Assembly: GCA_964389655.1 (NCBI GenBank) | Contig: CAYMED010000005.1 | Span: 33,081 to 97,080, forward strand | Direction: 5' to 3' | From: an uncultured Candidatus Poseidoniales archaeon | Lineage (GTDB): Archaea; Thermoplasmatota; Poseidoniia; Poseidoniales; CAYMED01 | DNA: 64,000 nt | In this document: piece by piece, positions 1 through 64,000 of the stretch | Numbering within the stretch: the stretch's first letter is position 1 | Layout: the number at the start of each line of letters is the position of its first letter | The notes under the pieces: model-generated | What the model was told of the DNA's origin: nothing | Seen by the model: the letters and a program-made list of their open reading frames with translations, nothing else | Database searches by the model: none | Translations under genes and position numbers: made by a program

Positions 1-5
1 CTTGG

Positions 6-1235
6 TCATGATGAATTAATGGTTTCAAATGCCATTGATTCACCTTGCCCAACCCCCACACATAGGCTTGCAAGACCTCGCAGGGACCCTCCTACAGGCT
101 GCGTTTTCGAGATTCTCCTCATCTCATGCAATAATGTCGTTACGATCCGCGCACCGCTGCATCCTAGAGGATGTCCCAATGCGATCGCCCCACCATTGAC
201 ATTTGTTTTTAGAGAGTCAAGGCCCAATGCATCCATGCATGCAATACTTTGAGCGGCGAATGCCTCATTCAGTTCGATGAGGTCTAAATCTTCGATCGAC
301 CAATCAATCCGTTTGAGCAGTTTACGGGTTGCAGGGACAGGTCCCCAGCCCATTGTCCGCGGCTCTACTCCAGCAGATGCTGAACCGCATATTCGTGCCA
401 TTGGCTCAAGGCCAGCACGCTTTGCCACATTAGAATCCATCACTAACAAGGCGGCAGCACCATCATTCAAACCTGAACTATTGCCCGCAGTAACCGTACC
501 CTCTGGCCGAAATATGGGGCGTAGATTCGCTAACTGTTCCAACGTGGTATCTCTTCGTGGGTGCTCATCCTGATTCACAACTAGGTCCTCTCCGCGCCGC
601 TGAGGGATTTTGACACTCACAATCTCATCTGCCATCCTTCCTTCATCCATTGCGGCAATTGCTCGCCGATGACTTTCGAGGGCATATGCATCTTGGCGAT
701 CTCGTTCAATTCCAGTTTCGTCAACGATGTGCTCTGCAGTTAGGCCTAATGCATGTGCCCCAAATGAACTTTCAATTTGGGGATTCGTCATTCTCCAACC
801 CAGGGTTGTATCCCATAATGAGCGATCTCCAAGTGATTTTCCCTCCGCATTTCGTTCAAGTACTAACGGTGCTCTTGACATTGATTCCACACCCCCTGCT
901 ATGATGATACTTGCTTCACCCGAGCATATTGCTCGTGATGCCTGAGATATCGCTGTTAATCCAGATGCACATAGCCTATTAACTGTGAATCCTGGTACCG
1001 AACTTGGTAAACCTGCAAGTAAGCTGGCCATACGCGCCACATTTCGATTATCTTCACCCGCCTGATTTGCAGCACCAAATATGACTTCATCAATGGTTGC
1101 TGAATCAATTTTAGTACGTTCAACTAGGGATTTGATGACTGCAGCGGCTAGATCGTCAGGGCGAATTGAGGAAAGTAAACCTGCCCTACGCCCGATCGGT
1201 GTGCGGATGGCATCGATCACAACAGCCTCGGCCAT
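6..1235 (-). CDS. Thiolase / 3-ketoacyl-CoA thiolase (PcaF/PaaJ-like)
   Basis: RTPIGR start, NRLCASG (acylation Cys), [13 protein letters not shown] and CVGVGQG motifs. Start moved from 1280 to ATG 1235 (MAEAVV), which has TTCATT 29 nt upstream. Confidence 0.93.
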
Positions 1236-1276
1236 ATAACTCCGAAAAACGGACGGGAAATGAAGTCGCCGGCTGA

Positions 1277-2911
1277 TCAAACGAAGGGAACAACACCGTA
1301 TTTGTAATCAAATAGGTAGAGCATGATGGGGAATAGGATGATTGCCATGGCATGGCTTCTCCGGATGCCAATTCGTTGAGGCAATAGGCCAATTCCGGTG
1401 CCAACTGCCATTACCAGTATCCCCATCCATGATGCATTAAACCAGGTTAATATTGTCAAGAATGCAATCACCCCTAACACTAGAGTCCGTAGAGGGATGG
1501 CCGCATGGATTCTCATAAACCAACGCCCGATCCCCATCATTAACGGTACTGCAATCAGACCAGAGGCAATGGTCACTGCTACAAAGATAACCAAGTCGCC
1601 GGGTGGTTGCACTTCAACCCAGTAATCGATAGGGTACATGCGGTCGAGTACTAGGGCTGCACCGGACCGTGGGCGGGCGATGATGTATAACCATCCGAGA
1701 ACCATGACAGTTACTGCGGTGTTGACTGCAGACAGGATCGCGATGATCTCAAGATCATCTTCGGAAGGTGAATCATCATCTGGGTCAAATGGCTCAAAGC
1801 GTTCTCCATCTTTTCGAGCACGGTCGAGCAGTCTGTCGATTCTCATCTCATCTTTTGGATTTGGATTTGGTGCTTGAAAGTGGAGAGCAGCACCAGCTGC
1901 AGCGGACCCATGTCCGATTGCAACAGCAGCAGCAGTCGACAAGGCTTTGGCTCTCATGGCTCCCGCTGCAGGAGCAGTTTCCCATTCCAAAAGATGAGCA
2001 GAAGGATCTATGACTCTGCGGATCAAGTTTCTTCCACTCATAACTAAGACAGTTGCTTGAGCAGCGGTCATCCCGGGTAAGAACCCCATCATGGCTCCTA
2101 TACCTGAGGAACCCATACAAGGTCCCAGGAGGCGTTTAGGCGGCGGGAGTTGCCATTCATCGTGTTGCTCGGGGATTTCCGACATTGTTACGTAAATGTC
2201 GATCAATCCTGCTACCCCGAAAAGACCCGCAAGTGCCGGTCCCAGCAACGTAGGTGATGGGATGCCAATTGGGCTATTAGCGGGTAATTGAAATACAGCA
2301 AATCCATAGAACCCAGCGAGCAAGAAATAACTGATGGCCGCAATAGTGCCTGCGAATCTAGAATCATCTCCGAGTTTACCTTTACTCAAGTTTTGAATCC
2401 ATATGGGCCATGACAATCTTGTACGTTCCGTGTAAAGAAGCATCAGCGTAATTGCAAGCAAGATCCAAGCTAATTGGCCGCGAATTTCCTGGTACCAACC
2501 CGTTTCAGGTCCGAATAATATTCGTCCAAGAACGAGGAGTGGGAGTGAGAGGATAAGGCCGAGCTGACTTCCGCGGGCTGAATATCCCACGCCAAGTGGT
2601 GCGTGACCTGAAAGAAGCATGCGGTGTCCTGGAAGAAGAGCAAGTGCAGTGGAATCTTCCGGTGCTCCCAATAATGCGGCGGGGACGTAGCCAACAAAAG
2701 TGTGAACTGTACCGCATGCAACTATGATAACGGCGACAGATTGCAATGAGACTCCCATTGAGATGAACACTGGTGTCAGGCTCAGAAGCACAAGTGCAAC
2801 TGTATTGACATGAAATCCGGGGATGAGTCCGGTAAGTGAACCCATGGCAATTCCGATGAACATTGCAACGAAAATCCATCCAAGTTCAACAATGAACACA
2901 GAGACATCCAT
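1277..2911 (-). CDS. Archaeal TctA-family (DUF112) tripartite tricarboxylate transporter-like permease
   Basis: [39 protein letters not shown] and RSGAA motifs; many TM helices. Likely start MDVSVF (2911); the ORF track start is 2959. Confidence 0.8.
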
Positions 2912-2924
2912 GAAATCGGTCTCC

Positions 2925-4499
2925 CTAGGTTGAATTATCCACGGTTTTGGGTTGTTCAAACACGAACCTGATTAGTGCTTCCTCTTCATCGAGTTCTTCG
3001 GCCAATATGGCAGACCAAAGGTGTACGCCACCGACATCACCCTCGACGCTTGACACGTTATCAAGTTCTACTTTGGCAGTTTTCGTCCGTGTAGCGTCAG
3101 AAAGCGTCCAGCCAATGCTTTCACTTCCCTCCAAAATTCCCTCGATGTGAACCTTTTCTCCCACTGCGTAAGACCAACGACTCATCCCATCCCACGCCAA
3201 CGTTGTGGGCTCTGCATCATTGAGGATGATAATCCACTGTACTGTGAATTTTAATCTAGAGTAATAAGAATCCCAAGAGATTTTTCCCCCCATAATTGTG
3301 TCGGATTCAGCATGTATTTCCTCCGAACGCGGCTTCTCCAACTCAAAGGATAGACGTGCTTTTGTGTTGGGATAGACTTGGTCCATTAGATATCCTGAGT
3401 CATCTTGCCCCTTGAGGCTGTAGGAATTATACCCATGTAATATCACTTCGTGACTGCCATTGAGGTATTGTTCAGGATTACGAGTGATATGAAATAATGA
3501 ATGAGTTGCATTGTAGTCTGAAGGGATGCTTTCTTCTTCAATTGTTGGGGCACGATTTGCATCTGTCGTTCGGTCAAGGCATATCTCGCCAGAGTCACTC
3601 CATACAAGTCGGCCTATCCAGTTGTTTAGTCCAAGAGAGGTTGCATTGGCGAGGTCATCGGGGCCGGGAAGAAAGCAGATCGATGCAATCCCATCTTGAC
3701 GTTCTATTCTCCACGATGATGATTCGTTTATTGCTCTCCCCTCAACAACAACGGCTTTTCCGATTTCATATGACCAAGAACTTGGTTCACTCGCCCAGTT
3801 AAGTGTGATGCGCGTTCCAATCGTCAATACAGTCAATTCTTCAGCACGAATTTGAAATTTCCATTTTGCGGCTTTTGAATCATAAACAACAATTCCACTT
3901 GCCTTGATTTCAGCACCCGCTTCAACCCAATCACTGGGATATCCCAACACAACCATGTATAGTGAAGTGAGTGAATTGGCATAGGATGGGTGATCCTGAA
4001 GGCTCAAACTTTGGTAATTTTCCCATGGCTCAAGTGTGCTGCCAATAAATCCCTGTATCTCAACTGCACTATCGGTGTAATTTGATGGGTCATGAGCAAT
4101 ATCCGATAACGTGGCGGTTGATGCCTCTCGAACTTCAAGAATTTCTATTGCACCAAACCCTGCGGCATTAAGGTAGATACTTCCGCGATAAGCGGTTACG
4201 TCCCCAGTAACTTGTATGATTGAACCAATAGGCGGCATATCCGGCCGTGTTTCAGTCCATTTCACGCGCAATACCGTATCAGTTGTTGGTTCACGCAGTA
4301 GGAGGTTTTTCAGATCGGAACCATCACTGTAAGGGTCTTCTGTCCATGAAACCAATTCACCCTCTACTCGAATCACATTTTGAATATTATTTTCCACTTC
4401 GCTAAATGACACCAAATCCGGGACTCGAACAACCGCGTAAAGGTTGAGACCTGCAACGATTAACACACCAAAGGCAAACATGGACCATAGTTTGGTCAT
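2925..4499 (-). CDS. Membrane-anchored extracellular protein with multiple OB-fold-like repeats
   Basis: N-terminal TM helix, then repeated V-x-V-x-G strands (VIRVEGELV, IGSIIQVTGDV..YRG, AVEIQGF, IGKAVVVEG, VGEKVHIEG) typical of OB folds; internal duplication visible. Confidence 0.6.
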   Translation of the reverse strand: MTKLWSMFAFGVLIVAGLNLYAVVRVPDLVSFSEVENNIQNVIRVEGELVSWTEDPYSDGSDLKNLLLREPTTDTVLRVKWTETRPDMPPIGSIIQVTGDVTAYRGSIYLNAAGFGAIEILEVREASTATLSDIAHDPSNYTDSAVEIQGFIGSTLEPWENYQSLSLQDHPSYANSLTSLYMVVLGYPSDWVEAGAEIKASGIVVYDSKAAKWKFQIRAEELTVLTIGTRITLNWASEPSSWSYEIGKAVVVEGRAINESSSWRIERQDGIASICFLPGPDDLANATSLGLNNWIGRLVWSDSGEICLDRTTDANRAPTIEEESIPSDYNATHSLFHITRNPEQYLNGSHEVILHGYNSYSLKGQDDSGYLMDQVYPNTKARLSFELEKPRSEEIHAESDTIMGGKISWDSYYSRLKFTVQWIIILNDAEPTTLAWDGMSRWSYAVGEKVHIEGILEGSESIGWTLSDATRTKTAKVELDNVSSVEGDVGGVHLWSAILAEELDEEEALIRFVFEQPKTVDNST

Positions 4500-4582
4500 G
4501 ACCCTGTGAGGTGTTCCCTCCTCGTCTAGATTTCGGCTGTACTCGACGATCTGTTGAAGGGGTGAATTGCGTCGGCTAAATT

Positions 4583-5866
4583 ATGCCTCCCCCCAAAGTG
4601 CGCGTGGTTCGGGATCCCGTACACAAGGATATCTCTCTCAATGAGGATGCAGTTTCTGTGATTGATACGCTTGAATTTCAACGCCTACGGTCGATTAGTC
4701 AGTTGGCTACAACGGAATACGTATTTCCTTCTGCAACTCACACAAGATTTGCTCATTCACTCGGTTCCTTTCATCTTGCTGAGCGACTTGTCGGCCAATT
4801 GTGCGAAGATCCCTCGGGGATGCTCTCCTCTGATGACGCACGCTTAGTTCCTCTTGCAGCCCTTGTCCATGATTTAGGACACCCGCCATTTAGTCACATG
4901 CTTGAATCTGCCGAGATTTATGCGTGTGCGAGAGATCATGAAGAATGGGGAAGGATGATTCTCACAGACCCTGATACCGAAATAGGGCAAGTCCTGCGAA
5001 ACCGTGTAGGTGAACAGGGGTTAGATCGGGTCCTTGAAATTTTAGATGGTTCAGCAGAACCGGCGTTCCTCGGTGAAATTGTTTCCAGTCAGATGGACGT
5101 GGATAGATTCGACTACACTCTGCGCGATTCAATGTTCACGGGAGCAAATATGGGCGGATTCGATGTTCTTCGATGTTTGCGTGGAATTACCATTGGGAAT
5201 AATGGTCGCCTTGTAATTCGCCATAAGTCAATCGCGGCTTTTGAATCGCATCTTGTCAGTCGTCATCACATGTACCATCAAGTTTATTTTCACAAAATAA
5301 ATCTCCTTACGCAGGCTTATGCACGGCGCGCACTGATTCGTGCTCGTGCATTACTGTTGGCGGATTCTATCACAACTAGCGCCTCCATGCGGGCGATGCT
5401 GTTGGATTCCGAATTATCCGTTTCAGGTTATCTACGTCTGACTGATGCAACTGTCATGGAGGCTTTCAGGGAGTGGGTCGATGCATCGGATGAAATTCTT
5501 TCCACCTATTGCCAACGCCTTTTGAGCCGGCGGGGATTTCACAAACGGTTACGGGTGCCAAACCTTGATGACGAGACCCTTGAACACAGCCTCCCTTGGT
5601 TACGGAGTTTATTGGCTGAACAAGGTCTTGATCCAGAACACGATCTTCTCGTGGAACGCGTTGCAAAAGATGGCTATGTCCCCTACAAAGCGCGAGGCAT
5701 CACGGTGGAAGACGGGCTTGACCTTGCTGATCATTCCCCCATCGCGGCTGCAATAGCTGGAAAAACCCGAACGATTATGGCATTTGTTCCGAATGAAGTT
5801 CTTGAAGAAGCTGAGAGAACAGTTCAGATGGTTAAGGCAGACCTCCACAATAACAGCAAGCCTTGA
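4583..5866 (+). CDS. HD-domain phosphohydrolase (SAMHD1/YdhJ-like, putative dNTP triphosphohydrolase)
   Basis: RDPVH, FQRLRSISQL, HTRFAHSLG, HDLGHPPFSH and DVDRFDY..RD motifs. Confidence 0.9.
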   Translation: MPPPKVRVVRDPVHKDISLNEDAVSVIDTLEFQRLRSISQLATTEYVFPSATHTRFAHSLGSFHLAERLVGQLCEDPSGMLSSDDARLVPLAALVHDLGHPPFSHMLESAEIYACARDHEEWGRMILTDPDTEIGQVLRNRVGEQGLDRVLEILDGSAEPAFLGEIVSSQMDVDRFDYTLRDSMFTGANMGGFDVLRCLRGITIGNNGRLVIRHKSIAAFESHLVSRHHMYHQVYFHKINLLTQAYARRALIRARALLLADSITTSASMRAMLLDSELSVSGYLRLTDATVMEAFREWVDASDEILSTYCQRLLSRRGFHKRLRVPNLDDETLEHSLPWLRSLLAEQGLDPEHDLLVERVAKDGYVPYKARGITVEDGLDLADHSPIAAAIAGKTRTIMAFVPNEVLEEAERTVQMVKADLHNNSKP

Positions 5867-5868
5867 AC
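5863..5868 (+). promoter_or_regulatory. Relaxed TATA-like box (TTGAAC) upstream of the tRNA
   Basis: Begins 30 nt upstream of the mature tRNA 5' end; same spacing as similar hexamers before several CDS starts. Confidence 0.4.
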
Positions 5869-5892
5869 GATCTATGCCCTCTCGGACCTATT

Positions 5893-5966
5893 GGGCCAGT
5901 AGCTTAGTTGGTTAGAGCACCCGGCTCATAACCGGGCGGTCGTCGGTTCAAATCCGACCTGGCCCA
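5893..5966 (+). tRNA. tRNA with CAU anticodon, most likely tRNA-Ile2 (agmatidine-modified)
   Basis: Cloverleaf: acceptor stem GGGCCAG/CTGGCCC+A, D arm TAGCTTAGTTGGTTAGAGC, anticodon arm CCCGG-CT-CAT-AA-CCGGG (CAT at 5927-5929), T arm GGTTCAAATCC. No intron and no encoded CCA. The GGGC 5' end resembles archaeal Ile tRNAs rather than the initiator (AGC). Confidence 0.92.
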
Positions 5967-6069
5967 TCCGAAATTTCGCAATAATGAGCACCTTCAGATG
6001 ATTATGATATGATGAAGGGGTCCAAAACGGTTAACAGGATCGCGTGAGTCTAGATGGTTGAGTTGTCAT

Positions 6070-6999
6070 ATGTCGATCCGGCGGGCCACCCTAATTCTGA
6101 TGCTCTACGGCCTTAGTTTGACTGCAATCGCCATTCCAGCAAGTGCTCAGGTGTCCCCTTCCCCCGATGTTTCAATTACCTGTAAGAAAGGGCTGATCGA
6201 GATGGATGTTTATCCTGGTGCCGATTACATGGCTGATGTTGAATGTCAGGCTTACAATCCAACCGGGTATGCTGAAACTGTGCGCATACAAGTATCTGCT
6301 CAAGGGCTAACATATTCTGCTCCAGGATCAATCGTTGTTGGTTCTGGTGGAACAGAAACATTCCCGGTTACTGTGCGCGGTCTACAGCGCATGGAACACG
6401 ATTCACGAACTCTCTCGATTACAGGATATGTGGACCAATTCAATGGTGTTGCAAATCCTAATCCCCAGGCCCGTGAATTTTCAGTAATTGTGAATATCAA
6501 GCAGTATGCACGAATCCGTGTTGAGGCTTTCGAACCGTTTGTCCAACTTGGCCCTAGAGATGACTACTTCTTCGAGTTCAAAGTGCACAATGATGGAAAT
6601 TCACGGGACAAAATGGTGCTACTCATTCCAACCCAAGGTGATTTGGAAGCAGAGGGCTTCCAAGTTGTATTGCCTGCTGTGAGCACTGAGGTGGATCCAC
6701 AAACGTATGAAAAGGTCAGGGTGCAAGTACGGACTCCGAAGAAGCAAGGATGGACAGATCGCTATTTCCAATTGAGCCTGCGTGCAACTTCTGATTATGA
6801 TACCAAATTACGGAATAGCGCAGATAGTGCTGAAAACGAACTTCAGACTATTACGATCTATGTGCGAGGGATCTATTTACCTGGTCCAAGTTTTGTGCCT
6901 AGTCTTGTGATGATGGCATTGGCATTTGCGGTTGTGCATCGTCGACGTTCTGAAGAGATTGAAGACCCCCCCCCTGACAGTCTTAGATCTTGGCGATGA
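6070..6999 (+). CDS. Secreted Ig-like surface protein with PGF-CTERM-like C-terminal sorting signal (choice-of-anchor T-like)
   Basis: Signal peptide (RRATLILML..PASA), beta-rich body with V-x-N-x-G-N motifs, C-terminal LPGP + TM + HRRR. Start ATG 6070 preferred over TTG 6058. Confidence 0.65.
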   Translation: MSIRRATLILMLYGLSLTAIAIPASAQVSPSPDVSITCKKGLIEMDVYPGADYMADVECQAYNPTGYAETVRIQVSAQGLTYSAPGSIVVGSGGTETFPVTVRGLQRMEHDSRTLSITGYVDQFNGVANPNPQAREFSVIVNIKQYARIRVEAFEPFVQLGPRDDYFFEFKVHNDGNSRDKMVLLIPTQGDLEAEGFQVVLPAVSTEVDPQTYEKVRVQVRTPKKQGWTDRYFQLSLRATSDYDTKLRNSADSAENELQTITIYVRGIYLPGPSFVPSLVMMALAFAVVHRRRSEEIEDPPPDSLRSWR

Positions 7000-7062
7000 C
7001 AGGCAATCTTAGGCGCTCTTTGTGCGAGGCTTCATATCCGATCAACAGACAAGAAGGGTCTG

Positions 7063-8355
7063 ATGTCAGGTCTTCTCGATCGCGCTAAGGCGAAGCGTGA
7101 GGATGACTTGGATCCAAAAATTGACTCGGTAGGCGGAGTTTCTTCAGCAGCCGAAAAAGGAGTTGCATCTGAGGGATTGCTTGCAACGGCAATCGGTTTA
7201 TCCTCTGAAAACGAAGACGGCACTCCTGGACCTGCCGTTAATCCTTTCACCATTGGCGGCACTCTTTCCCTCCTCACCGGTGCATTCAGCACGCTACATT
7301 TAGACAAGATTCCATTTGGTGGATGGATTGTTCTCTGTCTATTTATTGGAGGATATGCGGGCTTCTCGCGCGGGTGGAAAGTAGGGCCAAATGCTGGTAA
7401 ACCCTTGTCGGGCAAACAATGGTCGGTCCTCGCAGTTGTTTGGCTTCTCGTTGGACTTCCACCATATTTTGCCGCATGGGACGTGGATGCAGTGTCTCTT
7501 TCAGTGGGTGGATTTGATGTTGATGAAGCAAATAACGCTCTTGATTTCAAACTCTATACCACAGGACATTCAGGAGATGCCACAATCACAATTTCTCGTT
7601 CTAATTCTGACCTTTGGACGCTGACTCTTCCGATTGCAGCCACAGGAGTGACTTCGGTTTCAGTCCCATTTAGCAAAATCCTTGATGGAAATGGGCATGA
7701 TTCAAGGGGTCTAGAATCTGAACCCTACATGATGAAAATCTCCCTATCAGATGGTGCGGAAAAAACGTCCCAAATCGATGCTGCCCTTCTAGATCGCATT
7801 GCAGTTTCAGCAGGTGGTGAAATTATTGCGCGAAAGACCTACCAAACAGGAGATGAATCGGGAATTAAGTACCTAGGGGCGCAACTTAGGATGAATCTTG
7901 GAATACGCGATCCAACCGATTCAGTGCAAGCATCTGAAGGGCGATCTTCTGCCCTAATCCGCCCTACAACAGGGGACTATGACATCAACCTCGAGATTGT
8001 GAAAGGAGAGTCTGGAACTTCAGATTCTCGCTGGTCTCATCCTCTAGTCGAAGTGCGTGGTGAGTCTGTAAATTGGGCCGGTGGTACTGGATTATTGGTC
8101 GATGGTTGGGTAACACTTGGCGGCACTCTAGAGGAGGATGGTGAGGTGATATTGGATCGAAATGATTTCTATGCTGGCGACGGATGTTACAGGATGAAGT
8201 ACACCGTTACTCATCTTGATTGGCCAGACAATATGGAGGCGTCTGGGCCAGTTTACAAGCAAGTATTCATTGATGATAGTCAAGGATTTGAATTGCGCTG
8301 GGATGCATCTGAGGAGGGAAATGACCCTGAACCAGGCGCTCCTTGGGAATGCTAA
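7063..8355 (+). CDS. Hypothetical membrane protein (about 3 TM helices plus a beta-rich extracellular domain)
   Basis: 430-aa ORF with a charged N-terminus, hydrophobic helices near aa 60-140 and a beta-rich C-terminal part. Confidence 0.7.
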   Translation: MSGLLDRAKAKREDDLDPKIDSVGGVSSAAEKGVASEGLLATAIGLSSENEDGTPGPAVNPFTIGGTLSLLTGAFSTLHLDKIPFGGWIVLCLFIGGYAGFSRGWKVGPNAGKPLSGKQWSVLAVVWLLVGLPPYFAAWDVDAVSLSVGGFDVDEANNALDFKLYTTGHSGDATITISRSNSDLWTLTLPIAATGVTSVSVPFSKILDGNGHDSRGLESEPYMMKISLSDGAEKTSQIDAALLDRIAVSAGGEIIARKTYQTGDESGIKYLGAQLRMNLGIRDPTDSVQASEGRSSALIRPTTGDYDINLEIVKGESGTSDSRWSHPLVEVRGESVNWAGGTGLLVDGWVTLGGTLEEDGEVILDRNDFYAGDGCYRMKYTVTHLDWPDNMEASGPVYKQVFIDDSQGFELRWDASEEGNDPEPGAPWEC

Positions 8356-8362
8356 TTTTAGT

Positions 8363-10054
8363 TCATTCTTCACCATGGAATGTGTCTAGTTTATTTGAGT
8401 CTAGGAAGCTCTTCCGCCGTAGAAGTACTGCTAAAGCTGATGCGATGACAATCCCCATCCCTATCACGAAAGCGATTCCAGTGTTTGCGCCTTTTGACTC
8501 ACTCTTTATCCATAGCAATTCCCCCGAAGTTGCAGAAATCGTGATCCCTTCAGATCCCGCTGGAAGTGATCCAGTACCCGGGTCTGGTGCGCACGTGAGG
8601 GTCTTTATTCCACCCTCTGCAGACCGCCAAATCACGCTAACATTTGTTTTCTGACTCTGATCTAATTCAACTCTAGGGCTGCGTGGTGTGATGTCCGCCT
8701 CATCACCATTGCTTGTGCAAGAGATGCTTGTGTTCACTGAGGCACTTCCGAGGTTCTGAATTTCGATTTCTGCTAGAACCGTCCCTGATGTCTCGGAAGA
8801 TGTGGTATTAAGTTGAATGCTAGTTACCTTTGGATTAGGTGAATTAGCAGAGATGTAATGTGTTTCATTGAGTCCAATAATTTGATTTACTAATTCGACA
8901 TCTTGCCATGCTCCGTCCCATGAAAGGTTGAACGTAGCATTCATCCACTCCAGATCCCCATTTGCCCTTCCAATCGCTACAATGTCGTGGCCAAACACGC
9001 TGGTTCGCTCCAATGTCCAACTCCCATCTGAACCCGTTGTCCCCCATTGTGTCTGTCTGGATATTCCAAGCCCAGATACTGAAATTTCGGCATTGGGATA
9101 TGGTGTTTGAAGTGTTTGATCGTTGATCAGGCGGATCCATCGGTCACAAACGTCTGCTGAACTCGAACCGCTCAATGTCACACTGCTCCCAAAATTTGCA
9201 GAAGATGCCTTCCCGCTAAGGATTGCATCTGCCAAGTACCCCCTTCCGTAAGATGTACATCCCTGAATGGATCCACTCTGCCAATCTAATATTCCTCCAA
9301 GTTGAACATCAAGGGGGCTGCTCGCAGTGGCAGAACTGTTGACTGCAGTTGCATGACCACCCATGATCTGGAGTTTAACTCCATGGATCGATGAATTTGT
9401 TAGGGTGAGGTCACCTTCTACATTAATCTCGATCGGTCTTTCTCCCTCTACCATAAAACCTCCCGAATGTGGCAATAATCCCGCAGAAATATTGCTGTCG
9501 CTCGTGCCACGAATAACCCGAATTGAAGATATTTTGATCTGTGTTGAGGTGGAACTTGTGTTTCTCGATATGACAAGACTTGTTTCATTTCCTATGTTCG
9601 AGGGAATTGCAACATCATCCGTTGTGCCATCGAGCTCGTGGGTAGTTGAAGATCCATCCCATGTCGCATTCCATCCTGTCAGATTAGTTCCATCTCCGGC
9701 ATATATGCGTGCAAGAGCCACGCTTCCAGCATTTTCAGTGGGCACTTCAACAGTTCCACTAGTCCCCCAAGATGTCAGCATAGGTTGCCATTCGCTAGCC
9801 GATATGCTCGCATTAATCATCCGCAATGTGCCCCCTGGCTTTACTGCAATTAGCAGAGTCTCATTGACCTTAATTTCAGCATGGTCTATGGTGAGTTGCG
9901 CACCATTTTTTATCAGAACGAAACCACTCATCGTCGTATTTTCGTCCCATGTGATGGAACCTGTGATGGTTTCATCTACGGGTGACGATGGCGGTGCTCC
10001 TGCCATTGCGGGCATGGCGACAAGGAGCACAAGTAGAATCGTCGTGCGATACAT
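8363..10054 (-). CDS. Secreted surface glycoprotein (beta-helix-like N-terminal part, CARDB-like domain, C-terminal TM anchor)
   Basis: Signal peptide, GAQLTI/GGTL..INASI beta-helix-like strands, IQNLG (CARDB-like), TM + RRK; about 16 NxS/T sequons counted. Confidence 0.7.
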   Translation of the reverse strand: MYRTTILLVLLVAMPAMAGAPPSSPVDETITGSITWDENTTMSGFVLIKNGAQLTIDHAEIKVNETLLIAVKPGGTLRMINASISASEWQPMLTSWGTSGTVEVPTENAGSVALARIYAGDGTNLTGWNATWDGSSTTHELDGTTDDVAIPSNIGNETSLVISRNTSSTSTQIKISSIRVIRGTSDSNISAGLLPHSGGFMVEGERPIEINVEGDLTLTNSSIHGVKLQIMGGHATAVNSSATASSPLDVQLGGILDWQSGSIQGCTSYGRGYLADAILSGKASSANFGSSVTLSGSSSADVCDRWIRLINDQTLQTPYPNAEISVSGLGISRQTQWGTTGSDGSWTLERTSVFGHDIVAIGRANGDLEWMNATFNLSWDGAWQDVELVNQIIGLNETHYISANSPNPKVTSIQLNTTSSETSGTVLAEIEIQNLGSASVNTSISCTSNGDEADITPRSPRVELDQSQKTNVSVIWRSAEGGIKTLTCAPDPGTGSLPAGSEGITISATSGELLWIKSESKGANTGIAFVIGMGIVIASALAVLLRRKSFLDSNKLDTFHGEE

Positions 10055-10184
10055 GGCCCTGCGGTGTCGCTTTGTTTCATCAACACACCGGGTCTAAATT
10101 CCCTTGATTAGAGCATTTCGGTTGGCTTGCCATTAGGCCGAATGACTCCGGCAAACCTATGCCCTCATTCATGCTCCAACACAT

Positions 10185-10856
10185 ATGGCTGCGCCATGTG
10201 CTCCGAGTGGTAGTGGAATTTCATTTGCACTATTCGGCCTTTTGACGCTGCTGTGGATTTATCTTCCCGCAACGATGGTGAATTTTTTTGCTATGATGTG
10301 TGGGCGAGGGCTGCCAAAATATGGCATTGGACCTTGGCCGATTGACCGTGGGCATGTTGCCCGAGACGGCAACCGATTGCTGGGTGATGGGAAGACTTGG
10401 GTAGGTCTTGTTGGCGGTTCTATATTGTGTGGCGTTGTAGCCTTGATACAATATGTCGCAGTGGATCCTACTCGCTGCACTTGGCCACTCGTGGGGCATC
10501 TTGCAACACTTGAGGATGGGCACTGGGCATTGGCAATGCCTGGCTGGCTTGCAGCTCTGATCTTTGGAACTTGTATCGGCCTCTTTGCCCTTATTGGAGA
10601 TATGTCGGGTAGTTTCCTCAAGAGACGAAAAGGGCATGCACGTGAAGGTTCAGAATCCAGTAAAGATCTCTTGCTCGATAGCCTGCCATTTGCAGTGGTT
10701 GGATTTGCCTTGACTTTGCTGTTATTATCGAATACAGTCATTGGTGCGTGGGGATGGTGGCCTTGGATGTTAGGGATCATTATATGCACTCCGCCTCTAC
10801 ATCGTGGTTTCAACATCCTTGGATACAAACTGGGCTGGAAAGACGTGCCTTACTAA
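10185..10856 (+). CDS. carS: CDP-archaeol synthase
   Basis: PID.G....DG.RLLGDGKTW.G, GD..GSFLKRR, LLD.L.F and LH...N..GYKLG.K.VPY motifs of CarS. Confidence 0.9.
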   Translation: MAAPCAPSGSGISFALFGLLTLLWIYLPATMVNFFAMMCGRGLPKYGIGPWPIDRGHVARDGNRLLGDGKTWVGLVGGSILCGVVALIQYVAVDPTRCTWPLVGHLATLEDGHWALAMPGWLAALIFGTCIGLFALIGDMSGSFLKRRKGHAREGSESSKDLLLDSLPFAVVGFALTLLLLSNTVIGAWGWWPWMLGIIICTPPLHRGFNILGYKLGWKDVPY

Positions 10857-10917
10857 TTAGTGATGAGGAATTGATGAATCCATGAATATATTGCCATTTT
10901 GATGTTGTAGTGTTGAT

Positions 10918-11565
10918 ATGCCAATATTATTGATTGTTGATCTATTGGCAGAAAAGAAGGCTTTTGGAGAAAAAGGGACTGAAGAAATTATTCGCCATTT
11001 TCCGAATTATGATATTTTACTTTGGGCACCACATGTGGATGTGCCACGGGCGTACTCCTTTGGAATGAGAGTCAATTCACCCACTGACTGCGATGTTATT
11101 TTGATCACTGGAAGTCGGAGAAATGTCTCGAATTGGGAACCGTGGATGGACGATGTTGCACAAGTTATCCAAACTTGTCAAGTGCCGCTTTATGGGATCT
11201 GCTTCGGGCATCAAATCATATGCAAGGTGCTTGGGGGCCGCGTGGTTCGTGCCGAGGAAAAAACAAATTGCATCTCGCAAGTGTTCTATGCCGATGGACA
11301 AACCGTGAACCAGTTGTTTACTCATCAGGATCATGTGGTCGATGCAGGGCAAATGAATGTGATTGCAACAGCCAACCATTGTGATGTCGTTGCCTGCAAG
11401 CATCCTACTCGCCCTATTGTAACTGTCCAGTATCATCCTGAAGCAGTACCGGATTTATTGGACTACGCTCTTGCATGTGGTGACTTGACCAAAGAAGAAC
11501 GAGCAGCTTTTGGAACTGGTGTCCAGTCCCTTAATGTGGCCGAATCTCTCTTCCTTCCTCGATAA
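10918..11565 (+). CDS. Class I glutamine amidotransferase (GMP synthase-like)
   Basis: ITGS, GICFGHQ (nucleophile Cys), HQDHV and QYHPE. Confidence 0.88.
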   Translation: MPILLIVDLLAEKKAFGEKGTEEIIRHFPNYDILLWAPHVDVPRAYSFGMRVNSPTDCDVILITGSRRNVSNWEPWMDDVAQVIQTCQVPLYGICFGHQIICKVLGGRVVRAEEKTNCISQVFYADGQTVNQLFTHQDHVVDAGQMNVIATANHCDVVACKHPTRPIVTVQYHPEAVPDLLDYALACGDLTKEERAAFGTGVQSLNVAESLFLPR

Positions 11566-11613
11566 GTCGAGCAGCGTCAAGCCTATCACCTGTCGCTGGC
11601 AGACATCACAATT

Positions 11614-12873
11614 GTGGCCAAACGCGTCCTTGTTCTCGGCTCCGGGGGGCGAGAACATGCAATCGTCCATGCTCTCTCTTCAGGATCAAATTCGGTTGAT
11701 GTACACAGCGCTCCAGGTAATGCTGGAACTGCCATGTTGGGAACGAATCATGATGTAGACCCCATGGACCCTGCAGCAGTCTGCGACCTTGCTGAAAGAA
11801 TTTCTCCCGACCTTGTTGTTGTAGGTCCTGAAGCACCTCTTGTGAATGGGGTGTCCGATCATCTCAGGGCGGCTGGTGTGGCCGTATTTGGCCCCTCATC
11901 GAAATTAGCCCAACTTGAAGGCGACAAAGGATTTGCTAAGAGCATCATGTCAAGTCTTGGAATCCCAACCTCCTCATCGGTGATCATCGGCCCGGATGAT
12001 GACCTCGACCTTGACCTGCATGGCCCTCCTTGGGTCGTCAAGCACCTTGGACTAGCTGGTGGGAAAGGCGTTTCAGTAACGAATGATTTAGAGGAAGCAA
12101 TATCTGCAATAAAAAGTGCCATTGAGAAAGATGGAGAGGTGTTACTGGAATCTTTTCTTTCAGGTGAGGAAGCGAGTATTCTTGCCATAATGGACGAAAG
12201 CGGCTATCACACATTGCCAGCCAGTCAAGACCACAAGCGAGTTGGGGATGGGGATGTTGGCCCAAATACGGGAGGGATGGGTGCTTATGCTCCAGCACCT
12301 GTCATCACAGAGGAAGTGCTTGAGCGTGTGCGGGTGAGAATTCTTGACCCCATGCATGCTTGGACAGTATTGCAGGGTGGTTTTCGAGGTTGCCTATACG
12401 TTGGGCTAATGATTGATGCAGTTGGCGACCCATATGTTGTTGAATTTAATGTCCGATTAGGGGATCCTGAGGCTCAGGCCACGTTGCCCTTACTCCAAAC
12501 GGATTTATTTGAGGTCTTTCTTGCCTCAGCAGAGGGGCGGGTGAATGAGATAAATCTTCAGATCATTGAGGGGGCTTGTGCTACGGTCGTTCTTGCGTCT
12601 GAAGGGTATCCAAATTCCAGTGTCGTTGGCCGCGTTATTTGCGGGGCAATTGATGAACAATTCTCATCGGCAACGGGCCGGACAATTGTCCATCATGGGG
12701 GGACCACGATGGAGGACCGTCAGTTGATCTCGACCGGAGGTCGTGTCCTAGCAGTAACCGGTCATGCTGATGATTTGGCCAAGGCAGTATCCTTGGCATA
12801 TGAGCGGATTGATATGATAGATTTGGAAGGTGGTTTCTATCGCCATGATATCGCACATCGTGCCTTGCGCTGA
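11614..12873 (+). CDS. purD: Phosphoribosylamine--glycine ligase
   Basis: GSGGREHA, APGNAG, VVGPEAPL, GLAGGKGV, QDHKR..DGD.GPNTGGMGAY, EFNVRLGDPE and GGRVL. Confidence 0.97.
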   Translation: MAKRVLVLGSGGREHAIVHALSSGSNSVDVHSAPGNAGTAMLGTNHDVDPMDPAAVCDLAERISPDLVVVGPEAPLVNGVSDHLRAAGVAVFGPSSKLAQLEGDKGFAKSIMSSLGIPTSSSVIIGPDDDLDLDLHGPPWVVKHLGLAGGKGVSVTNDLEEAISAIKSAIEKDGEVLLESFLSGEEASILAIMDESGYHTLPASQDHKRVGDGDVGPNTGGMGAYAPAPVITEEVLERVRVRILDPMHAWTVLQGGFRGCLYVGLMIDAVGDPYVVEFNVRLGDPEAQATLPLLQTDLFEVFLASAEGRVNEINLQIIEGACATVVLASEGYPNSSVVGRVICGAIDEQFSSATGRTIVHHGGTTMEDRQLISTGGRVLAVTGHADDLAKAVSLAYERIDMIDLEGGFYRHDIAHRALR

Positions 12874-12980
12874 TCGGGGGACGTCGCCGTCATACTTCAC
12901 CCCTCATTCCGAGAATGGTTAAAACAGGGGGTCAGGTCGCAGGCACTCGCGACCATAGGTCGTATTGAGAGGGAACTAAC

Positions 12981-15900
12981 GTGGATGATCACGAGAATGA
13001 GATAGATCGGTCGCCTCCGGTCGCTCTCGGCTTTCTAGTTCCTCTTGTTGCCGTACTTCTAGCATGGATGGCAGTAGAGGTGGCTGGAGTCGATAGCCTT
13101 CGGATGGAAGGGATAGAAATGAACTTGGGCGTGTTGTTTGCCGCAGCAGCGGCTAGCCTAGTAACTGCCCGCATGGTGAACCTCCCGAAAAACTCTTTTT
13201 TCACGCCCGTCCGCTTTAGTGGCTTGTTGCTCATTGGAAGTGCAATTGGTGTTTGGTGTCTTGTAGAATTTACCTACATCATTGTGTGGGTTGCCATTCT
13301 TTGTGGTCTTCTTCTAGCACTTGGACATTCTGCGTTAGATCGCGGACGCTTTGAGGAATGGACGATTGCAATTTTTGCGATATCTGGATTAATCGCAGCG
13401 GCTTATGTCGGTGCTTGGTCAAGCGAATATGCATATTTACCAGATTCAAGAACAGATACGGATGAGGATGGCTTGCAAGATTGGTATGAAAATTCCAGAA
13501 TGGAGCACCTCGACAGTAATTTGGCGGACCTTTCCAAGAGCGGGGGTGACACGATTAGTCCCTTCGAAGCAACTCATAGCATACGACCTTCGGAAGGGAA
13601 CTGGACAAATCTAAGCATTACGATTCCACCAGTAGGCGATGATTCTCTTGGGCATTTTGCAGTATTAATCGTCGACGATGACACAGTGTCTAGCGAAGGG
13701 CCCATTTTTCAATCCGGAAGTGCATATGCCTCTCTTCAAAGTGGAACCTCTTCTGTAGGCAGAAACCAAAATGGCTTTTCTTGGACAGGGTCTTATAATT
13801 TTACAGAAACCACTGGCCTTACCTTGGCACTTTCGACTGCATCTCAAACAGGCAGGATTGAAGTGGTCTTGATTGAAATGAATTCGGGCGAAAATCTTGC
13901 AGATGCCTCAGCTAGGGGATCATCTCTTCTCTCAGTTACACCAAAGTTACTTGACCCTGCCTTTGCCGATAGCAATGGTGATGGGATCAGTGATGCTTCT
14001 ACAATGCTCGAAGGCAATGAGCAGGCTGAAGGAAGTATACAAATGTCTTTGGGCGTTTCAGAAAATACAATTGTTGATGCCAAACGCTTGATTACTGGAC
14101 AACTGTTTTTTGCAATTGTCTTCACTTCAATTGTGCTTGGATTCTTAGTGGCAGTATTGCAACGTGGCATTCTACTTCCTGAGGGAAGTGCTGGCTGGTG
14201 GTCATTCATGCCGCAGCCCTCTGGGCGTACACCTTCGCGGGCAGCACTTCCACTCTATGTTGCCCTGTTTGCTGGCGTGCTTGGCTTTTTGCTCGAATTT
14301 ATTTCATTTTCACTGGCAACGCCAGTGGAAAGAATTTCGCAAGTAATGCCTCAATCTGTGTTCTGTGCTGACGAAACTGGCTTCGGCTCTCTGTTTGGCG
14401 TAAATTGTGGTGTACATTTCATCGGCTCATGGTGGCCTATTCTGAATTTTGCAGCCAGTCTTATCATTGCTTATTTGTGGTCTGAAAGAATGCGCACGAG
14501 AGCGCTAATGGGCGGTGCTACATGGATTCTCTATACGGCTAGTTCATGGCAAGAAATGGGTATGTGGTCAACTCCAATCTTAGAAGGTAGTTCTGGAAAG
14601 TTACTCTGGTTTGGTATCACCTTCATCACTTTCATTGCGATTTATCTTTGGTCGACTCATGAGAAATATGGGCAATGGTCTCCGAGGAACGAGCGCGGTC
14701 AGGCTAGTATGTGGTTATCTTCTCATGGACGTACTGTCATGCTGTGGACTGCGTTTGCAGTAGGGCTTGCAGTTCGGATTCAATGGAACGTCGTACCTGC
14801 CATGAATGCTTCAGGAACTTCTGGCTGGGACATGACTGGTGGATCTGACCCATGGTACATGAAACGAGCTATCGATTATGTTCTTGCCCAGCATGCTCAT
14901 TTCATGTTTGATCCAGATCGGGCCTATCCAATTGGTGACATTAATCCACGACCTCCACTATTCGGCTGGAGCATCGCCCTAGCGGCAACATTACTCGGTA
15001 CTTTGACTGGGATGGATATTCAATCAGAAGCCGTTTGGTGGGCCCTTGGCTTCATGCCTGCCTTTTTCGGTGCACTCATTGTTTTCCCGATTTATGCATT
15101 GACAAAGGACGTATTTGACAAGAATTCTGCGATTATTGCCTCTTGGTTGATCGCATTGATGCCAGGTCACGTTAGCCATAGTACCTTTGCACTAGCAGAT
15201 CACGATGCATATGTTTTGCTTTTCCTTTCACTTGCCTATTTCTGTTACCTGCGTGCGGTAAAGGAAGCGGGGATGGACCGTCTAGTGAAGAAAATATCTT
15301 GGCGCCCACAGCATATTATTGCAGCATTTAGTGCGGTGCATCGAGAGCGACCAAAGGCAGTAATTTGGGCAATTCTAGCCGGAATCTCGATGGCAGCAGT
15401 TGCTCTTGGTTGGAAGGGTTTTGTGTATGGTCTTGGTATACTCTATATCGCATTCTTCTTGCAAGTTGCAGTGAATCTATTCCGCAGAACTGATTCAACG
15501 GCCTTGTCAGTGATTATGATTGAGATGCAGTTGGTTGTAATTCTTATCTCATTGCCCTTCTATGGGCATCCATCATTGGGTCTTCTTTCGGATCCAACAG
15601 GCTTCCAACCTTTGTTCTATATCTTTGGTTTTACAGTAGTAACTGCATTTATCGCAGTATCGTACAGGGACAAACCTTGGCTGCTTGTTCTAGGAACAGG
15701 TATCGCTACGGCTATGGTATTCTTGGTCACTCTTTGGATCCTTCTTTGGGCAGATATCTCCAATGCCTGGAATGTGTTGTTCACAGGAGGTGGATATTTC
15801 AGCAAAAATAAGATTTTTGGAACAATTGCTGAAGCACAGGCTCCAGCACGTGGTGTGCTATTCGGATCTTTTGGCCCATTTGTGGGTATATTTGCCCTAT

Positions 15901-18900
15901 TTGGCGGGTTTGTGGCCTTGTGGCACGGGTTGAAGCGCCGCCAAGCAAATATGGTTGTCATCTCTGTTTGGACTCTTGTTTCAGCCTACATGGCTTGGAC
16001 CGCTGGACGATTCGTGTTCAATGCAACTCCGCCCATTGCGGTAGTTGGTGCGTGGTCTTTTGTCGTGCTTTGGGGGAAGGTAGGGGGTACTGACTTTGCC
16101 AAAACATGGCGCCGCCTTGGTGTATCAACCCCTCGTGCGAGAATTAGCGCCACACGTGCTTCTCTTCGCCGTCATCCATGGTTGGGAGCAGTCTCTCTCG
16201 TTTTCTTGATCATCGCAGCCCAGCATGTCAGTTATGGCGTTGATGCGGGAATTCCACGAGGTTCCTCATCTATGCAGAGAGTTGACCAAGCATTCTATGA
16301 TATCGCTCCTGATTTACTCCGAACTGAATTTTTGGGTCTCTCCGTTATGAATTCTCAGCCACATGAAGGTGCTTGTGACCAGCGTGGATACCAGCCATGC
16401 CGTTACCTCAATTCGTTTGGTCCAGGTTTCAATGGCCCTTCTTGGAATAAAGCCTATGATTGGTTGGCGCATCAAGACCTCACCCACCCGGATGCAAATA
16501 CTTCTGAACAATGTACTGCTCTAAGTGGTATTTGGCATGCAGATTCAGCGGTCTGTGAGCAACGATTTGGAGATCGTCCAGCTTTTGTCTCGTGGTGGGA
16601 TTATGGATTTCAAGCACTCTCTCAGGGTCAACATCCGACTGTCGCAGATAACTTCCAGACAGGGATACCATCTAGCGGAAACATGCTACTCTCACGCGGA
16701 CAAGATGACCTTCTTGCCCTCTTTATCACGAGATTGGCCGATGGCGATCGACAAGCGTACGATGCTTCGGTTGATGGCGATTGTGGTGAAGCACTTGGTC
16801 GTTGTTTTACTCGGTCTTTTAATGCCGCTTTGGATGCGCATTTCACGAATACATCTGAACTTGAGGAATTTAAGGCGCTTCACGCAGGGCTGACTTCTAC
16901 AATTGCCAAGAACCGTTTTCTTGCCGTTAAGCAAACAGCCGGGACAGTTATCCTAGCAGAAGGTGCTGAAATCATCGGTGGAATGCCCACAGGGAATACC
17001 ATCTGGAAAGTATATGACAATCGAAACCCGATTGCCTGTAGTCAAAACTGCCGTGGCGATGCTTATGCAACTGAAGCAGCAGCTTTGCAGGTGTTTGATG
17101 ATCGTAGTGCATCTCGTGAATCAACTCAAACAACAACTCATTACATCATTGGTGATTACTGGTATACTGCAGATACATTGGACGAGTTTGATTCTGTAGC
17201 AACATCCTTGCACCGGAGCAATGCACGTATTGCGTTGATGCGTAATTTCCTCAGTAACTCGCAGACAATGAACCAAATGGTGGATCTTTATGCGAATTTA
17301 ACCAAGATTTCTTATTCTGTGAAGGATTCATTTGGTCAAATTGGAGATACACTGGAACGTAATCATGACATTCGCTATTTTGCAGTTGACAATCGCTTGT
17401 ATCCCTTAGGTGGGCGCTACAATGAAGATGCTAATTATCATGGTGGACAACCGCAGGGGATTTTCCATGCACCTACTCGCTTAGCAGGTTTGGACCTTGA
17501 ACATCACTTGGCTACAACTTATGAGACCATGCGGGGGACTGGCGGTCTTGTCGATGAGATGACCGCTGCTGAATATGAAGAAACAATGCGTACTGAATCG
17601 CTTGCTCAGACGTCAAACGATCAGCGAACTACTTTGAAAGACATCCGCGTGGACCAAGATCCTATCTTCTTTGAGACAATGGTTGCGCGAACTTATGTTG
17701 GCTATGGAGCGACTTCTTTGGGCTTACCAGATGCCGCTCAACCAAATCCTCATTTTCAATATTCTTCGGGTACTCCAAGTACGGCCCTACAATCAGCATA
17801 TCCTCTTCCGGGCGCGATGTTGAATCATTTTGTAATTTCTAATTGGGATGAAGTTGATTCATCAAATCCATACTTCTCAAAGGCAAATACGGGTGTCAAG
17901 GTGTTGAAATATTATCATGGTCTTGAAATTAATGGGAAGGTGACTCTAGACATAGATGGGAAACCAGGTGCTGGTGGAGTTCGTCTCTTAGTTGAACGTG
18001 ATGCCTTTTCCGGAGAGATGGGTGATGATGATCAAGCCGTTTATTGGATACCCATTGCTGCAGTTGATGCCGAACCAGATGGATCATTCCATGTGCGTGT
18101 TCCAGCAGGTAAAATTCGCATCACCGCATTTGTTGGTCAAACGGACTTAGACACAGCCCGAACCAGCCTACAAACAAGCAATGTTAGGGATATGATCTAT
18201 GACCTTATTGATGCAGAAGGCGGTTCCGCACGAACCGTAAACACGATCACTGGAATTCTTGGTGGTGTTGCAGGAATGCAGTGGCTTTCGCAGGAAGAAA
18301 TAATTGTCCTTGGAGATGAAGCGTCTGAACCGGGACATCATCGCTCAGTTGAGCTGACAGTCAGTCCTAGTGGGGCTGATGGAGTACTGTCATGGACAGG
18401 TCTTGAGGAATTCGAAAATATCGCAGTTGAAGACGTAAATGTCCGATTAGAAAATATCGATAATGGCTTTACTTACAATTTTACAACTAGCAATGGAAGT
18501 TATGATGGAAGCCGATTAATCGTAGGTGAAGGTGAGGCTGAATTCATAGATGAACCAGGTCAATTTGATGCTGATGGAATTGCTACTGTCAATCGATTTA
18601 CTGGAAACCTTACTAGAACCATTGAATCTGGACACATATATGCTGACTCTGGACATTATTCAGGGACGGGGTGGTTTAATGGAACGATCGATGATGACTC
18701 TAGTTCTTGGTCTAGTTGCAATTCAAATGGAACAATGCCAGAAAATGCTAGCCGTTGTCTCGCGTCTCCTACGAGTGTTCAGTTGAGGGCCGATTCAGTA
18801 AATGGAACAGGTCGCTTTGCAGCAGATTCGACTTCAACATTCACGAAGTCACTTGTATCCGCACGCTATGTGGGATCGGGTAGTTTTGAAGGCGTTGGGA

Positions 18901-21900
18901 TTGCAAATGGGACTGGCCGCTTCAATGGAAGTGGGATTTTCTCTGGCCCAATGATAAAGCAAGGCTCCTTTTACTTCGTTGATGCCATGCCAGGTAGATA
19001 CAATGTTTCAATTGATTTTGGCCCAAATCAGAGTGCGTTGTTGCCAGAACCTTTGCTCATCACATTGGAGCCAGTAACTGACTTGGCTCTTCAGGTGGGT
19101 GCATCAAGGATACACGGGGAATTAAGGGATCACCTAAATGACCCTGTATCTCTCAATCTGTCTCTCATATTGGCAGAAAATGAGGCCTTAATCTCGATGG
19201 AGGAAACCGATGCCGAAGGTTTGTATGAATTTTCACCACTTCCGCCAGGAACTTACTGGTTGCGAACTGATACTGATTTAGATGGGTTGTATGAATATAA
19301 CCAGACCTTCATATTCGATGCTGAACCAAGTAACGAAACATTTTCCCCTCCCTTCCTTCCAATGATTGACCTTGACCTTACAATTCGGTGGGATAATGGT
19401 TCAGGTCTTGTTCCAGTTCCAGAAGGACATATGATTAATCTCACCTCCCCGGATGGCCAATTTAGCGAAGTCGCCATTGCGAATGAGACGGGTCAAACTA
19501 GGCTGGAAATTCCCAAAGTAGAGGGTGTTTCTTTCTTGGTCGTAGAAACTGCCAATACGGCAGCAGGGCCACAAATACTCACATTTGAAGTGTCGCTTGG
19601 CTCGGATCAGACTTTGGTACTCGATTATCAGCCAAGTGCTGTTGTTTCAGGTACACTTCGTATTCAGGACCCAGGTCAGCAAACAGGATTCTCTACGCCA
19701 AAGGGGGTAGATGTGCATTATACATGGGGGAATTATTCCCTTGCCAGTAAGAGTGCAGATGAGGGTGTTTGGTCTCAGTACTTACCCGCTTCAGTTAATG
19801 TGAATATTACCGCACAGACTTTTGGACCCACTGTTGGCGGGATTCGTGTAAATGTTCCTGCGGATGGGTTGACTGGTCAATTGATCAATATGGAGAGTGC
19901 AGTTACAGTTACTGGCCAATTGATCATGGCAGCAAGCAACGTCTCGTATGATGGCCAACTTCCTGGCTGGCTCTTTGCTGAAATAATGGCGGTCAATCAA
20001 GCGACAGATGCTAATGGCCTAGTTTGGAAAAGCAGCGTCGATGAGATGGGTCAATATCAGTTTGCAATTCCTGATGGAACATATGATGTCTCGGTTTCTG
20101 AATCACGTTTAGGTATGGCTCCGTTTTCATTAACAGTTGTATTTGATGAGAATAGTACTGTGTTCCGAGATATTACCCTTGAACCCGATAACATCACTGT
20201 AAACTTGAGCATTTTCTTAGACAGTGGCCGAGATGGCGATTTGGCGAATGGTACTCTGCGCCCAACGACCATCATCCTCAACCCATATGGGCGAATGCAT
20301 GGCAGCATCTTGGAAATCAATGCAACTGACATGGTTGATGGTAATGGAACAACACTTGCAAATATTTCCGTATCTCTTGCACCAGGCCTCTATGAGGTAT
20401 TGCTGGAACCTGAATTGGCTGAGGACCCAAATGCATCAGATCATCAACAGCGCCCCAACGCTGAAATTTTGATTCCAGTAGAAGTTGATGGGGATGTGAA
20501 GCACCACAACATCACATTGGCACCAGAATGGCTATTTACAGGTGAACTGCAAAGTTTCGCGATTGGTGACTCGGGCGATAATCTAGTGCGTAACACTTCA
20601 TTCCTGCTTGAACCAGCCAATAGTTCAGATGGCCTAACTCCTGTTGATGTCCCAGTCGATGAGAATGGCACGTTTGCGATGTATATCCCTGAAGGTGACT
20701 ATGTAATCCTAGTTGACGCTTTTTTGCCAAAGGAAGGAGAAGGTAGGGAATTACTTCGCCAAGCTTTGTCAGTTCAACCAAATAATGGTGTGTCTCGTAC
20801 TAATTTGACATTAACAACCAGTCAGCCCGCTACTGTGAATTTGACACTTTGGATGGATGCAGGGAATGGGTCTGCCCTTGCAGCTACTGCGGTCAAAGCA
20901 GTCAGCAATTCAGGACTTGGGAATGTAACTCTTCCTCCCCTAAACTCATCTGGTTTTGCCTCTGCCGAATTGATGCCTGGAAATTGGAGCCTCGAACTGA
21001 ATGAGACAATTGGGGATCAACGCCACATACTTGCAGATTCTGCGCGAGATCTCGGCGTGCTCAATGCAGGGTCGACCAAGATGGTTAATCTTACGTCATC
21101 TACTTCTGTGAGAATTGGTGGAAAGGTATTCTATGATTTAGACGGTGACAACCTATGGGACCAAGATGAAAGTCTAATGGGTGCTGAAGTTCAGATCACG
21201 AATTCCACATCATCGGTATCTCTTAATTCAACCTCTGATGGCACTGGGACGTGGGTTACCTTTGTTCCAGTAGACCTAAATTATTCGATCCATATTTCCA
21301 TGGACGGATATGATAATTCCTCATTCAGCCGAAAAATCAATTCGACTCATGACTCCAATGATACTGCTCTCACTGCAGGTGAAGTGCCCATTAATGGCAC
21401 TGTAAGTTGGGCGCTTAGCGATCCATTGCCTATTGATGCAGTTGTCCGTATTCTTCCCGTTATTGGGCAAGATTCCGATAGATCTAGAGAAGTCACTTTG
21501 CCACTTGTGAATGGAACGTGGAATGGGACTTGGGAACAGCTTGTCTCACCAGGTGATTACGTAGTGTATGCTTCAGCAAATCATTCAAGTGAAGTCATTG
21601 GATATGTTGGAGTGACCTACGTTCATGTTGGTGTCAATGGAACAGATACTGTTTCAGTAACTCTCGATGTCGGAGCACTTCTGAAACTAGATTCAACTTG
21701 GACGAATTATGACGGTAATTCAACTCATCTTGGAGAACTCCCTGCTGAACTTGCTGTGGTTCAGATCAGCATTGATCTAGAAGACGGCCGGAATTGGAAT
21801 GAAACCATTGATTCGGATGGAACCGTAGAGTTACTGTTGCCGGTCTCTGGAGTTCAGGCAGATGTTGAATTTTCACTCGTAGAACGCGGTAGGATGATGA

Positions 21901-23186
21901 ATTACAGTGGTGGTCTATTTGCCCAATTACCAGATCGTGTAACGATTGAGAGAACCATTGAGGCAAGCCGTATCAGGGACCACAGCGTTGATGTTGACCT
22001 GATATATGCAAATGGATCTGTTGCCGATGCCCTTTCATTGCAATCAGCGCGTGATGTCAATGACCATTATGCCCCTGTGTTAGTACAAGCTCGTGTCTCC
22101 TACTTGGGGACTGAGTCTCTCGATGAGATTCAACTGACGGCTTCAATGGGGGTGGGTACTACGATTCCAACTAGTTGGAACCTGACTTTTTCAGATTCTG
22201 AGAATGGCCCTTGGAATCAAACAAAGGATCTCACATTGGGCCTTGACTCAGAATCAAGTGCTGTGGTTTGGGTGCGCGTATTGCCTCCTCCCGCGAATGA
22301 AAGCACTGCTAAAACAGGAGGGGATGTTGTGCAGATACGCGCAAACAGTGGGAGTACAACCAAAGAATCGACTTTCAAGATCGAACTAGATCCAAAGCGG
22401 GAGGTTGTTGTGCGAATACTTACTGAAACTCTTTCCCTGGGCCGTGGGAGTTCTGGAGAGGTTGAATTATCGATTGACAACCTCGGAAATGGCGAGGAGA
22501 AACTCGAGTTTGAGCTCGTAGGTAATCCCTTCCCCGCGGCATGGTCCGTACCAACTCCAAGTTCTGCAGTTGTAGATGCACGCATTGAAAACCGCACGCA
22601 TTTGATTCCAATCAATGCACCCATTGATGCGGATGTTACCTATAGCGAGACAATTCAATACCTAATCCGGGGTGAAGATGGAAATGTTAGAGCAGAAGTC
22701 TCGTTCAAACTCGATATTGCGCAGGCCGATGTGCGTATTATTTCAGTACGGCAGGCAAACATTGCTACAGTTGGTGGCTCCATTCTTGTTGACGTCGATG
22801 TGGTCAATGATGGTCCAATTACGACTTCTGAGATGACGGTCTGGGTCAATGCAACAGATAATTCTAGAAATGCATCTTTACCTTTCCAATTAGAGGGGGG
22901 TCAAAACCGCACCCTTTCTCTTACACTTCCTTCGGGTGATCGAGTTTCTACCTTTGAAATTGATGTAGATCTTGATATTGGGGAGACTGACCATGTTTCA
23001 GGTCTGCATTGTGATATCGGTGTCAAAGATGATCACTGCCAACAAATTCGCCTAACTGTTGATGCAACTCAACTTTCAGAGCCGAGTAATGCATTGCCAA
23101 TTGTCATCGCTTTAGTGCTTGCAGCAATTGCAATTGCAATTGTCTTGCAACGCATCCAGAAGTCTCCCAAAGGACCGAGATTCTGA
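12981..23186 (+). CDS. aglB: Giant (3401 aa) STT3/AglB oligosaccharyltransferase with extra N-terminal membrane region, long Ig/transthyretin-like stalk, CARDB-like domain and C-terminal TM
   Basis: GSDPWY, YP.G..NPRPPLF, DHD (15198), TIAE (15822), RF, SWWDYG (WWDYG at 16593-16607) and HPTVADNFQ motifs. These are followed by repeated beta-sandwich units (e.g. TDAEGLYEF..LPPGTY, VDENGTFAMYIPEGDY, GKVFYDLDGDN) and a terminal TM + KSPKGPRF. Confidence 0.9.
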   Translation: MDDHENEIDRSPPVALGFLVPLVAVLLAWMAVEVAGVDSLRMEGIEMNLGVLFAAAAASLVTARMVNLPKNSFFTPVRFSGLLLIGSAIGVWCLVEFTYIIVWVAILCGLLLALGHSALDRGRFEEWTIAIFAISGLIAAAYVGAWSSEYAYLPDSRTDTDEDGLQDWYENSRMEHLDSNLADLSKSGGDTISPFEATHSIRPSEGNWTNLSITIPPVGDDSLGHFAVLIVDDDTVSSEGPIFQSGSAYASLQSGTSSVGRNQNGFSWTGSYNFTETTGLTLALSTASQTGRIEVVLIEMNSGENLADASARGSSLLSVTPKLLDPAFADSNGDGISDASTMLEGNEQAEGSIQMSLGVSENTIVDAKRLITGQLFFAIVFTSIVLGFLVAVLQRGILLPEGSAGWWSFMPQPSGRTPSRAALPLYVALFAGVLGFLLEFISFSLATPVERISQVMPQSVFCADETGFGSLFGVNCGVHFIGSWWPILNFAASLIIAYLWSERMRTRALMGGATWILYTASSWQEMGMWSTPILEGSSGKLLWFGITFITFIAIYLWSTHEKYGQWSPRNERGQASMWLSSHGRTVMLWTAFAVGLAVRIQWNVVPAMNASGTSGWDMTGGSDPWYMKRAIDYVLAQHAHFMFDPDRAYPIGDINPRPPLFGWSIALAATLLGTLTGMDIQSEAVWWALGFMPAFFGALIVFPIYALTKDVFDKNSAIIASWLIALMPGHVSHSTFALADHDAYVLLFLSLAYFCYLRAVKEAGMDRLVKKISWRPQHIIAAFSAVHRERPKAVIWAILAGISMAAVALGWKGFVYGLGILYIAFFLQVAVNLFRRTDSTALSVIMIEMQLVVILISLPFYGHPSLGLLSDPTGFQPLFYIFGFTVVTAFIAVSYRDKPWLLVLGTGIATAMVFLVTLWILLWADISNAWNVLFTGGGYFSKNKIFGTIAEAQAPARGVLFGSFGPFVGIFALFGGFVALWHGLKRRQANMVVISVWTLVSAYMAWTAGRFVFNATPPIAVVGAWSFVVLWGKVGGTDFAKTWRRLGVSTPRARISATRASLRRHPWLGAVSLVFLIIAAQHVSYGVDAGIPRGSSSMQRVDQAFYDIAPDLLRTEFLGLSVMNSQPHEGACDQRGYQPCRYLNSFGPGFNGPSWNKAYDWLAHQDLTHPDANTSEQCTALSGIWHADSAVCEQRFGDRPAFVSWWDYGFQALSQGQHPTVADNFQTGIPSSGNMLLSRGQDDLLALFITRLADGDRQAYDASVDGDCGEALGRCFTRSFNAALDAHFTNTSELEEFKALHAGLTSTIAKNRFLAVKQTAGTVILAEGAEIIGGMPTGNTIWKVYDNRNPIACSQNCRGDAYATEAAALQVFDDRSASRESTQTTTHYIIGDYWYTADTLDEFDSVATSLHRSNARIALMRNFLSNSQTMNQMVDLYANLTKISYSVKDSFGQIGDTLERNHDIRYFAVDNRLYPLGGRYNEDANYHGGQPQGIFHAPTRLAGLDLEHHLATTYETMRGTGGLVDEMTAAEYEETMRTESLAQTSNDQRTTLKDIRVDQDPIFFETMVARTYVGYGATSLGLPDAAQPNPHFQYSSGTPSTALQSAYPLPGAMLNHFVISNWDEVDSSNPYFSKANTGVKVLKYYHGLEINGKVTLDIDGKPGAGGVRLLVERDAFSGEMGDDDQAVYWIPIAAVDAEPDGSFHVRVPAGKIRITAFVGQTDLDTARTSLQTSNVRDMIYDLIDAEGGSARTVNTITGILGGVAGMQWLSQEEIIVLGDEASEPGHHRSVELTVSPSGADGVLSWTGLEEFENIAVEDVNVRLENIDNGFTYNFTTSNGSYDGSRLIVGEGEAEFIDEPGQFDADGIATVNRFTGNLTRTIESGHIYADSGHYSGTGWFNGTIDDDSSSWSSCNSNGTMPENASRCLASPTSVQLRADSVNGTGRFAADSTSTFTKSLVSARYVGSGSFEGVGIANGTGRFNGSGIFSGPMIKQGSFYFVDAMPGRYNVSIDFGPNQSALLPEPLLITLEPVTDLALQVGASRIHGELRDHLNDPVSLNLSLILAENEALISMEETDAEGLYEFSPLPPGTYWLRTDTDLDGLYEYNQTFIFDAEPSNETFSPPFLPMIDLDLTIRWDNGSGLVPVPEGHMINLTSPDGQFSEVAIANETGQTRLEIPKVEGVSFLVVETANTAAGPQILTFEVSLGSDQTLVLDYQPSAVVSGTLRIQDPGQQTGFSTPKGVDVHYTWGNYSLASKSADEGVWSQYLPASVNVNITAQTFGPTVGGIRVNVPADGLTGQLINMESAVTVTGQLIMAASNVSYDGQLPGWLFAEIMAVNQATDANGLVWKSSVDEMGQYQFAIPDGTYDVSVSESRLGMAPFSLTVVFDENSTVFRDITLEPDNITVNLSIFLDSGRDGDLANGTLRPTTIILNPYGRMHGSILEINATDMVDGNGTTLANISVSLAPGLYEVLLEPELAEDPNASDHQQRPNAEILIPVEVDGDVKHHNITLAPEWLFTGELQSFAIGDSGDNLVRNTSFLLEPANSSDGLTPVDVPVDENGTFAMYIPEGDYVILVDAFLPKEGEGRELLRQALSVQPNNGVSRTNLTLTTSQPATVNLTLWMDAGNGSALAATAVKAVSNSGLGNVTLPPLNSSGFASAELMPGNWSLELNETIGDQRHILADSARDLGVLNAGSTKMVNLTSSTSVRIGGKVFYDLDGDNLWDQDESLMGAEVQITNSTSSVSLNSTSDGTGTWVTFVPVDLNYSIHISMDGYDNSSFSRKINSTHDSNDTALTAGEVPINGTVSWALSDPLPIDAVVRILPVIGQDSDRSREVTLPLVNGTWNGTWEQLVSPGDYVVYASANHSSEVIGYVGVTYVHVGVNGTDTVSVTLDVGALLKLDSTWTNYDGNSTHLGELPAELAVVQISIDLEDGRNWNETIDSDGTVELLLPVSGVQADVEFSLVERGRMMNYSGGLFAQLPDRVTIERTIEASRIRDHSVDVDLIYANGSVADALSLQSARDVNDHYAPVLVQARVSYLGTESLDEIQLTASMGVGTTIPTSWNLTFSDSENGPWNQTKDLTLGLDSESSAVVWVRVLPPPANESTAKTGGDVVQIRANSGSTTKESTFKIELDPKREVVVRILTETLSLGRGSSGEVELSIDNLGNGEEKLEFELVGNPFPAAWSVPTPSSAVVDARIENRTHLIPINAPIDADVTYSETIQYLIRGEDGNVRAEVSFKLDIAQADVRIISVRQANIATVGGSILVDVDVVNDGPITTSEMTVWVNATDNSRNASLPFQLEGGQNRTLSLTLPSGDRVSTFEIDVDLDIGETDHVSGLHCDIGVKDDHCQQIRLTVDATQLSEPSNALPIVIALVLAAIAIAIVLQRIQKSPKGPRF

Positions 23187-23210
23187 TGACCTGTCACGTT
23201 TTCGACAGGT

Positions 23211-24473
23211 TTGATGAGGGGACCAATCCGTGGGGTCGAGTACCTTTCTGAGCCAGACCTTCCACAGGCTTACAGCGCCATTGACCCTTTGGCAGATGGG
23301 TATGGGAGTAATGATGGGCGAACGAGCCGCCCATTGTGGCGAGATGGATTAGATAACGTTCGTTCCTCAAGACGCTCTTCGCGAAGGTCAGGGATCAATA
23401 TTCTCTTCATTACTTGCTTGGCCCTATTAGGCTGGTCTGCAGCACCCCCTCTTTTTGGAATGTGGGGTGACCTTCTTGAAAGTGAATTAACCGATTCTGA
23501 TGCACTTGAATGGCCTTTTGTATCAAGTGGTATCTATGCCTTAGCAGAATCCGAATCGCTGACGGGAAAAGGCGTACGCGTTTGTGTCGTTGATACTGGG
23601 ATTAATGCAAACCACCCGGATTTTTCATCGACAAAGATCGTATTTCGAGATTTCTTGGGCCTTTCTGAAGTACCAATTGATCGTGCAACTTCGACACACG
23701 GTACGATGATGGCAGGCCTTCTTGCAGCAAATGGGACTCTTCGTGGTGCAGCACCCGATGTCACCCTCCTTGTTGCAGTTGCTTTGGGCGATGATGTTGC
23801 CTCATCAGGTACGGATGATCGCGTTTCCCGTGCAATAGAGTGGTGTTGGAAAGAGCAAAATTCTGACATTATTTCGTTGAGCTTAGGTGGGGCTGCTGAT
23901 GTCAGCAATCCAATGGGTTCTCGAACAGTGGAACAAGTTGAGATGGCACTAGATCGCGGTGTCTTTGTCGTAGCTGCAGCTGGAAATGATGGTGGAGCGG
24001 GTGATGATGGATTTGTGGCTACGCCTGCAAATGTGGATGATGTAATTGCAGTTGGCGCCATATCAAGAAATAGTACTTTGTGGGATTTCAGCAGTGCAGG
24101 GTCCTCGATTGAAGGAGCGAGTGGAAAACCTCGGCATGCCCCTGATCAAAAGCCAGAACTCGTAGCCCCAGGTGCTTCCATTATTTCGACTGGTGCAGGC
24201 GCCCTATATTTTCAATCATCGGGTACCTCTGATGCTACGGTATTCGTAACAGGTGCGCTAGCTCTTGTTCTTGAGGCTGAACCAGAACTTCAGAGTTCAC
24301 ATCCTCGCGCAGGAAGGGGAACAATAGCACTCGTCAAAGAAGCGCTTAAATCGAGTGCACAGCCAACACCTTACCAAGCAGAAAGTGGGCACGATTTACG
24401 CTATGGATATGGTGCACTAGATGCCGTAAAATTTCATGCAGAGGTTTCTGCTGCTCTGAATTTAAATTCCTGA
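23211..24473 (+). CDS. Membrane-anchored S8 subtilisin-like serine protease
   Basis: Catalytic triad motifs VVDTG, HGTMMAG and SGTSDAT, oxyanion AAAGND, KPELVAPG, YGYG; one TM near aa 62-80. Start uncertain. Confidence 0.9.
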   Translation: MMRGPIRGVEYLSEPDLPQAYSAIDPLADGYGSNDGRTSRPLWRDGLDNVRSSRRSSRRSGINILFITCLALLGWSAAPPLFGMWGDLLESELTDSDALEWPFVSSGIYALAESESLTGKGVRVCVVDTGINANHPDFSSTKIVFRDFLGLSEVPIDRATSTHGTMMAGLLAANGTLRGAAPDVTLLVAVALGDDVASSGTDDRVSRAIEWCWKEQNSDIISLSLGGAADVSNPMGSRTVEQVEMALDRGVFVVAAAGNDGGAGDDGFVATPANVDDVIAVGAISRNSTLWDFSSAGSSIEGASGKPRHAPDQKPELVAPGASIISTGAGALYFQSSGTSDATVFVTGALALVLEAEPELQSSHPRAGRGTIALVKEALKSSAQPTPYQAESGHDLRYGYGALDAVKFHAEVSAALNLNS

Positions 24474-24724
24474 CTTATCCTCCCAACCGATTCCTTGATT
24501 ATGTCCGCCTATGTTGCTGATTCAGCAGGGTACACGGTCCTTGAATGGATTCTCCTTGCACGTAGCCTTATTTTGGGCTCATTTCCTGATACATTCTGGT
24601 GTATTCGATCCCTTTTCCGATACTCCTGCTGCATATTGATTCCGCGCCACCAAGCATGGGAGAGCAGCCATCCATTCATCGATTCAGAATTCTTTGGGAA
24701 TAGGGGCTCGTGGACCAATGGGCC

Positions 24725-24730
24725 TTATAA
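24725..24730 (+). promoter_or_regulatory. TATA box for a probably leaderless transcript of 24755..29221
   Basis: TTATAA begins 30 nt upstream of the ATG, matching archaeal TATA-to-start spacing. Confidence 0.55.
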
Positions 24731-24754
24731 TCGAATGCAAAGGGTGCACGCCTG

Positions 24755-27700
24755 ATGATGTCCTCGCGCCCTACCGAGTATCGCTCCCCTCGCAAGACAC
24801 TTGTGATGTTGAATGTCTTGATTTTCAGTGCACTTGCCATTGTGCTTGGTCCTATATCGTCCGTTTCTGCAGCCACAGCGGCAGGTGAGATCACGGGAAT
24901 GGAGACTTGGTCAGGGACACATACAGTTACTGGTGACATTCTCATCCGGACGGGCGCTCAAGTCACAATTCAACCAGGGACGACAGTTAGCATGGCGAAT
25001 GGATCAAGCATTACCGTGCAAGGAAATTTGTGCATTGCGTCTACTTGTGCATCACAACCCGCATCTGCGGGTACATCGCATGTCCGCTTCATTTGGCAAG
25101 CGCCTGCAAATCCAGAAGCCTATGGTGAATGTTATGGTAAAATCCTGAGTAGAGCCGGTACGGCTTCTAAACAAGTATGGTATAGGGACCCAAGTTGCGG
25201 TGAGGGCATAATTCTCGAAAATTCAATTGATCGTAGCATTTCAATATTTGAGAATGTCACTTTCCAAAATGCATATGGCATTCCTTTTCTGACAAAAGAT
25301 GGCACAATTCACTCGGCAGCGCTAGTTCTCTCAGGTCCATCAGTTGACCTTAGAAACATTGAATTCAATCAAATTAACACTTCCAATTTATTGGCAACAG
25401 ACAACACTGTGGCAAATATAGTGAATAGCAAATTCAGCGTTGGCGTAGATGAGAATGATGCTGATAGAGGAGCAATAATTGCCTACAATTCTGGCGGTAT
25501 AACACCTTTCTCGATATCTTATTCCTCATTTGAGGGGACTGGTCGCGGATGCGGGCAAGGTTCCAATGCGCGTAGCGTACTTTGGTCGGAATTGAGTTAT
25601 GTTCAGCTGGTCGGAAATCAGATTCCAGGTGGGGATTATGGTTTTTCATTCAAGGAAAGTACCGGTATCGTTCGTGAGAATAATTTCCAAGTAACCTGTA
25701 ATGGGATCGATCTAATGGGCCAAAAATTACTCAATCAAGTTCCATCTGCCATGGAGATTCGTGAAAACACATTCAATTCTCAACAGGGGTCCCCGGTAAC
25801 CGCTTATGATAACGCATTTGCTGTCATTGACAGTAACAAGATGGAAGGTGCAGAACAAGGCTCTGGAGTCCAAGTCAAAAAGTCGATCGTTCGTATTTCA
25901 AATAATGTGATTGGCCCAATTTCAGGTTTCAACGGCATCTGGGTCTTAGGTCAAAGTGAGGTTGTGATTGACAACAACACGCTCACTGGAATTTCTAAAG
26001 AACCCATTCTCCTTAATGAGTATCAATTTCGCAGCCAAAATGCTCCAGACCCCAAATATGCCTTGATCGAGAATAATGTCATTGATGACGTGCAGGGTAC
26101 GTGTAGTGGCTCAACATTGACTGGTGTAGATGAATATCCATGCCCCGCGATAATGGTATACATGGCAGCAGCAACGATTTTGGACAATACAATCTCAAAT
26201 ACAGTTACTGGGATTGATGTTCGTGGAGGGATCGTTGACGTTCGAAGGAACAATATTTCCGCCACCGGATCTGCTTTCTTGGTCAGACATTATGATAACA
26301 AAGACAGCCGTGTTGCAGGTGCTTCTCCCAATGACGAATTTGCCGCATTAGGATATTTTGAGAATAATGACCTCTCAAGTCAGGCTCCTTCTCAAGCCTA
26401 TAATGTGACAAAGTCAAGAGTGTTGGTGCAGTCTGAGTTCGTGCCAGCAACAATTGGACAGCCAATTCGTCTATCTTGGGAGGGATATGAGAATGAAAAT
26501 GTATCTTTATGGCCTAGCCTTCTCCCTTATGTGCCTGCATCTTTCCCGATGGATGTACGAGTGCAAGCAAATGCAACAATTTTCCAATTTGCGGACTTGT
26601 CGAATTTTGATATTTCAAAGATCCAAGTCAGCGCAGGTAATCCTTCACCTTGGGTAGTTCAGGTGCAGCGGAGCGAATTGGTTAGGATGCAGGTGAAAAT
26701 TAATGGTATCAAGGTTAATGATGCAGCAGTAGCTGTAAAAGATGCCATGGGCATAGAACTATTCAATGTCACTACTGACACATTGGGTTTTACGCCATGG
26801 ATCTCCTTGCCAAGTGATTTTCACCTAGATTTCAGGGGAAATGGGGATAATCCAAATCAGCAAGTGGGAGATCCCGGAGAGAATTCTTGCTCAGATGGGT
26901 TCGATAATGATGGAGACTTGGTAATGGATCTGCAAGACCCTGATTGCCAAGGTGGGGCCACTCGAGAACTCTCAAAGTATAATGTATGGGCATATAAATG
27001 GGGTGTTGGCCGGCATGATTCATCATTTACGCTCACAGGATTTAGGGATACAACAATCGATTTGTCCAATCCAGCTCCTTCTTTGAGTGTTGTACAGCAA
27101 GATGGAACTTCATTTGCCCGAGAAATTTCAGTATCTGGTTCAGCTCATGATGGCACACGTAGGACCACGTTCAACCATGACTGCCGCTTACTTCCAGATC
27201 GTTGTACAATTGAGCAACAGGCCTCAATGGGGGGGACTGTTGAACGTGTCGAAGTTCAACTTCCAAATACCAATTCATGGATCGCTCCACGATATGGTGT
27301 GGATACATCAGGTGCGCCATCTGGAACTGGGCCAGATACTGTCAATCACACTAATCATCCCTACAGTTATTGGTCATTCAACTACGATATGAGTGGTGAG
27401 CAAGAAGGTGATTATCTCTTCAAATTTAGGTCATTTGATGGAAATGACTACGGGGCCGAAGTGGAGAGGGTTTTCAAACTCAATATGGAAGCCCCTACTG
27501 TCTATGTGGATACACCTGGTGATGGTGCAACATTTGTTGCAGGGTCAGGTTCCGGTGGTTCGTCAATTGTTACATTTAGTGGTTCTGCGACAGACCGATA
27601 CAGTGGTTCATTTGGCGCAAGTACGGTTGATACGAGTGATATATCTCACATATGGATACGAATTACCCCCCCCACGGGAGCAACAGAGATCGCAAAGACA

Positions 27701-29221
27701 CCAGGCGGCCGCGCTTGGTCATGGTCTTGGGACTTCTCGAATTGGGCCTCGGGAGAGTATATTTTCGAAATTTGGGCCTCTGACGGGGATTTCTGTGACA
27801 GAGAATCGACTGCGGACTGTCCTCCTGTCGAGTTGAAGATTAACATCCAAAACTCGAACAAGGCTCCTACCCCTCCTGAATTTGAAACAATTAATGGAAA
27901 TCCGATAGGTTTCAGTGATGCCGTTGAATTTACGACCGGGCCTGCAACGTCTATCTCGGGCACGGTAACTGATCGTGATGGGGGTAATATCTCTCGAGTA
28001 ATTGCAGAATATCGCTCGAAGCAGGCCGCGGTAGATGCGCCTTGGACTCAGATATACAATGTCAACCCTCCTGTTCCTCCATCGAATACTTGGTCTCTCA
28101 CATGGGACACCACCAGTTTGAGTGATGCTTACACTTACGACTTACGTGTTCGCGCCTATGACGAAGATGATGCTGCGAGTGACTGGGCAATGCAATCTTT
28201 TGTCGCGTTGAAGCCAGGTGGTGGCGGTATCAATAGCCCTCCGACCTTCAACAATACGGGTTGGGAAGGTGTGCTCGAATTGATGTGTGATCCATATTCT
28301 TCTAGCAGTCAACGTTGCGGTCCAGCAGGGGAGGGCTTGATCATTGATCTGGCTAGGTTCATCGAGGATCCTGATGACGACCGTATCCAAGTTAGGCCAT
28401 ATATCCCTTCTGATGCAACATCAATTGAGAAGGCAAGATATGAGTTGGTGAAGTGTACGGGGAATCTGGTATGTGTATACAATCCATCACTTGCAGCAGG
28501 AATTACTCTTGCCGAAGATAATCTTGCAGATTGGTGGATTGAAGGATTGAGGTTTGAGTTCTCTGATCTGCTTAACGATCCCATTTATTCTGATAAAATT
28601 GATCTCAGAATTCTTGAACAACCCTTTGTTCTCCTTCCTTCATCTGATCCCGTATCTGAAATGGGGGGCGAATATCGCGGTATTGGCCTTCCCCTTTTCG
28701 AGGTACACATCATCGTGAATGGTTTGAAAAAGGATGAAACTCAGGTTGACAAAGATGGTTATTGGGCTTTAGAATTGCAGCGAACATGGTTAGGTGTGGG
28801 TGATAATAAGATTGAGTTCACCTATTGGAGGCCGGAAACCAATATCGCGGAGCAAATGATTTCAGCAGATCCGATCATCATTGAAGGCGATGCAGACCGG
28901 AGTTTATTGTCGATTGCTTTCAGTGAGGAGAATGAAGTAATTTCATGGAGCATAATCGGTGTAATCTTACTTGCTCTTTTGGTCATTGCTTTCTTCGCAT
29001 TCTTTGTCGAGATCGAGGAAGATGGTGCCGAACCTGACTTCCCAGATTCAACGCAACAGGGCAAGGCTCAGGATCCTTATGCATGGGCGCACCAAGCACA
29101 AGTTAGCGATGCTAGTTTACCAGTTTCACCGGCATCTGCACCACAGGAGCAAGCTCATACTGCGCCAGGATGGCGCTGGGATCCAGTTGCAAACCAGTGG
29201 GTTCCTGACGATTCACAGTGA
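24755..29221 (+). CDS. Large surface protein: right-handed parallel beta-helix, Ig-like domains, C-terminal TM and cytoplasmic tail
   Basis: Signal peptide; repeated I..N.I/F strands (IRENTF, ISNNVI, IDNNTL, IENNVI); CSDGFDNDGD..D..DPDC metal-binding loop; Ig-like W...WDT motifs; TM; tail ending GWRWDPVANQWVPD. Confidence 0.8.
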   Translation: MMSSRPTEYRSPRKTLVMLNVLIFSALAIVLGPISSVSAATAAGEITGMETWSGTHTVTGDILIRTGAQVTIQPGTTVSMANGSSITVQGNLCIASTCASQPASAGTSHVRFIWQAPANPEAYGECYGKILSRAGTASKQVWYRDPSCGEGIILENSIDRSISIFENVTFQNAYGIPFLTKDGTIHSAALVLSGPSVDLRNIEFNQINTSNLLATDNTVANIVNSKFSVGVDENDADRGAIIAYNSGGITPFSISYSSFEGTGRGCGQGSNARSVLWSELSYVQLVGNQIPGGDYGFSFKESTGIVRENNFQVTCNGIDLMGQKLLNQVPSAMEIRENTFNSQQGSPVTAYDNAFAVIDSNKMEGAEQGSGVQVKKSIVRISNNVIGPISGFNGIWVLGQSEVVIDNNTLTGISKEPILLNEYQFRSQNAPDPKYALIENNVIDDVQGTCSGSTLTGVDEYPCPAIMVYMAAATILDNTISNTVTGIDVRGGIVDVRRNNISATGSAFLVRHYDNKDSRVAGASPNDEFAALGYFENNDLSSQAPSQAYNVTKSRVLVQSEFVPATIGQPIRLSWEGYENENVSLWPSLLPYVPASFPMDVRVQANATIFQFADLSNFDISKIQVSAGNPSPWVVQVQRSELVRMQVKINGIKVNDAAVAVKDAMGIELFNVTTDTLGFTPWISLPSDFHLDFRGNGDNPNQQVGDPGENSCSDGFDNDGDLVMDLQDPDCQGGATRELSKYNVWAYKWGVGRHDSSFTLTGFRDTTIDLSNPAPSLSVVQQDGTSFAREISVSGSAHDGTRRTTFNHDCRLLPDRCTIEQQASMGGTVERVEVQLPNTNSWIAPRYGVDTSGAPSGTGPDTVNHTNHPYSYWSFNYDMSGEQEGDYLFKFRSFDGNDYGAEVERVFKLNMEAPTVYVDTPGDGATFVAGSGSGGSSIVTFSGSATDRYSGSFGASTVDTSDISHIWIRITPPTGATEIAKTPGGRAWSWSWDFSNWASGEYIFEIWASDGDFCDRESTADCPPVELKINIQNSNKAPTPPEFETINGNPIGFSDAVEFTTGPATSISGTVTDRDGGNISRVIAEYRSKQAAVDAPWTQIYNVNPPVPPSNTWSLTWDTTSLSDAYTYDLRVRAYDEDDAASDWAMQSFVALKPGGGGINSPPTFNNTGWEGVLELMCDPYSSSSQRCGPAGEGLIIDLARFIEDPDDDRIQVRPYIPSDATSIEKARYELVKCTGNLVCVYNPSLAAGITLAEDNLADWWIEGLRFEFSDLLNDPIYSDKIDLRILEQPFVLLPSSDPVSEMGGEYRGIGLPLFEVHIIVNGLKKDETQVDKDGYWALELQRTWLGVGDNKIEFTYWRPETNIAEQMISADPIIIEGDADRSLLSIAFSEENEVISWSIIGVILLALLVIAFFAFFVEIEEDGAEPDFPDSTQQGKAQDPYAWAHQAQVSDASLPVSPASAPQEQAHTAPGWRWDPVANQWVPDDSQ

Positions 29222-29238
29222 TGTAAGAAGGTGACATA

Positions 29239-31788
29239 TTGACTCATCCAAGACTTGGGGTGCAGGAACGCATTCTTCTTCATTTGCGAGATCATGCAGA
29301 CCATAGAGAATCTGTTGAAGTTCCATTCAGTGTATCACAGATGGGCATCGCAAATGCTGTCTCGATTGCTCGCAGTAACGTGCCTAGGGCTATTGCTTCT
29401 CTCAAAGATGATGGGTTATTGATTGAAAGACAAGCTCATGTAACTGGCGTGGCTCGAAAAAGGAAGGCATATTTCCTCACGGACGATGGATTGCGAGTTG
29501 CGGAAGATACTCACCAAGATCTCGCAGTACGGCCCTTGCGAGCAATATTACCTGAGGGAAAGACCATCAATGCGACATTTGGGGAATCTCCCGATGTTCT
29601 ACCTTTCCCAATGCGGCCCGTAGATATTATTCGGTATTTAGATGAAAGTGGTCTTTTAGACTTACGAAACTTAAATTCAGATCTAATTGAGCGGGATTTA
29701 TCAAAAAATATTGAGAAGCAACTTGTAACTGTTACCGGTGACCTTCCGCGCGTGCGTGCTTTCTATGGACGTGATCGAGAATTAGAGAATATGGTCTCTT
29801 TGCTTGAGGCGAGACCTACCTGTTTGCTAGTCCCGGGTATCGCAGGAATTGGGAAGACCACTTTAGCTGCAAAAATGATTGAGGCTTTTACACATAGGCG
29901 CAATCTCCTATACCATCGATGTCAGGATTGGGAGGGCCCCCGCGCTTTCCTTGATTCAGTAGGTGACTGGTTAGTTGAAATCGGAGACCCTGCCCTATCA
30001 GACTATTTAGCTGCAACAGCAGTTCCTCGCCCAGATGAGGTCGTTCGCATTCTTTGTGGGGCATTTGCTGAGATTCCTTGCTTGATCGTGATTGATGATT
30101 ATCACAAAGTCGCAGATGATGTTTTGCACAACATTATCAGAGGTCTTGTTCTTGCACTTCCGTCTACTTCTGATATTGGATTGGTTGTATTCAGTAGATC
30201 CTTCAGGGAAGTTCTTCCGATTAGTGATGCAGTTGGTACACTCCTGACACTCGTATTTCCTCTTGATGGCCTCGACCCAGATGCATCACGCTGTATGTTG
30301 ACCTCACTTGATGAGATTGATGATGTCCAATTTTTGCAAATTTATGGCATTACACGGGGACATCCATTGGCACTTGAACTGGTCAATCGTGGGGCTTCAT
30401 CGGCAACATTTCATGGTACGCTTGAAACATACGTTGAAGCAGAGATCCTTTCGAGATTAGAGGCTGCACAAAAACGTGTTTTATCGGCCTTAGGCGTGTT
30501 TCGAGAGGCTGTGCCAGTGGACTCTTTACCGGATGAGCCGGGCCTTGCAGATATACTAGATGAATTGGTAGATCGTGGTCTAGCCCGTGAATCGGATGAT
30601 GGCGTATATGATGTCCATGATTTAGTTCGTGAATTCGTACTTCGCTCGATTGAACCTCGAGTCCGTCGAGACTTGCATATGCAAGCTGCGAAATGGTATC
30701 ATGGACACAGAAATTCACTTCCAGACACCCTGGAATACCTTCACCACCTTTCCCTTTCAGGCGATCATGATGAAGTCGCCCTCGAAATTATCGAAAGTGG
30801 GCAAGCATTGGTGCGCGCTGGGCAAATGGAGTTGGTTGAAATCATCCTCGGCCTTGATGAATCAGTGATTCAACCGCGTTCTTGGTGTGAAGTCAAATTA
30901 ATCCATGGTGATTTACTAACACTTCAGGGTGAATGGGACCATGCTGAGGAAGCATACTCAAGTGTTGTTGGTCTTGCAGAAAGCCTTGGAAAACGGGCAC
31001 TGCTTGCGCGCCTGCAATCTAGTCTTGCAGATCTGATGCTCCATCGAGGTCGCACTTCAGAAGCACTGTCGCTTCACCTAGATGCTTTAGAGGCATTCAT
31101 CATGCAGAAGGATGCAGTTGGTTCTGTTCGAACTTACAACAACATAGGGGCAATTCAACGCAGGAATCAGAACCGAAAAGCAGCACTAGAGGCTTATGAG
31201 AAGGCAGAAATGGTTCTATTGGATGAAGATCCAAATGACCTTTTGACTGGGGCTAGACTGACACTTGCGCGTGCATTTATTGAGATCGATGAGCTCGATC
31301 GAGCGCGAGATCACGCAATGATCGCATTTGAACAGGCAAATGGTATTGATGATGCACTTATGATCGCGCGAGCCCAAGCAACTCTAGGGAGATATTATGC
31401 ACGAACAGATGAATCCGATCTTGCTCTCCATCATTATTCGCAAGCCCTTGATCGTCTCGGTGACTTGGGTGATCCAAGAAGTGCAGTAGAAGTATCTCTG
31501 TTACTTGGAGATGTTCTAGTGGAAACAAATCGTTCTGATGAAGCCCTTGAGCGATATCGGGAGGCTTTAGCCATGGCTGAAGCGAATGATTATCGGATGC
31601 TCATTGGTGAGATTCTAACGCGCCTTGGCGATGCAGCAACAGATCGGCAGCGCCAGGCAGAATACCTGAATCGTGCGCTTAACGTCTTTCGGGAATTAGG
31701 TGCGAAGTCAAGAATGCAAGAAGTTCAAATGCAAGTGCACAGGGCACTTACTGGGCGAGATTTTAGAACCCGGGCTGAGACAAATTAA
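29239..31788 (+). CDS. wHTH - STAND/NB-ARC-like NTPase - TPR protein (MalT-like signalling ATPase, putative regulator)
   Basis: N-terminal HTH (IANAVSIARSNVPRAIASLKDDGLL), FYGR..EL, Walker A GIAGIGKTT, Walker B LIVIDDYH, GHPLAL, VHDLVRE, C-terminal TPRs. SD-like AAGGTGA before the TTG start. Confidence 0.85.
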   Translation: MTHPRLGVQERILLHLRDHADHRESVEVPFSVSQMGIANAVSIARSNVPRAIASLKDDGLLIERQAHVTGVARKRKAYFLTDDGLRVAEDTHQDLAVRPLRAILPEGKTINATFGESPDVLPFPMRPVDIIRYLDESGLLDLRNLNSDLIERDLSKNIEKQLVTVTGDLPRVRAFYGRDRELENMVSLLEARPTCLLVPGIAGIGKTTLAAKMIEAFTHRRNLLYHRCQDWEGPRAFLDSVGDWLVEIGDPALSDYLAATAVPRPDEVVRILCGAFAEIPCLIVIDDYHKVADDVLHNIIRGLVLALPSTSDIGLVVFSRSFREVLPISDAVGTLLTLVFPLDGLDPDASRCMLTSLDEIDDVQFLQIYGITRGHPLALELVNRGASSATFHGTLETYVEAEILSRLEAAQKRVLSALGVFREAVPVDSLPDEPGLADILDELVDRGLARESDDGVYDVHDLVREFVLRSIEPRVRRDLHMQAAKWYHGHRNSLPDTLEYLHHLSLSGDHDEVALEIIESGQALVRAGQMELVEIILGLDESVIQPRSWCEVKLIHGDLLTLQGEWDHAEEAYSSVVGLAESLGKRALLARLQSSLADLMLHRGRTSEALSLHLDALEAFIMQKDAVGSVRTYNNIGAIQRRNQNRKAALEAYEKAEMVLLDEDPNDLLTGARLTLARAFIEIDELDRARDHAMIAFEQANGIDDALMIARAQATLGRYYARTDESDLALHHYSQALDRLGDLGDPRSAVEVSLLLGDVLVETNRSDEALERYREALAMAEANDYRMLIGEILTRLGDAATDRQRQAEYLNRALNVFRELGAKSRMQEVQMQVHRALTGRDFRTRAETN

Positions 31789-32242
31789 TCGTAATATTTC
31801 CATCATTTAGAATTACCCAAACTGTAGATACGCCATCGAGTCGAACTTCGCCGCTGTGGTTGGTTTTACCAGCACCGCTAATCCGTCGTATTTGGTCGAA
31901 TTTTGAGTCAACTAAACTGTGAAGTCTGACTTCATCATCTGAGATTATGAGTCGTAAATTTAGACTTCCTACTTCAGCCACTTGCAAATTCACAGGCTCG
32001 GCATATGTGGTCCCATTTGGTCCAAGACTAGCATCTTCAGCTCGTTCTATGGCGGAAGAAATGTGTTCCACATCAAGCCTCAGTGCTTCGTTTAGCCAGC
32101 GGTCTTGTGTTGCATTTTCAATATCCCATACCCATAGGCTAAAACTCGCCAAAAAAGCGACACCAAGTAAGAATGTGAATATATACCCTAGTTCGATGGA
32201 TGCAGCATTCTCATCATGATATATTGCTCCATCCTTCTTCAT
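31763..32242 (-). CDS. Small pilin-like protein with class III signal peptide-like N-terminus
   Basis: DENA/ASIELGYIFTFLLGV followed by a hydrophobic helix; ATGA overlap with the upstream gene; GGTGA SD. Confidence 0.6.
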   Translation of the reverse strand: MKKDGAIYHDENAASIELGYIFTFLLGVAFLASFSLWVWDIENATQDRWLNEALRLDVEHISSAIERAEDASLGPNGTTYAEPVNLQVAEVGSLNLRLIISDDEVRLHSLVDSKFDQIRRISGAGKTNHSGEVRLDGVSTVWVILNDGNITINLSQPGF

Positions 32243-34485
32243 GACATCACCGCAGCATATAGTTCAATGTCGGCAGTCTGTAATCCAAAAATTACAGGTC
32301 TTCCTTGTACATGGTAGATGAGTTCTGTGCCTCCAGGGCTAGGGGGGTCTGGAATCCACCCCGCATAGTCATTGAGTCGCTCATCTAGTCCTGGGAAGAG
32401 GAGCCAATCCTCCGAAAAAGCAAGGTTTTCAGTTGCCTGAAGGGCAAATGCAGAGCCATATGGGCCAACCCAGCCGCGTCTAACCTCATATGCGGTACCA
32501 CTAACCCAGCTCGTGCGCCCTTCGAGTTGGAGGTCCAAATCAGCAATTCCTTGCCCGATGGCAGACCCTGCAGCCTCGTGAATTCGGGGGACCGTAATGG
32601 AGAGCCGGGGGCCAGGGCCAGCTCTTTCACTTGGCAAGTCGAGTATTTTCGGTCGAAATTCGGGGTGATTGGTTCCGACCATTCCACCTGCTGTGCGCAC
32701 TTCCAAGTCCCTTCCCATTGTTTGATACGAATACGTCAGTGCATTGAGGGGAATTATCCATCCTCTTCCAGTTCGTTCTAATTTGTCATTTACAGTACTC
32801 CATGTATCTATTTGCAGTCCCGAGGGGTGTTTTCCCAAACGGATGTCACGCACGATTTCAGATATGTCAAGGCCCTCTGCAGAATTCCAAGGGATCTCAA
32901 AACGTATCCACCCACTAGCGCGTAAATCAAGTTCAATACATCTCTTCCATCCATCACTGGGTATTGGTATTATTCCATCATCGCCAATAATTTCAAGGAT
33001 TCGAATCGGCTGATTTGTAGATGATATGTTCAGCCAATCCCATGACTCACTGAACTCGGTGGATGATATTGTTGAAGTTGGTGTTGTAAGGTTGAGTTCT
33101 GTTTGGGGCCTTTGGATGAAATTAAGGATTGTGGCAATGGTTTCTTTACCTGATAAGATGACTTCGACAGAAGCATCATTATGAGTTGGTGATGTGGGAT
33201 CTCCCGCACTTGCCATTGGCATTGTAAAAGCGCTCCCTGAGATCTGTTTTGTATCACTGGCACTTCTCCATGTAAGGGATCCTTCTCGCCAAGATCCAAT
33301 TGCATTTTTATCCGTTGTCGGGAGCCATTGAACCTCCAAGTTTCCAGAAGCTATGACCCCTCCAACCTCGTTTCCCGTCCAACTTGCTCGAATCGCTGAG
33401 GATGGGGGGACGGTTAGGACACCTCCCCCTACTTCTGCACTAACTGTGCCTGTATGTCGGTTAATTAGCAGCAAAGTTCCTTCTATAGGGGGTGGCGAGA
33501 AATGGCGGCCAGAACTTGCTCCTCCAGACGTGGGCCATGTTATGGCTCCATTGCTAGGGGTGGATGTGTTATCTGACCATAACATGATTATGTGGGCAGG
33601 CCGACTTGTTTGGATTTCGACCCTTGATGTCTCGAATGTGGCGTGTGTGATTGAAGCAGTGCCGCTGTGGCCCCATTCTCTCTCTCCACTTTGCGTGCCA
33701 ATAGACCATTCAAGTGTGCCTGGCCCATCTGATATGGCGTGTAGAGTTAGATTTCCCTTTGGAATTCCAGTGATCCAGTTTCGCCCCTTGCCATTTTGCT
33801 CGATTTTAGTGGGCTCTAGTAACGCCGCTCCTTCTTGTCCTCGAATTCCCAGCAAGTCAACCATATGGCTTGAAAGTAGTGTTGTCGCACCACGATTAAC
33901 TGGCAGCTCGATTTCTAATGCTCCGGTGGGTGGGAGTGTGTATTGCTGGTCTTGAGCATTTTCCATTTGAAGTTCAAGTTGTAGTGGTTTGGCCTTTGCA
34001 GAATTGCCATTCGAAGATAGGACAACACGGTCTAGAGACAATGGAACTACATATCTCATGGGGGCAATTGGATCAAACCGGAGATCGGATAAACAAACGG
34101 TTTGCAAGTCCACATTTGGATGCTGAAGTGCGATTTCGCTATCTCTATCGTGTACGTCATCAAGTCTGAAAGATGTATTTGGAATGTGTGTCATGGTAAA
34201 CCAAGTGCCACCTGGTTCGGGGTCCCATCCTATTTTCCCTTCAATCCCTCGCAAATGAGAGGTGGTTTTTTCTCCTTCAAGACCACTTTCTGCTAGTGTT
34301 TGTATCTGTGTATTTAGATCACGCATTTGCTGGGATATTGCTGATTCTTCGATTGCTCCCTCAAGCTCTTCAATTACTGGAACCATTGCTGTGAGCATAA
34401 TTGCGATTATACTGAGTACACCTGCAAAAAGCATCACCGTCGCTATGGCGGCTGAGACGGCTTCTTCGTCTTTAGATAGAATCAT
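32239..34485 (-). CDS. Large (748 aa) archaeal type IV pilin-like protein (minor pilin/adhesin)
   Basis: KDEEA/VSAAIATVMLFAGVLSII class III signal-like N-terminus, amphipathic helix, long beta-rich body; GGAGG SD; ATGA overlap. Confidence 0.7.
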   Translation of the reverse strand: MILSKDEEAVSAAIATVMLFAGVLSIIAIMLTAMVPVIEELEGAIEESAISQQMRDLNTQIQTLAESGLEGEKTTSHLRGIEGKIGWDPEPGGTWFTMTHIPNTSFRLDDVHDRDSEIALQHPNVDLQTVCLSDLRFDPIAPMRYVVPLSLDRVVLSSNGNSAKAKPLQLELQMENAQDQQYTLPPTGALEIELPVNRGATTLLSSHMVDLLGIRGQEGAALLEPTKIEQNGKGRNWITGIPKGNLTLHAISDGPGTLEWSIGTQSGEREWGHSGTASITHATFETSRVEIQTSRPAHIIMLWSDNTSTPSNGAITWPTSGGASSGRHFSPPPIEGTLLLINRHTGTVSAEVGGGVLTVPPSSAIRASWTGNEVGGVIASGNLEVQWLPTTDKNAIGSWREGSLTWRSASDTKQISGSAFTMPMASAGDPTSPTHNDASVEVILSGKETIATILNFIQRPQTELNLTTPTSTISSTEFSESWDWLNISSTNQPIRILEIIGDDGIIPIPSDGWKRCIELDLRASGWIRFEIPWNSAEGLDISEIVRDIRLGKHPSGLQIDTWSTVNDKLERTGRGWIIPLNALTYSYQTMGRDLEVRTAGGMVGTNHPEFRPKILDLPSERAGPGPRLSITVPRIHEAAGSAIGQGIADLDLQLEGRTSWVSGTAYEVRRGWVGPYGSAFALQATENLAFSEDWLLFPGLDERLNDYAGWIPDPPSPGGTELIYHVQGRPVIFGLQTADIELYAAVMS

Positions 34486-35540
34486 GCAAGTACCTCCACT
34501 CTCTGAATGATGACTGTGAAATCGACATTTTTCTCAGTTGGGTGGATGGCGAGGTGCCTCCCATCTGTGTGGCCGGGTTCTGGCCCGAAACCCGTGAATG
34601 CCTCCTCAAGCCCCAACGAGCGAAAGAGGGCATGTTCACTTCCAATACGCCGCAATTGCATTGTCAGTGCGAATGCATCTTCTCCTGGTTCGGCGGATAT
34701 TCGCACATTCCTTCCTTCACCATCAAAAAGTGTGGACGGCCCTAATGATTCAAGCACAAATGAACTATCTTGTTGTAGTGATGCATTTGCATCTACTGTG
34801 ATATCTAGCAAGACTATACTTGCTTGTCCCTTACCATTTGGGAGGATTTGGTGGCGAAGACGTGGCTCTCGAATAATCTGCGGTAAATGGCCTGGCTGAT
34901 CTTCTACGCGCCCTCCGTTTACGAGGTCAATTCGGTGCACCCCTCCTTCTAAATCTCCTTCTGCCCGTAACCCATCAATTGCTACATGCACAATTCGGTG
35001 AATTGGTGAATCTAGCCGATCATAGATGGTTAACACAATCATCCTATCTCCTAAACTGGTTAATTCGATGGTAATTTCTTCTCCTTGGTCATTTATTGAC
35101 ACTTCAGATGACCCTTGATCTCGTTCAATCACTACTTTTGCCATGGTGCCATTGACTGATTGAAAAATCGCCTTCGTTCCTTCAAACCTGCTTTCGATAC
35201 GATCATAGCCTTCCAAATCTGCTGAAAAAGTCCACTGTTCTGCTCGAATGAGCGGGCGGATATTTGCTTCGCCAACATCGACTTGGAAGGCCCATTGCGT
35301 ACCATTTGGAGCATCTGCTGCGATCTGTGTTCGTTCTTCTAGTGCTTCTGATCCAACCATCATCATTGACCATTGGCGTGTGTCATCAATGTCGTCGAGA
35401 TAAGGAGCCAATACTGCAAAAACGCCGACCATGATGCTCAGCACCATGGCTAGGAGGAGAACGACGCCAATGACTTCGCTGACAGCCTCCTCCCGTGTCG
35501 CAGCGCGACGCATGAAGATGATCCTAGCCTCACTCCTCAT
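34482..35540 (-). CDS. Archaeal type IV pilin N-terminal-domain protein
   Basis: REEA/VSEVIGVVLLLAMVLSIM matches the AVS.VIG.VLL signature of archaeal pilins. Confidence 0.8.
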   Translation of the reverse strand: MRSEARIIFMRRAATREEAVSEVIGVVLLLAMVLSIMVGVFAVLAPYLDDIDDTRQWSMMMVGSEALEERTQIAADAPNGTQWAFQVDVGEANIRPLIRAEQWTFSADLEGYDRIESRFEGTKAIFQSVNGTMAKVVIERDQGSSEVSINDQGEEITIELTSLGDRMIVLTIYDRLDSPIHRIVHVAIDGLRAEGDLEGGVHRIDLVNGGRVEDQPGHLPQIIREPRLRHQILPNGKGQASIVLLDITVDANASLQQDSSFVLESLGPSTLFDGEGRNVRISAEPGEDAFALTMQLRRIGSEHALFRSLGLEEAFTGFGPEPGHTDGRHLAIHPTEKNVDFTVIIQRVEVLA

Positions 35541-36352
35541 GAAGTTGGCCCCTGAGGTTTCACACCCATTTGACCCACCCCTATTTCGATAGTGTGATCG
35601 GGTCCTTCCTGCCCGCTAATTATGAGTTCCCCTTCGAAGCGGTCCTCAATGGCGCACAAAACTTCACTTTCTGCGGCATGTGGGCGGTTATTCATTTGGC
35701 TAAGGTGTATCAGGGTGATTGAGCGGAGTTCAGGAGTCCATGCATCTGACAGGATCGCGGCTGTTTGGGCATTAGACAAGTGCCCACCGTTTGAAAGAAT
35801 ACGTGCTTTTAGGTGTGATGGATATGGGCCCGAATTTAGGAGGCGTGGGTCATAATTTGCTTCGATAGAGATGTGCTGGCACCCGCGTAAATGGTTGATT
35901 AGTTCGACAGAACCTGTGCCCAGGTCGCTAACAATTGCAATCCTCACGCCAGTGCGGTCACTGATCACGAAAGCGACATTTTCTGCGCCATCATGGCGTA
36001 CGGGTATTGGTAGCGCAGCCATTTTGTCTCCAATATCTATCCTCTGGAGTCCTTCAAAAGGGTGCCAATCGATTTCCTCTCCGAAATTAAGTGCTTCAGC
36101 AGTGCGCTTGTTTGCATAGACTGGACACCCCCATCTGCGGGCGGTTGCCATGGCCCCCCCTCCATGATCGCCGTGGTGGTGACTGACTAGAATCGCATCA
36201 ATTTCAGAAGGATGCACTCCGATTAGATCCAGCCTATGTTCAATCCGACGAACGCTGAAACCTTGGTCGACAAGGATCATGTTGCTTTCAGAACTAATGA
36301 GTGTTGAATTCCCCTTGCTACCTGTGCCAAGATGTGTGATTTGTAGGGGCAT
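35537..36352 (-). CDS. MBL-fold metallo-hydrolase (YycJ/WalJ-like, putative nuclease)
   Basis: LGTGSKGNS, VDQG, SHHHGDH (HxHxDH), HD, DLG, EANYD, YP..LK.RI...GHLSN and HLS..NN. Start moved to MPLQI (36352), which has TTCAAA 30 nt upstream. Confidence 0.9.
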   Translation of the reverse strand: MPLQITHLGTGSKGNSTLISSESNMILVDQGFSVRRIEHRLDLIGVHPSEIDAILVSHHHGDHGGGAMATARRWGCPVYANKRTAEALNFGEEIDWHPFEGLQRIDIGDKMAALPIPVRHDGAENVAFVISDRTGVRIAIVSDLGTGSVELINHLRGCQHISIEANYDPRLLNSGPYPSHLKARILSNGGHLSNAQTAAILSDAWTPELRSITLIHLSQMNNRPHAAESEVLCAIEDRFEGELIISGQEGPDHTIEIGVGQMGVKPQGPTS

Positions 36353-36552
36353 GGAATGTGGGCAACGCGGGCGGGGTTTGAAGTATACGTTATGTCTGGC
36401 ACAAAGAGGCACATTATTGAGCGGAATGGCATTTCTCGCATGAGGGGAAATGAGTCACGTCGCTACTTTAGTCCGAACCGTGCTCCATCATTATGATAAG
36501 GACCCCTGCATAGTTCCGATTATCCAGCGGACGCGCTGTAGGTGATGATGCT

Positions 36553-39500
36553 ATGCGCAACAAGCAAACCTCGGCTCTAATGGTGCTGGTAATTGTGGGC
36601 GGCCTTCTTGCAGCACCCCAACTCAATACATCTGCGCCGATAGGGTCTACTGACCCCTCTGAAGCACAAGGGGGAGGGCCGCCAGTGACGGATAGTGATC
36701 GCGATAAGATACCAAATGTCTTTGAAGACCGATTTGGCGTCGACGTTGAAGTCACTTCGTCAGATGGACGTTCAGTTCAGGTACGCGGCCTTGACCCACT
36801 GAACGCTTCTGATAATGAAACTGATTTTGATCGTGATGGCCTGACCGCAATTGAGGAATATTGCTGGCCTTATGCACTTGACCGATGCTTCACTAGTCGT
36901 TCGGGCCAGACGGGTATCTTGGACTTAGATACTCAACGCCGGGTCTATCTTGATCCTACATCGGGAGATAGCGATGGAGATGGATTGCCAGATGGTTATG
37001 AAGTGATGATGTGTGCTGAAGTTGATGGTTCAAAACAAGTTGAGGGTGCGTGGGATTGCGCAAAGTTCGACCCACTGAATGCAAGTGATGGTAAAGCAGA
37101 TTATGACCTCGATGGATTTGATGTTGACCGAGATGGGATCCTTGAAACTGATGAGTACTTTTCAAACGCGGAGGAATATTTGTTTGGTGCTCCTGACAAT
37201 TGGACAACTGAGATTGATGGCCTCAGATATGGCCCTAATGTTTTCGGTGAAGATGACTGGTATGGGACAGACCCGCTCAAAGGAGATAGTGACTCTTATG
37301 CGTGGGCTCCGAATTATCAGCGCCCTTCTCGATTGACTTTGACGGGGGATAGCATACCTGATGGATGGGAAGTTTACTTTGGCCTTGACCCTCTAAATGC
37401 TTCTGACAACATCCTTGATGCCGATTCAGATGGATGGGATGAAGATGGCGATGGTGTTGTGAAACAACAACTTACTCAAGCGCGCATCCATCTCGATGAG
37501 GCATTCAGCAATCTTGAGGAATATCAGGTATTTCTTGACGATGGAACATGGGTTGAAGGTGGCCTCAAGTTTGCTGAAGTATCTTTGAAGGATGATGCTG
37601 ATGTTACTGTTCTTGACCAAGGTGATCTCGTATCCCCTATTGCGCATTATGATGTCAGAAGTCTCGCCTTAGACGAGGATCTGGGCATGGTATATGTAGG
37701 CGCGAGAACGGGTGTAAGTGTGCTCAAATATAATGAAACAGGGGCACATGAAACTCAAACAGTCCCTATGCCAACAGGCGTACGAGTCAATGAAATCCGT
37801 CTTCACCGCCCAGAGAATGCTACTATGGGTGTACTAATTGTTGCAACATCTACTGATGTGCGCACACTCCCCATAGGTAATGATGGTTGGATCACAGACC
37901 ATATTCCACTAGCTGTCTTGGATATTGGTAACACCACTTTGCTTCGTACGTGGAATACAGACCCGGACTCTTTTGACCATATTCTTGCCTTTGGACCAAA
38001 TGTAACCATGCATCGCATTGCGGTAGGAGGTGATGGCTCAATTCCATTTTCCAAGGTGATTCCGATTGATCAAGGCCCTCTTATTACCTCTCTCCAATCA
38101 GGTGGTGTTGTTGTGCAAGATGCGTTGCACATCACAGGGAGTTCATCACGGCCAGATGAGATTTATTTTGGTACAGATTTAGGTATGCTACGAATTAGCG
38201 CACTTAATTTAACAACCGACGTTCCTGTATGGCTGTACGGCTCAAATGGGGTAACTATTGATGTGTCGAATATTTCGATAGGCATTGACACACTTTCCAA
38301 TCGAGAAGCAGTTGACACTCGTGCTTTAGTTGCGGATGGGCCAGATGGTGGTGAGGCCACTAAGATTTGGATTGCTGCAAAATCAGGATTGCATAGTCTC
38401 AATTTGTTTACTGGTGATATAGACCCAGAGATATTATTGAGCGGCGATGACGTTCTTCGAGGCAACGATTTGTGGTCGGTGAAACCTCTTCCCCGTGATG
38501 ATAAAATTTTGCTTGGATCGACATTTGGAATGTGGGCCGCATCCTATGCTCAACCAAATATTGGTGCAGAAACTGTACAAACAAGAATTCCTGGCCGAGT
38601 TGTAGATATGGTAGTTCTAGAAACATCTGATGACTCAGTAGTGTTTGCTGCCTGTGATCCTGGCCAATTTGCGAACATTGTGTTGATGGACCCTAAGAAC
38701 AATGATTCCGACTTTGATGGATTGCCGGATGGTTGGGAATATATCTACGGACTCGATCCCTCCGACCCCTACGACGGCCGCGAAGATAGTGATGGGGACG
38801 GTCTAGACTTAGACCTTGACGGATTTGTTGACCGTCCTTGGACAAATCGTGATGAATTTGAGTACCGCCCTCTAACGATTAATGGTACCAATACAACAGA
38901 CCCAAGAAATCCAGATTCGGATGCTGATGAACTTCCAGATGGAGTCGAGTTCTACGGCGAATTTGGCCAATTAACTGATTTCAGTTGCCACTATCTAGAA
39001 GATGGAACATATGTGTGTGATGCAGATCTTGCCGCATCATGGCCTGTGGGGACCCCACTTCCTGGTGAAGTTGCTCGGCAAAATTATGCACTGATTTCAG
39101 ATCACCCCACGGATCCTAAAGCAACAGATAGCGATGGGGATGGGATGCCAGATGGTTGGGAGATCATGAATCGGAGATGGATCGGACAGACTTTCTCCGG
39201 AGCAAATTCATGGACTCTTGATCCCAATGACCCGAGTGATGCGTGGCTTGATGCTGATGGCGACGGTTTGGCGAATTTATGTGAATACAACTGGACGAGA
39301 GATCGTGACCTGACAATTGCAGGTACATTAAAAATGTTCAATGAGGACTCTGAATCGGCCCTAAATTGGAGTTTATCCGATCCAAATTTAATCGATAGCG
39401 ATGGGGACGGTCTTCCCGATGGATGGGAAGCACGAATGGTGCCCGGGCAAAACAAGTGTGATTGGAAATTACCCAACCGCGGTATTAATCCGCTGAATGG

Positions 39501-49105: not shown

Positions 49106-50152
49106 ATGAGCGCAATTGAATGTAAGCGGGTGTTGGTCTCAGGTTTCGGGCCTTTTGGGCAGCAAACATCAAACCTAAGTGAAATGATCCTCCCATTTCT
49201 CGAAGGTTTGCATTCACTTGATTTCTCTGCAATACTTCCAAGGAGCGCGTCTTTTGGTCCATTCGGTGAACTCGGTGATTCTCAAAGTAAGCAGCCAGTT
49301 GAAATCCATACTGTTGCCCTCCCCGTGAGTCACGAAGGTGTCGTAATTGGAGCAGAATATGTGACCAATGTCACATGGGATGCAATCATTTTACTCGGCA
49401 TTAGTGATCATGCAGTAGGCCCCACACTTGAGATTCGAGCAGCAAACTACTCGAATTTCCCCTACCCAGATATGGGTGGTAGAACAATCGAAGATGCGCG
49501 AATAAATCCTGATGGACCGAGTCATCTTCGCAGTAATCTGCATTTTGATGCACTGAGAACCTGTCTTTCTGAGCAATGGGTTATTAGCTCGGATGCAGGA
49601 ACTTATTTGTGTAACGAATTATACTGGCACTGCCTTGCAGCAATGGAAAAATCAGACTCTTTAGTCCCTGTTGTTTTCTTGCACCTCCCAACGAATGCCA
49701 CCTGTGAATCTGCAGTAGCGTGGGTACTTGAGTTAATCACTTGTTTATCTCAGCGTCCTAGGTGGGTTGTCGGTGCAGCACTTTTGCGAGACAATGATGG
49801 CCGTATCCTCTGTGCCTCTCGAGAAGAAGAGATTGATGGTAATAGGTGGGAATTACCTGGTGGAAAGCGGGAATTAGGCGAAGAGATAGAGGAGACTGTC
49901 CGCCGTGAGTTGTTGGAAGAGTTAGGTGTTTCTATTGATTCTATAGAGCCATGCGGCTTGGTCCATGGATCAATGCTTGATCATGATCTTGAACTGCATG
50001 TGTTTGCCGTAAATTGCATTTCAAAGCCCCGGGCATCAAATGTGCATACTGAAATATGCTGGTTAGACGTGCCTAGATTACTTGAGCTCAAATGGCTGAA
50101 AGCCGACCTTCCCCTTATTGACGCGCTCATATCTCAAGATCGCGTTCATTGA
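49106..50152 (+). CDS. Fusion of pyroglutamyl-peptidase I (C15) and a MutT-like Nudix hydrolase
   Basis: N-terminal part: VLVSGFGPF..N.S, LPV, LE..A.N, S.DAGTYLCN (Cys) and FLHLP (His). C-terminal part: Nudix box WELPGGKRELGEEIEETVRRELLEELG and W..AD.P. Confidence 0.85.
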   Translation: MSAIECKRVLVSGFGPFGQQTSNLSEMILPFLEGLHSLDFSAILPRSASFGPFGELGDSQSKQPVEIHTVALPVSHEGVVIGAEYVTNVTWDAIILLGISDHAVGPTLEIRAANYSNFPYPDMGGRTIEDARINPDGPSHLRSNLHFDALRTCLSEQWVISSDAGTYLCNELYWHCLAAMEKSDSLVPVVFLHLPTNATCESAVAWVLELITCLSQRPRWVVGAALLRDNDGRILCASREEEIDGNRWELPGGKRELGEEIEETVRRELLEELGVSIDSIEPCGLVHGSMLDHDLELHVFAVNCISKPRASNVHTEICWLDVPRLLELKWLKADLPLIDALISQDRVH

Positions 50153-50621
50153 ATTCCCCGCGCCTCCCCATTCCTCTATTGTCACCTACATGTCGAGGAA
50201 CATTTATTCGACCAGTGTGCCAAGTGATTTCTTCTAACCACTCGTCGATTTGATCTTTTTCGAGATCGATCGTTGCGAATCCTCCGAGTTGATATTCATC
50301 ATGAATAATAAATGATATGCGCCCTGCTGCAGCCGCTTGCAAGCTTATCTTGAAGGATGTATTTCGTCCATCACTGTGACGCGACATCGCATCTAGTGCT
50401 GTGTCAAGAATACGTTGCTTGGCCAGATTTTCAAGAAAGGACGTCAATTCAGCAGTCCATTCTAGAATTAATGGGGGACCAGAAACTGGAAATTCCTCAG
50501 CTGCGTGATGATTATTCCTTGTTTCCACTTTCCCGAATACTTGTTGCAATGCGGCGTGAATTTTTGATGCCGATTGGTGAGACGCCAGTTCAACTCGGAT
50601 TCGTGCAGTGAGGCTCTCCAT
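50127..50621 (-). CDS. UPF0201/DUF54-like putative RNA-binding protein
   Basis: K...AL..VF, L..QRILDTA and QAA.AGRISF pattern of archaeal DUF54 proteins. Confidence 0.7.
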   Translation of the reverse strand: MESLTARIRVELASHQSASKIHAALQQVFGKVETRNNHHAAEEFPVSGPPLILEWTAELTSFLENLAKQRILDTALDAMSRHSDGRNTSFKISLQAAAAGRISFIIHDEYQLGGFATIDLEKDQIDEWLEEITWHTGRINVPRHVGDNRGMGRRGEFNERDLEI

Positions 50622-50679
50622 GATTCTGCGATGATCAGGTTACCCATGACGTTTATGCGTAATTCGTAGAGGGCGGTGT

Positions 50680-51483
50680 GTGAGCGAAGCGAGAGGGGGG
50701 GCAACTCCTTGGGTGATCGGTGCAACACCGCTTATCATCACATGGGCTTTATTTGAGACTGTGGAACCCCTGCTTGCTCTGCGGGATACTAGGCCACAGG
50801 TCTTCGTACTGTGTTTGTCCCTTTCTCTCTTCATTGGCGTGGTGATCGCTCGTCGTTCTCAAATTGTCAAAGATCATGAATATCTTCGGCAAAAATCAAT
50901 GCGTTCTCTTCACCGCTCATATCGAGCAGAAGAGAGGGGGGTTTGGGGCCAAAGCGAAGAGCGGCTGCTTGGTCCAGGGGGGGATGTGTCTTTAGGCCCA
51001 TTAGGAAAGCGTGCTCTTTCACGGCTTGATGGCGATGTATCACAATTTGTGCAAGTTCGTGAAACGACTGAAATAGAACGTACAGATTCAGATCAAGATA
51101 CGGTAAATCTTCTTATTCCGTCGGTTGGATCATCACCCCCCCTTGATATTGAGAAGCCCGAATTAGAACTAGATCGTGCATCTCGTCCTTCGATCTTATC
51201 TGGAATGGGTGCTCGTTGGAAACGTGTTCAAAATTGGAGACATGAGCGAAGAAAGTCGCGGCTTTCTCATCTTGCAGCTTCTATGGGACTAGAGGTGAAA
51301 GCAGTAGCAGGAAGTGGCCGTATTGGGGGATCAACACCCACTACTGTAGTAACTGATGATCCGCGAACCCGGTCACCTCAGGTGGACCCTAAGAGTAACT
51401 CTTCAGCACGTCGCTGCACATTTTGTGACATGTCCTTTCCTTCCACAACGAGAACCTGCCCGATGTGCGGGCTTGTACTTTGA
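50680..51483 (+). CDS. Membrane protein with disordered tail and C-terminal zinc ribbon
   Basis: Two N-terminal hydrophobic segments; C-terminal CTFC-x10-CPMCG. Confidence 0.65.
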   Translation: MSEARGGATPWVIGATPLIITWALFETVEPLLALRDTRPQVFVLCLSLSLFIGVVIARRSQIVKDHEYLRQKSMRSLHRSYRAEERGVWGQSEERLLGPGGDVSLGPLGKRALSRLDGDVSQFVQVRETTEIERTDSDQDTVNLLIPSVGSSPPLDIEKPELELDRASRPSILSGMGARWKRVQNWRHERRKSRLSHLAASMGLEVKAVAGSGRIGGSTPTTVVTDDPRTRSPQVDPKSNSSARRCTFCDMSFPSTTRTCPMCGLVL

Positions 51484-51540
51484 TGAGAGGGTTGATGACT
51501 GTTCGTCATCGCCACGGTCGGCAACGGAGAGTGGTGTGCA

Positions 51541-52698
51541 GTGGCGAGCAAGCGCGACTATTACGAAATTCTTGATGTAAACCGTGATGCTGACGGTAAA
51601 TCTCTCAAAGATGCCTTTCGTCGTCAGGCGCGCCGCTTTCATCCTGATCGAAGTGATGAGGAAAATGCTGAAGAACGTTTCAAAGAAGTGCAGGAAGCTT
51701 ATGCAGTACTCTCGGATACAGAAAAGAGACGAATGTATGACCGATATGGGCATGATGTTCCAGGGGGGGGGCCATTTGGTCCTAGTGGGTTTCAAGGAGT
51801 TGAAATCCGCTGGGATGACCTCTTTGGAGGCGGCGGCATTGAGGATATTTTTTCTTCGATGTTCGGATTTAATCGCCGTTCTAGCAACACGCGCGTGAGT
51901 CGGGGACACGATGTATTGATCCGAGAAACGATACCCTTTGATTGGGCTTTACATGGTGGTGAACGCGAAATTGAGCTTGAATTGTCTGAAACATGCAGTG
52001 CGTGTTCAGGAAGTGGCGCGAAAAGTGATGCAGATATCGAGATATGCGATGATTGCAGCGGAAAAGGACGTGTTGCCATGACCCGGTCGATGGGGGGCTT
52101 CATTCAGCAGACTGTGCGCGATTGCCCAAAATGTAGAGGAAAGGGACAACGCATCAAGCAGATTTGTGAACCATGTGAAGGCGATGGCCAAGTTCTTGCT
52201 AAACAGCGCGTCAGCATACGAATACCCGAGGGGATTGAATCAGGACAACGTCTTCGGTTACGGGGGCGTGGCGAGCCATCTCCACAAGGGAGAGGCATTG
52301 CAGGTGACCTCCTCGTCGAGTTACACCTAGAGGAGCATCCTTGGCTTGAGCGTCAAGGTCCAGATTTACTTCTCGCGTTGCCGGTGGGATTCAGCGATTT
52401 GGTTCTTGGCTCAAAAATCGAAATCCCGCATATTGATTCTGAACATGTTTCGATCAAGATCCCCTCGCACTCATATCCAGGTAAGACTATTGTAATCCCA
52501 AACAAAGGCCTTCCTCGCAAGGATGGTAGACGGGGAGACCTTGTAATTCTTCTAAAGCTACACATGCCAAAGAAATTCAGCAAACCGCTTCGCAAAAACA
52601 TTGAATCATTCCGCGATGAAGTCGGTCATTCATCTCTAGATGAGCTCCTTAAGGCAGTTGAGGATGAAGCAATAGACCGAAGAAAGCGCGAGATGTGA
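51541..52698 (+). CDS. dnaJ: Molecular chaperone DnaJ (class A)
   Basis: KRDYYEIL, HPD, G/F-rich region, four CxxCxGxG repeats and the C-terminal domain. Confidence 0.96.
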   Translation: MASKRDYYEILDVNRDADGKSLKDAFRRQARRFHPDRSDEENAEERFKEVQEAYAVLSDTEKRRMYDRYGHDVPGGGPFGPSGFQGVEIRWDDLFGGGGIEDIFSSMFGFNRRSSNTRVSRGHDVLIRETIPFDWALHGGEREIELELSETCSACSGSGAKSDADIEICDDCSGKGRVAMTRSMGGFIQQTVRDCPKCRGKGQRIKQICEPCEGDGQVLAKQRVSIRIPEGIESGQRLRLRGRGEPSPQGRGIAGDLLVELHLEEHPWLERQGPDLLLALPVGFSDLVLGSKIEIPHIDSEHVSIKIPSHSYPGKTIVIPNKGLPRKDGRRGDLVILLKLHMPKKFSKPLRKNIESFRDEVGHSSLDELLKAVEDEAIDRRKREM

Positions 52699-54945
52699 TC
52701 ATTCCTCTTCAATTCGCAATGCAGTTGTAGCATTGACACTAGTTGGTATTCCATCAACGACTCCATTTACGGAAATATCAATGGAGGAGTTCGCAGGGTC
52801 CGTTAGTAACAACTCGATGAAAGCCTGCTTTCCCTTTGATAGATCGTCAATGATCACTTCATCTTCACTGTGAAGATGTTTTGGACGTACATCCTTGATG
52901 GATACTGGCAGTCCTTCTGCTGAATCAATTCGAAGAGCCAACAATTTCCAATCGGCTATTGCGTGAATTCCTGCAAGTAGTCGCCATGACTTCTCTGTTC
53001 TATTCAAATTCCAAATTTGAAATTCAAGGTCATTGGTGCGGTGTTCGATTGTAGCTGTACCGAATTCTTCAATGACTAATTTCCAAGGCGCATCTGCAAG
53101 TCTCGCAAGTGCTTCTTCGAGATCCATTTTCAATTCTTGAACTTCCCTCGATTTCTGAACGATTGTACGCAATGAATGAATTCTTTTCCGAATACGTTTA
53201 GCATCATTTATGTTCTCCTTGGGCAGGTTCTTGCGTGTAAGAAAGACATATGCCAGTGGAAGAAGAAGTAGAATACCAATTAGATACATGAACATGTTCT
53301 TCCATTTGGCAAGGGATGCAGCATCGATGTTTTGTGACAGATTTTCAGGATTTTCCGACAAGTGATTTGCAATTAGATTCCAGGATGTGGATGTTGCGTT
53401 GTTGGATGGACCACACTGAATTCGAACAACGACCAGCCCACTGGCATTCTCCATGTTTAATTGAGCACTGCCTTGGTGAATTGAGGTCATCAATCCCATC
53501 CCTGCATGATCTCTCGCATTTGCACTTAATGTACACCCTTCTAGGTCTAATGAGAGTTCTAGAGTGAGTGATTCTCCATCCTCTGATATATGAATTAGAA
53601 GTGCATCTACTCTATCATTGGATGAGGGGTCTAGGGTGCCAGTAAGTGGAACTGGGCCGGTTGCTAAAGCAGTAGGTGTTGAGATGGGATCCAGTGCTCC
53701 ATCAGGAATGTCTTCGGGCGCATCTCCTCTTTCCATACCCGCATCTGGCCCAAGAATAACACTGAATTCAATTTCTAGAGGGTATATAGATGCAGAATCA
53801 AGGACATGTAGTGCTATTGCTCTTGTTGCATTTGTTAGGTGAAACTGTAGTTCAGTGTTATTTCCCTCTAGGAATTGCTCCCATTCTGATGTAGCGGAAA
53901 TGTTTGTACGCTCAAGAAGATAGATTTTCCATTCCAGCGCCCTACTCATTTTTACAGACCAATATTCTCCTGGTTCTACTGAGAATATCCAAGCATCACC
54001 TCCCATATCTTGCCCTACAAATGCTTCTTTCTTGACTGGGTAGTGCAGTGTTGGTGCCTGAATATATCTCTCATCAGTGCTGATTTGAAGTGGCTCGCCA
54101 AATGACGCATGTATTGATGCGTTTAATCCCTCGATGCATGAGACTAGACAACTGATACCTGCTCGCTCTCCTGTTGTGGATTCCAGCGTTTCATCCCAAA
54201 TTTGGATGCCAATCATGTAGGCACCGATCCGAGAATCTTGGGTGCTCAATTGCATCCACAATCGCTCATTGGCAATGGGCACTCGAACATTGCTTTCATT
54301 CCCATCATGAATGCCGCTGAGTAAATCTAATTCTGCAATTTTTGTTTGGATATGATCTGAATCTTCTGAGATAATCTCGATTTTTATTGCCCGTACTGTC
54401 CATTTTGGGATGATGTGTATGATTTCCCCTGCAGTCGCATTAATTGCCATTGAATCGCGATCTAAATCACCACTAAGGCTTCCATTCCACCATGTTGCAT
54501 CCTCCAAATTATTTGCTCTATTGACGGAAATTTCTTCAGGGCGCAGTCCGATGTCTGCAGCACCTATGTTCTCTGGGAAATCTACATTTTCGGCCCCCCC
54601 CCCAATTGGAAGGATCGTATTTGTTTCAATAACGGGCAATCCATTTTCACTTTCGACCCACAATTGATAGTATCCAGCATGGGCGATCATTCCTGTGAGG
54701 ATTACTACAGGCCTGCCAGTTTCATTTGAGATGACTGTGCCATTTAGCCATGCTAATTTTAGTGTGAATTCCGGGCATGCCTCATCGGTGACACATTTTG
54801 CCTCGATGTGAAAGGAACCGTGTGATAAGTTGCCCTCAAAGAGGACTGCTGATGCATCTTCACTCGCGGCAACTTTTGTGCAAGATGCAAGGATAATCAA
54901 CATGGTCAGGCAGAGGGTTCGGCCTAGGCGATTCGCCTCTCCCAT
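52699..54945 (-). CDS. Single-pass membrane protein with extracellular PPC-like beta domains and a folded cytoplasmic domain
   Basis: Signal-like N-terminus, G.L....D..D motifs (GSLSGDLDRD, GTLDPSSNDRVD), TM (MFMYLIGILLLLPLAYVFL + RK), then ~180 aa coiled-coil and beta domain. Start 54945 has TTCATC 30 nt upstream. Confidence 0.6.
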   Translation of the reverse strand: MGEANRLGRTLCLTMLIILASCTKVAASEDASAVLFEGNLSHGSFHIEAKCVTDEACPEFTLKLAWLNGTVISNETGRPVVILTGMIAHAGYYQLWVESENGLPVIETNTILPIGGGAENVDFPENIGAADIGLRPEEISVNRANNLEDATWWNGSLSGDLDRDSMAINATAGEIIHIIPKWTVRAIKIEIISEDSDHIQTKIAELDLLSGIHDGNESNVRVPIANERLWMQLSTQDSRIGAYMIGIQIWDETLESTTGERAGISCLVSCIEGLNASIHASFGEPLQISTDERYIQAPTLHYPVKKEAFVGQDMGGDAWIFSVEPGEYWSVKMSRALEWKIYLLERTNISATSEWEQFLEGNNTELQFHLTNATRAIALHVLDSASIYPLEIEFSVILGPDAGMERGDAPEDIPDGALDPISTPTALATGPVPLTGTLDPSSNDRVDALLIHISEDGESLTLELSLDLEGCTLSANARDHAGMGLMTSIHQGSAQLNMENASGLVVVRIQCGPSNNATSTSWNLIANHLSENPENLSQNIDAASLAKWKNMFMYLIGILLLLPLAYVFLTRKNLPKENINDAKRIRKRIHSLRTIVQKSREVQELKMDLEEALARLADAPWKLVIEEFGTATIEHRTNDLEFQIWNLNRTEKSWRLLAGIHAIADWKLLALRIDSAEGLPVSIKDVRPKHLHSEDEVIIDDLSKGKQAFIELLLTDPANSSIDISVNGVVDGIPTSVNATTALRIEEE

Positions 54946-55019
54946 TGGAATGTGCGGCTCGCACGAAGAGATGAAACCTCGGTCGCAGGGATCATGACCA
55001 AAGCCGGGTTGGGTCAATT

Positions 55020-56873
55020 GTGGATGAACTGGGCCTCGACATCAAAGGGCGCGATCGGCATGCTCGAATCTTCGCACTTGGTGACCGCCATTCCCCTCAA
55101 GCATTTACGCCAGCACTTGTCCAACTTGCAGATGACCCCCGCCTTCCAGTTTCACTTGCACCTTTCAAAGCGGTTTGGGATGCAACATCTTTCCCTCAAA
55201 CCCTGACTTTGAAGGGAAGGGCAATGCTTAGCCCCCCATTCGACGAACAAGGGCCAAATTGGTCAACGCAGTCTGGCCGGACATTGCCTCCTACACTTGC
55301 AGAAGCAGCAGTAGATGGGCAAGGGAGCCTTGGCCCTCTCCTCACTTTGTCATATGGCCGCTTGCAGGCGGATTCCCGTCTCTCTGAAATTGATCCAAAA
55401 ATTGTAGTTCTAATCGATGCTCCTCAAATCGCAGAAGACCCTACGAAATTAGTTGCTGCAATTCATATGATACGAATCACGTGGCCGAGTGCGCTTTTAT
55501 GGGCACCAGGGTTAGGGGGGGCAGACACACTTGCCTTGCTAACTTGGATGGGCGTGGATTTAGTTGATTTGGCCCGCCTCCGCATTGAAGCTTCTTCCGG
55601 ACGAGTCCTCGATGTGAGTGGTTCAAGAGCGCAGGCAATTGGTGAGTCTGTTGATCCATTTGTGTGTAGCCGTGCCGCACTTGCTGGCGAGATACACGCA
55701 GTTCGTGCAGCAATTTTAGAAGGAAGGATGCGGACACTTGTCGAATCCCGATGCTCTATATCTTCCTCCATGGTGGAAGTACTACGTGCCCATGATCAAC
55801 TCGTTTCTGCGCACCCTAATCTTCCAGTTGATCGAGTATCTAGGCAATCTCGTCAATGCATCTTTTCGGGATCTGAATCAGTGAATGATCCTCTCGTGAT
55901 TGATTGGCACAAGCGTATTGCAAAGTACCGTCCTCTTGCTTCTCAATCTCAAGCAATGGTACTCTTACCCTGTTCCCAAGTCAAACCTTATTCGAGAAGT
56001 CCGAGCCATCGCCGCTTTCGAAATGCTTTGCGGCACCGTTCTATTGGAGAAATCATGGTGACTTCTCCTCTTGGTCTTGTACCTCGTGAGTTAGAGGATT
56101 TGTGGCCTGCTGCGCATTATGATGTTCCCGTGTCTGGACGCTGGGGAGGGGATGAGGTTGGAATTATCGTTGACGCCCTTAAATCACGCTTAGCACATGA
56201 TCCGCCCTTGATTATTATTGACCATAGTGGCACCCCCAATTTGTCCCACCTGTTAGGCGTTTCAAGGTCATTTGTTGAAGGTGAAGATGTGAACGCCTTC
56301 TCTGAAAAGATTCGATCAAAAGTACAAGATGGAGAATTAGTGTGGATTGATACGAGGCAAGATGCGTCAGCTGGATCTCGTGAATCCATGGATCGTCTTT
56401 TGCTGGCATCTGATGCTACATATGTTGCTCTCGATTTAGTGGACCCAGCAGGTCCCCAATTCGTTCTCGACAGTTTGCGGTCCATTAGCCGATTTCAATT
56501 AGGATCTGATGATTGGTTGAGAGAAGCATTTGTTGTTGGCCGACCTCCAAAATGGAGAATTTCCACAAAGGAATGTGTGGTTGCGGAATGGCATCCAAGT
56601 GCTGGAAGATTTGCATTTCGCGCTGATGGTTTACTGCATTTGGAGAGGCATAAGGCCCTAGCAGTTGTGGACCTCAAAGATGGTGTGAAGCCGCGAGGTG
56701 ATCTTTTTTCGGCGATGATTTCATCTGCACCGGATAACGTACGCTCCGGTGATGAAGTCTTACTAACCCAAAATTCTACCTTGTTTGGTTCAGCTCGTCT
56801 TTCTCTCTCAGCATGGGAGCTGGGAAAAGTTCCGGGTTCTCAAGGCCGCATTTCGCGGCGGATACGTCGGTGA
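55020..56873 (+). CDS. arcS: Archaeosine synthase subunit alpha (TGT-like N-terminus, DUF5591, PUA)
   Basis: L..MGVDL.D, IR.AI.EG.MR.LVE.R, VLLPCS..KPYS.S.SH..F, VTSPLGLVPRELE..WPAAHYDVPVSG.W; PUA-like end (VRSGDEV). Confidence 0.85.
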   Translation: MDELGLDIKGRDRHARIFALGDRHSPQAFTPALVQLADDPRLPVSLAPFKAVWDATSFPQTLTLKGRAMLSPPFDEQGPNWSTQSGRTLPPTLAEAAVDGQGSLGPLLTLSYGRLQADSRLSEIDPKIVVLIDAPQIAEDPTKLVAAIHMIRITWPSALLWAPGLGGADTLALLTWMGVDLVDLARLRIEASSGRVLDVSGSRAQAIGESVDPFVCSRAALAGEIHAVRAAILEGRMRTLVESRCSISSSMVEVLRAHDQLVSAHPNLPVDRVSRQSRQCIFSGSESVNDPLVIDWHKRIAKYRPLASQSQAMVLLPCSQVKPYSRSPSHRRFRNALRHRSIGEIMVTSPLGLVPRELEDLWPAAHYDVPVSGRWGGDEVGIIVDALKSRLAHDPPLIIIDHSGTPNLSHLLGVSRSFVEGEDVNAFSEKIRSKVQDGELVWIDTRQDASAGSRESMDRLLLASDATYVALDLVDPAGPQFVLDSLRSISRFQLGSDDWLREAFVVGRPPKWRISTKECVVAEWHPSAGRFAFRADGLLHLERHKALAVVDLKDGVKPRGDLFSAMISSAPDNVRSGDEVLLTQNSTLFGSARLSLSAWELGKVPGSQGRISRRIRR

Positions 56874-56933
56874 CCTGCTGCGACAGCGTTATGATTGGCC
56901 CGTCGGTCGGGCGGACGTCATAGAGGGCGAATC

Positions 56934-57389
56934 ATGGCGCGGATGCACAGCAAAGGCCGCGGCAGAAGTGGCTCAAACCGCCCATATTGCTCCGAAGTAC
57001 CTGATTGGTCTAACACCGACAAAGGCGCCGTGGAGGAGTTGATCCTTGAACTTCACAATAAAGGGCACGATTCAGCATCCATTGGTTTGATTCTTCGTGA
57101 TCGGCATGCGATTCCAAGTGTGAAAATGGTCCTAGGCGAGCGCATCTCTCAGGTGATTTCTCGGAATGGTTTGGAGCAGCAATTCCCCGATGACCTTGTG
57201 CATATTCTTCGAAAAATTGTTCGTCTTGATGATCACCTTCTTGCTCATCGAAAAGACCTTCACAATCGTCGCCAGTTAGAATTGGCTGAAGCCAAGGCCC
57301 GCCGATTGATCCGATATCTAAAATTCAAAGGCCGGATTGATACTGATTTCCGTTATCGTCGCGATAGTGTCCGACTCTTATTGAGTTGA
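56934..57389 (+). CDS. rps15: 30S ribosomal protein uS15 (S15P/S13e)
   Basis: MARMHSKGRGRSGS.RP, IG.ILRD.H.IP.VK, P.DL and H.KDLHN.R.L.L.E.K.RRL..Y. Start at MARMH (56934). Confidence 0.95.
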   Translation: MARMHSKGRGRSGSNRPYCSEVPDWSNTDKGAVEELILELHNKGHDSASIGLILRDRHAIPSVKMVLGERISQVISRNGLEQQFPDDLVHILRKIVRLDDHLLAHRKDLHNRRQLELAEAKARRLIRYLKFKGRIDTDFRYRRDSVRLLLS

Positions 57390-57396
57390 GACATCT

Positions 57397-58221
57397 ATGC
57401 CCCTGCGAGACCTTAATGCTCTCACCTCGCTTAACCTCGACCATCATGTGCAATGGATTACAAGTTCAGAACCCCTTCTTGTTTCACCCCCCCGTGCTCT
57501 TCCTTGCTTAGCAGTTGCAATTCTAGAAGCGGCTTTTTTAGACCGTGGATTGGGATATACGAGGAGGATTTCAGCAGACCTTCCGCAAGGCCCAGCAGTG
57601 ATCTTCGACGATGCAACAAGTGAATCAAATTTGAAAAAAGAGGGGGATGTTTTGCGAATTCATCCTGTCCAAACTGAGGTACTTGACACTGCTGCAGGGC
57701 ATTCTCGCAGAGGAATCATCGATGAGGTTGTCATTGCAGCTGGAATTGCTGTTCGTCTTTCTCCAAATGGTCATAGGACTCGCGGCATCCTGCCGTGGGC
57801 ACTAGCGGGTCCTTGGATCCGATCCGATCGGATACGCCGTCCTTCGCCCCTCTTCTCTGCTGTAAGAGACGCGCTAGTAACTTCTGGTTTGGTGCGTGTT
57901 GTGCCATTGCCTGAAGTTCAAGATGCAGATGTCTGTGAGGGTTCTAAAAAAATCCACCAAGATGTGATGGATCTTGCGGATGATTGGGGAATTCTAGATT
58001 TGTCGACACGTGCTGACCGCATATCGAAAGCAGTTGCCTCTAACCTTCAAAATGCAGCAGATCTAGCACCTCGCATTGAAGTTCTCACATGGCAACGTCC
58101 AATTCCTCTCACAGGGGCGCAGGATCAACTTACCCTTATCGAACGCTGGCTGAGCTCATTTGGGAGTGGAATGAACGCTTCCAAGGAAATCGATTTGCTC
58201 CTCAATTCAGTGTCCAAGTGA
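57397..58221 (+). CDS. Degenerate DHH/RecJ-like protein lacking catalytic motifs
   Basis: Occupies the slot right after rps15 where euryarchaea carry a DHH protein. LAVAILEAAFLDRG resembles the helix after DADG, but DxD and DHH are absent. Confidence 0.5.
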   Translation: MPLRDLNALTSLNLDHHVQWITSSEPLLVSPPRALPCLAVAILEAAFLDRGLGYTRRISADLPQGPAVIFDDATSESNLKKEGDVLRIHPVQTEVLDTAAGHSRRGIIDEVVIAAGIAVRLSPNGHRTRGILPWALAGPWIRSDRIRRPSPLFSAVRDALVTSGLVRVVPLPEVQDADVCEGSKKIHQDVMDLADDWGILDLSTRADRISKAVASNLQNAADLAPRIEVLTWQRPIPLTGAQDQLTLIERWLSSFGSGMNASKEIDLLLNSVSK

Positions 58222-58339
58222 GTTCAATTCCACACCCCCCACAAAGGAGTGTGGGTGTCTCTAGTGTCGGTGAAATTGGATTGATAACCCTGCATTCTGG
58301 ACAAGTTACCAAAGGAATATTTTGGTGGATTCCACTCAG
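58202..58339 (-). other. Out-of-frame double-CxxC zinc-ribbon coding segment (probable frameshifted C-terminus of the upstream gene)
   Basis: Reads ..LVTCPECRVINPI..TLLCGGCG..* in the -1 frame relative to 58336..60294, with no nearby ATG/GTG/TTG start. Confidence 0.55.
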
Positions 58340-60294
58340 CTCCCTTGATCTCCCTCGCGCTCTGAGAAAGTTCGGCTGATTATTGAAAGTGTGATGAACA
58401 TTAGCAGGCACGCTCCTATAATCACAGAGGAGGGCATGGAATATCGGTGTGCAATTCCTATCGACCCTGCAAATGGAACTGCTGCAATTAGCGCTGCAAT
58501 TCCTCCCTTGCGGCGGCCTATCACTAGTGAACCAATCAGGGAGATTAGCAAACATCCACTCTCAATCAGAACTAGCGCAGGGGTTGAACTCATCCCATGT
58601 TCTAATTGCATCTCGATGGAGTAGCCGGAGACTTGGAGAAGATCGACCTCATATGAAATAGATTCCAAACGGATTCCTCTCCGATGCAAGGGGTCTAAAT
58701 CTTGCGCCACAATCTCCTTTACCATCCAAAACCCGGAAGTCTCAAAGCTTCCCTCAATTTTCGCACCTCTCCATAATTCGGCACCATCACCCTTAAGTGG
58801 ATCTTTGAGAAGCAAAAAAGTCTCAGATGGAATGGGCTGTGATGAATATATTTTCATTACAATTCCACGGTCTGCCCGAACTTCGTTGTTGGTGAGTAAC
58901 TCGACTCGCGCTGAGAGGGTGGGCAAGTCAATTCGCTGAGCCCCAAGCAATGCTTCACTGTCTAGTCCTAATCCCGTTGACAAAAATCGATGTAGATTTT
59001 GTCCTGCTGCGAGATGTGCCTCTAACCTACTAATTTCGATAGGGTCAACATACCCACGTTCCCTCTCGGATGACGAAATAGCAGTCCCATCAATTCCTTT
59101 CCAGTATGAATTCGTCGTCAAGTTATCTGTTCCAAGGTTGTCGAGTCCCCAACGCATCCAAAGTGCTACAGGTCCTTGAAACTCTAGGTGGATACTTCGG
59201 TCCAATCGCCCTTCTTCATCCGTAACAACAACGACTTTCATATCACCATCCAACTGGTTATCTCCCATTCGGCCAGGTTCTCGTTCAGGATAATACCAGC
59301 CAAGGCCGTCATCGGATGATCCCGACTCATTAATCGTTACAGTACGTGTTGCTTCCATTGCCGGTCGGTCCAGCGATGGAACATCTAGAGTGAATGTGAT
59401 CTTGATAGTGGAACCATTTGCTGCGGCTCCTCTCGGAATGGAATATGTGAGCCGAACTAATTCATCAGCCGGTTCTGTAATCGGTGTAGTTGAGACTGGA
59501 TTTTCCCCATCAATCTGAATTGATGTTGTCCCCACTGCAATCATTCGCTCGGCAATTTCAGAGCCAATGACAACGGGAACATCAATTTCTGAATCTCGGA
59601 CAGCGGGCTCTTCAATCTCAATCCAGGCAACTGGAAGTGTCGTAATCACAAATGAATCAAATGTTTCAGTTCCCCATACTAATTCGGCCTTGGCACCTTG
59701 ACCTGCTAGTTGAAATGTAGCTGAGCGAACACTGAATGTTACTTTGATGGGTGTGCCAGCAGAGATAGTAGTCTTCTCAATATCAACTTCAAAATCTAGC
59801 TGATGAGTGCCAAGTGGATAAGACGTGGGTGTGTTGGTCTGAGAAGAAAATGCCTTGCCAGAAAATTCGATTTCAACAGATGCATTGATGAATAGTGCAT
59901 TTGCATCGCTAATTTCGAGTAGCAAGCTGATATTCCATGAATCTTCAGGAATCTCCGCATCTGATGGGATGGTTGATTCCCATACGGCAACGACTTGTTC
60001 ATTATTTCCGACCCCTCCCAAATCAACCGGTTCTATTGTTGCGCGATGTTCATCGCCAAGATCGGTAGAGAATGGAGACATGCTACCTTTTGTCGAATCC
60101 CCTTCTGCTGCACCGATCAGATGCCATGTTTGGGAAACAGGTTCACAGCATTGAGGTGTAGCCGCAACTGGGCTTGGGATTACGACAGCAATTGAGATGA
60201 GAATCAGTGAGATTGCAAAGAGGGGGGTCCTCTGAGTCTGATCCATGCTTATCTGCCCTGTTTTATTCATCAGGTATTGATCCATCGCAAACAT
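58336..60294 (-). CDS. Large secreted/membrane protein (signal peptide, beta-rich ectodomain, 3 C-terminal TM helices)
   Basis: Signal peptide ending SPVAA, PQCCEP, long ectodomain, three hydrophobic helices at the end. True start probably 60246 or 60270. Confidence 0.7.
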   Translation of the reverse strand: MFAMDQYLMNKTGQISMDQTQRTPLFAISLILISIAVVIPSPVAATPQCCEPVSQTWHLIGAAEGDSTKGSMSPFSTDLGDEHRATIEPVDLGGVGNNEQVVAVWESTIPSDAEIPEDSWNISLLLEISDANALFINASVEIEFSGKAFSSQTNTPTSYPLGTHQLDFEVDIEKTTISAGTPIKVTFSVRSATFQLAGQGAKAELVWGTETFDSFVITTLPVAWIEIEEPAVRDSEIDVPVVIGSEIAERMIAVGTTSIQIDGENPVSTTPITEPADELVRLTYSIPRGAAANGSTIKITFTLDVPSLDRPAMEATRTVTINESGSSDDGLGWYYPEREPGRMGDNQLDGDMKVVVVTDEEGRLDRSIHLEFQGPVALWMRWGLDNLGTDNLTTNSYWKGIDGTAISSSERERGYVDPIEISRLEAHLAAGQNLHRFLSTGLGLDSEALLGAQRIDLPTLSARVELLTNNEVRADRGIVMKIYSSQPIPSETFLLLKDPLKGDGAELWRGAKIEGSFETSGFWMVKEIVAQDLDPLHRRGIRLESISYEVDLLQVSGYSIEMQLEHGMSSTPALVLIESGCLLISLIGSLVIGRRKGGIAALIAAVPFAGSIGIAHRYSMPSSVIIGACLLMFITLSIISRTFSEREGDQGS

Positions 60295-60300
60295 TTGATG

Positions 60301-60651
60301 TCAAAGTGCTCGATCAAGGACACTTGATAATTCTCGCTCGAAGAGGCCTACCAAAGCTTCGCCTAAATCATCTCTCACATCTTCAGGGAGAATTGCAAGC
60401 CCTAGTCTTGCAGCAGCCCGAGAGGCGCGGACTTCAGCGAATAGACTACGCGCCTTCGCGTCGAAATAATATCGCATTACTTCTTGTAACTCGCTTTTCA
60501 ATTCCTCATCCGCATCTATGGTAGTTTTGATATGGGACTTCATTTCATCTTTCACAAGGTCCCGCAGTGATTCGATTAGCAGGTCTTCTGTTGCGATTAA
60601 TTCTCGGATCTGGTCGCGGACCGAACCGGCAATGAGACGTTCAATGGCCAT
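60301..60651 (-). CDS. Hypothetical helical protein
   Basis: 116-aa acidic/amphipathic ORF; TTCATA 29 nt upstream of the ATG. Confidence 0.7.
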   Translation of the reverse strand: MAIERLIAGSVRDQIRELIATEDLLIESLRDLVKDEMKSHIKTTIDADEELKSELQEVMRYYFDAKARSLFAEVRASRAAARLGLAILPEDVRDDLGEALVGLFERELSSVLDRAL

Positions 60652-60742
60652 GATACGCGAGTTTGCATTGACCGTATGAAACCAGCGCGGCTTGCGCTCG
60701 CTTCAAATATGTGAGTGCATCCGACTCGGTTAGGCAGCCAAC

Positions 60743-61168
60743 ATGAGCGAACCGATACTTGTTTCCGACCTTGAGCTAGATGATGAACATGATACGGTGT
60801 CAACTGACACCACGATCACAGATGCGACAAAGAAGTTGCTCTCTCTTCAGAGAGGAATTCTTGTTGTCTTGAATGATGATAGCAAGGTGCAAGGAATTGT
60901 ATCAAGCCTTCAAGTCCTTCAGGCAGTTGCCGAGGGTGAAAACCCCTCTGAATCAAGTTGTGGAAACCACATGGATACAGATGTGATGGAAGTGAATCTT
61001 AGTGATTCGATCTCTGATCTAGCTCAGAAAATGGCAGAACGCCGCCCACATGCAATCGTAGCAGTGGATGATTCAGGAAACTTTTCTGGATATTTCAGTC
61101 CGAATGACTATCGTGAGGCACTTGCCCGTACCCAAAAGACGGGCTTGGACAAGCTCGTTGGTGAATGA
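60743..61168 (+). CDS. Stand-alone CBS-pair protein
   Basis: Two CBS motifs (TV..D.TI.DA..L....GILVV.....VQGIVS..VL; M......V...DSI......M......IVAVD..G...G..S..D). Confidence 0.85.
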   Translation: MSEPILVSDLELDDEHDTVSTDTTITDATKKLLSLQRGILVVLNDDSKVQGIVSSLQVLQAVAEGENPSESSCGNHMDTDVMEVNLSDSISDLAQKMAERRPHAIVAVDDSGNFSGYFSPNDYREALARTQKTGLDKLVGE

Positions 61169-61275
61169 TTACGCCATGGGGTATGACTAGTTCTGCTCAG
61201 CAGAAGGGGTGTCGATCCATGCCCTCCTTCCTTCATTCATCTATGAGTAGGCCTCTCGGACCTCTTTCCAGTGGA

Positions 61276-62757
61276 ATGGGCGGAAAACAAACAAAAGCCC
61301 TTTTTATTGGTGTCTTAATGCTGGCATTCGCGAATTCAGGTTGTCTTCGAGATGATCCCCCTCCTCCTCCCCCACCCGAGCCTCCTTCTCCTGATTGGCT
61401 CTTTGTAACTGGACCGGATGGACTACCTGTGGATGTGCCTATGTTGCCCCTCACTTTCAATTTCAGTGATGTGGGAGAGACTGGTAAGGAACCCAGTATT
61501 GGCATAACTTCGAGTGGTTGTATTTTCTTCATCGCCATGGAGAAAGTGATGAGATCTTGTGATCATGGTCAATCATGGGAAGAGACACAGGATCCCGTAC
61601 AGTGTTCGCCTACTACCAGCGATCCCTATGGTTGGGTTGATCCAATCACCGATCGCATCTTCAACGTGCAGATGATTGGTCTTGAGACGTCATGGATATG
61701 TTGGAGTGATGATGATGGCGCCTCTTGGCTAGGCAATCCACATGATTCAGGAACTACTCCAATCAATGATCACATCAAATTGGCAAGCGGCCCTTGGACC
61801 AGTGATGGATATGGTGCGTTGGGACAATTCACTTCGAGTTTCTACGAAACTGCGGTATATTACTGCTACAATAAATTAGCCGGGATATTCTGCTTCACAA
61901 GTTTTGATGGGGGTGCAACCTTTGATGCTGGAGGGCAGATTATCGGTCTCGCAACCACCAATGGGGGTCTGCATGGAGCGATTTCCACCGCTCCGGATGG
62001 CACGGTATACGTCACCCCCCGAGTAGAGACTCCGACGGTCATCGTTTCCAAGGACAATGGATTCTCATGGTTCGAAAGAACGATGGGAGAAGATGTTTCT
62101 ACACCTTACCCCCGTAAGAATTCAGAAGTTTCGACAGATTCTGCCTCTAATGCATATCATATATGGACAGGTGCCGATGAGGGAGTCTACATGTCTCGTT
62201 CAACTGATTCAGGTGAAACTTGGGAACAAGAGAGTATCCGAATCTCTCCGGTTGAAGTCATCTCATCGGTATTTCCACAAACCGATGCAGGCGACCCAGG
62301 GCGAATTGCAATAATGTACCTTGGAAGTGAGAATTCTGAGATGCTAAATCAATCAGACCTCGATGGTAACCCTTGGGACGGCAATGCTCACTATGCACCG
62401 AACAATGTTACCTACCATCTCTACATTACCTACAGTCTCAATGCTCTAGACTCCAATCCAGTCTTCCACACCATGAGGGTGACTGACGATCCGGTACAGA
62501 GGGGGAGTATCTGCCTCAATAGTGGGGATTGCCGTGATATCGGTGGTTCTAACAGGAACCTTTTGGATTTCAATGACTTACATATCGACAGGGAAGGGCG
62601 CGTTTATGTTGCCTTTGCCGATGGTTGTACCGGTTCGTGTGCAACGAATAATAATTCCAGCGCCGAGGATTCCAGAGATGGTAGAGGTTCTGTCTACTAT
62701 CTAGGAAGCGGCCCCAGTCTGTATGACTCTGTAGGCGACCTCACTCCATTTGAGTGA
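61276..62757 (+). CDS. Lipoprotein-like BNR/Asp-box beta-propeller (sialidase-fold) protein
   Basis: Lipobox-like LAFANSG/C, polyproline linker, five Asp boxes (SCDHGQSW, SDDDGASW, SFDGGATF, SKDNGFSW, STDSGETW). Start MGGKQ (61276) preferred. Confidence 0.8.
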   Translation: MGGKQTKALFIGVLMLAFANSGCLRDDPPPPPPPEPPSPDWLFVTGPDGLPVDVPMLPLTFNFSDVGETGKEPSIGITSSGCIFFIAMEKVMRSCDHGQSWEETQDPVQCSPTTSDPYGWVDPITDRIFNVQMIGLETSWICWSDDDGASWLGNPHDSGTTPINDHIKLASGPWTSDGYGALGQFTSSFYETAVYYCYNKLAGIFCFTSFDGGATFDAGGQIIGLATTNGGLHGAISTAPDGTVYVTPRVETPTVIVSKDNGFSWFERTMGEDVSTPYPRKNSEVSTDSASNAYHIWTGADEGVYMSRSTDSGETWEQESIRISPVEVISSVFPQTDAGDPGRIAIMYLGSENSEMLNQSDLDGNPWDGNAHYAPNNVTYHLYITYSLNALDSNPVFHTMRVTDDPVQRGSICLNSGDCRDIGGSNRNLLDFNDLHIDREGRVYVAFADGCTGSCATNNNSSAEDSRDGRGSVYYLGSGPSLYDSVGDLTPFE

Positions 62758-62773
62758 GGATTTTATTGGCGAT

Positions 62774-64000
62774 TTACCAAGCCAGCTCTGATACATCTCG
62801 GTCATGTTCTGGGTTGTATACCGTGAAAAATTCGTCATTATACGAGATTACAGCCAGTTCTGAGTCATTCATTTCTAACATTTTGTTGACTTTCCCTGTG
62901 ATGTATTTTGCAGTGTGCTTGTTGAAGCCCAAGACTCTCGCTCTCTCCTTCATTTTTCTATTCCAGTACTCTAACTCAGTTCTGAGAAGCTTTGCTTTGC
63001 CAGTATACTCACGCACTTTGTCCTGCAATAGGAGCAATTCATCCGAGCACGCCTCAATCTGGACATGTTTATTCACTCGTGCCATTCGCTTGGATGATCG
63101 ATGCGCTCCCTTTAGGATTCTCGCACCTATTGGCGAGTGCATAATGGCGAACATTGTTCCCGCACTCACAACACCTGCAACAGCATATTGTCCCCCGGGA
63201 ATATTGTCAATGAGCGATGCATCATCGTCCACGTCCTCTTCAACCACTTCGGATGCACTGTTTGTCGTGAATGCAGTAGATGAGGAAGTTGCGGAAAGGT
63301 CTACATTTCCGGCAGCATCGAAAACCAAGACGCGAATTTCTAATATGGTGTCATTTTCAAATGGCACGCCTTGATTGGTTCCTACGAAGTCAATGCTCGA
63401 TTCCATCTCAAAGCTGAGGTTTGCAGATTGCAAAATGGTGCCAATCTCGTCTAGGATTAGAACTTCATAGCGAACCACGTCATCACCTGTGGACTTAGTC
63501 CAAGAAATATGTATGACTCCAGATGTGTTATTTTGATAGACTTCAAGGCCTGTTATTGGTGGTGGTGCAACAAGGTCGAGAATATCTGCAGTTCCATCTG
63601 AGCTGTTTTCTGTTCCACCCGGACCATCTGGTACGATTTGCCTGATCGCAATTGATCCAAAGCACTCGGCAATGGCTATGTCGCTGCATATTGTAGTCAA
63701 TGTGATGTTATTCAACCCTGGCTTCAGCGTCCTAATGACGATGAATATTTCATCTGAGCTAAAAATGGAGACATTGAGCGAATATGCATCATTACCCCAT
63801 TGACCTGGATCATCATCTAATCTTACGAATGTGTCTCCATGTCCAAACAACATAAATCCTCGGGTTGTTTCATTCAAGTAGTTAAATTCGATTATAGCAC
63901 TTCCGTTAGAGTAGAGCCCAAATGGTCCCAATTCCACTTCATAATATTCTTCTTCGTCCCAATCGTCTATTTCTTCAATATGGCCTGTTCCTGTGTCACT
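62774..64000 (-). CDS. 5'-truncated surface protein: fibronectin type III-like domain, TM and cytoplasmic coiled-coil domain
   Basis: Frame is open to the window edge; D.VAPPPITGL..IHISW...DDV.RYEV..VLVFDAAGN (FN3), then a hydrophobic segment and a ~120-aa basic helical tail. Confidence 0.7.
   Translation of the reverse strand, partial: SDTGTGHIEEIDDWDEEEYYEVELGPFGLYSNGSAIIEFNYLNETTRGFMLFGHGDTFVRLDDDPGQWGNDAYSLNVSIFSSDEIFIVIRTLKPGLNNITLTTICSDIAIAECFGSIAIRQIVPDGPGGTENSSDGTADILDLVAPPPITGLEVYQNNTSGVIHISWTKSTGDDVVRYEVLILDEIGTILQSANLSFEMESSIDFVGTNQGVPFENDTILEIRVLVFDAAGNVDLSATSSSTAFTTNSASEVVEEDVDDDASLIDNIPGGQYAVAGVVSAGTMFAIMHSPIGARILKGAHRSSKRMARVNKHVQIEACSDELLLLQDKVREYTGKAKLLRTELEYWNRKMKERARVLGFNKHTAKYITGKVNKMLEMNDSELAVISYNDEFFTVYNPEHDRDVSELAW

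Follow-up and report, generated by a model that had tools for sequence, protein, structure and literature searches.

An order-wide neighborhood of envelope genes in Poseidoniales that includes a giant AglB

RESULTS

The analyzed window is a 64-kb stretch of DNA from an uncultured Candidatus Poseidoniales archaeon, within which the block described here occupies positions 12981-47671 (~35 kb). An ORF check confirmed ten ORFs at the coordinates that an earlier note on this DNA had assigned to them. The same note had called the block mostly envelope-directed, and 8 of the 10 products indeed begin with a signal, anchor, or class-III-like peptide; a C-terminal TM helix is also present in AglB, the beta-helix protein, and the 1742-aa protein. 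Its two proposed cytoplasmic members, a STAND ATPase and a metallo-beta-lactamase-fold hydrolase (MBL), are both borne out by domain calls. Giant secreted ORFs, defined as those that reach 1000 aa and carry a hydrophobic segment at the N terminus, make up 74.5% of the bases of the block versus 15% of the whole genome. Among 35-kb windows drawn from the 2.1-Mb genome (n = 1901), the block is the densest in such ORFs; no window equals it (0/1901), and the next best reaches 55%. The concentration of giants therefore exceeds chance. Altogether, 71 ORFs of the genome reach 1000 aa or more and take up 15% of its DNA, and further giant-ORF clusters are found on contigs C2, C10, and C11.

The first gene (12981..23186, plus strand) encodes a predicted AglB/STT3 oligosaccharyltransferase of 3401 aa with Pfam matches to STT3 (E = 8.8e-16; PF02516 at 58.8 bits versus a cutoff of 24.5) and to CarboxypepD_reg; an AglB_core-like profile scored only 20 bits versus the 27 needed. 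The core motifs of the GT66/STT3 family are DPWY at residue 623, DHD at 740, WWDYG at 1205, and DNFQ at 1223, and the segment DNFQTG follows WWDYG. The best PDB match is Archaeoglobus fulgidus AglB-L (3waj; E = 4e-14) over the TM core; in the alignment, DPWY and DHD pair with GGNDPWYYYR and NDH, and WWDYG pairs with the WWDYG of 3waj. An N-terminal extension of ~600 aa contributes additional TM helices, an extracellular stalk of ~1900 aa follows the core with 62 sequons in residues 1600-3370, and a TM helix at 3371-3389 leads into a basic tail, so that the protein is anchored at both ends. A genome-wide profile check identified AglB as the sole STT3 of the genome. AglB ORFs of ~3200 aa are present in 40/40 relatives, and the 3401 aa found here compare with 2060-2750 aa in other Thermoplasmatota.

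Next to aglB is the gene for a membrane-anchored S8 subtilase of 420 aa (23211..24473, plus strand; Peptidase_S8 E = 9.6e-46, PF00082 156.8 bits). The Asp/His/Ser triad is intact and in family order (VVDTG, STHGT, and GTSDA); an Arg/Ser-rich N-terminal cytoplasmic segment precedes a TM helix at ~60-78, and the catalytic domain lies outside. This subtilase, extended at its N terminus, is a paralogue specific to Poseidoniales. Its gene adjoins aglB in most relatives, and in several it is on a contig other than that of aglB.

The next plus-strand gene (24755..29221) encodes a 1488-aa surface protein with a Pfam Beta_helix match. It is composed of a signal peptide, a right-handed beta-helix at ~44-560, an Ig/FN3-like stalk, a TM helix at 1400-1418, and a 70-aa cytoplasmic tail, and it carries one acidic double-disulfide repeat. 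The tail motifs DPYAWAK and HPGW(L/I)WD..N.WVPD are kept in ~48 orthologues. The AF2 model has a pLDDT of 70 overall and 80 to 95 across the helix, and Foldseek returned generic matches only, to Ig/FN3 arrays, adhesin extenders, and S-layer proteins. A search of five outgroup genomes found no orthologue.

The beta-helix gene is followed by a gene for a cytoplasmic wHTH-STAND(P-loop)-TPR protein of 849 aa (29239..31788, plus strand) with HTH_Crp_2 at 11-65, AAA_16/nSTAND6 at 175-306, and TPR repeats (Pfam TPR_12) at 560-800; Walker A is GIAGIGKT at 200, and Walker B is LIVIDD at 282. It is the best-conserved gene of the block, with 51 to 55% identity across the order, and is present in 41/41 genomes. 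The family has up to eight paralogues per genome in other Thermoplasmatota, and sixteen STAND neighborhoods outside the order contained unrelated genes, with no beta-helix or W-tail partner. A reading of the STAND, MBL, and S8 genes as a defense island was dropped; PADLOC gave generic matches only and no defense-system match.

On the minus strand lie the MBL gene (35537..36412; 291 aa; Lactamase_B E = 2.9e-15; HHHGDH at 78) and three translationally coupled pilin-like genes encoding 352, 748, and 159 aa (31763..35540). The pilin-like products have conserved class-III-like signal peptides, with the N-terminal signatures ..RAVSEVLGVV.., ..EEAVSAAVATV.., and ..AAATELGYIFTF.., which are kept in 60 to 72 orthologues; the 352-aa product (34482-35540) matches Pilin_N at 28.1 bits versus a cutoff of 25.2. 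An AF2 model of the 748-aa protein (pLDDT 78.5, pTM 0.80) consists of a 60-residue N-terminal helix (7-67) and then beta-sandwich domains, for which a fold search returned only nonspecific beta-sandwich matches (TM ~0.1). The pilin-like genes are present in 29/41 genomes. MBL, the first gene of the minus-strand unit, is present in 41/41, the pilin-less genomes included, where it directly abuts the STAND gene. MBL is thus retained without the pilins and is not coupled to them.

ATPase and platform genes were not found within the window. Elsewhere in the genome (G000), there are three T2SSE/T2SSF loci, on contigs C8, C1, and C12, of which that on C12 is the archaellum. The 29 genomes with the 748-aa pilin-like gene, and no others, have a T2SSE class of 414 aa; the locus of this class has two T2SSF genes and no pilins. 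A search for an A24 prepilin peptidase (PibD/FlaK/EppA) gave no PF01478 or PF06819 match in G000. Among other Poseidoniales, PF01478 had no match in five genomes and PF06819 none in four of these; controls for PF01478 were positive in 12/14. The prepilin peptidase of Poseidoniales may be divergent in sequence.

The last two genes are on the plus strand. The first (36553..42429) encodes a secreted, acidic Ca-repeat giant of 1958 aa with weak TSP3_bac and CglD/MtsD-type repeat matches, TSP3-like repeats, 39 sequons, and no membrane anchor. It is present in 41/41 genomes, where it adjoins MBL, and outside the order it has matches at the repeat level only. "Thrombospondin" genes were reported to be widespread in Marine Group II (MGII) and were tied to adhesion (Rinke et al. 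2019; PMC6461757). The second gene (42443..47671) encodes an anchored giant of 1742 aa with no Pfam family, a signal peptide, a TM helix at ~1633-1661, and a Pro-rich cytoplasmic tail. Its nearest Atlas clusters are hypothetical proteins of ~1800 aa and CARDB-bearing 1674-aa proteins (at 0.92), and paralogues occur elsewhere at ~25% identity. It was found in 28/41 genomes, versus 29/41 for the pilins; G039, in which it was not found, has pilin genes. At the pilin-less loci L065 and L066, where there is enough DNA, the next gene comes directly after the Ca-repeat gene.

The exported proteins had been described as rich in sequons, and four of the ten products as sharing DxDxDG loops. Scored as z against shuffled sequences, sequon counts are raised in AglB residues 1600-3370 (z = 12), the 1958-aa protein (z = 5.9), and the 159-aa protein (z = 3.4), but not in S8 or the beta-helix (z = -0.5), 748-aa, 352-aa, or 1742-aa (z = 1.9) proteins. 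The strict DxDxDG motif occurs 20 times in the 1958-aa protein and twice in AglB, whereas the proteins starting at 24755 and 42443 have none. "Ca-dependent" fits a single protein. The original observation is upheld in its genes and envelope bias and only partly in its sequon and DxDxDG claims.

Both strands are used, and the block appears to comprise at least four transcription units. Genes are separated by 24 nt (aglB-S8, a spacer that holds a 7-bp hairpin), 17 nt (beta-helix-STAND), and 13 nt (Ca-repeat giant-anchored giant), and three 4-nt overlaps occur within the MBL-pilin run; these short gaps and overlaps imply cotranscription within gene pairs. The beta-helix gene is preceded by a 281-nt gap, in which a TATA-like TTATAA is placed 30 nt ahead of the gene, and a 140-nt divergent spacer is found at 36413-36552. 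In a published metatranscriptome, the same genes correspond to genes 305-310 of SIMO Bin 19-2, all of which are transcribed; 305, 307, 308, and 310 appear in the differential-transcription table of that MAG (~110 genes). Transcript levels are alike for aglB, S8, beta-helix, and STAND and ~10-fold lower for MBL. Of these genes, only aglB was detected in 7/7 samples, and only aglB was differentially transcribed in this one data set; the log2 fold change of STAND was -0.05.

The comparison suggested in the earlier note, which looked for scattering of these genes in other MGII genomes, found them collinear: all 40 relatives, which span 15 genera in 3 families, keep the same gene order and orientation, as do 80/80 Poseidoniales loci. 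However, in three genomes from two other families, the flanks carS, purD, pcp-Nudix, dnaJ, arcS, and rpS15 are as collinear as the block, and the entire window, housekeeping genes included, is collinear to the same degree. Synteny therefore does not single the block out, the scattering test is weak, and we dropped synteny as proof of a module. Conservation of the neighborhood above background synteny was seen neither in the flank control nor around AglB in 10 outgroup genomes, where no block partner is kept alongside. Beyond the order, the giant AglB alone recurs. The S8-AglB and S8-STAND pairings are each found in only ~1/15 outgroups: G044 has S8 close to a STAND paralogue, G111 has it close to AglB, and neither pairing occurs in ~15 other genomes.

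The accessory part of the block consists of the three pilin-like genes and the 1742-aa anchored giant, which, together with the Tad-like ATPase, are missing from one streamlined Thalassarchaeaceae clade. The co-occurrence of the pilins, the anchored giant, and the 414-aa ATPase (29/29 presences, 12/12 absences) was down-weighted, because all the absences form one clade with 100% SH-aLRT support. Their co-loss is thus one event, with the weight of a single observation.

DISCUSSION

The block reads as several neighboring transcription units within a longer fixed gene order, and that it is one machine is unproven. With moderate confidence, we regard it as a vertically inherited, order-wide neighborhood of envelope genes that belongs to the Poseidoniales core genome and is transcribed as about four units, not as a single operon. 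The coordinated module proposed earlier is supported to the extent that the genes are collinear, AglB is the sole STT3, and gene pairs are tight; against it, the synteny is unspecific and the units number at least four.

The gene products suggest a division of labor among the units. The first would comprise aglB and possibly S8. AglB probably adds glycans to its own stalk as well as to other surface proteins rich in sequons, the Ca-repeat giant for example, and S8, tethered in the membrane and encoded beside it, probably trims or sheds surface proteins. The second unit would contain the single-pass surface protein, whose beta-helix head sits on an Ig-like stalk and whose Trp-rich cytoplasmic tail is strictly conserved, followed by STAND, and the two may form a receptor-regulator pair. 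The third would consist of MBL and the pilin-like trio, whose products presumably depend for their assembly on a Tad-like ATPase/platform encoded elsewhere, on contig C8. The fourth would supply a secreted Ca-binding glycoprotein and the accessory anchored giant. The pilins and the anchored giant can be seen as an accessory attachment layer, lost once in the streamlined Thalassarchaeaceae clade.

An alternative is that the genes are neighbors by history: common giant genes landed together, and a very low rearrangement rate in Poseidoniales froze them with no functional coupling. The abundance of giants genome-wide, with other clusters on three contigs, the collinearity of the whole window, the lack of a conserved AglB neighbor outside the order, and the independence of MBL from the pilins all fit this scenario. 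We nevertheless consider it unlikely, because the block is an outlier even on a giant-rich background, its short gaps and overlaps imply cotranscribed pairs, sequon-rich substrates lie beside the only oligosaccharyltransferase of the genome, and the lineage that lost a pilus-type ATPase also lost two nonadjacent accessory segments.

Similarly unlikely, in our estimate, is one coordinated regulon, in which the STAND-wHTH protein senses the envelope via the beta-helix tail and controls aglB, the protease, the pilins, and the giants as a surface-coat attachment apparatus: the strong conservation of STAND 17 nt after the beta-helix gene, the conserved cytoplasmic Trp motifs of the tail, the retention of all ten genes together (the accessory genes lost in one clade), and the highest envelope-ORF density of the genome favor it, but the flanks are just as syntenic, the genes have separate promoters and lie on both strands, aglB responded alone in one data set while STAND was flat, and STAND paralogues of other Thermoplasmatota have unrelated neighbors.

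A bolder idea, to which we give little credence, is that AglB acts both as an enzyme and as a structural part of the envelope, which would be wall-less or poor in S-layer, in Poseidoniales and many further Thermoplasmatota. It would form a self-glycosylated arch of ~1900 residues within the glycocalyx and, in Poseidoniales, would act with its fixed neighbors: S8 as its processing enzyme, and the beta-helix receptor with STAND as a transmembrane feedback loop that reports envelope condition.

Marine Group II is one of the most abundant archaeal groups of the surface ocean; to our knowledge, none of its members has been cultured, and their cell envelope is essentially unknown. Specific envelope candidates emerge from the block, namely a giant oligosaccharyltransferase that is unique, a Ca-binding glycoprotein universal in the order, a receptor-like beta-helix protein that has a conserved cytoplasmic motif and is encoded beside a regulator, and an accessory pilin/anchored-giant set. 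The lineage distribution of this accessory set is broadly like the published one of the archaellum ("flagella") operon, for which a link to particle attachment has been proposed, but in the genomes compared here it does not coincide exactly with that of ArlI-type ATPases.

Several known systems resemble parts of the block. As in the agl cluster of Haloferax volcanii with its S-layer glycoprotein, an oligosaccharyltransferase gene is found among genes for the glycosylated cell surface, and the surface glycoproteins are C-terminally anchored. Unlike that cluster, the block has no glycosyltransferase or flippase genes of an agl pathway, and no PGF-CTERM/archaeosortase signal was seen in it. The STAND protein shares with MalT/AfsR-type regulators a DNA-binding domain, a STAND NTPase with intact Walker A and B motifs, and a TPR sensor; it differs in its N-terminal Crp/MarR-like wHTH, its membership in an expanded archaeal family, and its pairing with a membrane protein that carries a conserved cytoplasmic tail.

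The pilin-like genes recall archaeal type IV pilins and Tad/Epd-like assembly systems (Pilin_N, DUF7289-type haloarchaeal clusters) in their charged-then-hydrophobic class III N termini, the long N-terminal helix and beta-rich head of the 748-aa protein, the coupling of the genes, and the presence of T2SSE/T2SSF in the same genomes. In contrast to known systems, the locus has no ATPase, platform, or peptidase, and no A24 prepilin peptidase could be detected elsewhere in the genome; one "pilin" reaches 748 aa and contains several beta-sandwich domains, and the operon opens with an MBL hydrolase that persists without pilins. The Ca-repeat giant resembles bacterial adhesins of the TSP3-repeat/RTX type, such as Myxococcus CglD/MtsD, in being a very acidic secreted giant with arrays of DxDxDG loops. 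However, its match falls far under the family cutoff (36 bits versus 400), and it is archaeal and sequon-rich, without a lipoprotein or T1SS signal.

The giant AglB is the most unusual part of the block. In the literature that we searched, on MGII AglB/oligosaccharyltransferase, S-layer, and thrombospondin, neither the locus nor the giant AglB was found described, and a giant form anchored at both ends seems to be undescribed there. It shares with A. fulgidus AglB-L (PDB 3WAJ/3WAK/5GMY/7E9S) a multi-TM core with DPxY, DxD, and WWDYG motifs and, after it, an external domain, but whereas AglB-L has 875 aa, the protein here is about four times longer. Its ~600-aa N-terminal extension is specific to Poseidoniales, while the sequon-rich stalk with Ig/prealbumin-like domains and the second membrane anchor, which are also additions relative to AglB-L, are common to the AglBs of other Thermoplasmatota, closed genomes among them.

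Composition of the block

The limits of all ten open reading frames (ORFs) in the ~35-kb block (window positions 12981 to 47671), on contig C5 of a 2.1-Mb genome with 93% completeness that its named relatives assign to Candidatus Poseidoniales (Marine Group II), match exactly those in the earlier note, whose observation of a block of envelope genes is largely right. AglB (12981 to 23186, plus strand; 3401 aa) matches the STT3 profile at 58.8 bits, with DPWY at 623, DHD at 740, WWDYG at 1205, and a C-terminal transmembrane (TM) segment at 3371 to 3389. On the same strand follow an S8 subtilase (23211 to 24473; 420 aa) that has a signal anchor and whose triad is intact, a beta-helix protein (24755 to 29221; 1488 aa) with a C-terminal TM segment and a 70-aa tail, and a wHTH-STAND-TPR protein (STAND; 29239 to 31788; 849 aa) with the Walker A motif GIAGIGKT and LIVIDD. 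Three pilin-like genes encoding proteins of 352, 748, and 159 aa (31763 to 35540, minus strand) share a unit with an MBL hydrolase (35537 to 36412, minus strand) bearing an HHHGDH motif. Two plus-strand giants complete the block: an acidic 1958-aa protein, the Ca-giant (36553 to 42429), and an anchored 1742-aa protein without a Pfam family (42443 to 47671).

The exported proteins had also been described as rich in NxS/T sequons. Relative to shuffled sequences, strong enrichment is confined to the stalk of AglB, where residues 1600 to 3370 hold 62 sequons (z = 12), and to the 1958-aa (z = 5.9) and 159-aa (z = 3.4) proteins; none is seen in S8 or in the beta-helix and 748-aa proteins. Similarly, of four proteins said to share DxDxDG loops, the strict pattern occurs in the 1958-aa protein (20 copies) and AglB (2 copies) but not in the proteins starting at 24755 and 42443.

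In this genome, 71 ORFs are 1000 aa or longer and have a hydrophobic segment at the N terminus; together they amount to 15% of its DNA. Such ORFs cover 74.5% of the block and 55% of the next-best window, and none of 1901 35-kb windows equals the block, which is the genome extreme for giant surface-protein density despite other clusters in the same genome. Giants elsewhere are frequently clustered (e.g., C10:47308-62472, C9:31416-40712, C2:80633-94372, and C11:29421-49546); one reaches 5055 aa, and many carry DxDxDG arrays or C-terminal anchors.

Gene order in Poseidoniales and beyond

We searched 40 relatives from 3 families and 15 genera. The family of the source genome, represented by one other genome searched, is separate from two large families, which are probably Thalassarchaeaceae and Poseidoniaceae. 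The genes for AglB (ORFs of ~3200 aa), S8, the beta-helix protein, STAND, MBL, and the Ca-giant are present in all 40 relatives, with order and orientation shared wherever contigs permit. Gene order is constant, to each contig's limit, across the 80 Poseidoniales loci that we retrieved with STAND as the anchor: aglB(+), S8(+), beta-helix(+), STAND(+), the pilin-like genes for the 159-, 748-, and 352-aa proteins where present (-), MBL(-), and Ca-giant(+). The 748-aa pilin-like gene occurs in 29 of 41 genomes and the 1742-aa giant in 28, and the same five small-genome Thalassarchaeaceae genera lack both. STAND adjoins MBL in four pilin-less loci; in the two with enough DNA fetched (L065 and L066), the next conserved gene comes directly after the Ca-giant. 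Since relatives and loci keep the same order as far as contigs reach, the genes are not scattered in other Marine Group II genomes, the arrangement that the earlier note had set against its proposal of a coordinated module.

As a control, the 64-kb window was compared with two Thalassarchaeaceae genomes (G026 and G036) and a closed genome of Poseidoniaceae (G003), and nearly all of it proved as collinear as the block, including carS, purD, pcp-Nudix, dnaJ, arcS, and rpS15, names that we cross-checked against a published table (Damashek et al. 2021, PMC9723583). Gene order is generally frozen in Poseidoniales, and synteny alone therefore cannot show functional coupling. The pyroglutamyl-peptidase-Nudix fusion gene (49106 to 50152) keeps its place downstream of the block in relatives and is listed as gene 314 of SIMO Bin 19-2 in that publication (PMC9723583).

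AglB neighborhoods of 10 other Thermoplasmatota, one of the same class, contain no homologue of S8, the beta-helix protein, STAND, MBL, or the Ca-giant. No beta-helix orthologue was found in the five outgroup Thermoplasmatota searched, Ca-giant matches outside the order are at the repeat level only, the subtilase of the block is a paralogue peculiar to Poseidoniales and extended at its N terminus, and the STAND family has many paralogues with unrelated neighbors. In one genome (G044), S8 and a STAND paralogue are 1.1 kb apart, and in another (G111) S8 lies 8 kb from AglB, pairings not repeated in ~15 other genomes. The former locus, in a distant member of the phylum (L156, G044:C13:41092-46375), holds the closest homologue of the block subtilase (42% identity), which a UPF0047 gene separates from the wHTH-STAND paralogue. 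The conservation test outside the order is uninformative on the coupling of the block.

Transcription units and expression

The aglB gene is preceded by a 107-nt gap, with TTAAAA 61 nt upstream, and separated from S8 by a 24-nt spacer (23187 to 23210) in which a 7-bp inverted repeat, ACCTGTC...GACAGGT, surrounds CGTTTTCG; this hairpin around TTTT could act in attenuation or in RNA processing. The beta-helix gene follows a 281-nt gap (TTATAA 30 nt upstream) and lies 17 nt from STAND, which overlaps the convergent 159-aa pilin-like gene by 26 nt. Three 4-nt overlaps join the MBL-pilin unit, a 140-nt spacer separates the divergent MBL and Ca-giant genes, and 13 nt separate the Ca-giant from the anchored giant. 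Read from these gaps and overlaps, the block would form about four transcription units.

Expression was assessed from one published metatranscriptome table, for SIMO Bin 19-2 of genus O1, whose locus is of the pilin-less type (genes 305 [aglB, 9.5 kb], 306 [S8], 307, 308 [TPR], 309 [MBL], and 310; PMC9723583). In the two best samples, transcript values are alike for aglB, S8, beta-helix, and STAND (0.16 to 0.38), ~10-fold lower for MBL, and ~0.1 for the Ca-giant. Differential transcription is limited to aglB (log2FC 2.05; adjusted p 0.06); the change in gene 307 (log2FC 1.9) is not significant, and STAND has a log2FC of -0.05 (PMC9723583). This table points weakly to partial coexpression and not to a regulon.

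The idea of one coordinated module is thus only partly supported: order is kept across Poseidoniales, but the flanks are equally collinear and the genes would fall into about four units. We consider it moderately probable that the block is a core-genome envelope neighborhood made of several units, with a putative accessory attachment layer.

Within this neighborhood, the beta-helix protein is modeled as a right-handed beta-helix (residues ~44 to 560; pLDDT 80 to 95) on Ig/FN3-like domains. Its cytoplasmic tail (29010 to 29221) carries DPYAWAK and HPGW(L/I)WD..N.WVPDPNY, two Trp motifs strictly conserved in ~48 orthologues that may be similar to W-acidic ligands of TPR domains and to GW hairpins of the DUF2510 type. 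Because this conserved cytoplasmic motif belongs to a surface protein encoded directly upstream of a TPR-bearing regulator, a receptor-regulator pair is plausible.

The giant AglB

In all ten outgroup Thermoplasmatota with a fetched AglB region, the ORFs span 2060 to 2750 aa and end in a C-terminal TM segment and a basic tail; the stalk and second anchor therefore occur widely across the phylum and probably predate Poseidoniales. WWDxG lies at 566 to 822 in the outgroups, ~950 to 970 in Poseidoniales, and 1205 here. Judged from the sequences, the N-terminal multi-TM extension is a putative Poseidoniales addition, and a further insert would have been added by the family of the source genome. 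In the closed genome G003 (C1, ~1446722 to 1449322), the aglB frame is 1603 aa, compared with ~3190 aa in relatives, a difference that a frameshift, a split of the gene, or faulty assembly could explain. Our literature search found no paper describing this giant architecture, and the 9.5-kb aglB is present, unremarked, in a published supplement (PMC9723583).

The pilin-like genes and secretion ATPases

The class-III-like N termini of the three pilin-like proteins are strongly conserved in 60 to 72 orthologues. In the predicted 748-aa model (pLDDT 78.5; pTM 0.80), an N-terminal helix of 60 residues leads into beta-sandwich domains, and a structural search with it returned no specific relative. 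Elsewhere, the genome has three T2SSE/T2SSF loci. One is an archaellum operon (C12), and another, on C1, includes small pilin-like genes of its own. The third, on C8 (26599 to 29190; L082:7599-10190), is a Tad-like system whose two T2SSF genes and 414-aa T2SSE ATPase have no pilin gene close by. ATPases of this 414-aa class and the 748-aa gene share an identical phyletic pattern, both being present in the same 29 genomes and in no others. However, pilin-less genomes all fall into one clade of the STAND tree (SH-aLRT 100), so that one loss explains the co-occurrence; it counts as one observation, and the lineage concerned has genomes of 1.3 to 1.6 Mb.

No Peptidase_A24 (PF01478) match was found in six whole genomes (the source genome, G003, G011, G013, G022, and G026), and no Arc_PepC (PF06819) match in the source genome and four of the others. 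Among the six, the source genome and the three Poseidoniaceae have an archaellum-type ATPase; the prepilin/prearchaellin peptidase of these genomes is either very divergent or missing. The distribution of the accessory layer matches that of the ArlI-type ATPases here inexactly and is broadly like the published pattern of the 'flagella' operon, reported for all genera of MGIIa and for half of those in MGIIb (Rinke et al. 2019, PMC6461757).

What the first reader, a model, noticed from the sequence alone, without database searches (positions are those of the whole stretch)
12981..23186. 3401-aa oligosaccharyltransferase anchored at both ends and carrying its own ~1750-aa stalk
Seen: all STT3 catalytic motifs are intact (D..Y, DHD, TIAE, WWDYG, DNFQ). 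They are preceded by ~600 extra membrane-rich residues and followed by a long chain of transthyretin/Ig-like repeats, an SdrD-like GKVFYD.DGD unit, NEW3/CARDB-like domains and a second, C-terminal TM. Known: typical AglBs are ~600-1000 aa; extended versions occur in some Thermoplasmatota, so novelty is partial. Inference: the doubly tethered loop may scaffold or chaperone giant substrates, or be a structural envelope element. It is densely packed with its own sequons, so self-glycosylation is possible.
Basis: partly seen in the sequence, partly recalled or inferred. Interest (0 to 1): 0.8.

Follow-up and report, generated by a model that had tools for sequence, protein, structure and literature searches.

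The report
Giant doubly anchored archaeal oligosaccharyltransferase (AglB)
This is a real, intact 3,401-residue version of AglB, the enzyme that attaches sugars to secreted proteins, from a Marine Group II (Poseidoniales) ocean archaeon. It carries ten extra membrane helices in front and a long stalk rich in glycosylation sites that re-enters the membrane behind, a design kept across the whole order but described in no paper I could find.

Summary
Window 12981-23186 (+) is one uninterrupted 3,401-aa ORF and the only STT3/AglB gene in this 2.1-Mb Poseidoniales genome.

- **Catalytic core:** D623, D740-H-D742, TIAE951 and WWDYG1205 are present, and all but the Ile/Ala of TIAE are invariant in 42 aligned sequences. 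The predicted core superposes on A. fulgidus AglB-L (Z 29.8).
- **Front module:** about 573 residues form an orphan 10-helix membrane module. It was found only inside Poseidoniales giant AglBs. This genus adds a 214-aa insert predicted to lie outside the cell.
- **Behind the core:** an enlarged AglB soluble domain (to about residue 1792) is followed by about 1,570 residues of CnaB/transthyretin-like beta-sandwiches. The stalk holds 62 sequons against 15.8 expected, many positionally conserved. It ends in a TM anchor and a tail with a terminal Phe.
- **Not an artefact:** 41 of 41 Poseidoniales genomes carry one giant AglB, about 3,200 aa where the frame is complete, including a closed genome. 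Sister lineages have about 2,350 aa, and many Thermoplasmatota have 2,000-2,850 aa.
- **Function of the additions:** inferred only. I favour a glycosylated envelope arch.
- **Subtilase next door:** the adjacency is conserved, but so is purD upstream.

This scan has reported the same architecture before, in at least 68 other genomes. I rate it a new variant of a known kind.

The parts
12981..23186 (+). Whole giant aglB gene (3,401 aa plus stop). It is the only STT3-family gene in the genome.
   Evidence: It aligns collinearly end to end with orthologues of 3,181-3,539 aa at 35-43% identity.
12981..13418 (+). N-module, first half: helices 1-5 (residues 14-34, 45-65, 74-91, 98-119, 124-146). The N-terminus is predicted to be cytoplasmic.
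   Evidence: AlphaFold model, low to middling pLDDT here. Hydropathy. Loop charges are compatible with this topology. Conserved across Poseidoniales families.
13419..14060 (+). Genus-specific soluble insert (residues 147-360). It is acidic and beta-rich, predicted to lie outside the cell. It is flanked by TSP3-like D-rich motifs (DTDEDGLQDWYEN and DSNGDGISD) and holds 3 sequons.
   Evidence: Present only in P0001, P0002 and P0003 (same genus). It is a gap in the other Poseidoniales orthologues aligned (80-95% gaps). Beta strands at 208-300 with low to moderate pLDDT. No Pfam hit.
14061..14699 (+). N-module, second half: helices 6-10 (residues 361-394, 420-445, 484-501, 505-525, 536-559). Invariant residues are R395-G396, E502(-R503-W504), W515, Y518, E525, W543 and E571.
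   Evidence: pLDDT mostly 80-93. Invariant columns. Found only inside giant AglB frames in 30 of 31 Poseidoniales genomes searched, with no credible hit in 30 genomes of the sister lineages. A profile search of 1.84 billion proteins returned only giant AglBs and fragments.
14700..16250 (+). STT3/AglB GT-C transmembrane core (residues 574-1090), carrying D623, D740-H-D742 and TIAE(948-951).
   Evidence: Pfam STT3. TIGR04154 covers residues 586-1239. VIA alignment to 3WAJ_A gives Z 29.8, rmsd 3.7 and 434 aligned residues, model 586-1200. Foldseek top hits are AglB, STT3 and PglB.
16251..18356 (+). Enlarged AglB extracellular catalytic domain (residues 1091 to about 1792), with WWDYG at 1205-1209 (nt 16593-16607) and DNFQ at 1223-1226. 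It is poor in sequons (2 against 4.2 expected in residues 1250-1830).
   Evidence: 3WAJ_A residues 498-868 align to model positions 60-702, which are protein residues 1150-1792 (Z 9.7, 245 aligned). Pfam AglB_core-like is weak. Residues 1400-1700 are 46-61% identical across the order. Parts of this region (about 1297-1896) are homologous in most of the other long Thermoplasmatota AglBs fetched.
18357..23072 (+). Stalk (residues about 1793-3364): divergent tandem beta-sandwich domains (CnaB, transthyretin or CarboxypepD_reg-like, SdrD_B-like, PEGA-like, weak CARDB-like). 62 sequons lie in residues 1830-3365.
   Evidence: Pfam hits. Structural matches to CnaB2 8BDW (Z 10.4), the carboxypeptidase D transthyretin-like domain 5AQ0 (Z 9.8), SdrD and Gram-positive pilins. 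Sequon enrichment. Sequon positions are conserved, for example N1976 in 32/35, N2423 in 34/35 and N2674 in 30/35. No BLAST-level internal repeats. Only residues up to 2290 were modelled.
23073..23183 (+). C-terminal membrane anchor (strongest hydrophobic segment of the protein, about residues 3368-3390) plus a short basic tail that ends ...KSPKGPRF.
   Evidence: Hydropathy 3.13. A TM segment ends 4-11 residues from the C-terminus in 113 of 114 full-length homologues. The terminal Phe is invariant in the 42-sequence alignments and in all distinct tails printed. Long AglBs of other Thermoplasmatota end in TM plus a basic tail without this motif.
23211..24473 (+). Neighbour gene, not part of the protein: a membrane-anchored S8 subtilase 24 nt downstream of aglB.
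   Evidence: Pfam Peptidase_S8, 156.8 bits. Its best orthologue lies directly downstream of aglB in most of 41 Poseidoniales genomes. purD upstream is equally conserved. No subtilase was found next to long AglBs outside the order.

Best explanation
What is shown:
- This is the organism's single, catalytically competent AglB (archaeal STT3-type oligosaccharyltransferase, GT66). It would transfer lipid-linked glycans to Asn-X-Ser/Thr sites of secreted proteins on the outer face of the membrane.
- It is encoded as one polypeptide with three additions that natural selection keeps.

The three additions:
1. A Poseidoniales-specific 10-helix membrane module sits in front of STT3 TM1. Its N-terminus is predicted inside the cell. 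Several of its invariant charged residues (E125, R395, E502, E571) lie at predicted cytoplasmic helix ends. This genus carries an extra 214-aa loop predicted to lie outside the cell.
2. The AglB soluble domain is enlarged.
3. A chain of about 1,570 residues of CnaB/transthyretin-like beta-sandwich domains follows. It ends in a second transmembrane helix and a short cytoplasmic tail, so the ectodomain forms a membrane-to-membrane arch.

What is inferred:
- The distal stalk is itself heavily N-glycosylated, by the same molecule or by neighbouring AglB molecules.
- The stalk is a permanent, glycan-coated envelope element: a spacer or glycocalyx scaffold around the enzyme.
- The catalytic-proximal domain is kept free of sequons.
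- The N-module and the conserved C-terminal tail probably serve docking or assembly on the cytoplasmic side.

My confidence that this is a real, fused, active-looking AglB is about 0.95. My confidence in the structural, glycosylated-arch role is about 0.5. The figure below combines the two.
For: Identity as AglB:
- The ORF is intact.
- It is the sole STT3 hit in a genome that is 93% complete.
- The catalytic residues D623, D740/H741/D742, T948 and E951 are invariant, and WWDYG invariant or nearly so, in alignments of 42 sequences.
- The core superposes on 3WAJ at Z 29.8, and the soluble domain at Z 9.7.

The fusion is real:
- There is exactly one STT3 gene in each of 41 Poseidoniales genomes from 3 families and 15 genera. 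The frame is about 3,000-3,540 aa in 34 of them, including the closed genome G026.
- 797 database proteins of 1,870-5,952 aa match the core.
- Orthologues align collinearly end to end at 35-43% identity with few gaps.

The double anchor is old:
- Most long AglBs of the sister lineages (about 2,300-2,390 aa) and of other Thermoplasmatota (2,083-2,846 aa) also end in a TM helix plus a basic tail.

The stalk is glycosylated:
- Residues 1830-3365 hold 62 sequons against 15.8 expected, while residues 1250-1830 hold 2 against 4.2 expected.
- Many sequon positions are conserved in 26-34 of 35 orthologues.
- Overall sequon density is above the 95th percentile of the genome's ORFs.
- Closely spaced Cys pairs lie in the segments predicted to be extracellular.

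Stalk fold:
- Pfam finds CarboxypepD_reg and SdrD_B.
- Structural matches are to CnaB and transthyretin-like domains, pilins and SdrD.

Abundance or exposure in a relative:
- The STT3 protein of Picrophilus torridus was one of only 30 proteins found reproducibly in culture supernatant (PMC8345856).
Against: - There is no experimental evidence for this protein: no activity, glycopeptides, topology or abundance data.
- Only residues 1-2290 were modelled. The domain make-up of residues 2290-3365 rests on a few Pfam hits.
- The packing of the N-module against the core and the position of the C-terminal helix could not be examined.
- The DK/MI motif of the Ser/Thr pocket could not be located by sequence.
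- The score against the curated archaeal STT3 subfamily model is 194.9 bits, below its 450-bit cut-off.
- A structural role normally implies high copy number, which is unknown here.
- The Picrophilus secretome also contains cytoplasmic contaminants, and that organism is a distant relative.
Confidence: 0.6

Rival explanations
1. Polyprotein. The gene is translated as one chain, but the membrane-anchored S8 subtilase encoded 24 nt downstream cuts between the AglB soluble domain and the stalk. That would release a separate, C-terminally anchored and heavily glycosylated surface protein, an S-layer substitute made next to its own glycosylating enzyme.
For: - The best subtilase orthologue lies immediately downstream, on the same strand, in most of 41 Poseidoniales genomes. 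The gaps are short: 24 nt here, and small in the fetched loci L032 and L033.
- The subtilase has an N-terminal TM segment and, by my reading of the sequence, an intact Asp/His/Ser triad.
- The AglB of a Thermoplasmatales relative appears in a culture supernatant.
Against: - The unrelated housekeeping gene purD is conserved directly upstream in the same genomes wherever the contig allows. Gene order here is therefore generally frozen and does not show coupling.
- Doubly anchored giant AglBs exist across Thermoplasmatota with no subtilase within the fetched flanks.
- The region around residue 1790 is conserved and modelled as continuous folded domains (blocks about 1650-2220 mostly pLDDT 81-94), not as a linker.
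- No cleavage motif was identified.
Confidence: 0.12
2. Working arm rather than envelope. The stalk and N-module act in catalysis or substrate handling. They might hold nascent giant surface proteins near the active site, tie AglB to the Sec translocon or a lipid-linked-oligosaccharide flippase, or bind particles and polysaccharides as an adhesin.
For: - The genome encodes many giant secreted proteins rich in sequons, up to 5,033 aa.
- The stalk domains resemble adhesin and pilin shaft domains.
- The N-module has invariant charged residues at predicted cytoplasmic helix ends, as expected of a docking surface.
- The catalytic-proximal domain is free of sequons.
Against: - No recognisable binding, chaperone or transporter domain was found in the N-module or the stalk.
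- An adhesin would usually expose a free tip, not return to the membrane.
- Conservation falls steadily along the stalk, to 20-30% identity. That pattern suits a spacer better than a specific binding site.
Confidence: 0.2
3. Artefact: a misassembled or mis-called fusion of an ordinary aglB with a neighbouring surface-protein gene.
For: - The genome is a 104-contig assembly with 5.7% contamination.
- Seven relatives show shorter open frames.
Against: - The same single frame is found in independent assemblies of 41 of 41 Poseidoniales genomes, including the closed genome G026, where one HSP covers residues 361-3331.
- The two short frames I re-read, in G003 and G006, coincide with runs of 30 and 100 N.
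- Hundreds of full-length database proteins come from different sources.
- GC content is even along the gene.
Confidence: 0.01

Closest known systems
Archaeoglobus fulgidus AglB-L (PDB 3WAJ, 3WAK, 5GMY, 7E9S; chains of 793-875 residues in these entries), the structurally characterised long archaeal oligosaccharyltransferase
   Same: - It has the same GT-C transmembrane core. VIA gives Z 29.8, rmsd 3.7 and 434 residues aligned to model positions 586-1200.
- It has the same catalytic motifs: the acidic residue of external loop 1, DxD, TIxE and WWDYG followed by an NFQ-like segment.
- It has a homologous C-terminal soluble domain, Z 9.7.
   Different: - The window protein is about four times longer.
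- It adds a 573-aa, 10-helix N-terminal module of unknown fold.
- Its soluble domain is about 640 aa instead of about 370 aa.
- It adds about 1,570 aa of beta-sandwich stalk, a second TM anchor and a cytoplasmic tail.
- Sequence identity in the core is only about 20%.
Giant AglBs of other Thermoplasmatota (sister lineages of the class about 2,300-2,390 aa; other families 2,000-2,850 aa), present in databases but undescribed in the papers I could search
   Same: - Most have the AglB core, a long extracellular beta-rich region and a C-terminal TM helix with a basic tail.
- Parts of window-protein residues about 1297-1896, and in some cases parts of 2348-3190, are detectably homologous.
   Different: - The Poseidoniales N-module was not found in the 30 sister-lineage genomes searched, and the loci outside the order aligned with the window protein only from STT3 TM1 onward.
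- They lack the terminal ...G-x-x-F tail.
- No adjacent subtilase was found.
- They are 550-1,300 aa shorter.
Eukaryotic OST complexes (STT3A/STT3B with accessory subunits; for example PDB 6S7O, 6S7T, 6EZN)
   Same: - The catalytic subunit is homologous. 6S7T_A gives Z 27.0, and Foldseek gives E about 1e-8 to 1e-10.
- In both cases the catalytic core is surrounded by additional membrane helices and lumenal or extracellular domains.
   Different: - In this protein the extra helices and ectodomains are fused in one chain.
- They show no detectable homology to OST accessory subunits.
- Any functional analogy is speculation.
CnaB/transthyretin-like shaft domains of Gram-positive pilins and MSCRAMM B-repeats (SdrD B domains, PDB 4JDZ; CnaB2, PDB 8BDW)
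   Same: - The stalk domains have the same fold. 8BDW gives Z 10.4, rmsd 2.3 and 86 aligned residues.
- SdrD_B and CarboxypepD_reg Pfam hits pass their cut-offs.
   Different: - The stalk is archaeal, anchored at both ends and rich in sequons.
- I did not look for isopeptide-forming residues, and there are no sortase signals.
- It is part of an enzyme, not a free adhesin.

Membership tests
AglB / STT3 oligosaccharyltransferase (GT66, GT-C fold) | A 13-helix GT-C transmembrane core homologous to STT3, AglB and PglB | tested here: met
   Pfam PF02516 scores 58.8 bits against a cut-off of 24.5. phmmer to 5GMY/3WAJ gives E 8e-13. VIA to 3WAJ_A gives Z 29.8 with 434 aligned residues. The Foldseek top 19 hits are all OST catalytic subunits.
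AglB / STT3 oligosaccharyltransferase (GT66, GT-C fold) | Catalytic acidic residues: an Asp in external loop 1, the DxD motif and the Glu of TIxE | tested here: met
   D623 (GGSDPWY), D740-H-D742 and T948-I-A-E951 are present. D623, D740/H741/D742, T948 and E951 are invariant in 42 aligned sequences. Their role is assigned by analogy with 3WAJ and PglB from established knowledge, not by a residue-level structural alignment.
AglB / STT3 oligosaccharyltransferase (GT66, GT-C fold) | WWDXG motif in the soluble domain | tested here: met
   WWDYG lies at residues 1205-1209. It is identical in all 121 homologues examined. It aligns to the WWDYG of A. fulgidus AglB-L, AglB-S1 and AglB-S2.
AglB / STT3 oligosaccharyltransferase (GT66, GT-C fold) | DK or MI motif that completes the Ser/Thr-binding pocket | tested here: inconclusive
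   Sequence alignment to solved AglBs stops about 45 residues after WWDYG. The soluble domain matches 3WAJ residues 498-868 only at the fold level (Z 9.7), with no residue-level read-out.
AglB / STT3 oligosaccharyltransferase (GT66, GT-C fold) | Oligosaccharyltransferase activity | not testable with these tools
   This needs an enzyme assay or complementation.
NCBIfam TIGR04154 (archaeo_STT3, archaeosortase A system-associated subfamily) | Score at or above the curated cut-off of 450 bits | tested here: not met
   The score is 194.9 bits, over residues 586-1239 and profile positions 2-571 of 831. The genome does encode an archaeosortase A homologue (TIGR04125, 111 bits against a cut-off of 75).
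Archaeosortase (PGF-CTERM) substrate | A C-terminal PGF motif followed by a TM helix and a basic tail | tested here: not met
   The C-terminus reads ...EPSNALPIVIALVLAAIAIAIVLQRIQKSPKGPRF, with no PGF motif. Other proteins of the genome do carry PGF-like ends such as ...GGFVPGFPVGLAALALLGAAFGARRKQE.
CarboxypepD_reg / SdrD_B (transthyretin or CnaB-like beta-sandwich) domains | Pfam score above the gathering cut-off, and a matching fold | tested here: met
   PF13620 scores 60.8 bits against 32.3, and PF17210 scores 35.6 against 29.7. Structural matches are 8BDW at Z 10.4, 5AQ0 at Z 9.8 and 4JDZ at Z 8.9.
   In this protein CARDB scores only 12.5 bits against a cut-off of 22.7, at residues about 3258-3336. 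PF10633 and PF07705 are on record for some orthologues, so the domains are probably present but diverged.

The most novel reading that the evidence does not exclude
The two Poseidoniales-specific features may be two halves of an intramolecular or intermolecular clasp. They are the orphan 10-helix N-module, with invariant charged residues at predicted cytoplasmic helix ends, and the invariant cytoplasmic tail that ends in a terminal Phe. The clasp would close the 2,270-residue ectodomain into a ring. In this reading the glycan-coated arches, rather than a conventional S-layer protein, form the main outer envelope lattice of Marine Group II cells. The sole N-glycosylating enzyme would then double as the principal wall-building protein.
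Probability: 0.12. Interest if true: 0.85.

Novelty: new variant of a known kind. Interest (0 to 1): 0.62.

Why it matters
Marine Group II archaea are among the most abundant archaea of the surface ocean. They remain uncultured, and their cell envelope is unknown.

Their only N-glycosylation enzyme is three to five times the usual size. It contains an orphan membrane module and a glycosylation-site-rich arch anchored at both ends. This points to an unstudied way of coupling protein glycosylation to envelope architecture. It also gives a concrete, very conserved target for metaproteomics, cryo-tomography and heterologous expression.

For the OST field it is a natural single-chain enzyme with fused extra helices and ectodomains. 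It can be compared with the multi-subunit eukaryotic complex.

The gene family is annotated in databases as STT3. Within the searchable literature I found no description of the architecture.

Tried and rejected
- **Assembly or frameshift artefact:** rejected. All 41 Poseidoniales genomes, one of them closed, carry one giant gene. The two short frames I re-read coincide with N runs.
- **Split orthologues or a stand-alone N-module:** none found. The sister lineages gave 0 credible hits in 30 genomes. A profile search of 1.84 billion proteins gave only giant AglBs and truncated fragments, one of which ends in an adapter-like LLYTSPSPRD.
- **Known fold or family for the N-module:** nothing convincing.
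  - Pfam and the ESM Atlas gave nothing.
  - VIA gave only generic 4-helix-bundle matches at Z 8.2 or less for residues 37-153, and no separate match for residues 361-560.
  - This is inconclusive, because the module was not folded alone.
- **PGF-CTERM/archaeosortase processing of the C-terminus:** the motif is absent, although an ArtA homologue exists in the genome. An Exosortase_EpsH Pfam search of the genome was negative, but its control was insensitive.
- **Terminal-Phe tail as a general sorting signal:** rejected for this genome. Only 5 of 128 tail-anchored frames end in Phe, and only AglB has the motif.
- **Recent internal repeats in the stalk:** none at BLAST level.
- **Subtilase adjacency as proof of coupling:** weakened, because purD upstream is equally conserved.
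- **Bacterial-type promoter and terminator scan:** counts equal the shuffled controls, so it is uninformative for an archaeon.
- **Literature:** seven full-text searches found no description of giant AglBs. Nikolayev et al. 2020 (Mol Phylogenet Evol 153:106951) is not in the library and could not be read.
Full report
**Observation**

Window 12981-23186 (+) is a single open reading frame of 3,401 codons that starts at GTG. GC content is even along it.

Pfam finds STT3 at residues 622-1021 (58.8 bits, cut-off 24.5). It also finds CarboxypepD_reg (60.8 bits) and SdrD_B (35.6 bits). NCBIfam's archaeal STT3 model covers residues 586-1239 at 194.9 bits, below its 450-bit subfamily cut-off. The closest solved structure by sequence is Archaeoglobus fulgidus AglB-L, at E 8e-13. 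This is the only STT3-family gene in the 2.1-Mb, 93%-complete genome. It is also the second-longest ORF there.

**Whose gene it is**

- Upstream lie CDP-archaeol synthase, a glutamine amidotransferase and purD. Downstream lie an S8 subtilase, a 1,488-aa beta-helix protein and a STAND-TPR protein.
- Database homologues are named Candidatus Poseidoniales, Poseidoniaceae, Thalassarchaeaceae or 'marine group II/III euryarchaeote'. 797 proteins of 1,870-5,952 aa match the core region, most of them 3,160-3,300 aa. UniRef names one of them a dolichyl-phosphooligosaccharide-protein glycotransferase.

**Not an artefact, and not unusual within its lineage**

| Group searched with the STT3 Pfam model | Result |
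|---|---|
| Poseidoniales (41 genomes, 3 families, 15 genera) | one hit per genome; open frame about 3,000-3,540 aa in 34 |
| Sister lineages of the same class | about 2,290-2,390 aa |
| Rest of Thermoplasmatota | bimodal: many families 2,000-2,850 aa, others 900-1,430 aa |

- The closed genome G026 gives one tblastn HSP covering residues 361-3331.
- The two short frames I re-read (G003, G006) coincide with runs of 30 and 100 N. The other short frames are in fragmented assemblies.
- The window protein and its genus-mates (3,527-3,542 aa) are the longest seen.

**Anatomy**

*1. N-module*
- An AlphaFold model of residues 1-1200 was built on 42 aligned sequences (pLDDT 71, pTM 0.71).
- It has ten helices before STT3 TM1: 14-34, 45-65, 74-91, 98-119 and 124-146, then 361-394, 420-445, 484-501, 505-525 and 536-559. 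The second group is modelled at pLDDT mostly 80-93.
- Counting back from STT3 TM1, which runs from inside to outside in solved OSTs, puts the N-terminus inside the cell and the 147-360 segment outside.
- Loop charges, the acidity and sequons of that segment, and a Cys462/Cys476 pair in a loop predicted to be outside are compatible with this.
- The module is conserved in all three Poseidoniales families.
- Invariant residues include R64, E125, R395-G396, E502, W515, Y518, E525, W543 and E571. Of these, E125, R395, E502 and E571 lie at predicted cytoplasmic helix ends.
- It was found only inside giant AglB frames, with no credible hit in 30 genomes of the sister lineages.
- A profile search of 1.84 billion proteins returned 98 hits, all giant AglBs or truncated fragments.
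- No Pfam family, Atlas neighbour or convincing fold match was found.

*2. Genus-specific insert*
- Residues 147-360 are present only in this protein and in P0002 and P0003.
- The insert is acidic and beta-rich, and is flanked by TSP3-like D-rich motifs.
- It accounts for most of the extra length over the usual 3,200 aa or so.

*3. Core*
- Model residues 586-1200 superpose on 3WAJ_A at Z 29.8 (rmsd 3.7, 434 residues) and on human STT3B at Z 27.0.

*4. Soluble catalytic domain*
- In a second model (residues 1091-2290, pLDDT 79), 3WAJ residues 498-868 align to protein residues 1150-1792 at Z 9.7.
- The ordinary AglB ectodomain is therefore present but nearly doubled in size.
- Residues 1400-1700 are 46-61% identical across the order.
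- Parts of residues about 1297-1896 are recognisably homologous in most of the other long Thermoplasmatota AglBs fetched.

*5. Stalk*
- From about residue 1795 the model is a chain of beta-sandwiches.
- The best matches are CnaB2 (8BDW, Z 10.4), the transthyretin-like domain of carboxypeptidase D (5AQ0, Z 9.8), SdrD and Gram-positive pilins.
- Pfam adds PEGA-like and weak CARDB-like signals further on.
- There are no BLAST-level internal repeats.
- Orthologues align collinearly through the whole stalk, with identity falling to 20-30%.

*6. Anchor*
- The strongest hydrophobic segment of the protein ends 6 residues from the C-terminus.
- 113 of 114 full-length homologues have the same arrangement.
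- Most long AglBs of other Thermoplasmatota do too.

**Sequons**
- 62 of the 70 sequons lie in residues 1830-3365, against 15.8 expected from composition.
- The catalytic-proximal region 1250-1830 has 2 against 4.2 expected.
- Many positions are conserved in 35 diverse orthologues: N2423 in 34, N1976 in 32, N2674 in 30, N2484 in 28, and N1876 and N2562 in 27 each.
- This is indirect but consistent evidence that the distal stalk is glycosylated at fixed sites.

**Mechanism**

Shown: the protein is a fused, conserved AglB with intact catalytic motifs, and it is the cell's only one.

Inferred: it works as a normal oligosaccharyltransferase. Its C-terminal two-thirds form a glycan-coated extracellular arch tethered at both ends. 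I think the arch is most likely a permanent envelope or glycocalyx element.

Circumstantial support comes from Picrophilus torridus, a distant Thermoplasmatota relative. Its STT3 protein was among only 30 proteins found reproducibly in culture supernatant, alongside abundant cytoplasmic contaminants (PMC8345856).

**Rivals**

*Cleavage by the adjacent subtilase (polyprotein model)*
- The adjacency is conserved across the order.
- However, purD upstream is conserved just as well.
- Giant doubly anchored AglBs outside the order have no neighbouring subtilase.
- The presumed junction is conserved, folded protein.

*A substrate-handling or docking role*
- This cannot be excluded, and it may coexist with the structural role.

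**Relation to what is known**
- The protein is a member of GT66/AglB by fold, motifs and homology.
- It differs from every characterised AglB in the N-module, the enlarged soluble domain, the stalk and the second anchor.
- Seven full-text searches found no description of such AglBs. The only mention for this lineage is that an oligosaccharyltransferase gene is more highly transcribed when one Poseidoniales genus is active.
- This scan has already reported the same architecture in at least 68 other genomes, and the earlier follow-ups reached similar verdicts. My tests were run independently and agree.
- New in this window are the genus-specific insert, the invariant terminal-Phe tail and the measured positional conservation of sequons.

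**Verdict**

The finding is real and conserved, and it is undescribed in the literature I could search. It is a new architectural variant of a known enzyme family, and the function of the additions is unproven.

Noticed in passing
window 23151-23183 (residues 3391-3401): The cytoplasmic tail ends in small residues plus a terminal Phe (...KGPRF here; RRGPKF, SGPGF, GQMPF and GSGSRF elsewhere). This holds in every Poseidoniales orthologue examined. Long AglBs of the sister lineages and other Thermoplasmatota lack it. In this genome no other tail-anchored frame carries the motif.
   Followed up: partly
window 13419-14060 (residues 147-360): A 214-aa acidic, beta-rich insert sits between helices 5 and 6 of the N-module. 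It is flanked by TSP3-like calcium-binding-type motifs. It is present only in this genus (P0001, P0002, P0003) and has no Pfam match.
   Followed up: partly
window 23190-23209: A perfect 6-bp hairpin (CCTGTC-ACGTTTTC-GACAGG) fills the 24-nt gap between the aglB stop codon (a TGA at 23184-23186, followed by a second TGA) and the TTG start of the subtilase gene at 23211. It could be an attenuator or a processing site, or chance.
   Followed up: no
window 11614-12873, 12981-23186 and 23211-24473: The order purD, giant aglB, S8 subtilase is kept on one contig at fixed spacing in most of 41 Poseidoniales genomes. Conserved adjacency in this lineage therefore says little about functional coupling.
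   Followed up: yes
own genome, G000:C15:32879-33724 and G000:C10:26018-26815 (outside the window): There is an archaeosortase A homologue (TIGR04125, 111 bits, above the cut-off) and a weaker second copy. Giant surface proteins with PGF-CTERM-like ends occur in the same genome. AglB itself has no PGF motif.
   Followed up: partly
L031 (G003:C1:1438500-1452500) and L032 (G006:C9:5000-18000): The apparently short aglB frames in these relatives (1,603 and 2,238 aa) coincide with runs of 30 and 100 N and a frame change. They are assembly gaps or masked stretches, not natural splits.
   Followed up: yes
L014 (G144:C52:1-7932): A 2,619-aa AglB frame of another Thermoplasmatota family has about 228 residues with roughly six hydrophobic segments before the core. 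It reaches the contig end and has no C-terminal anchor in the part held. Its N-extension is not detectably related to the Poseidoniales N-module.
   Followed up: no
own genome, whole: The genome encodes many giant ORFs (5,033, 3,099, 2,920, 2,758 aa and more). Several have sequon densities of 2-4 per 100 residues, far above the genome median of 0.38.
   Followed up: no
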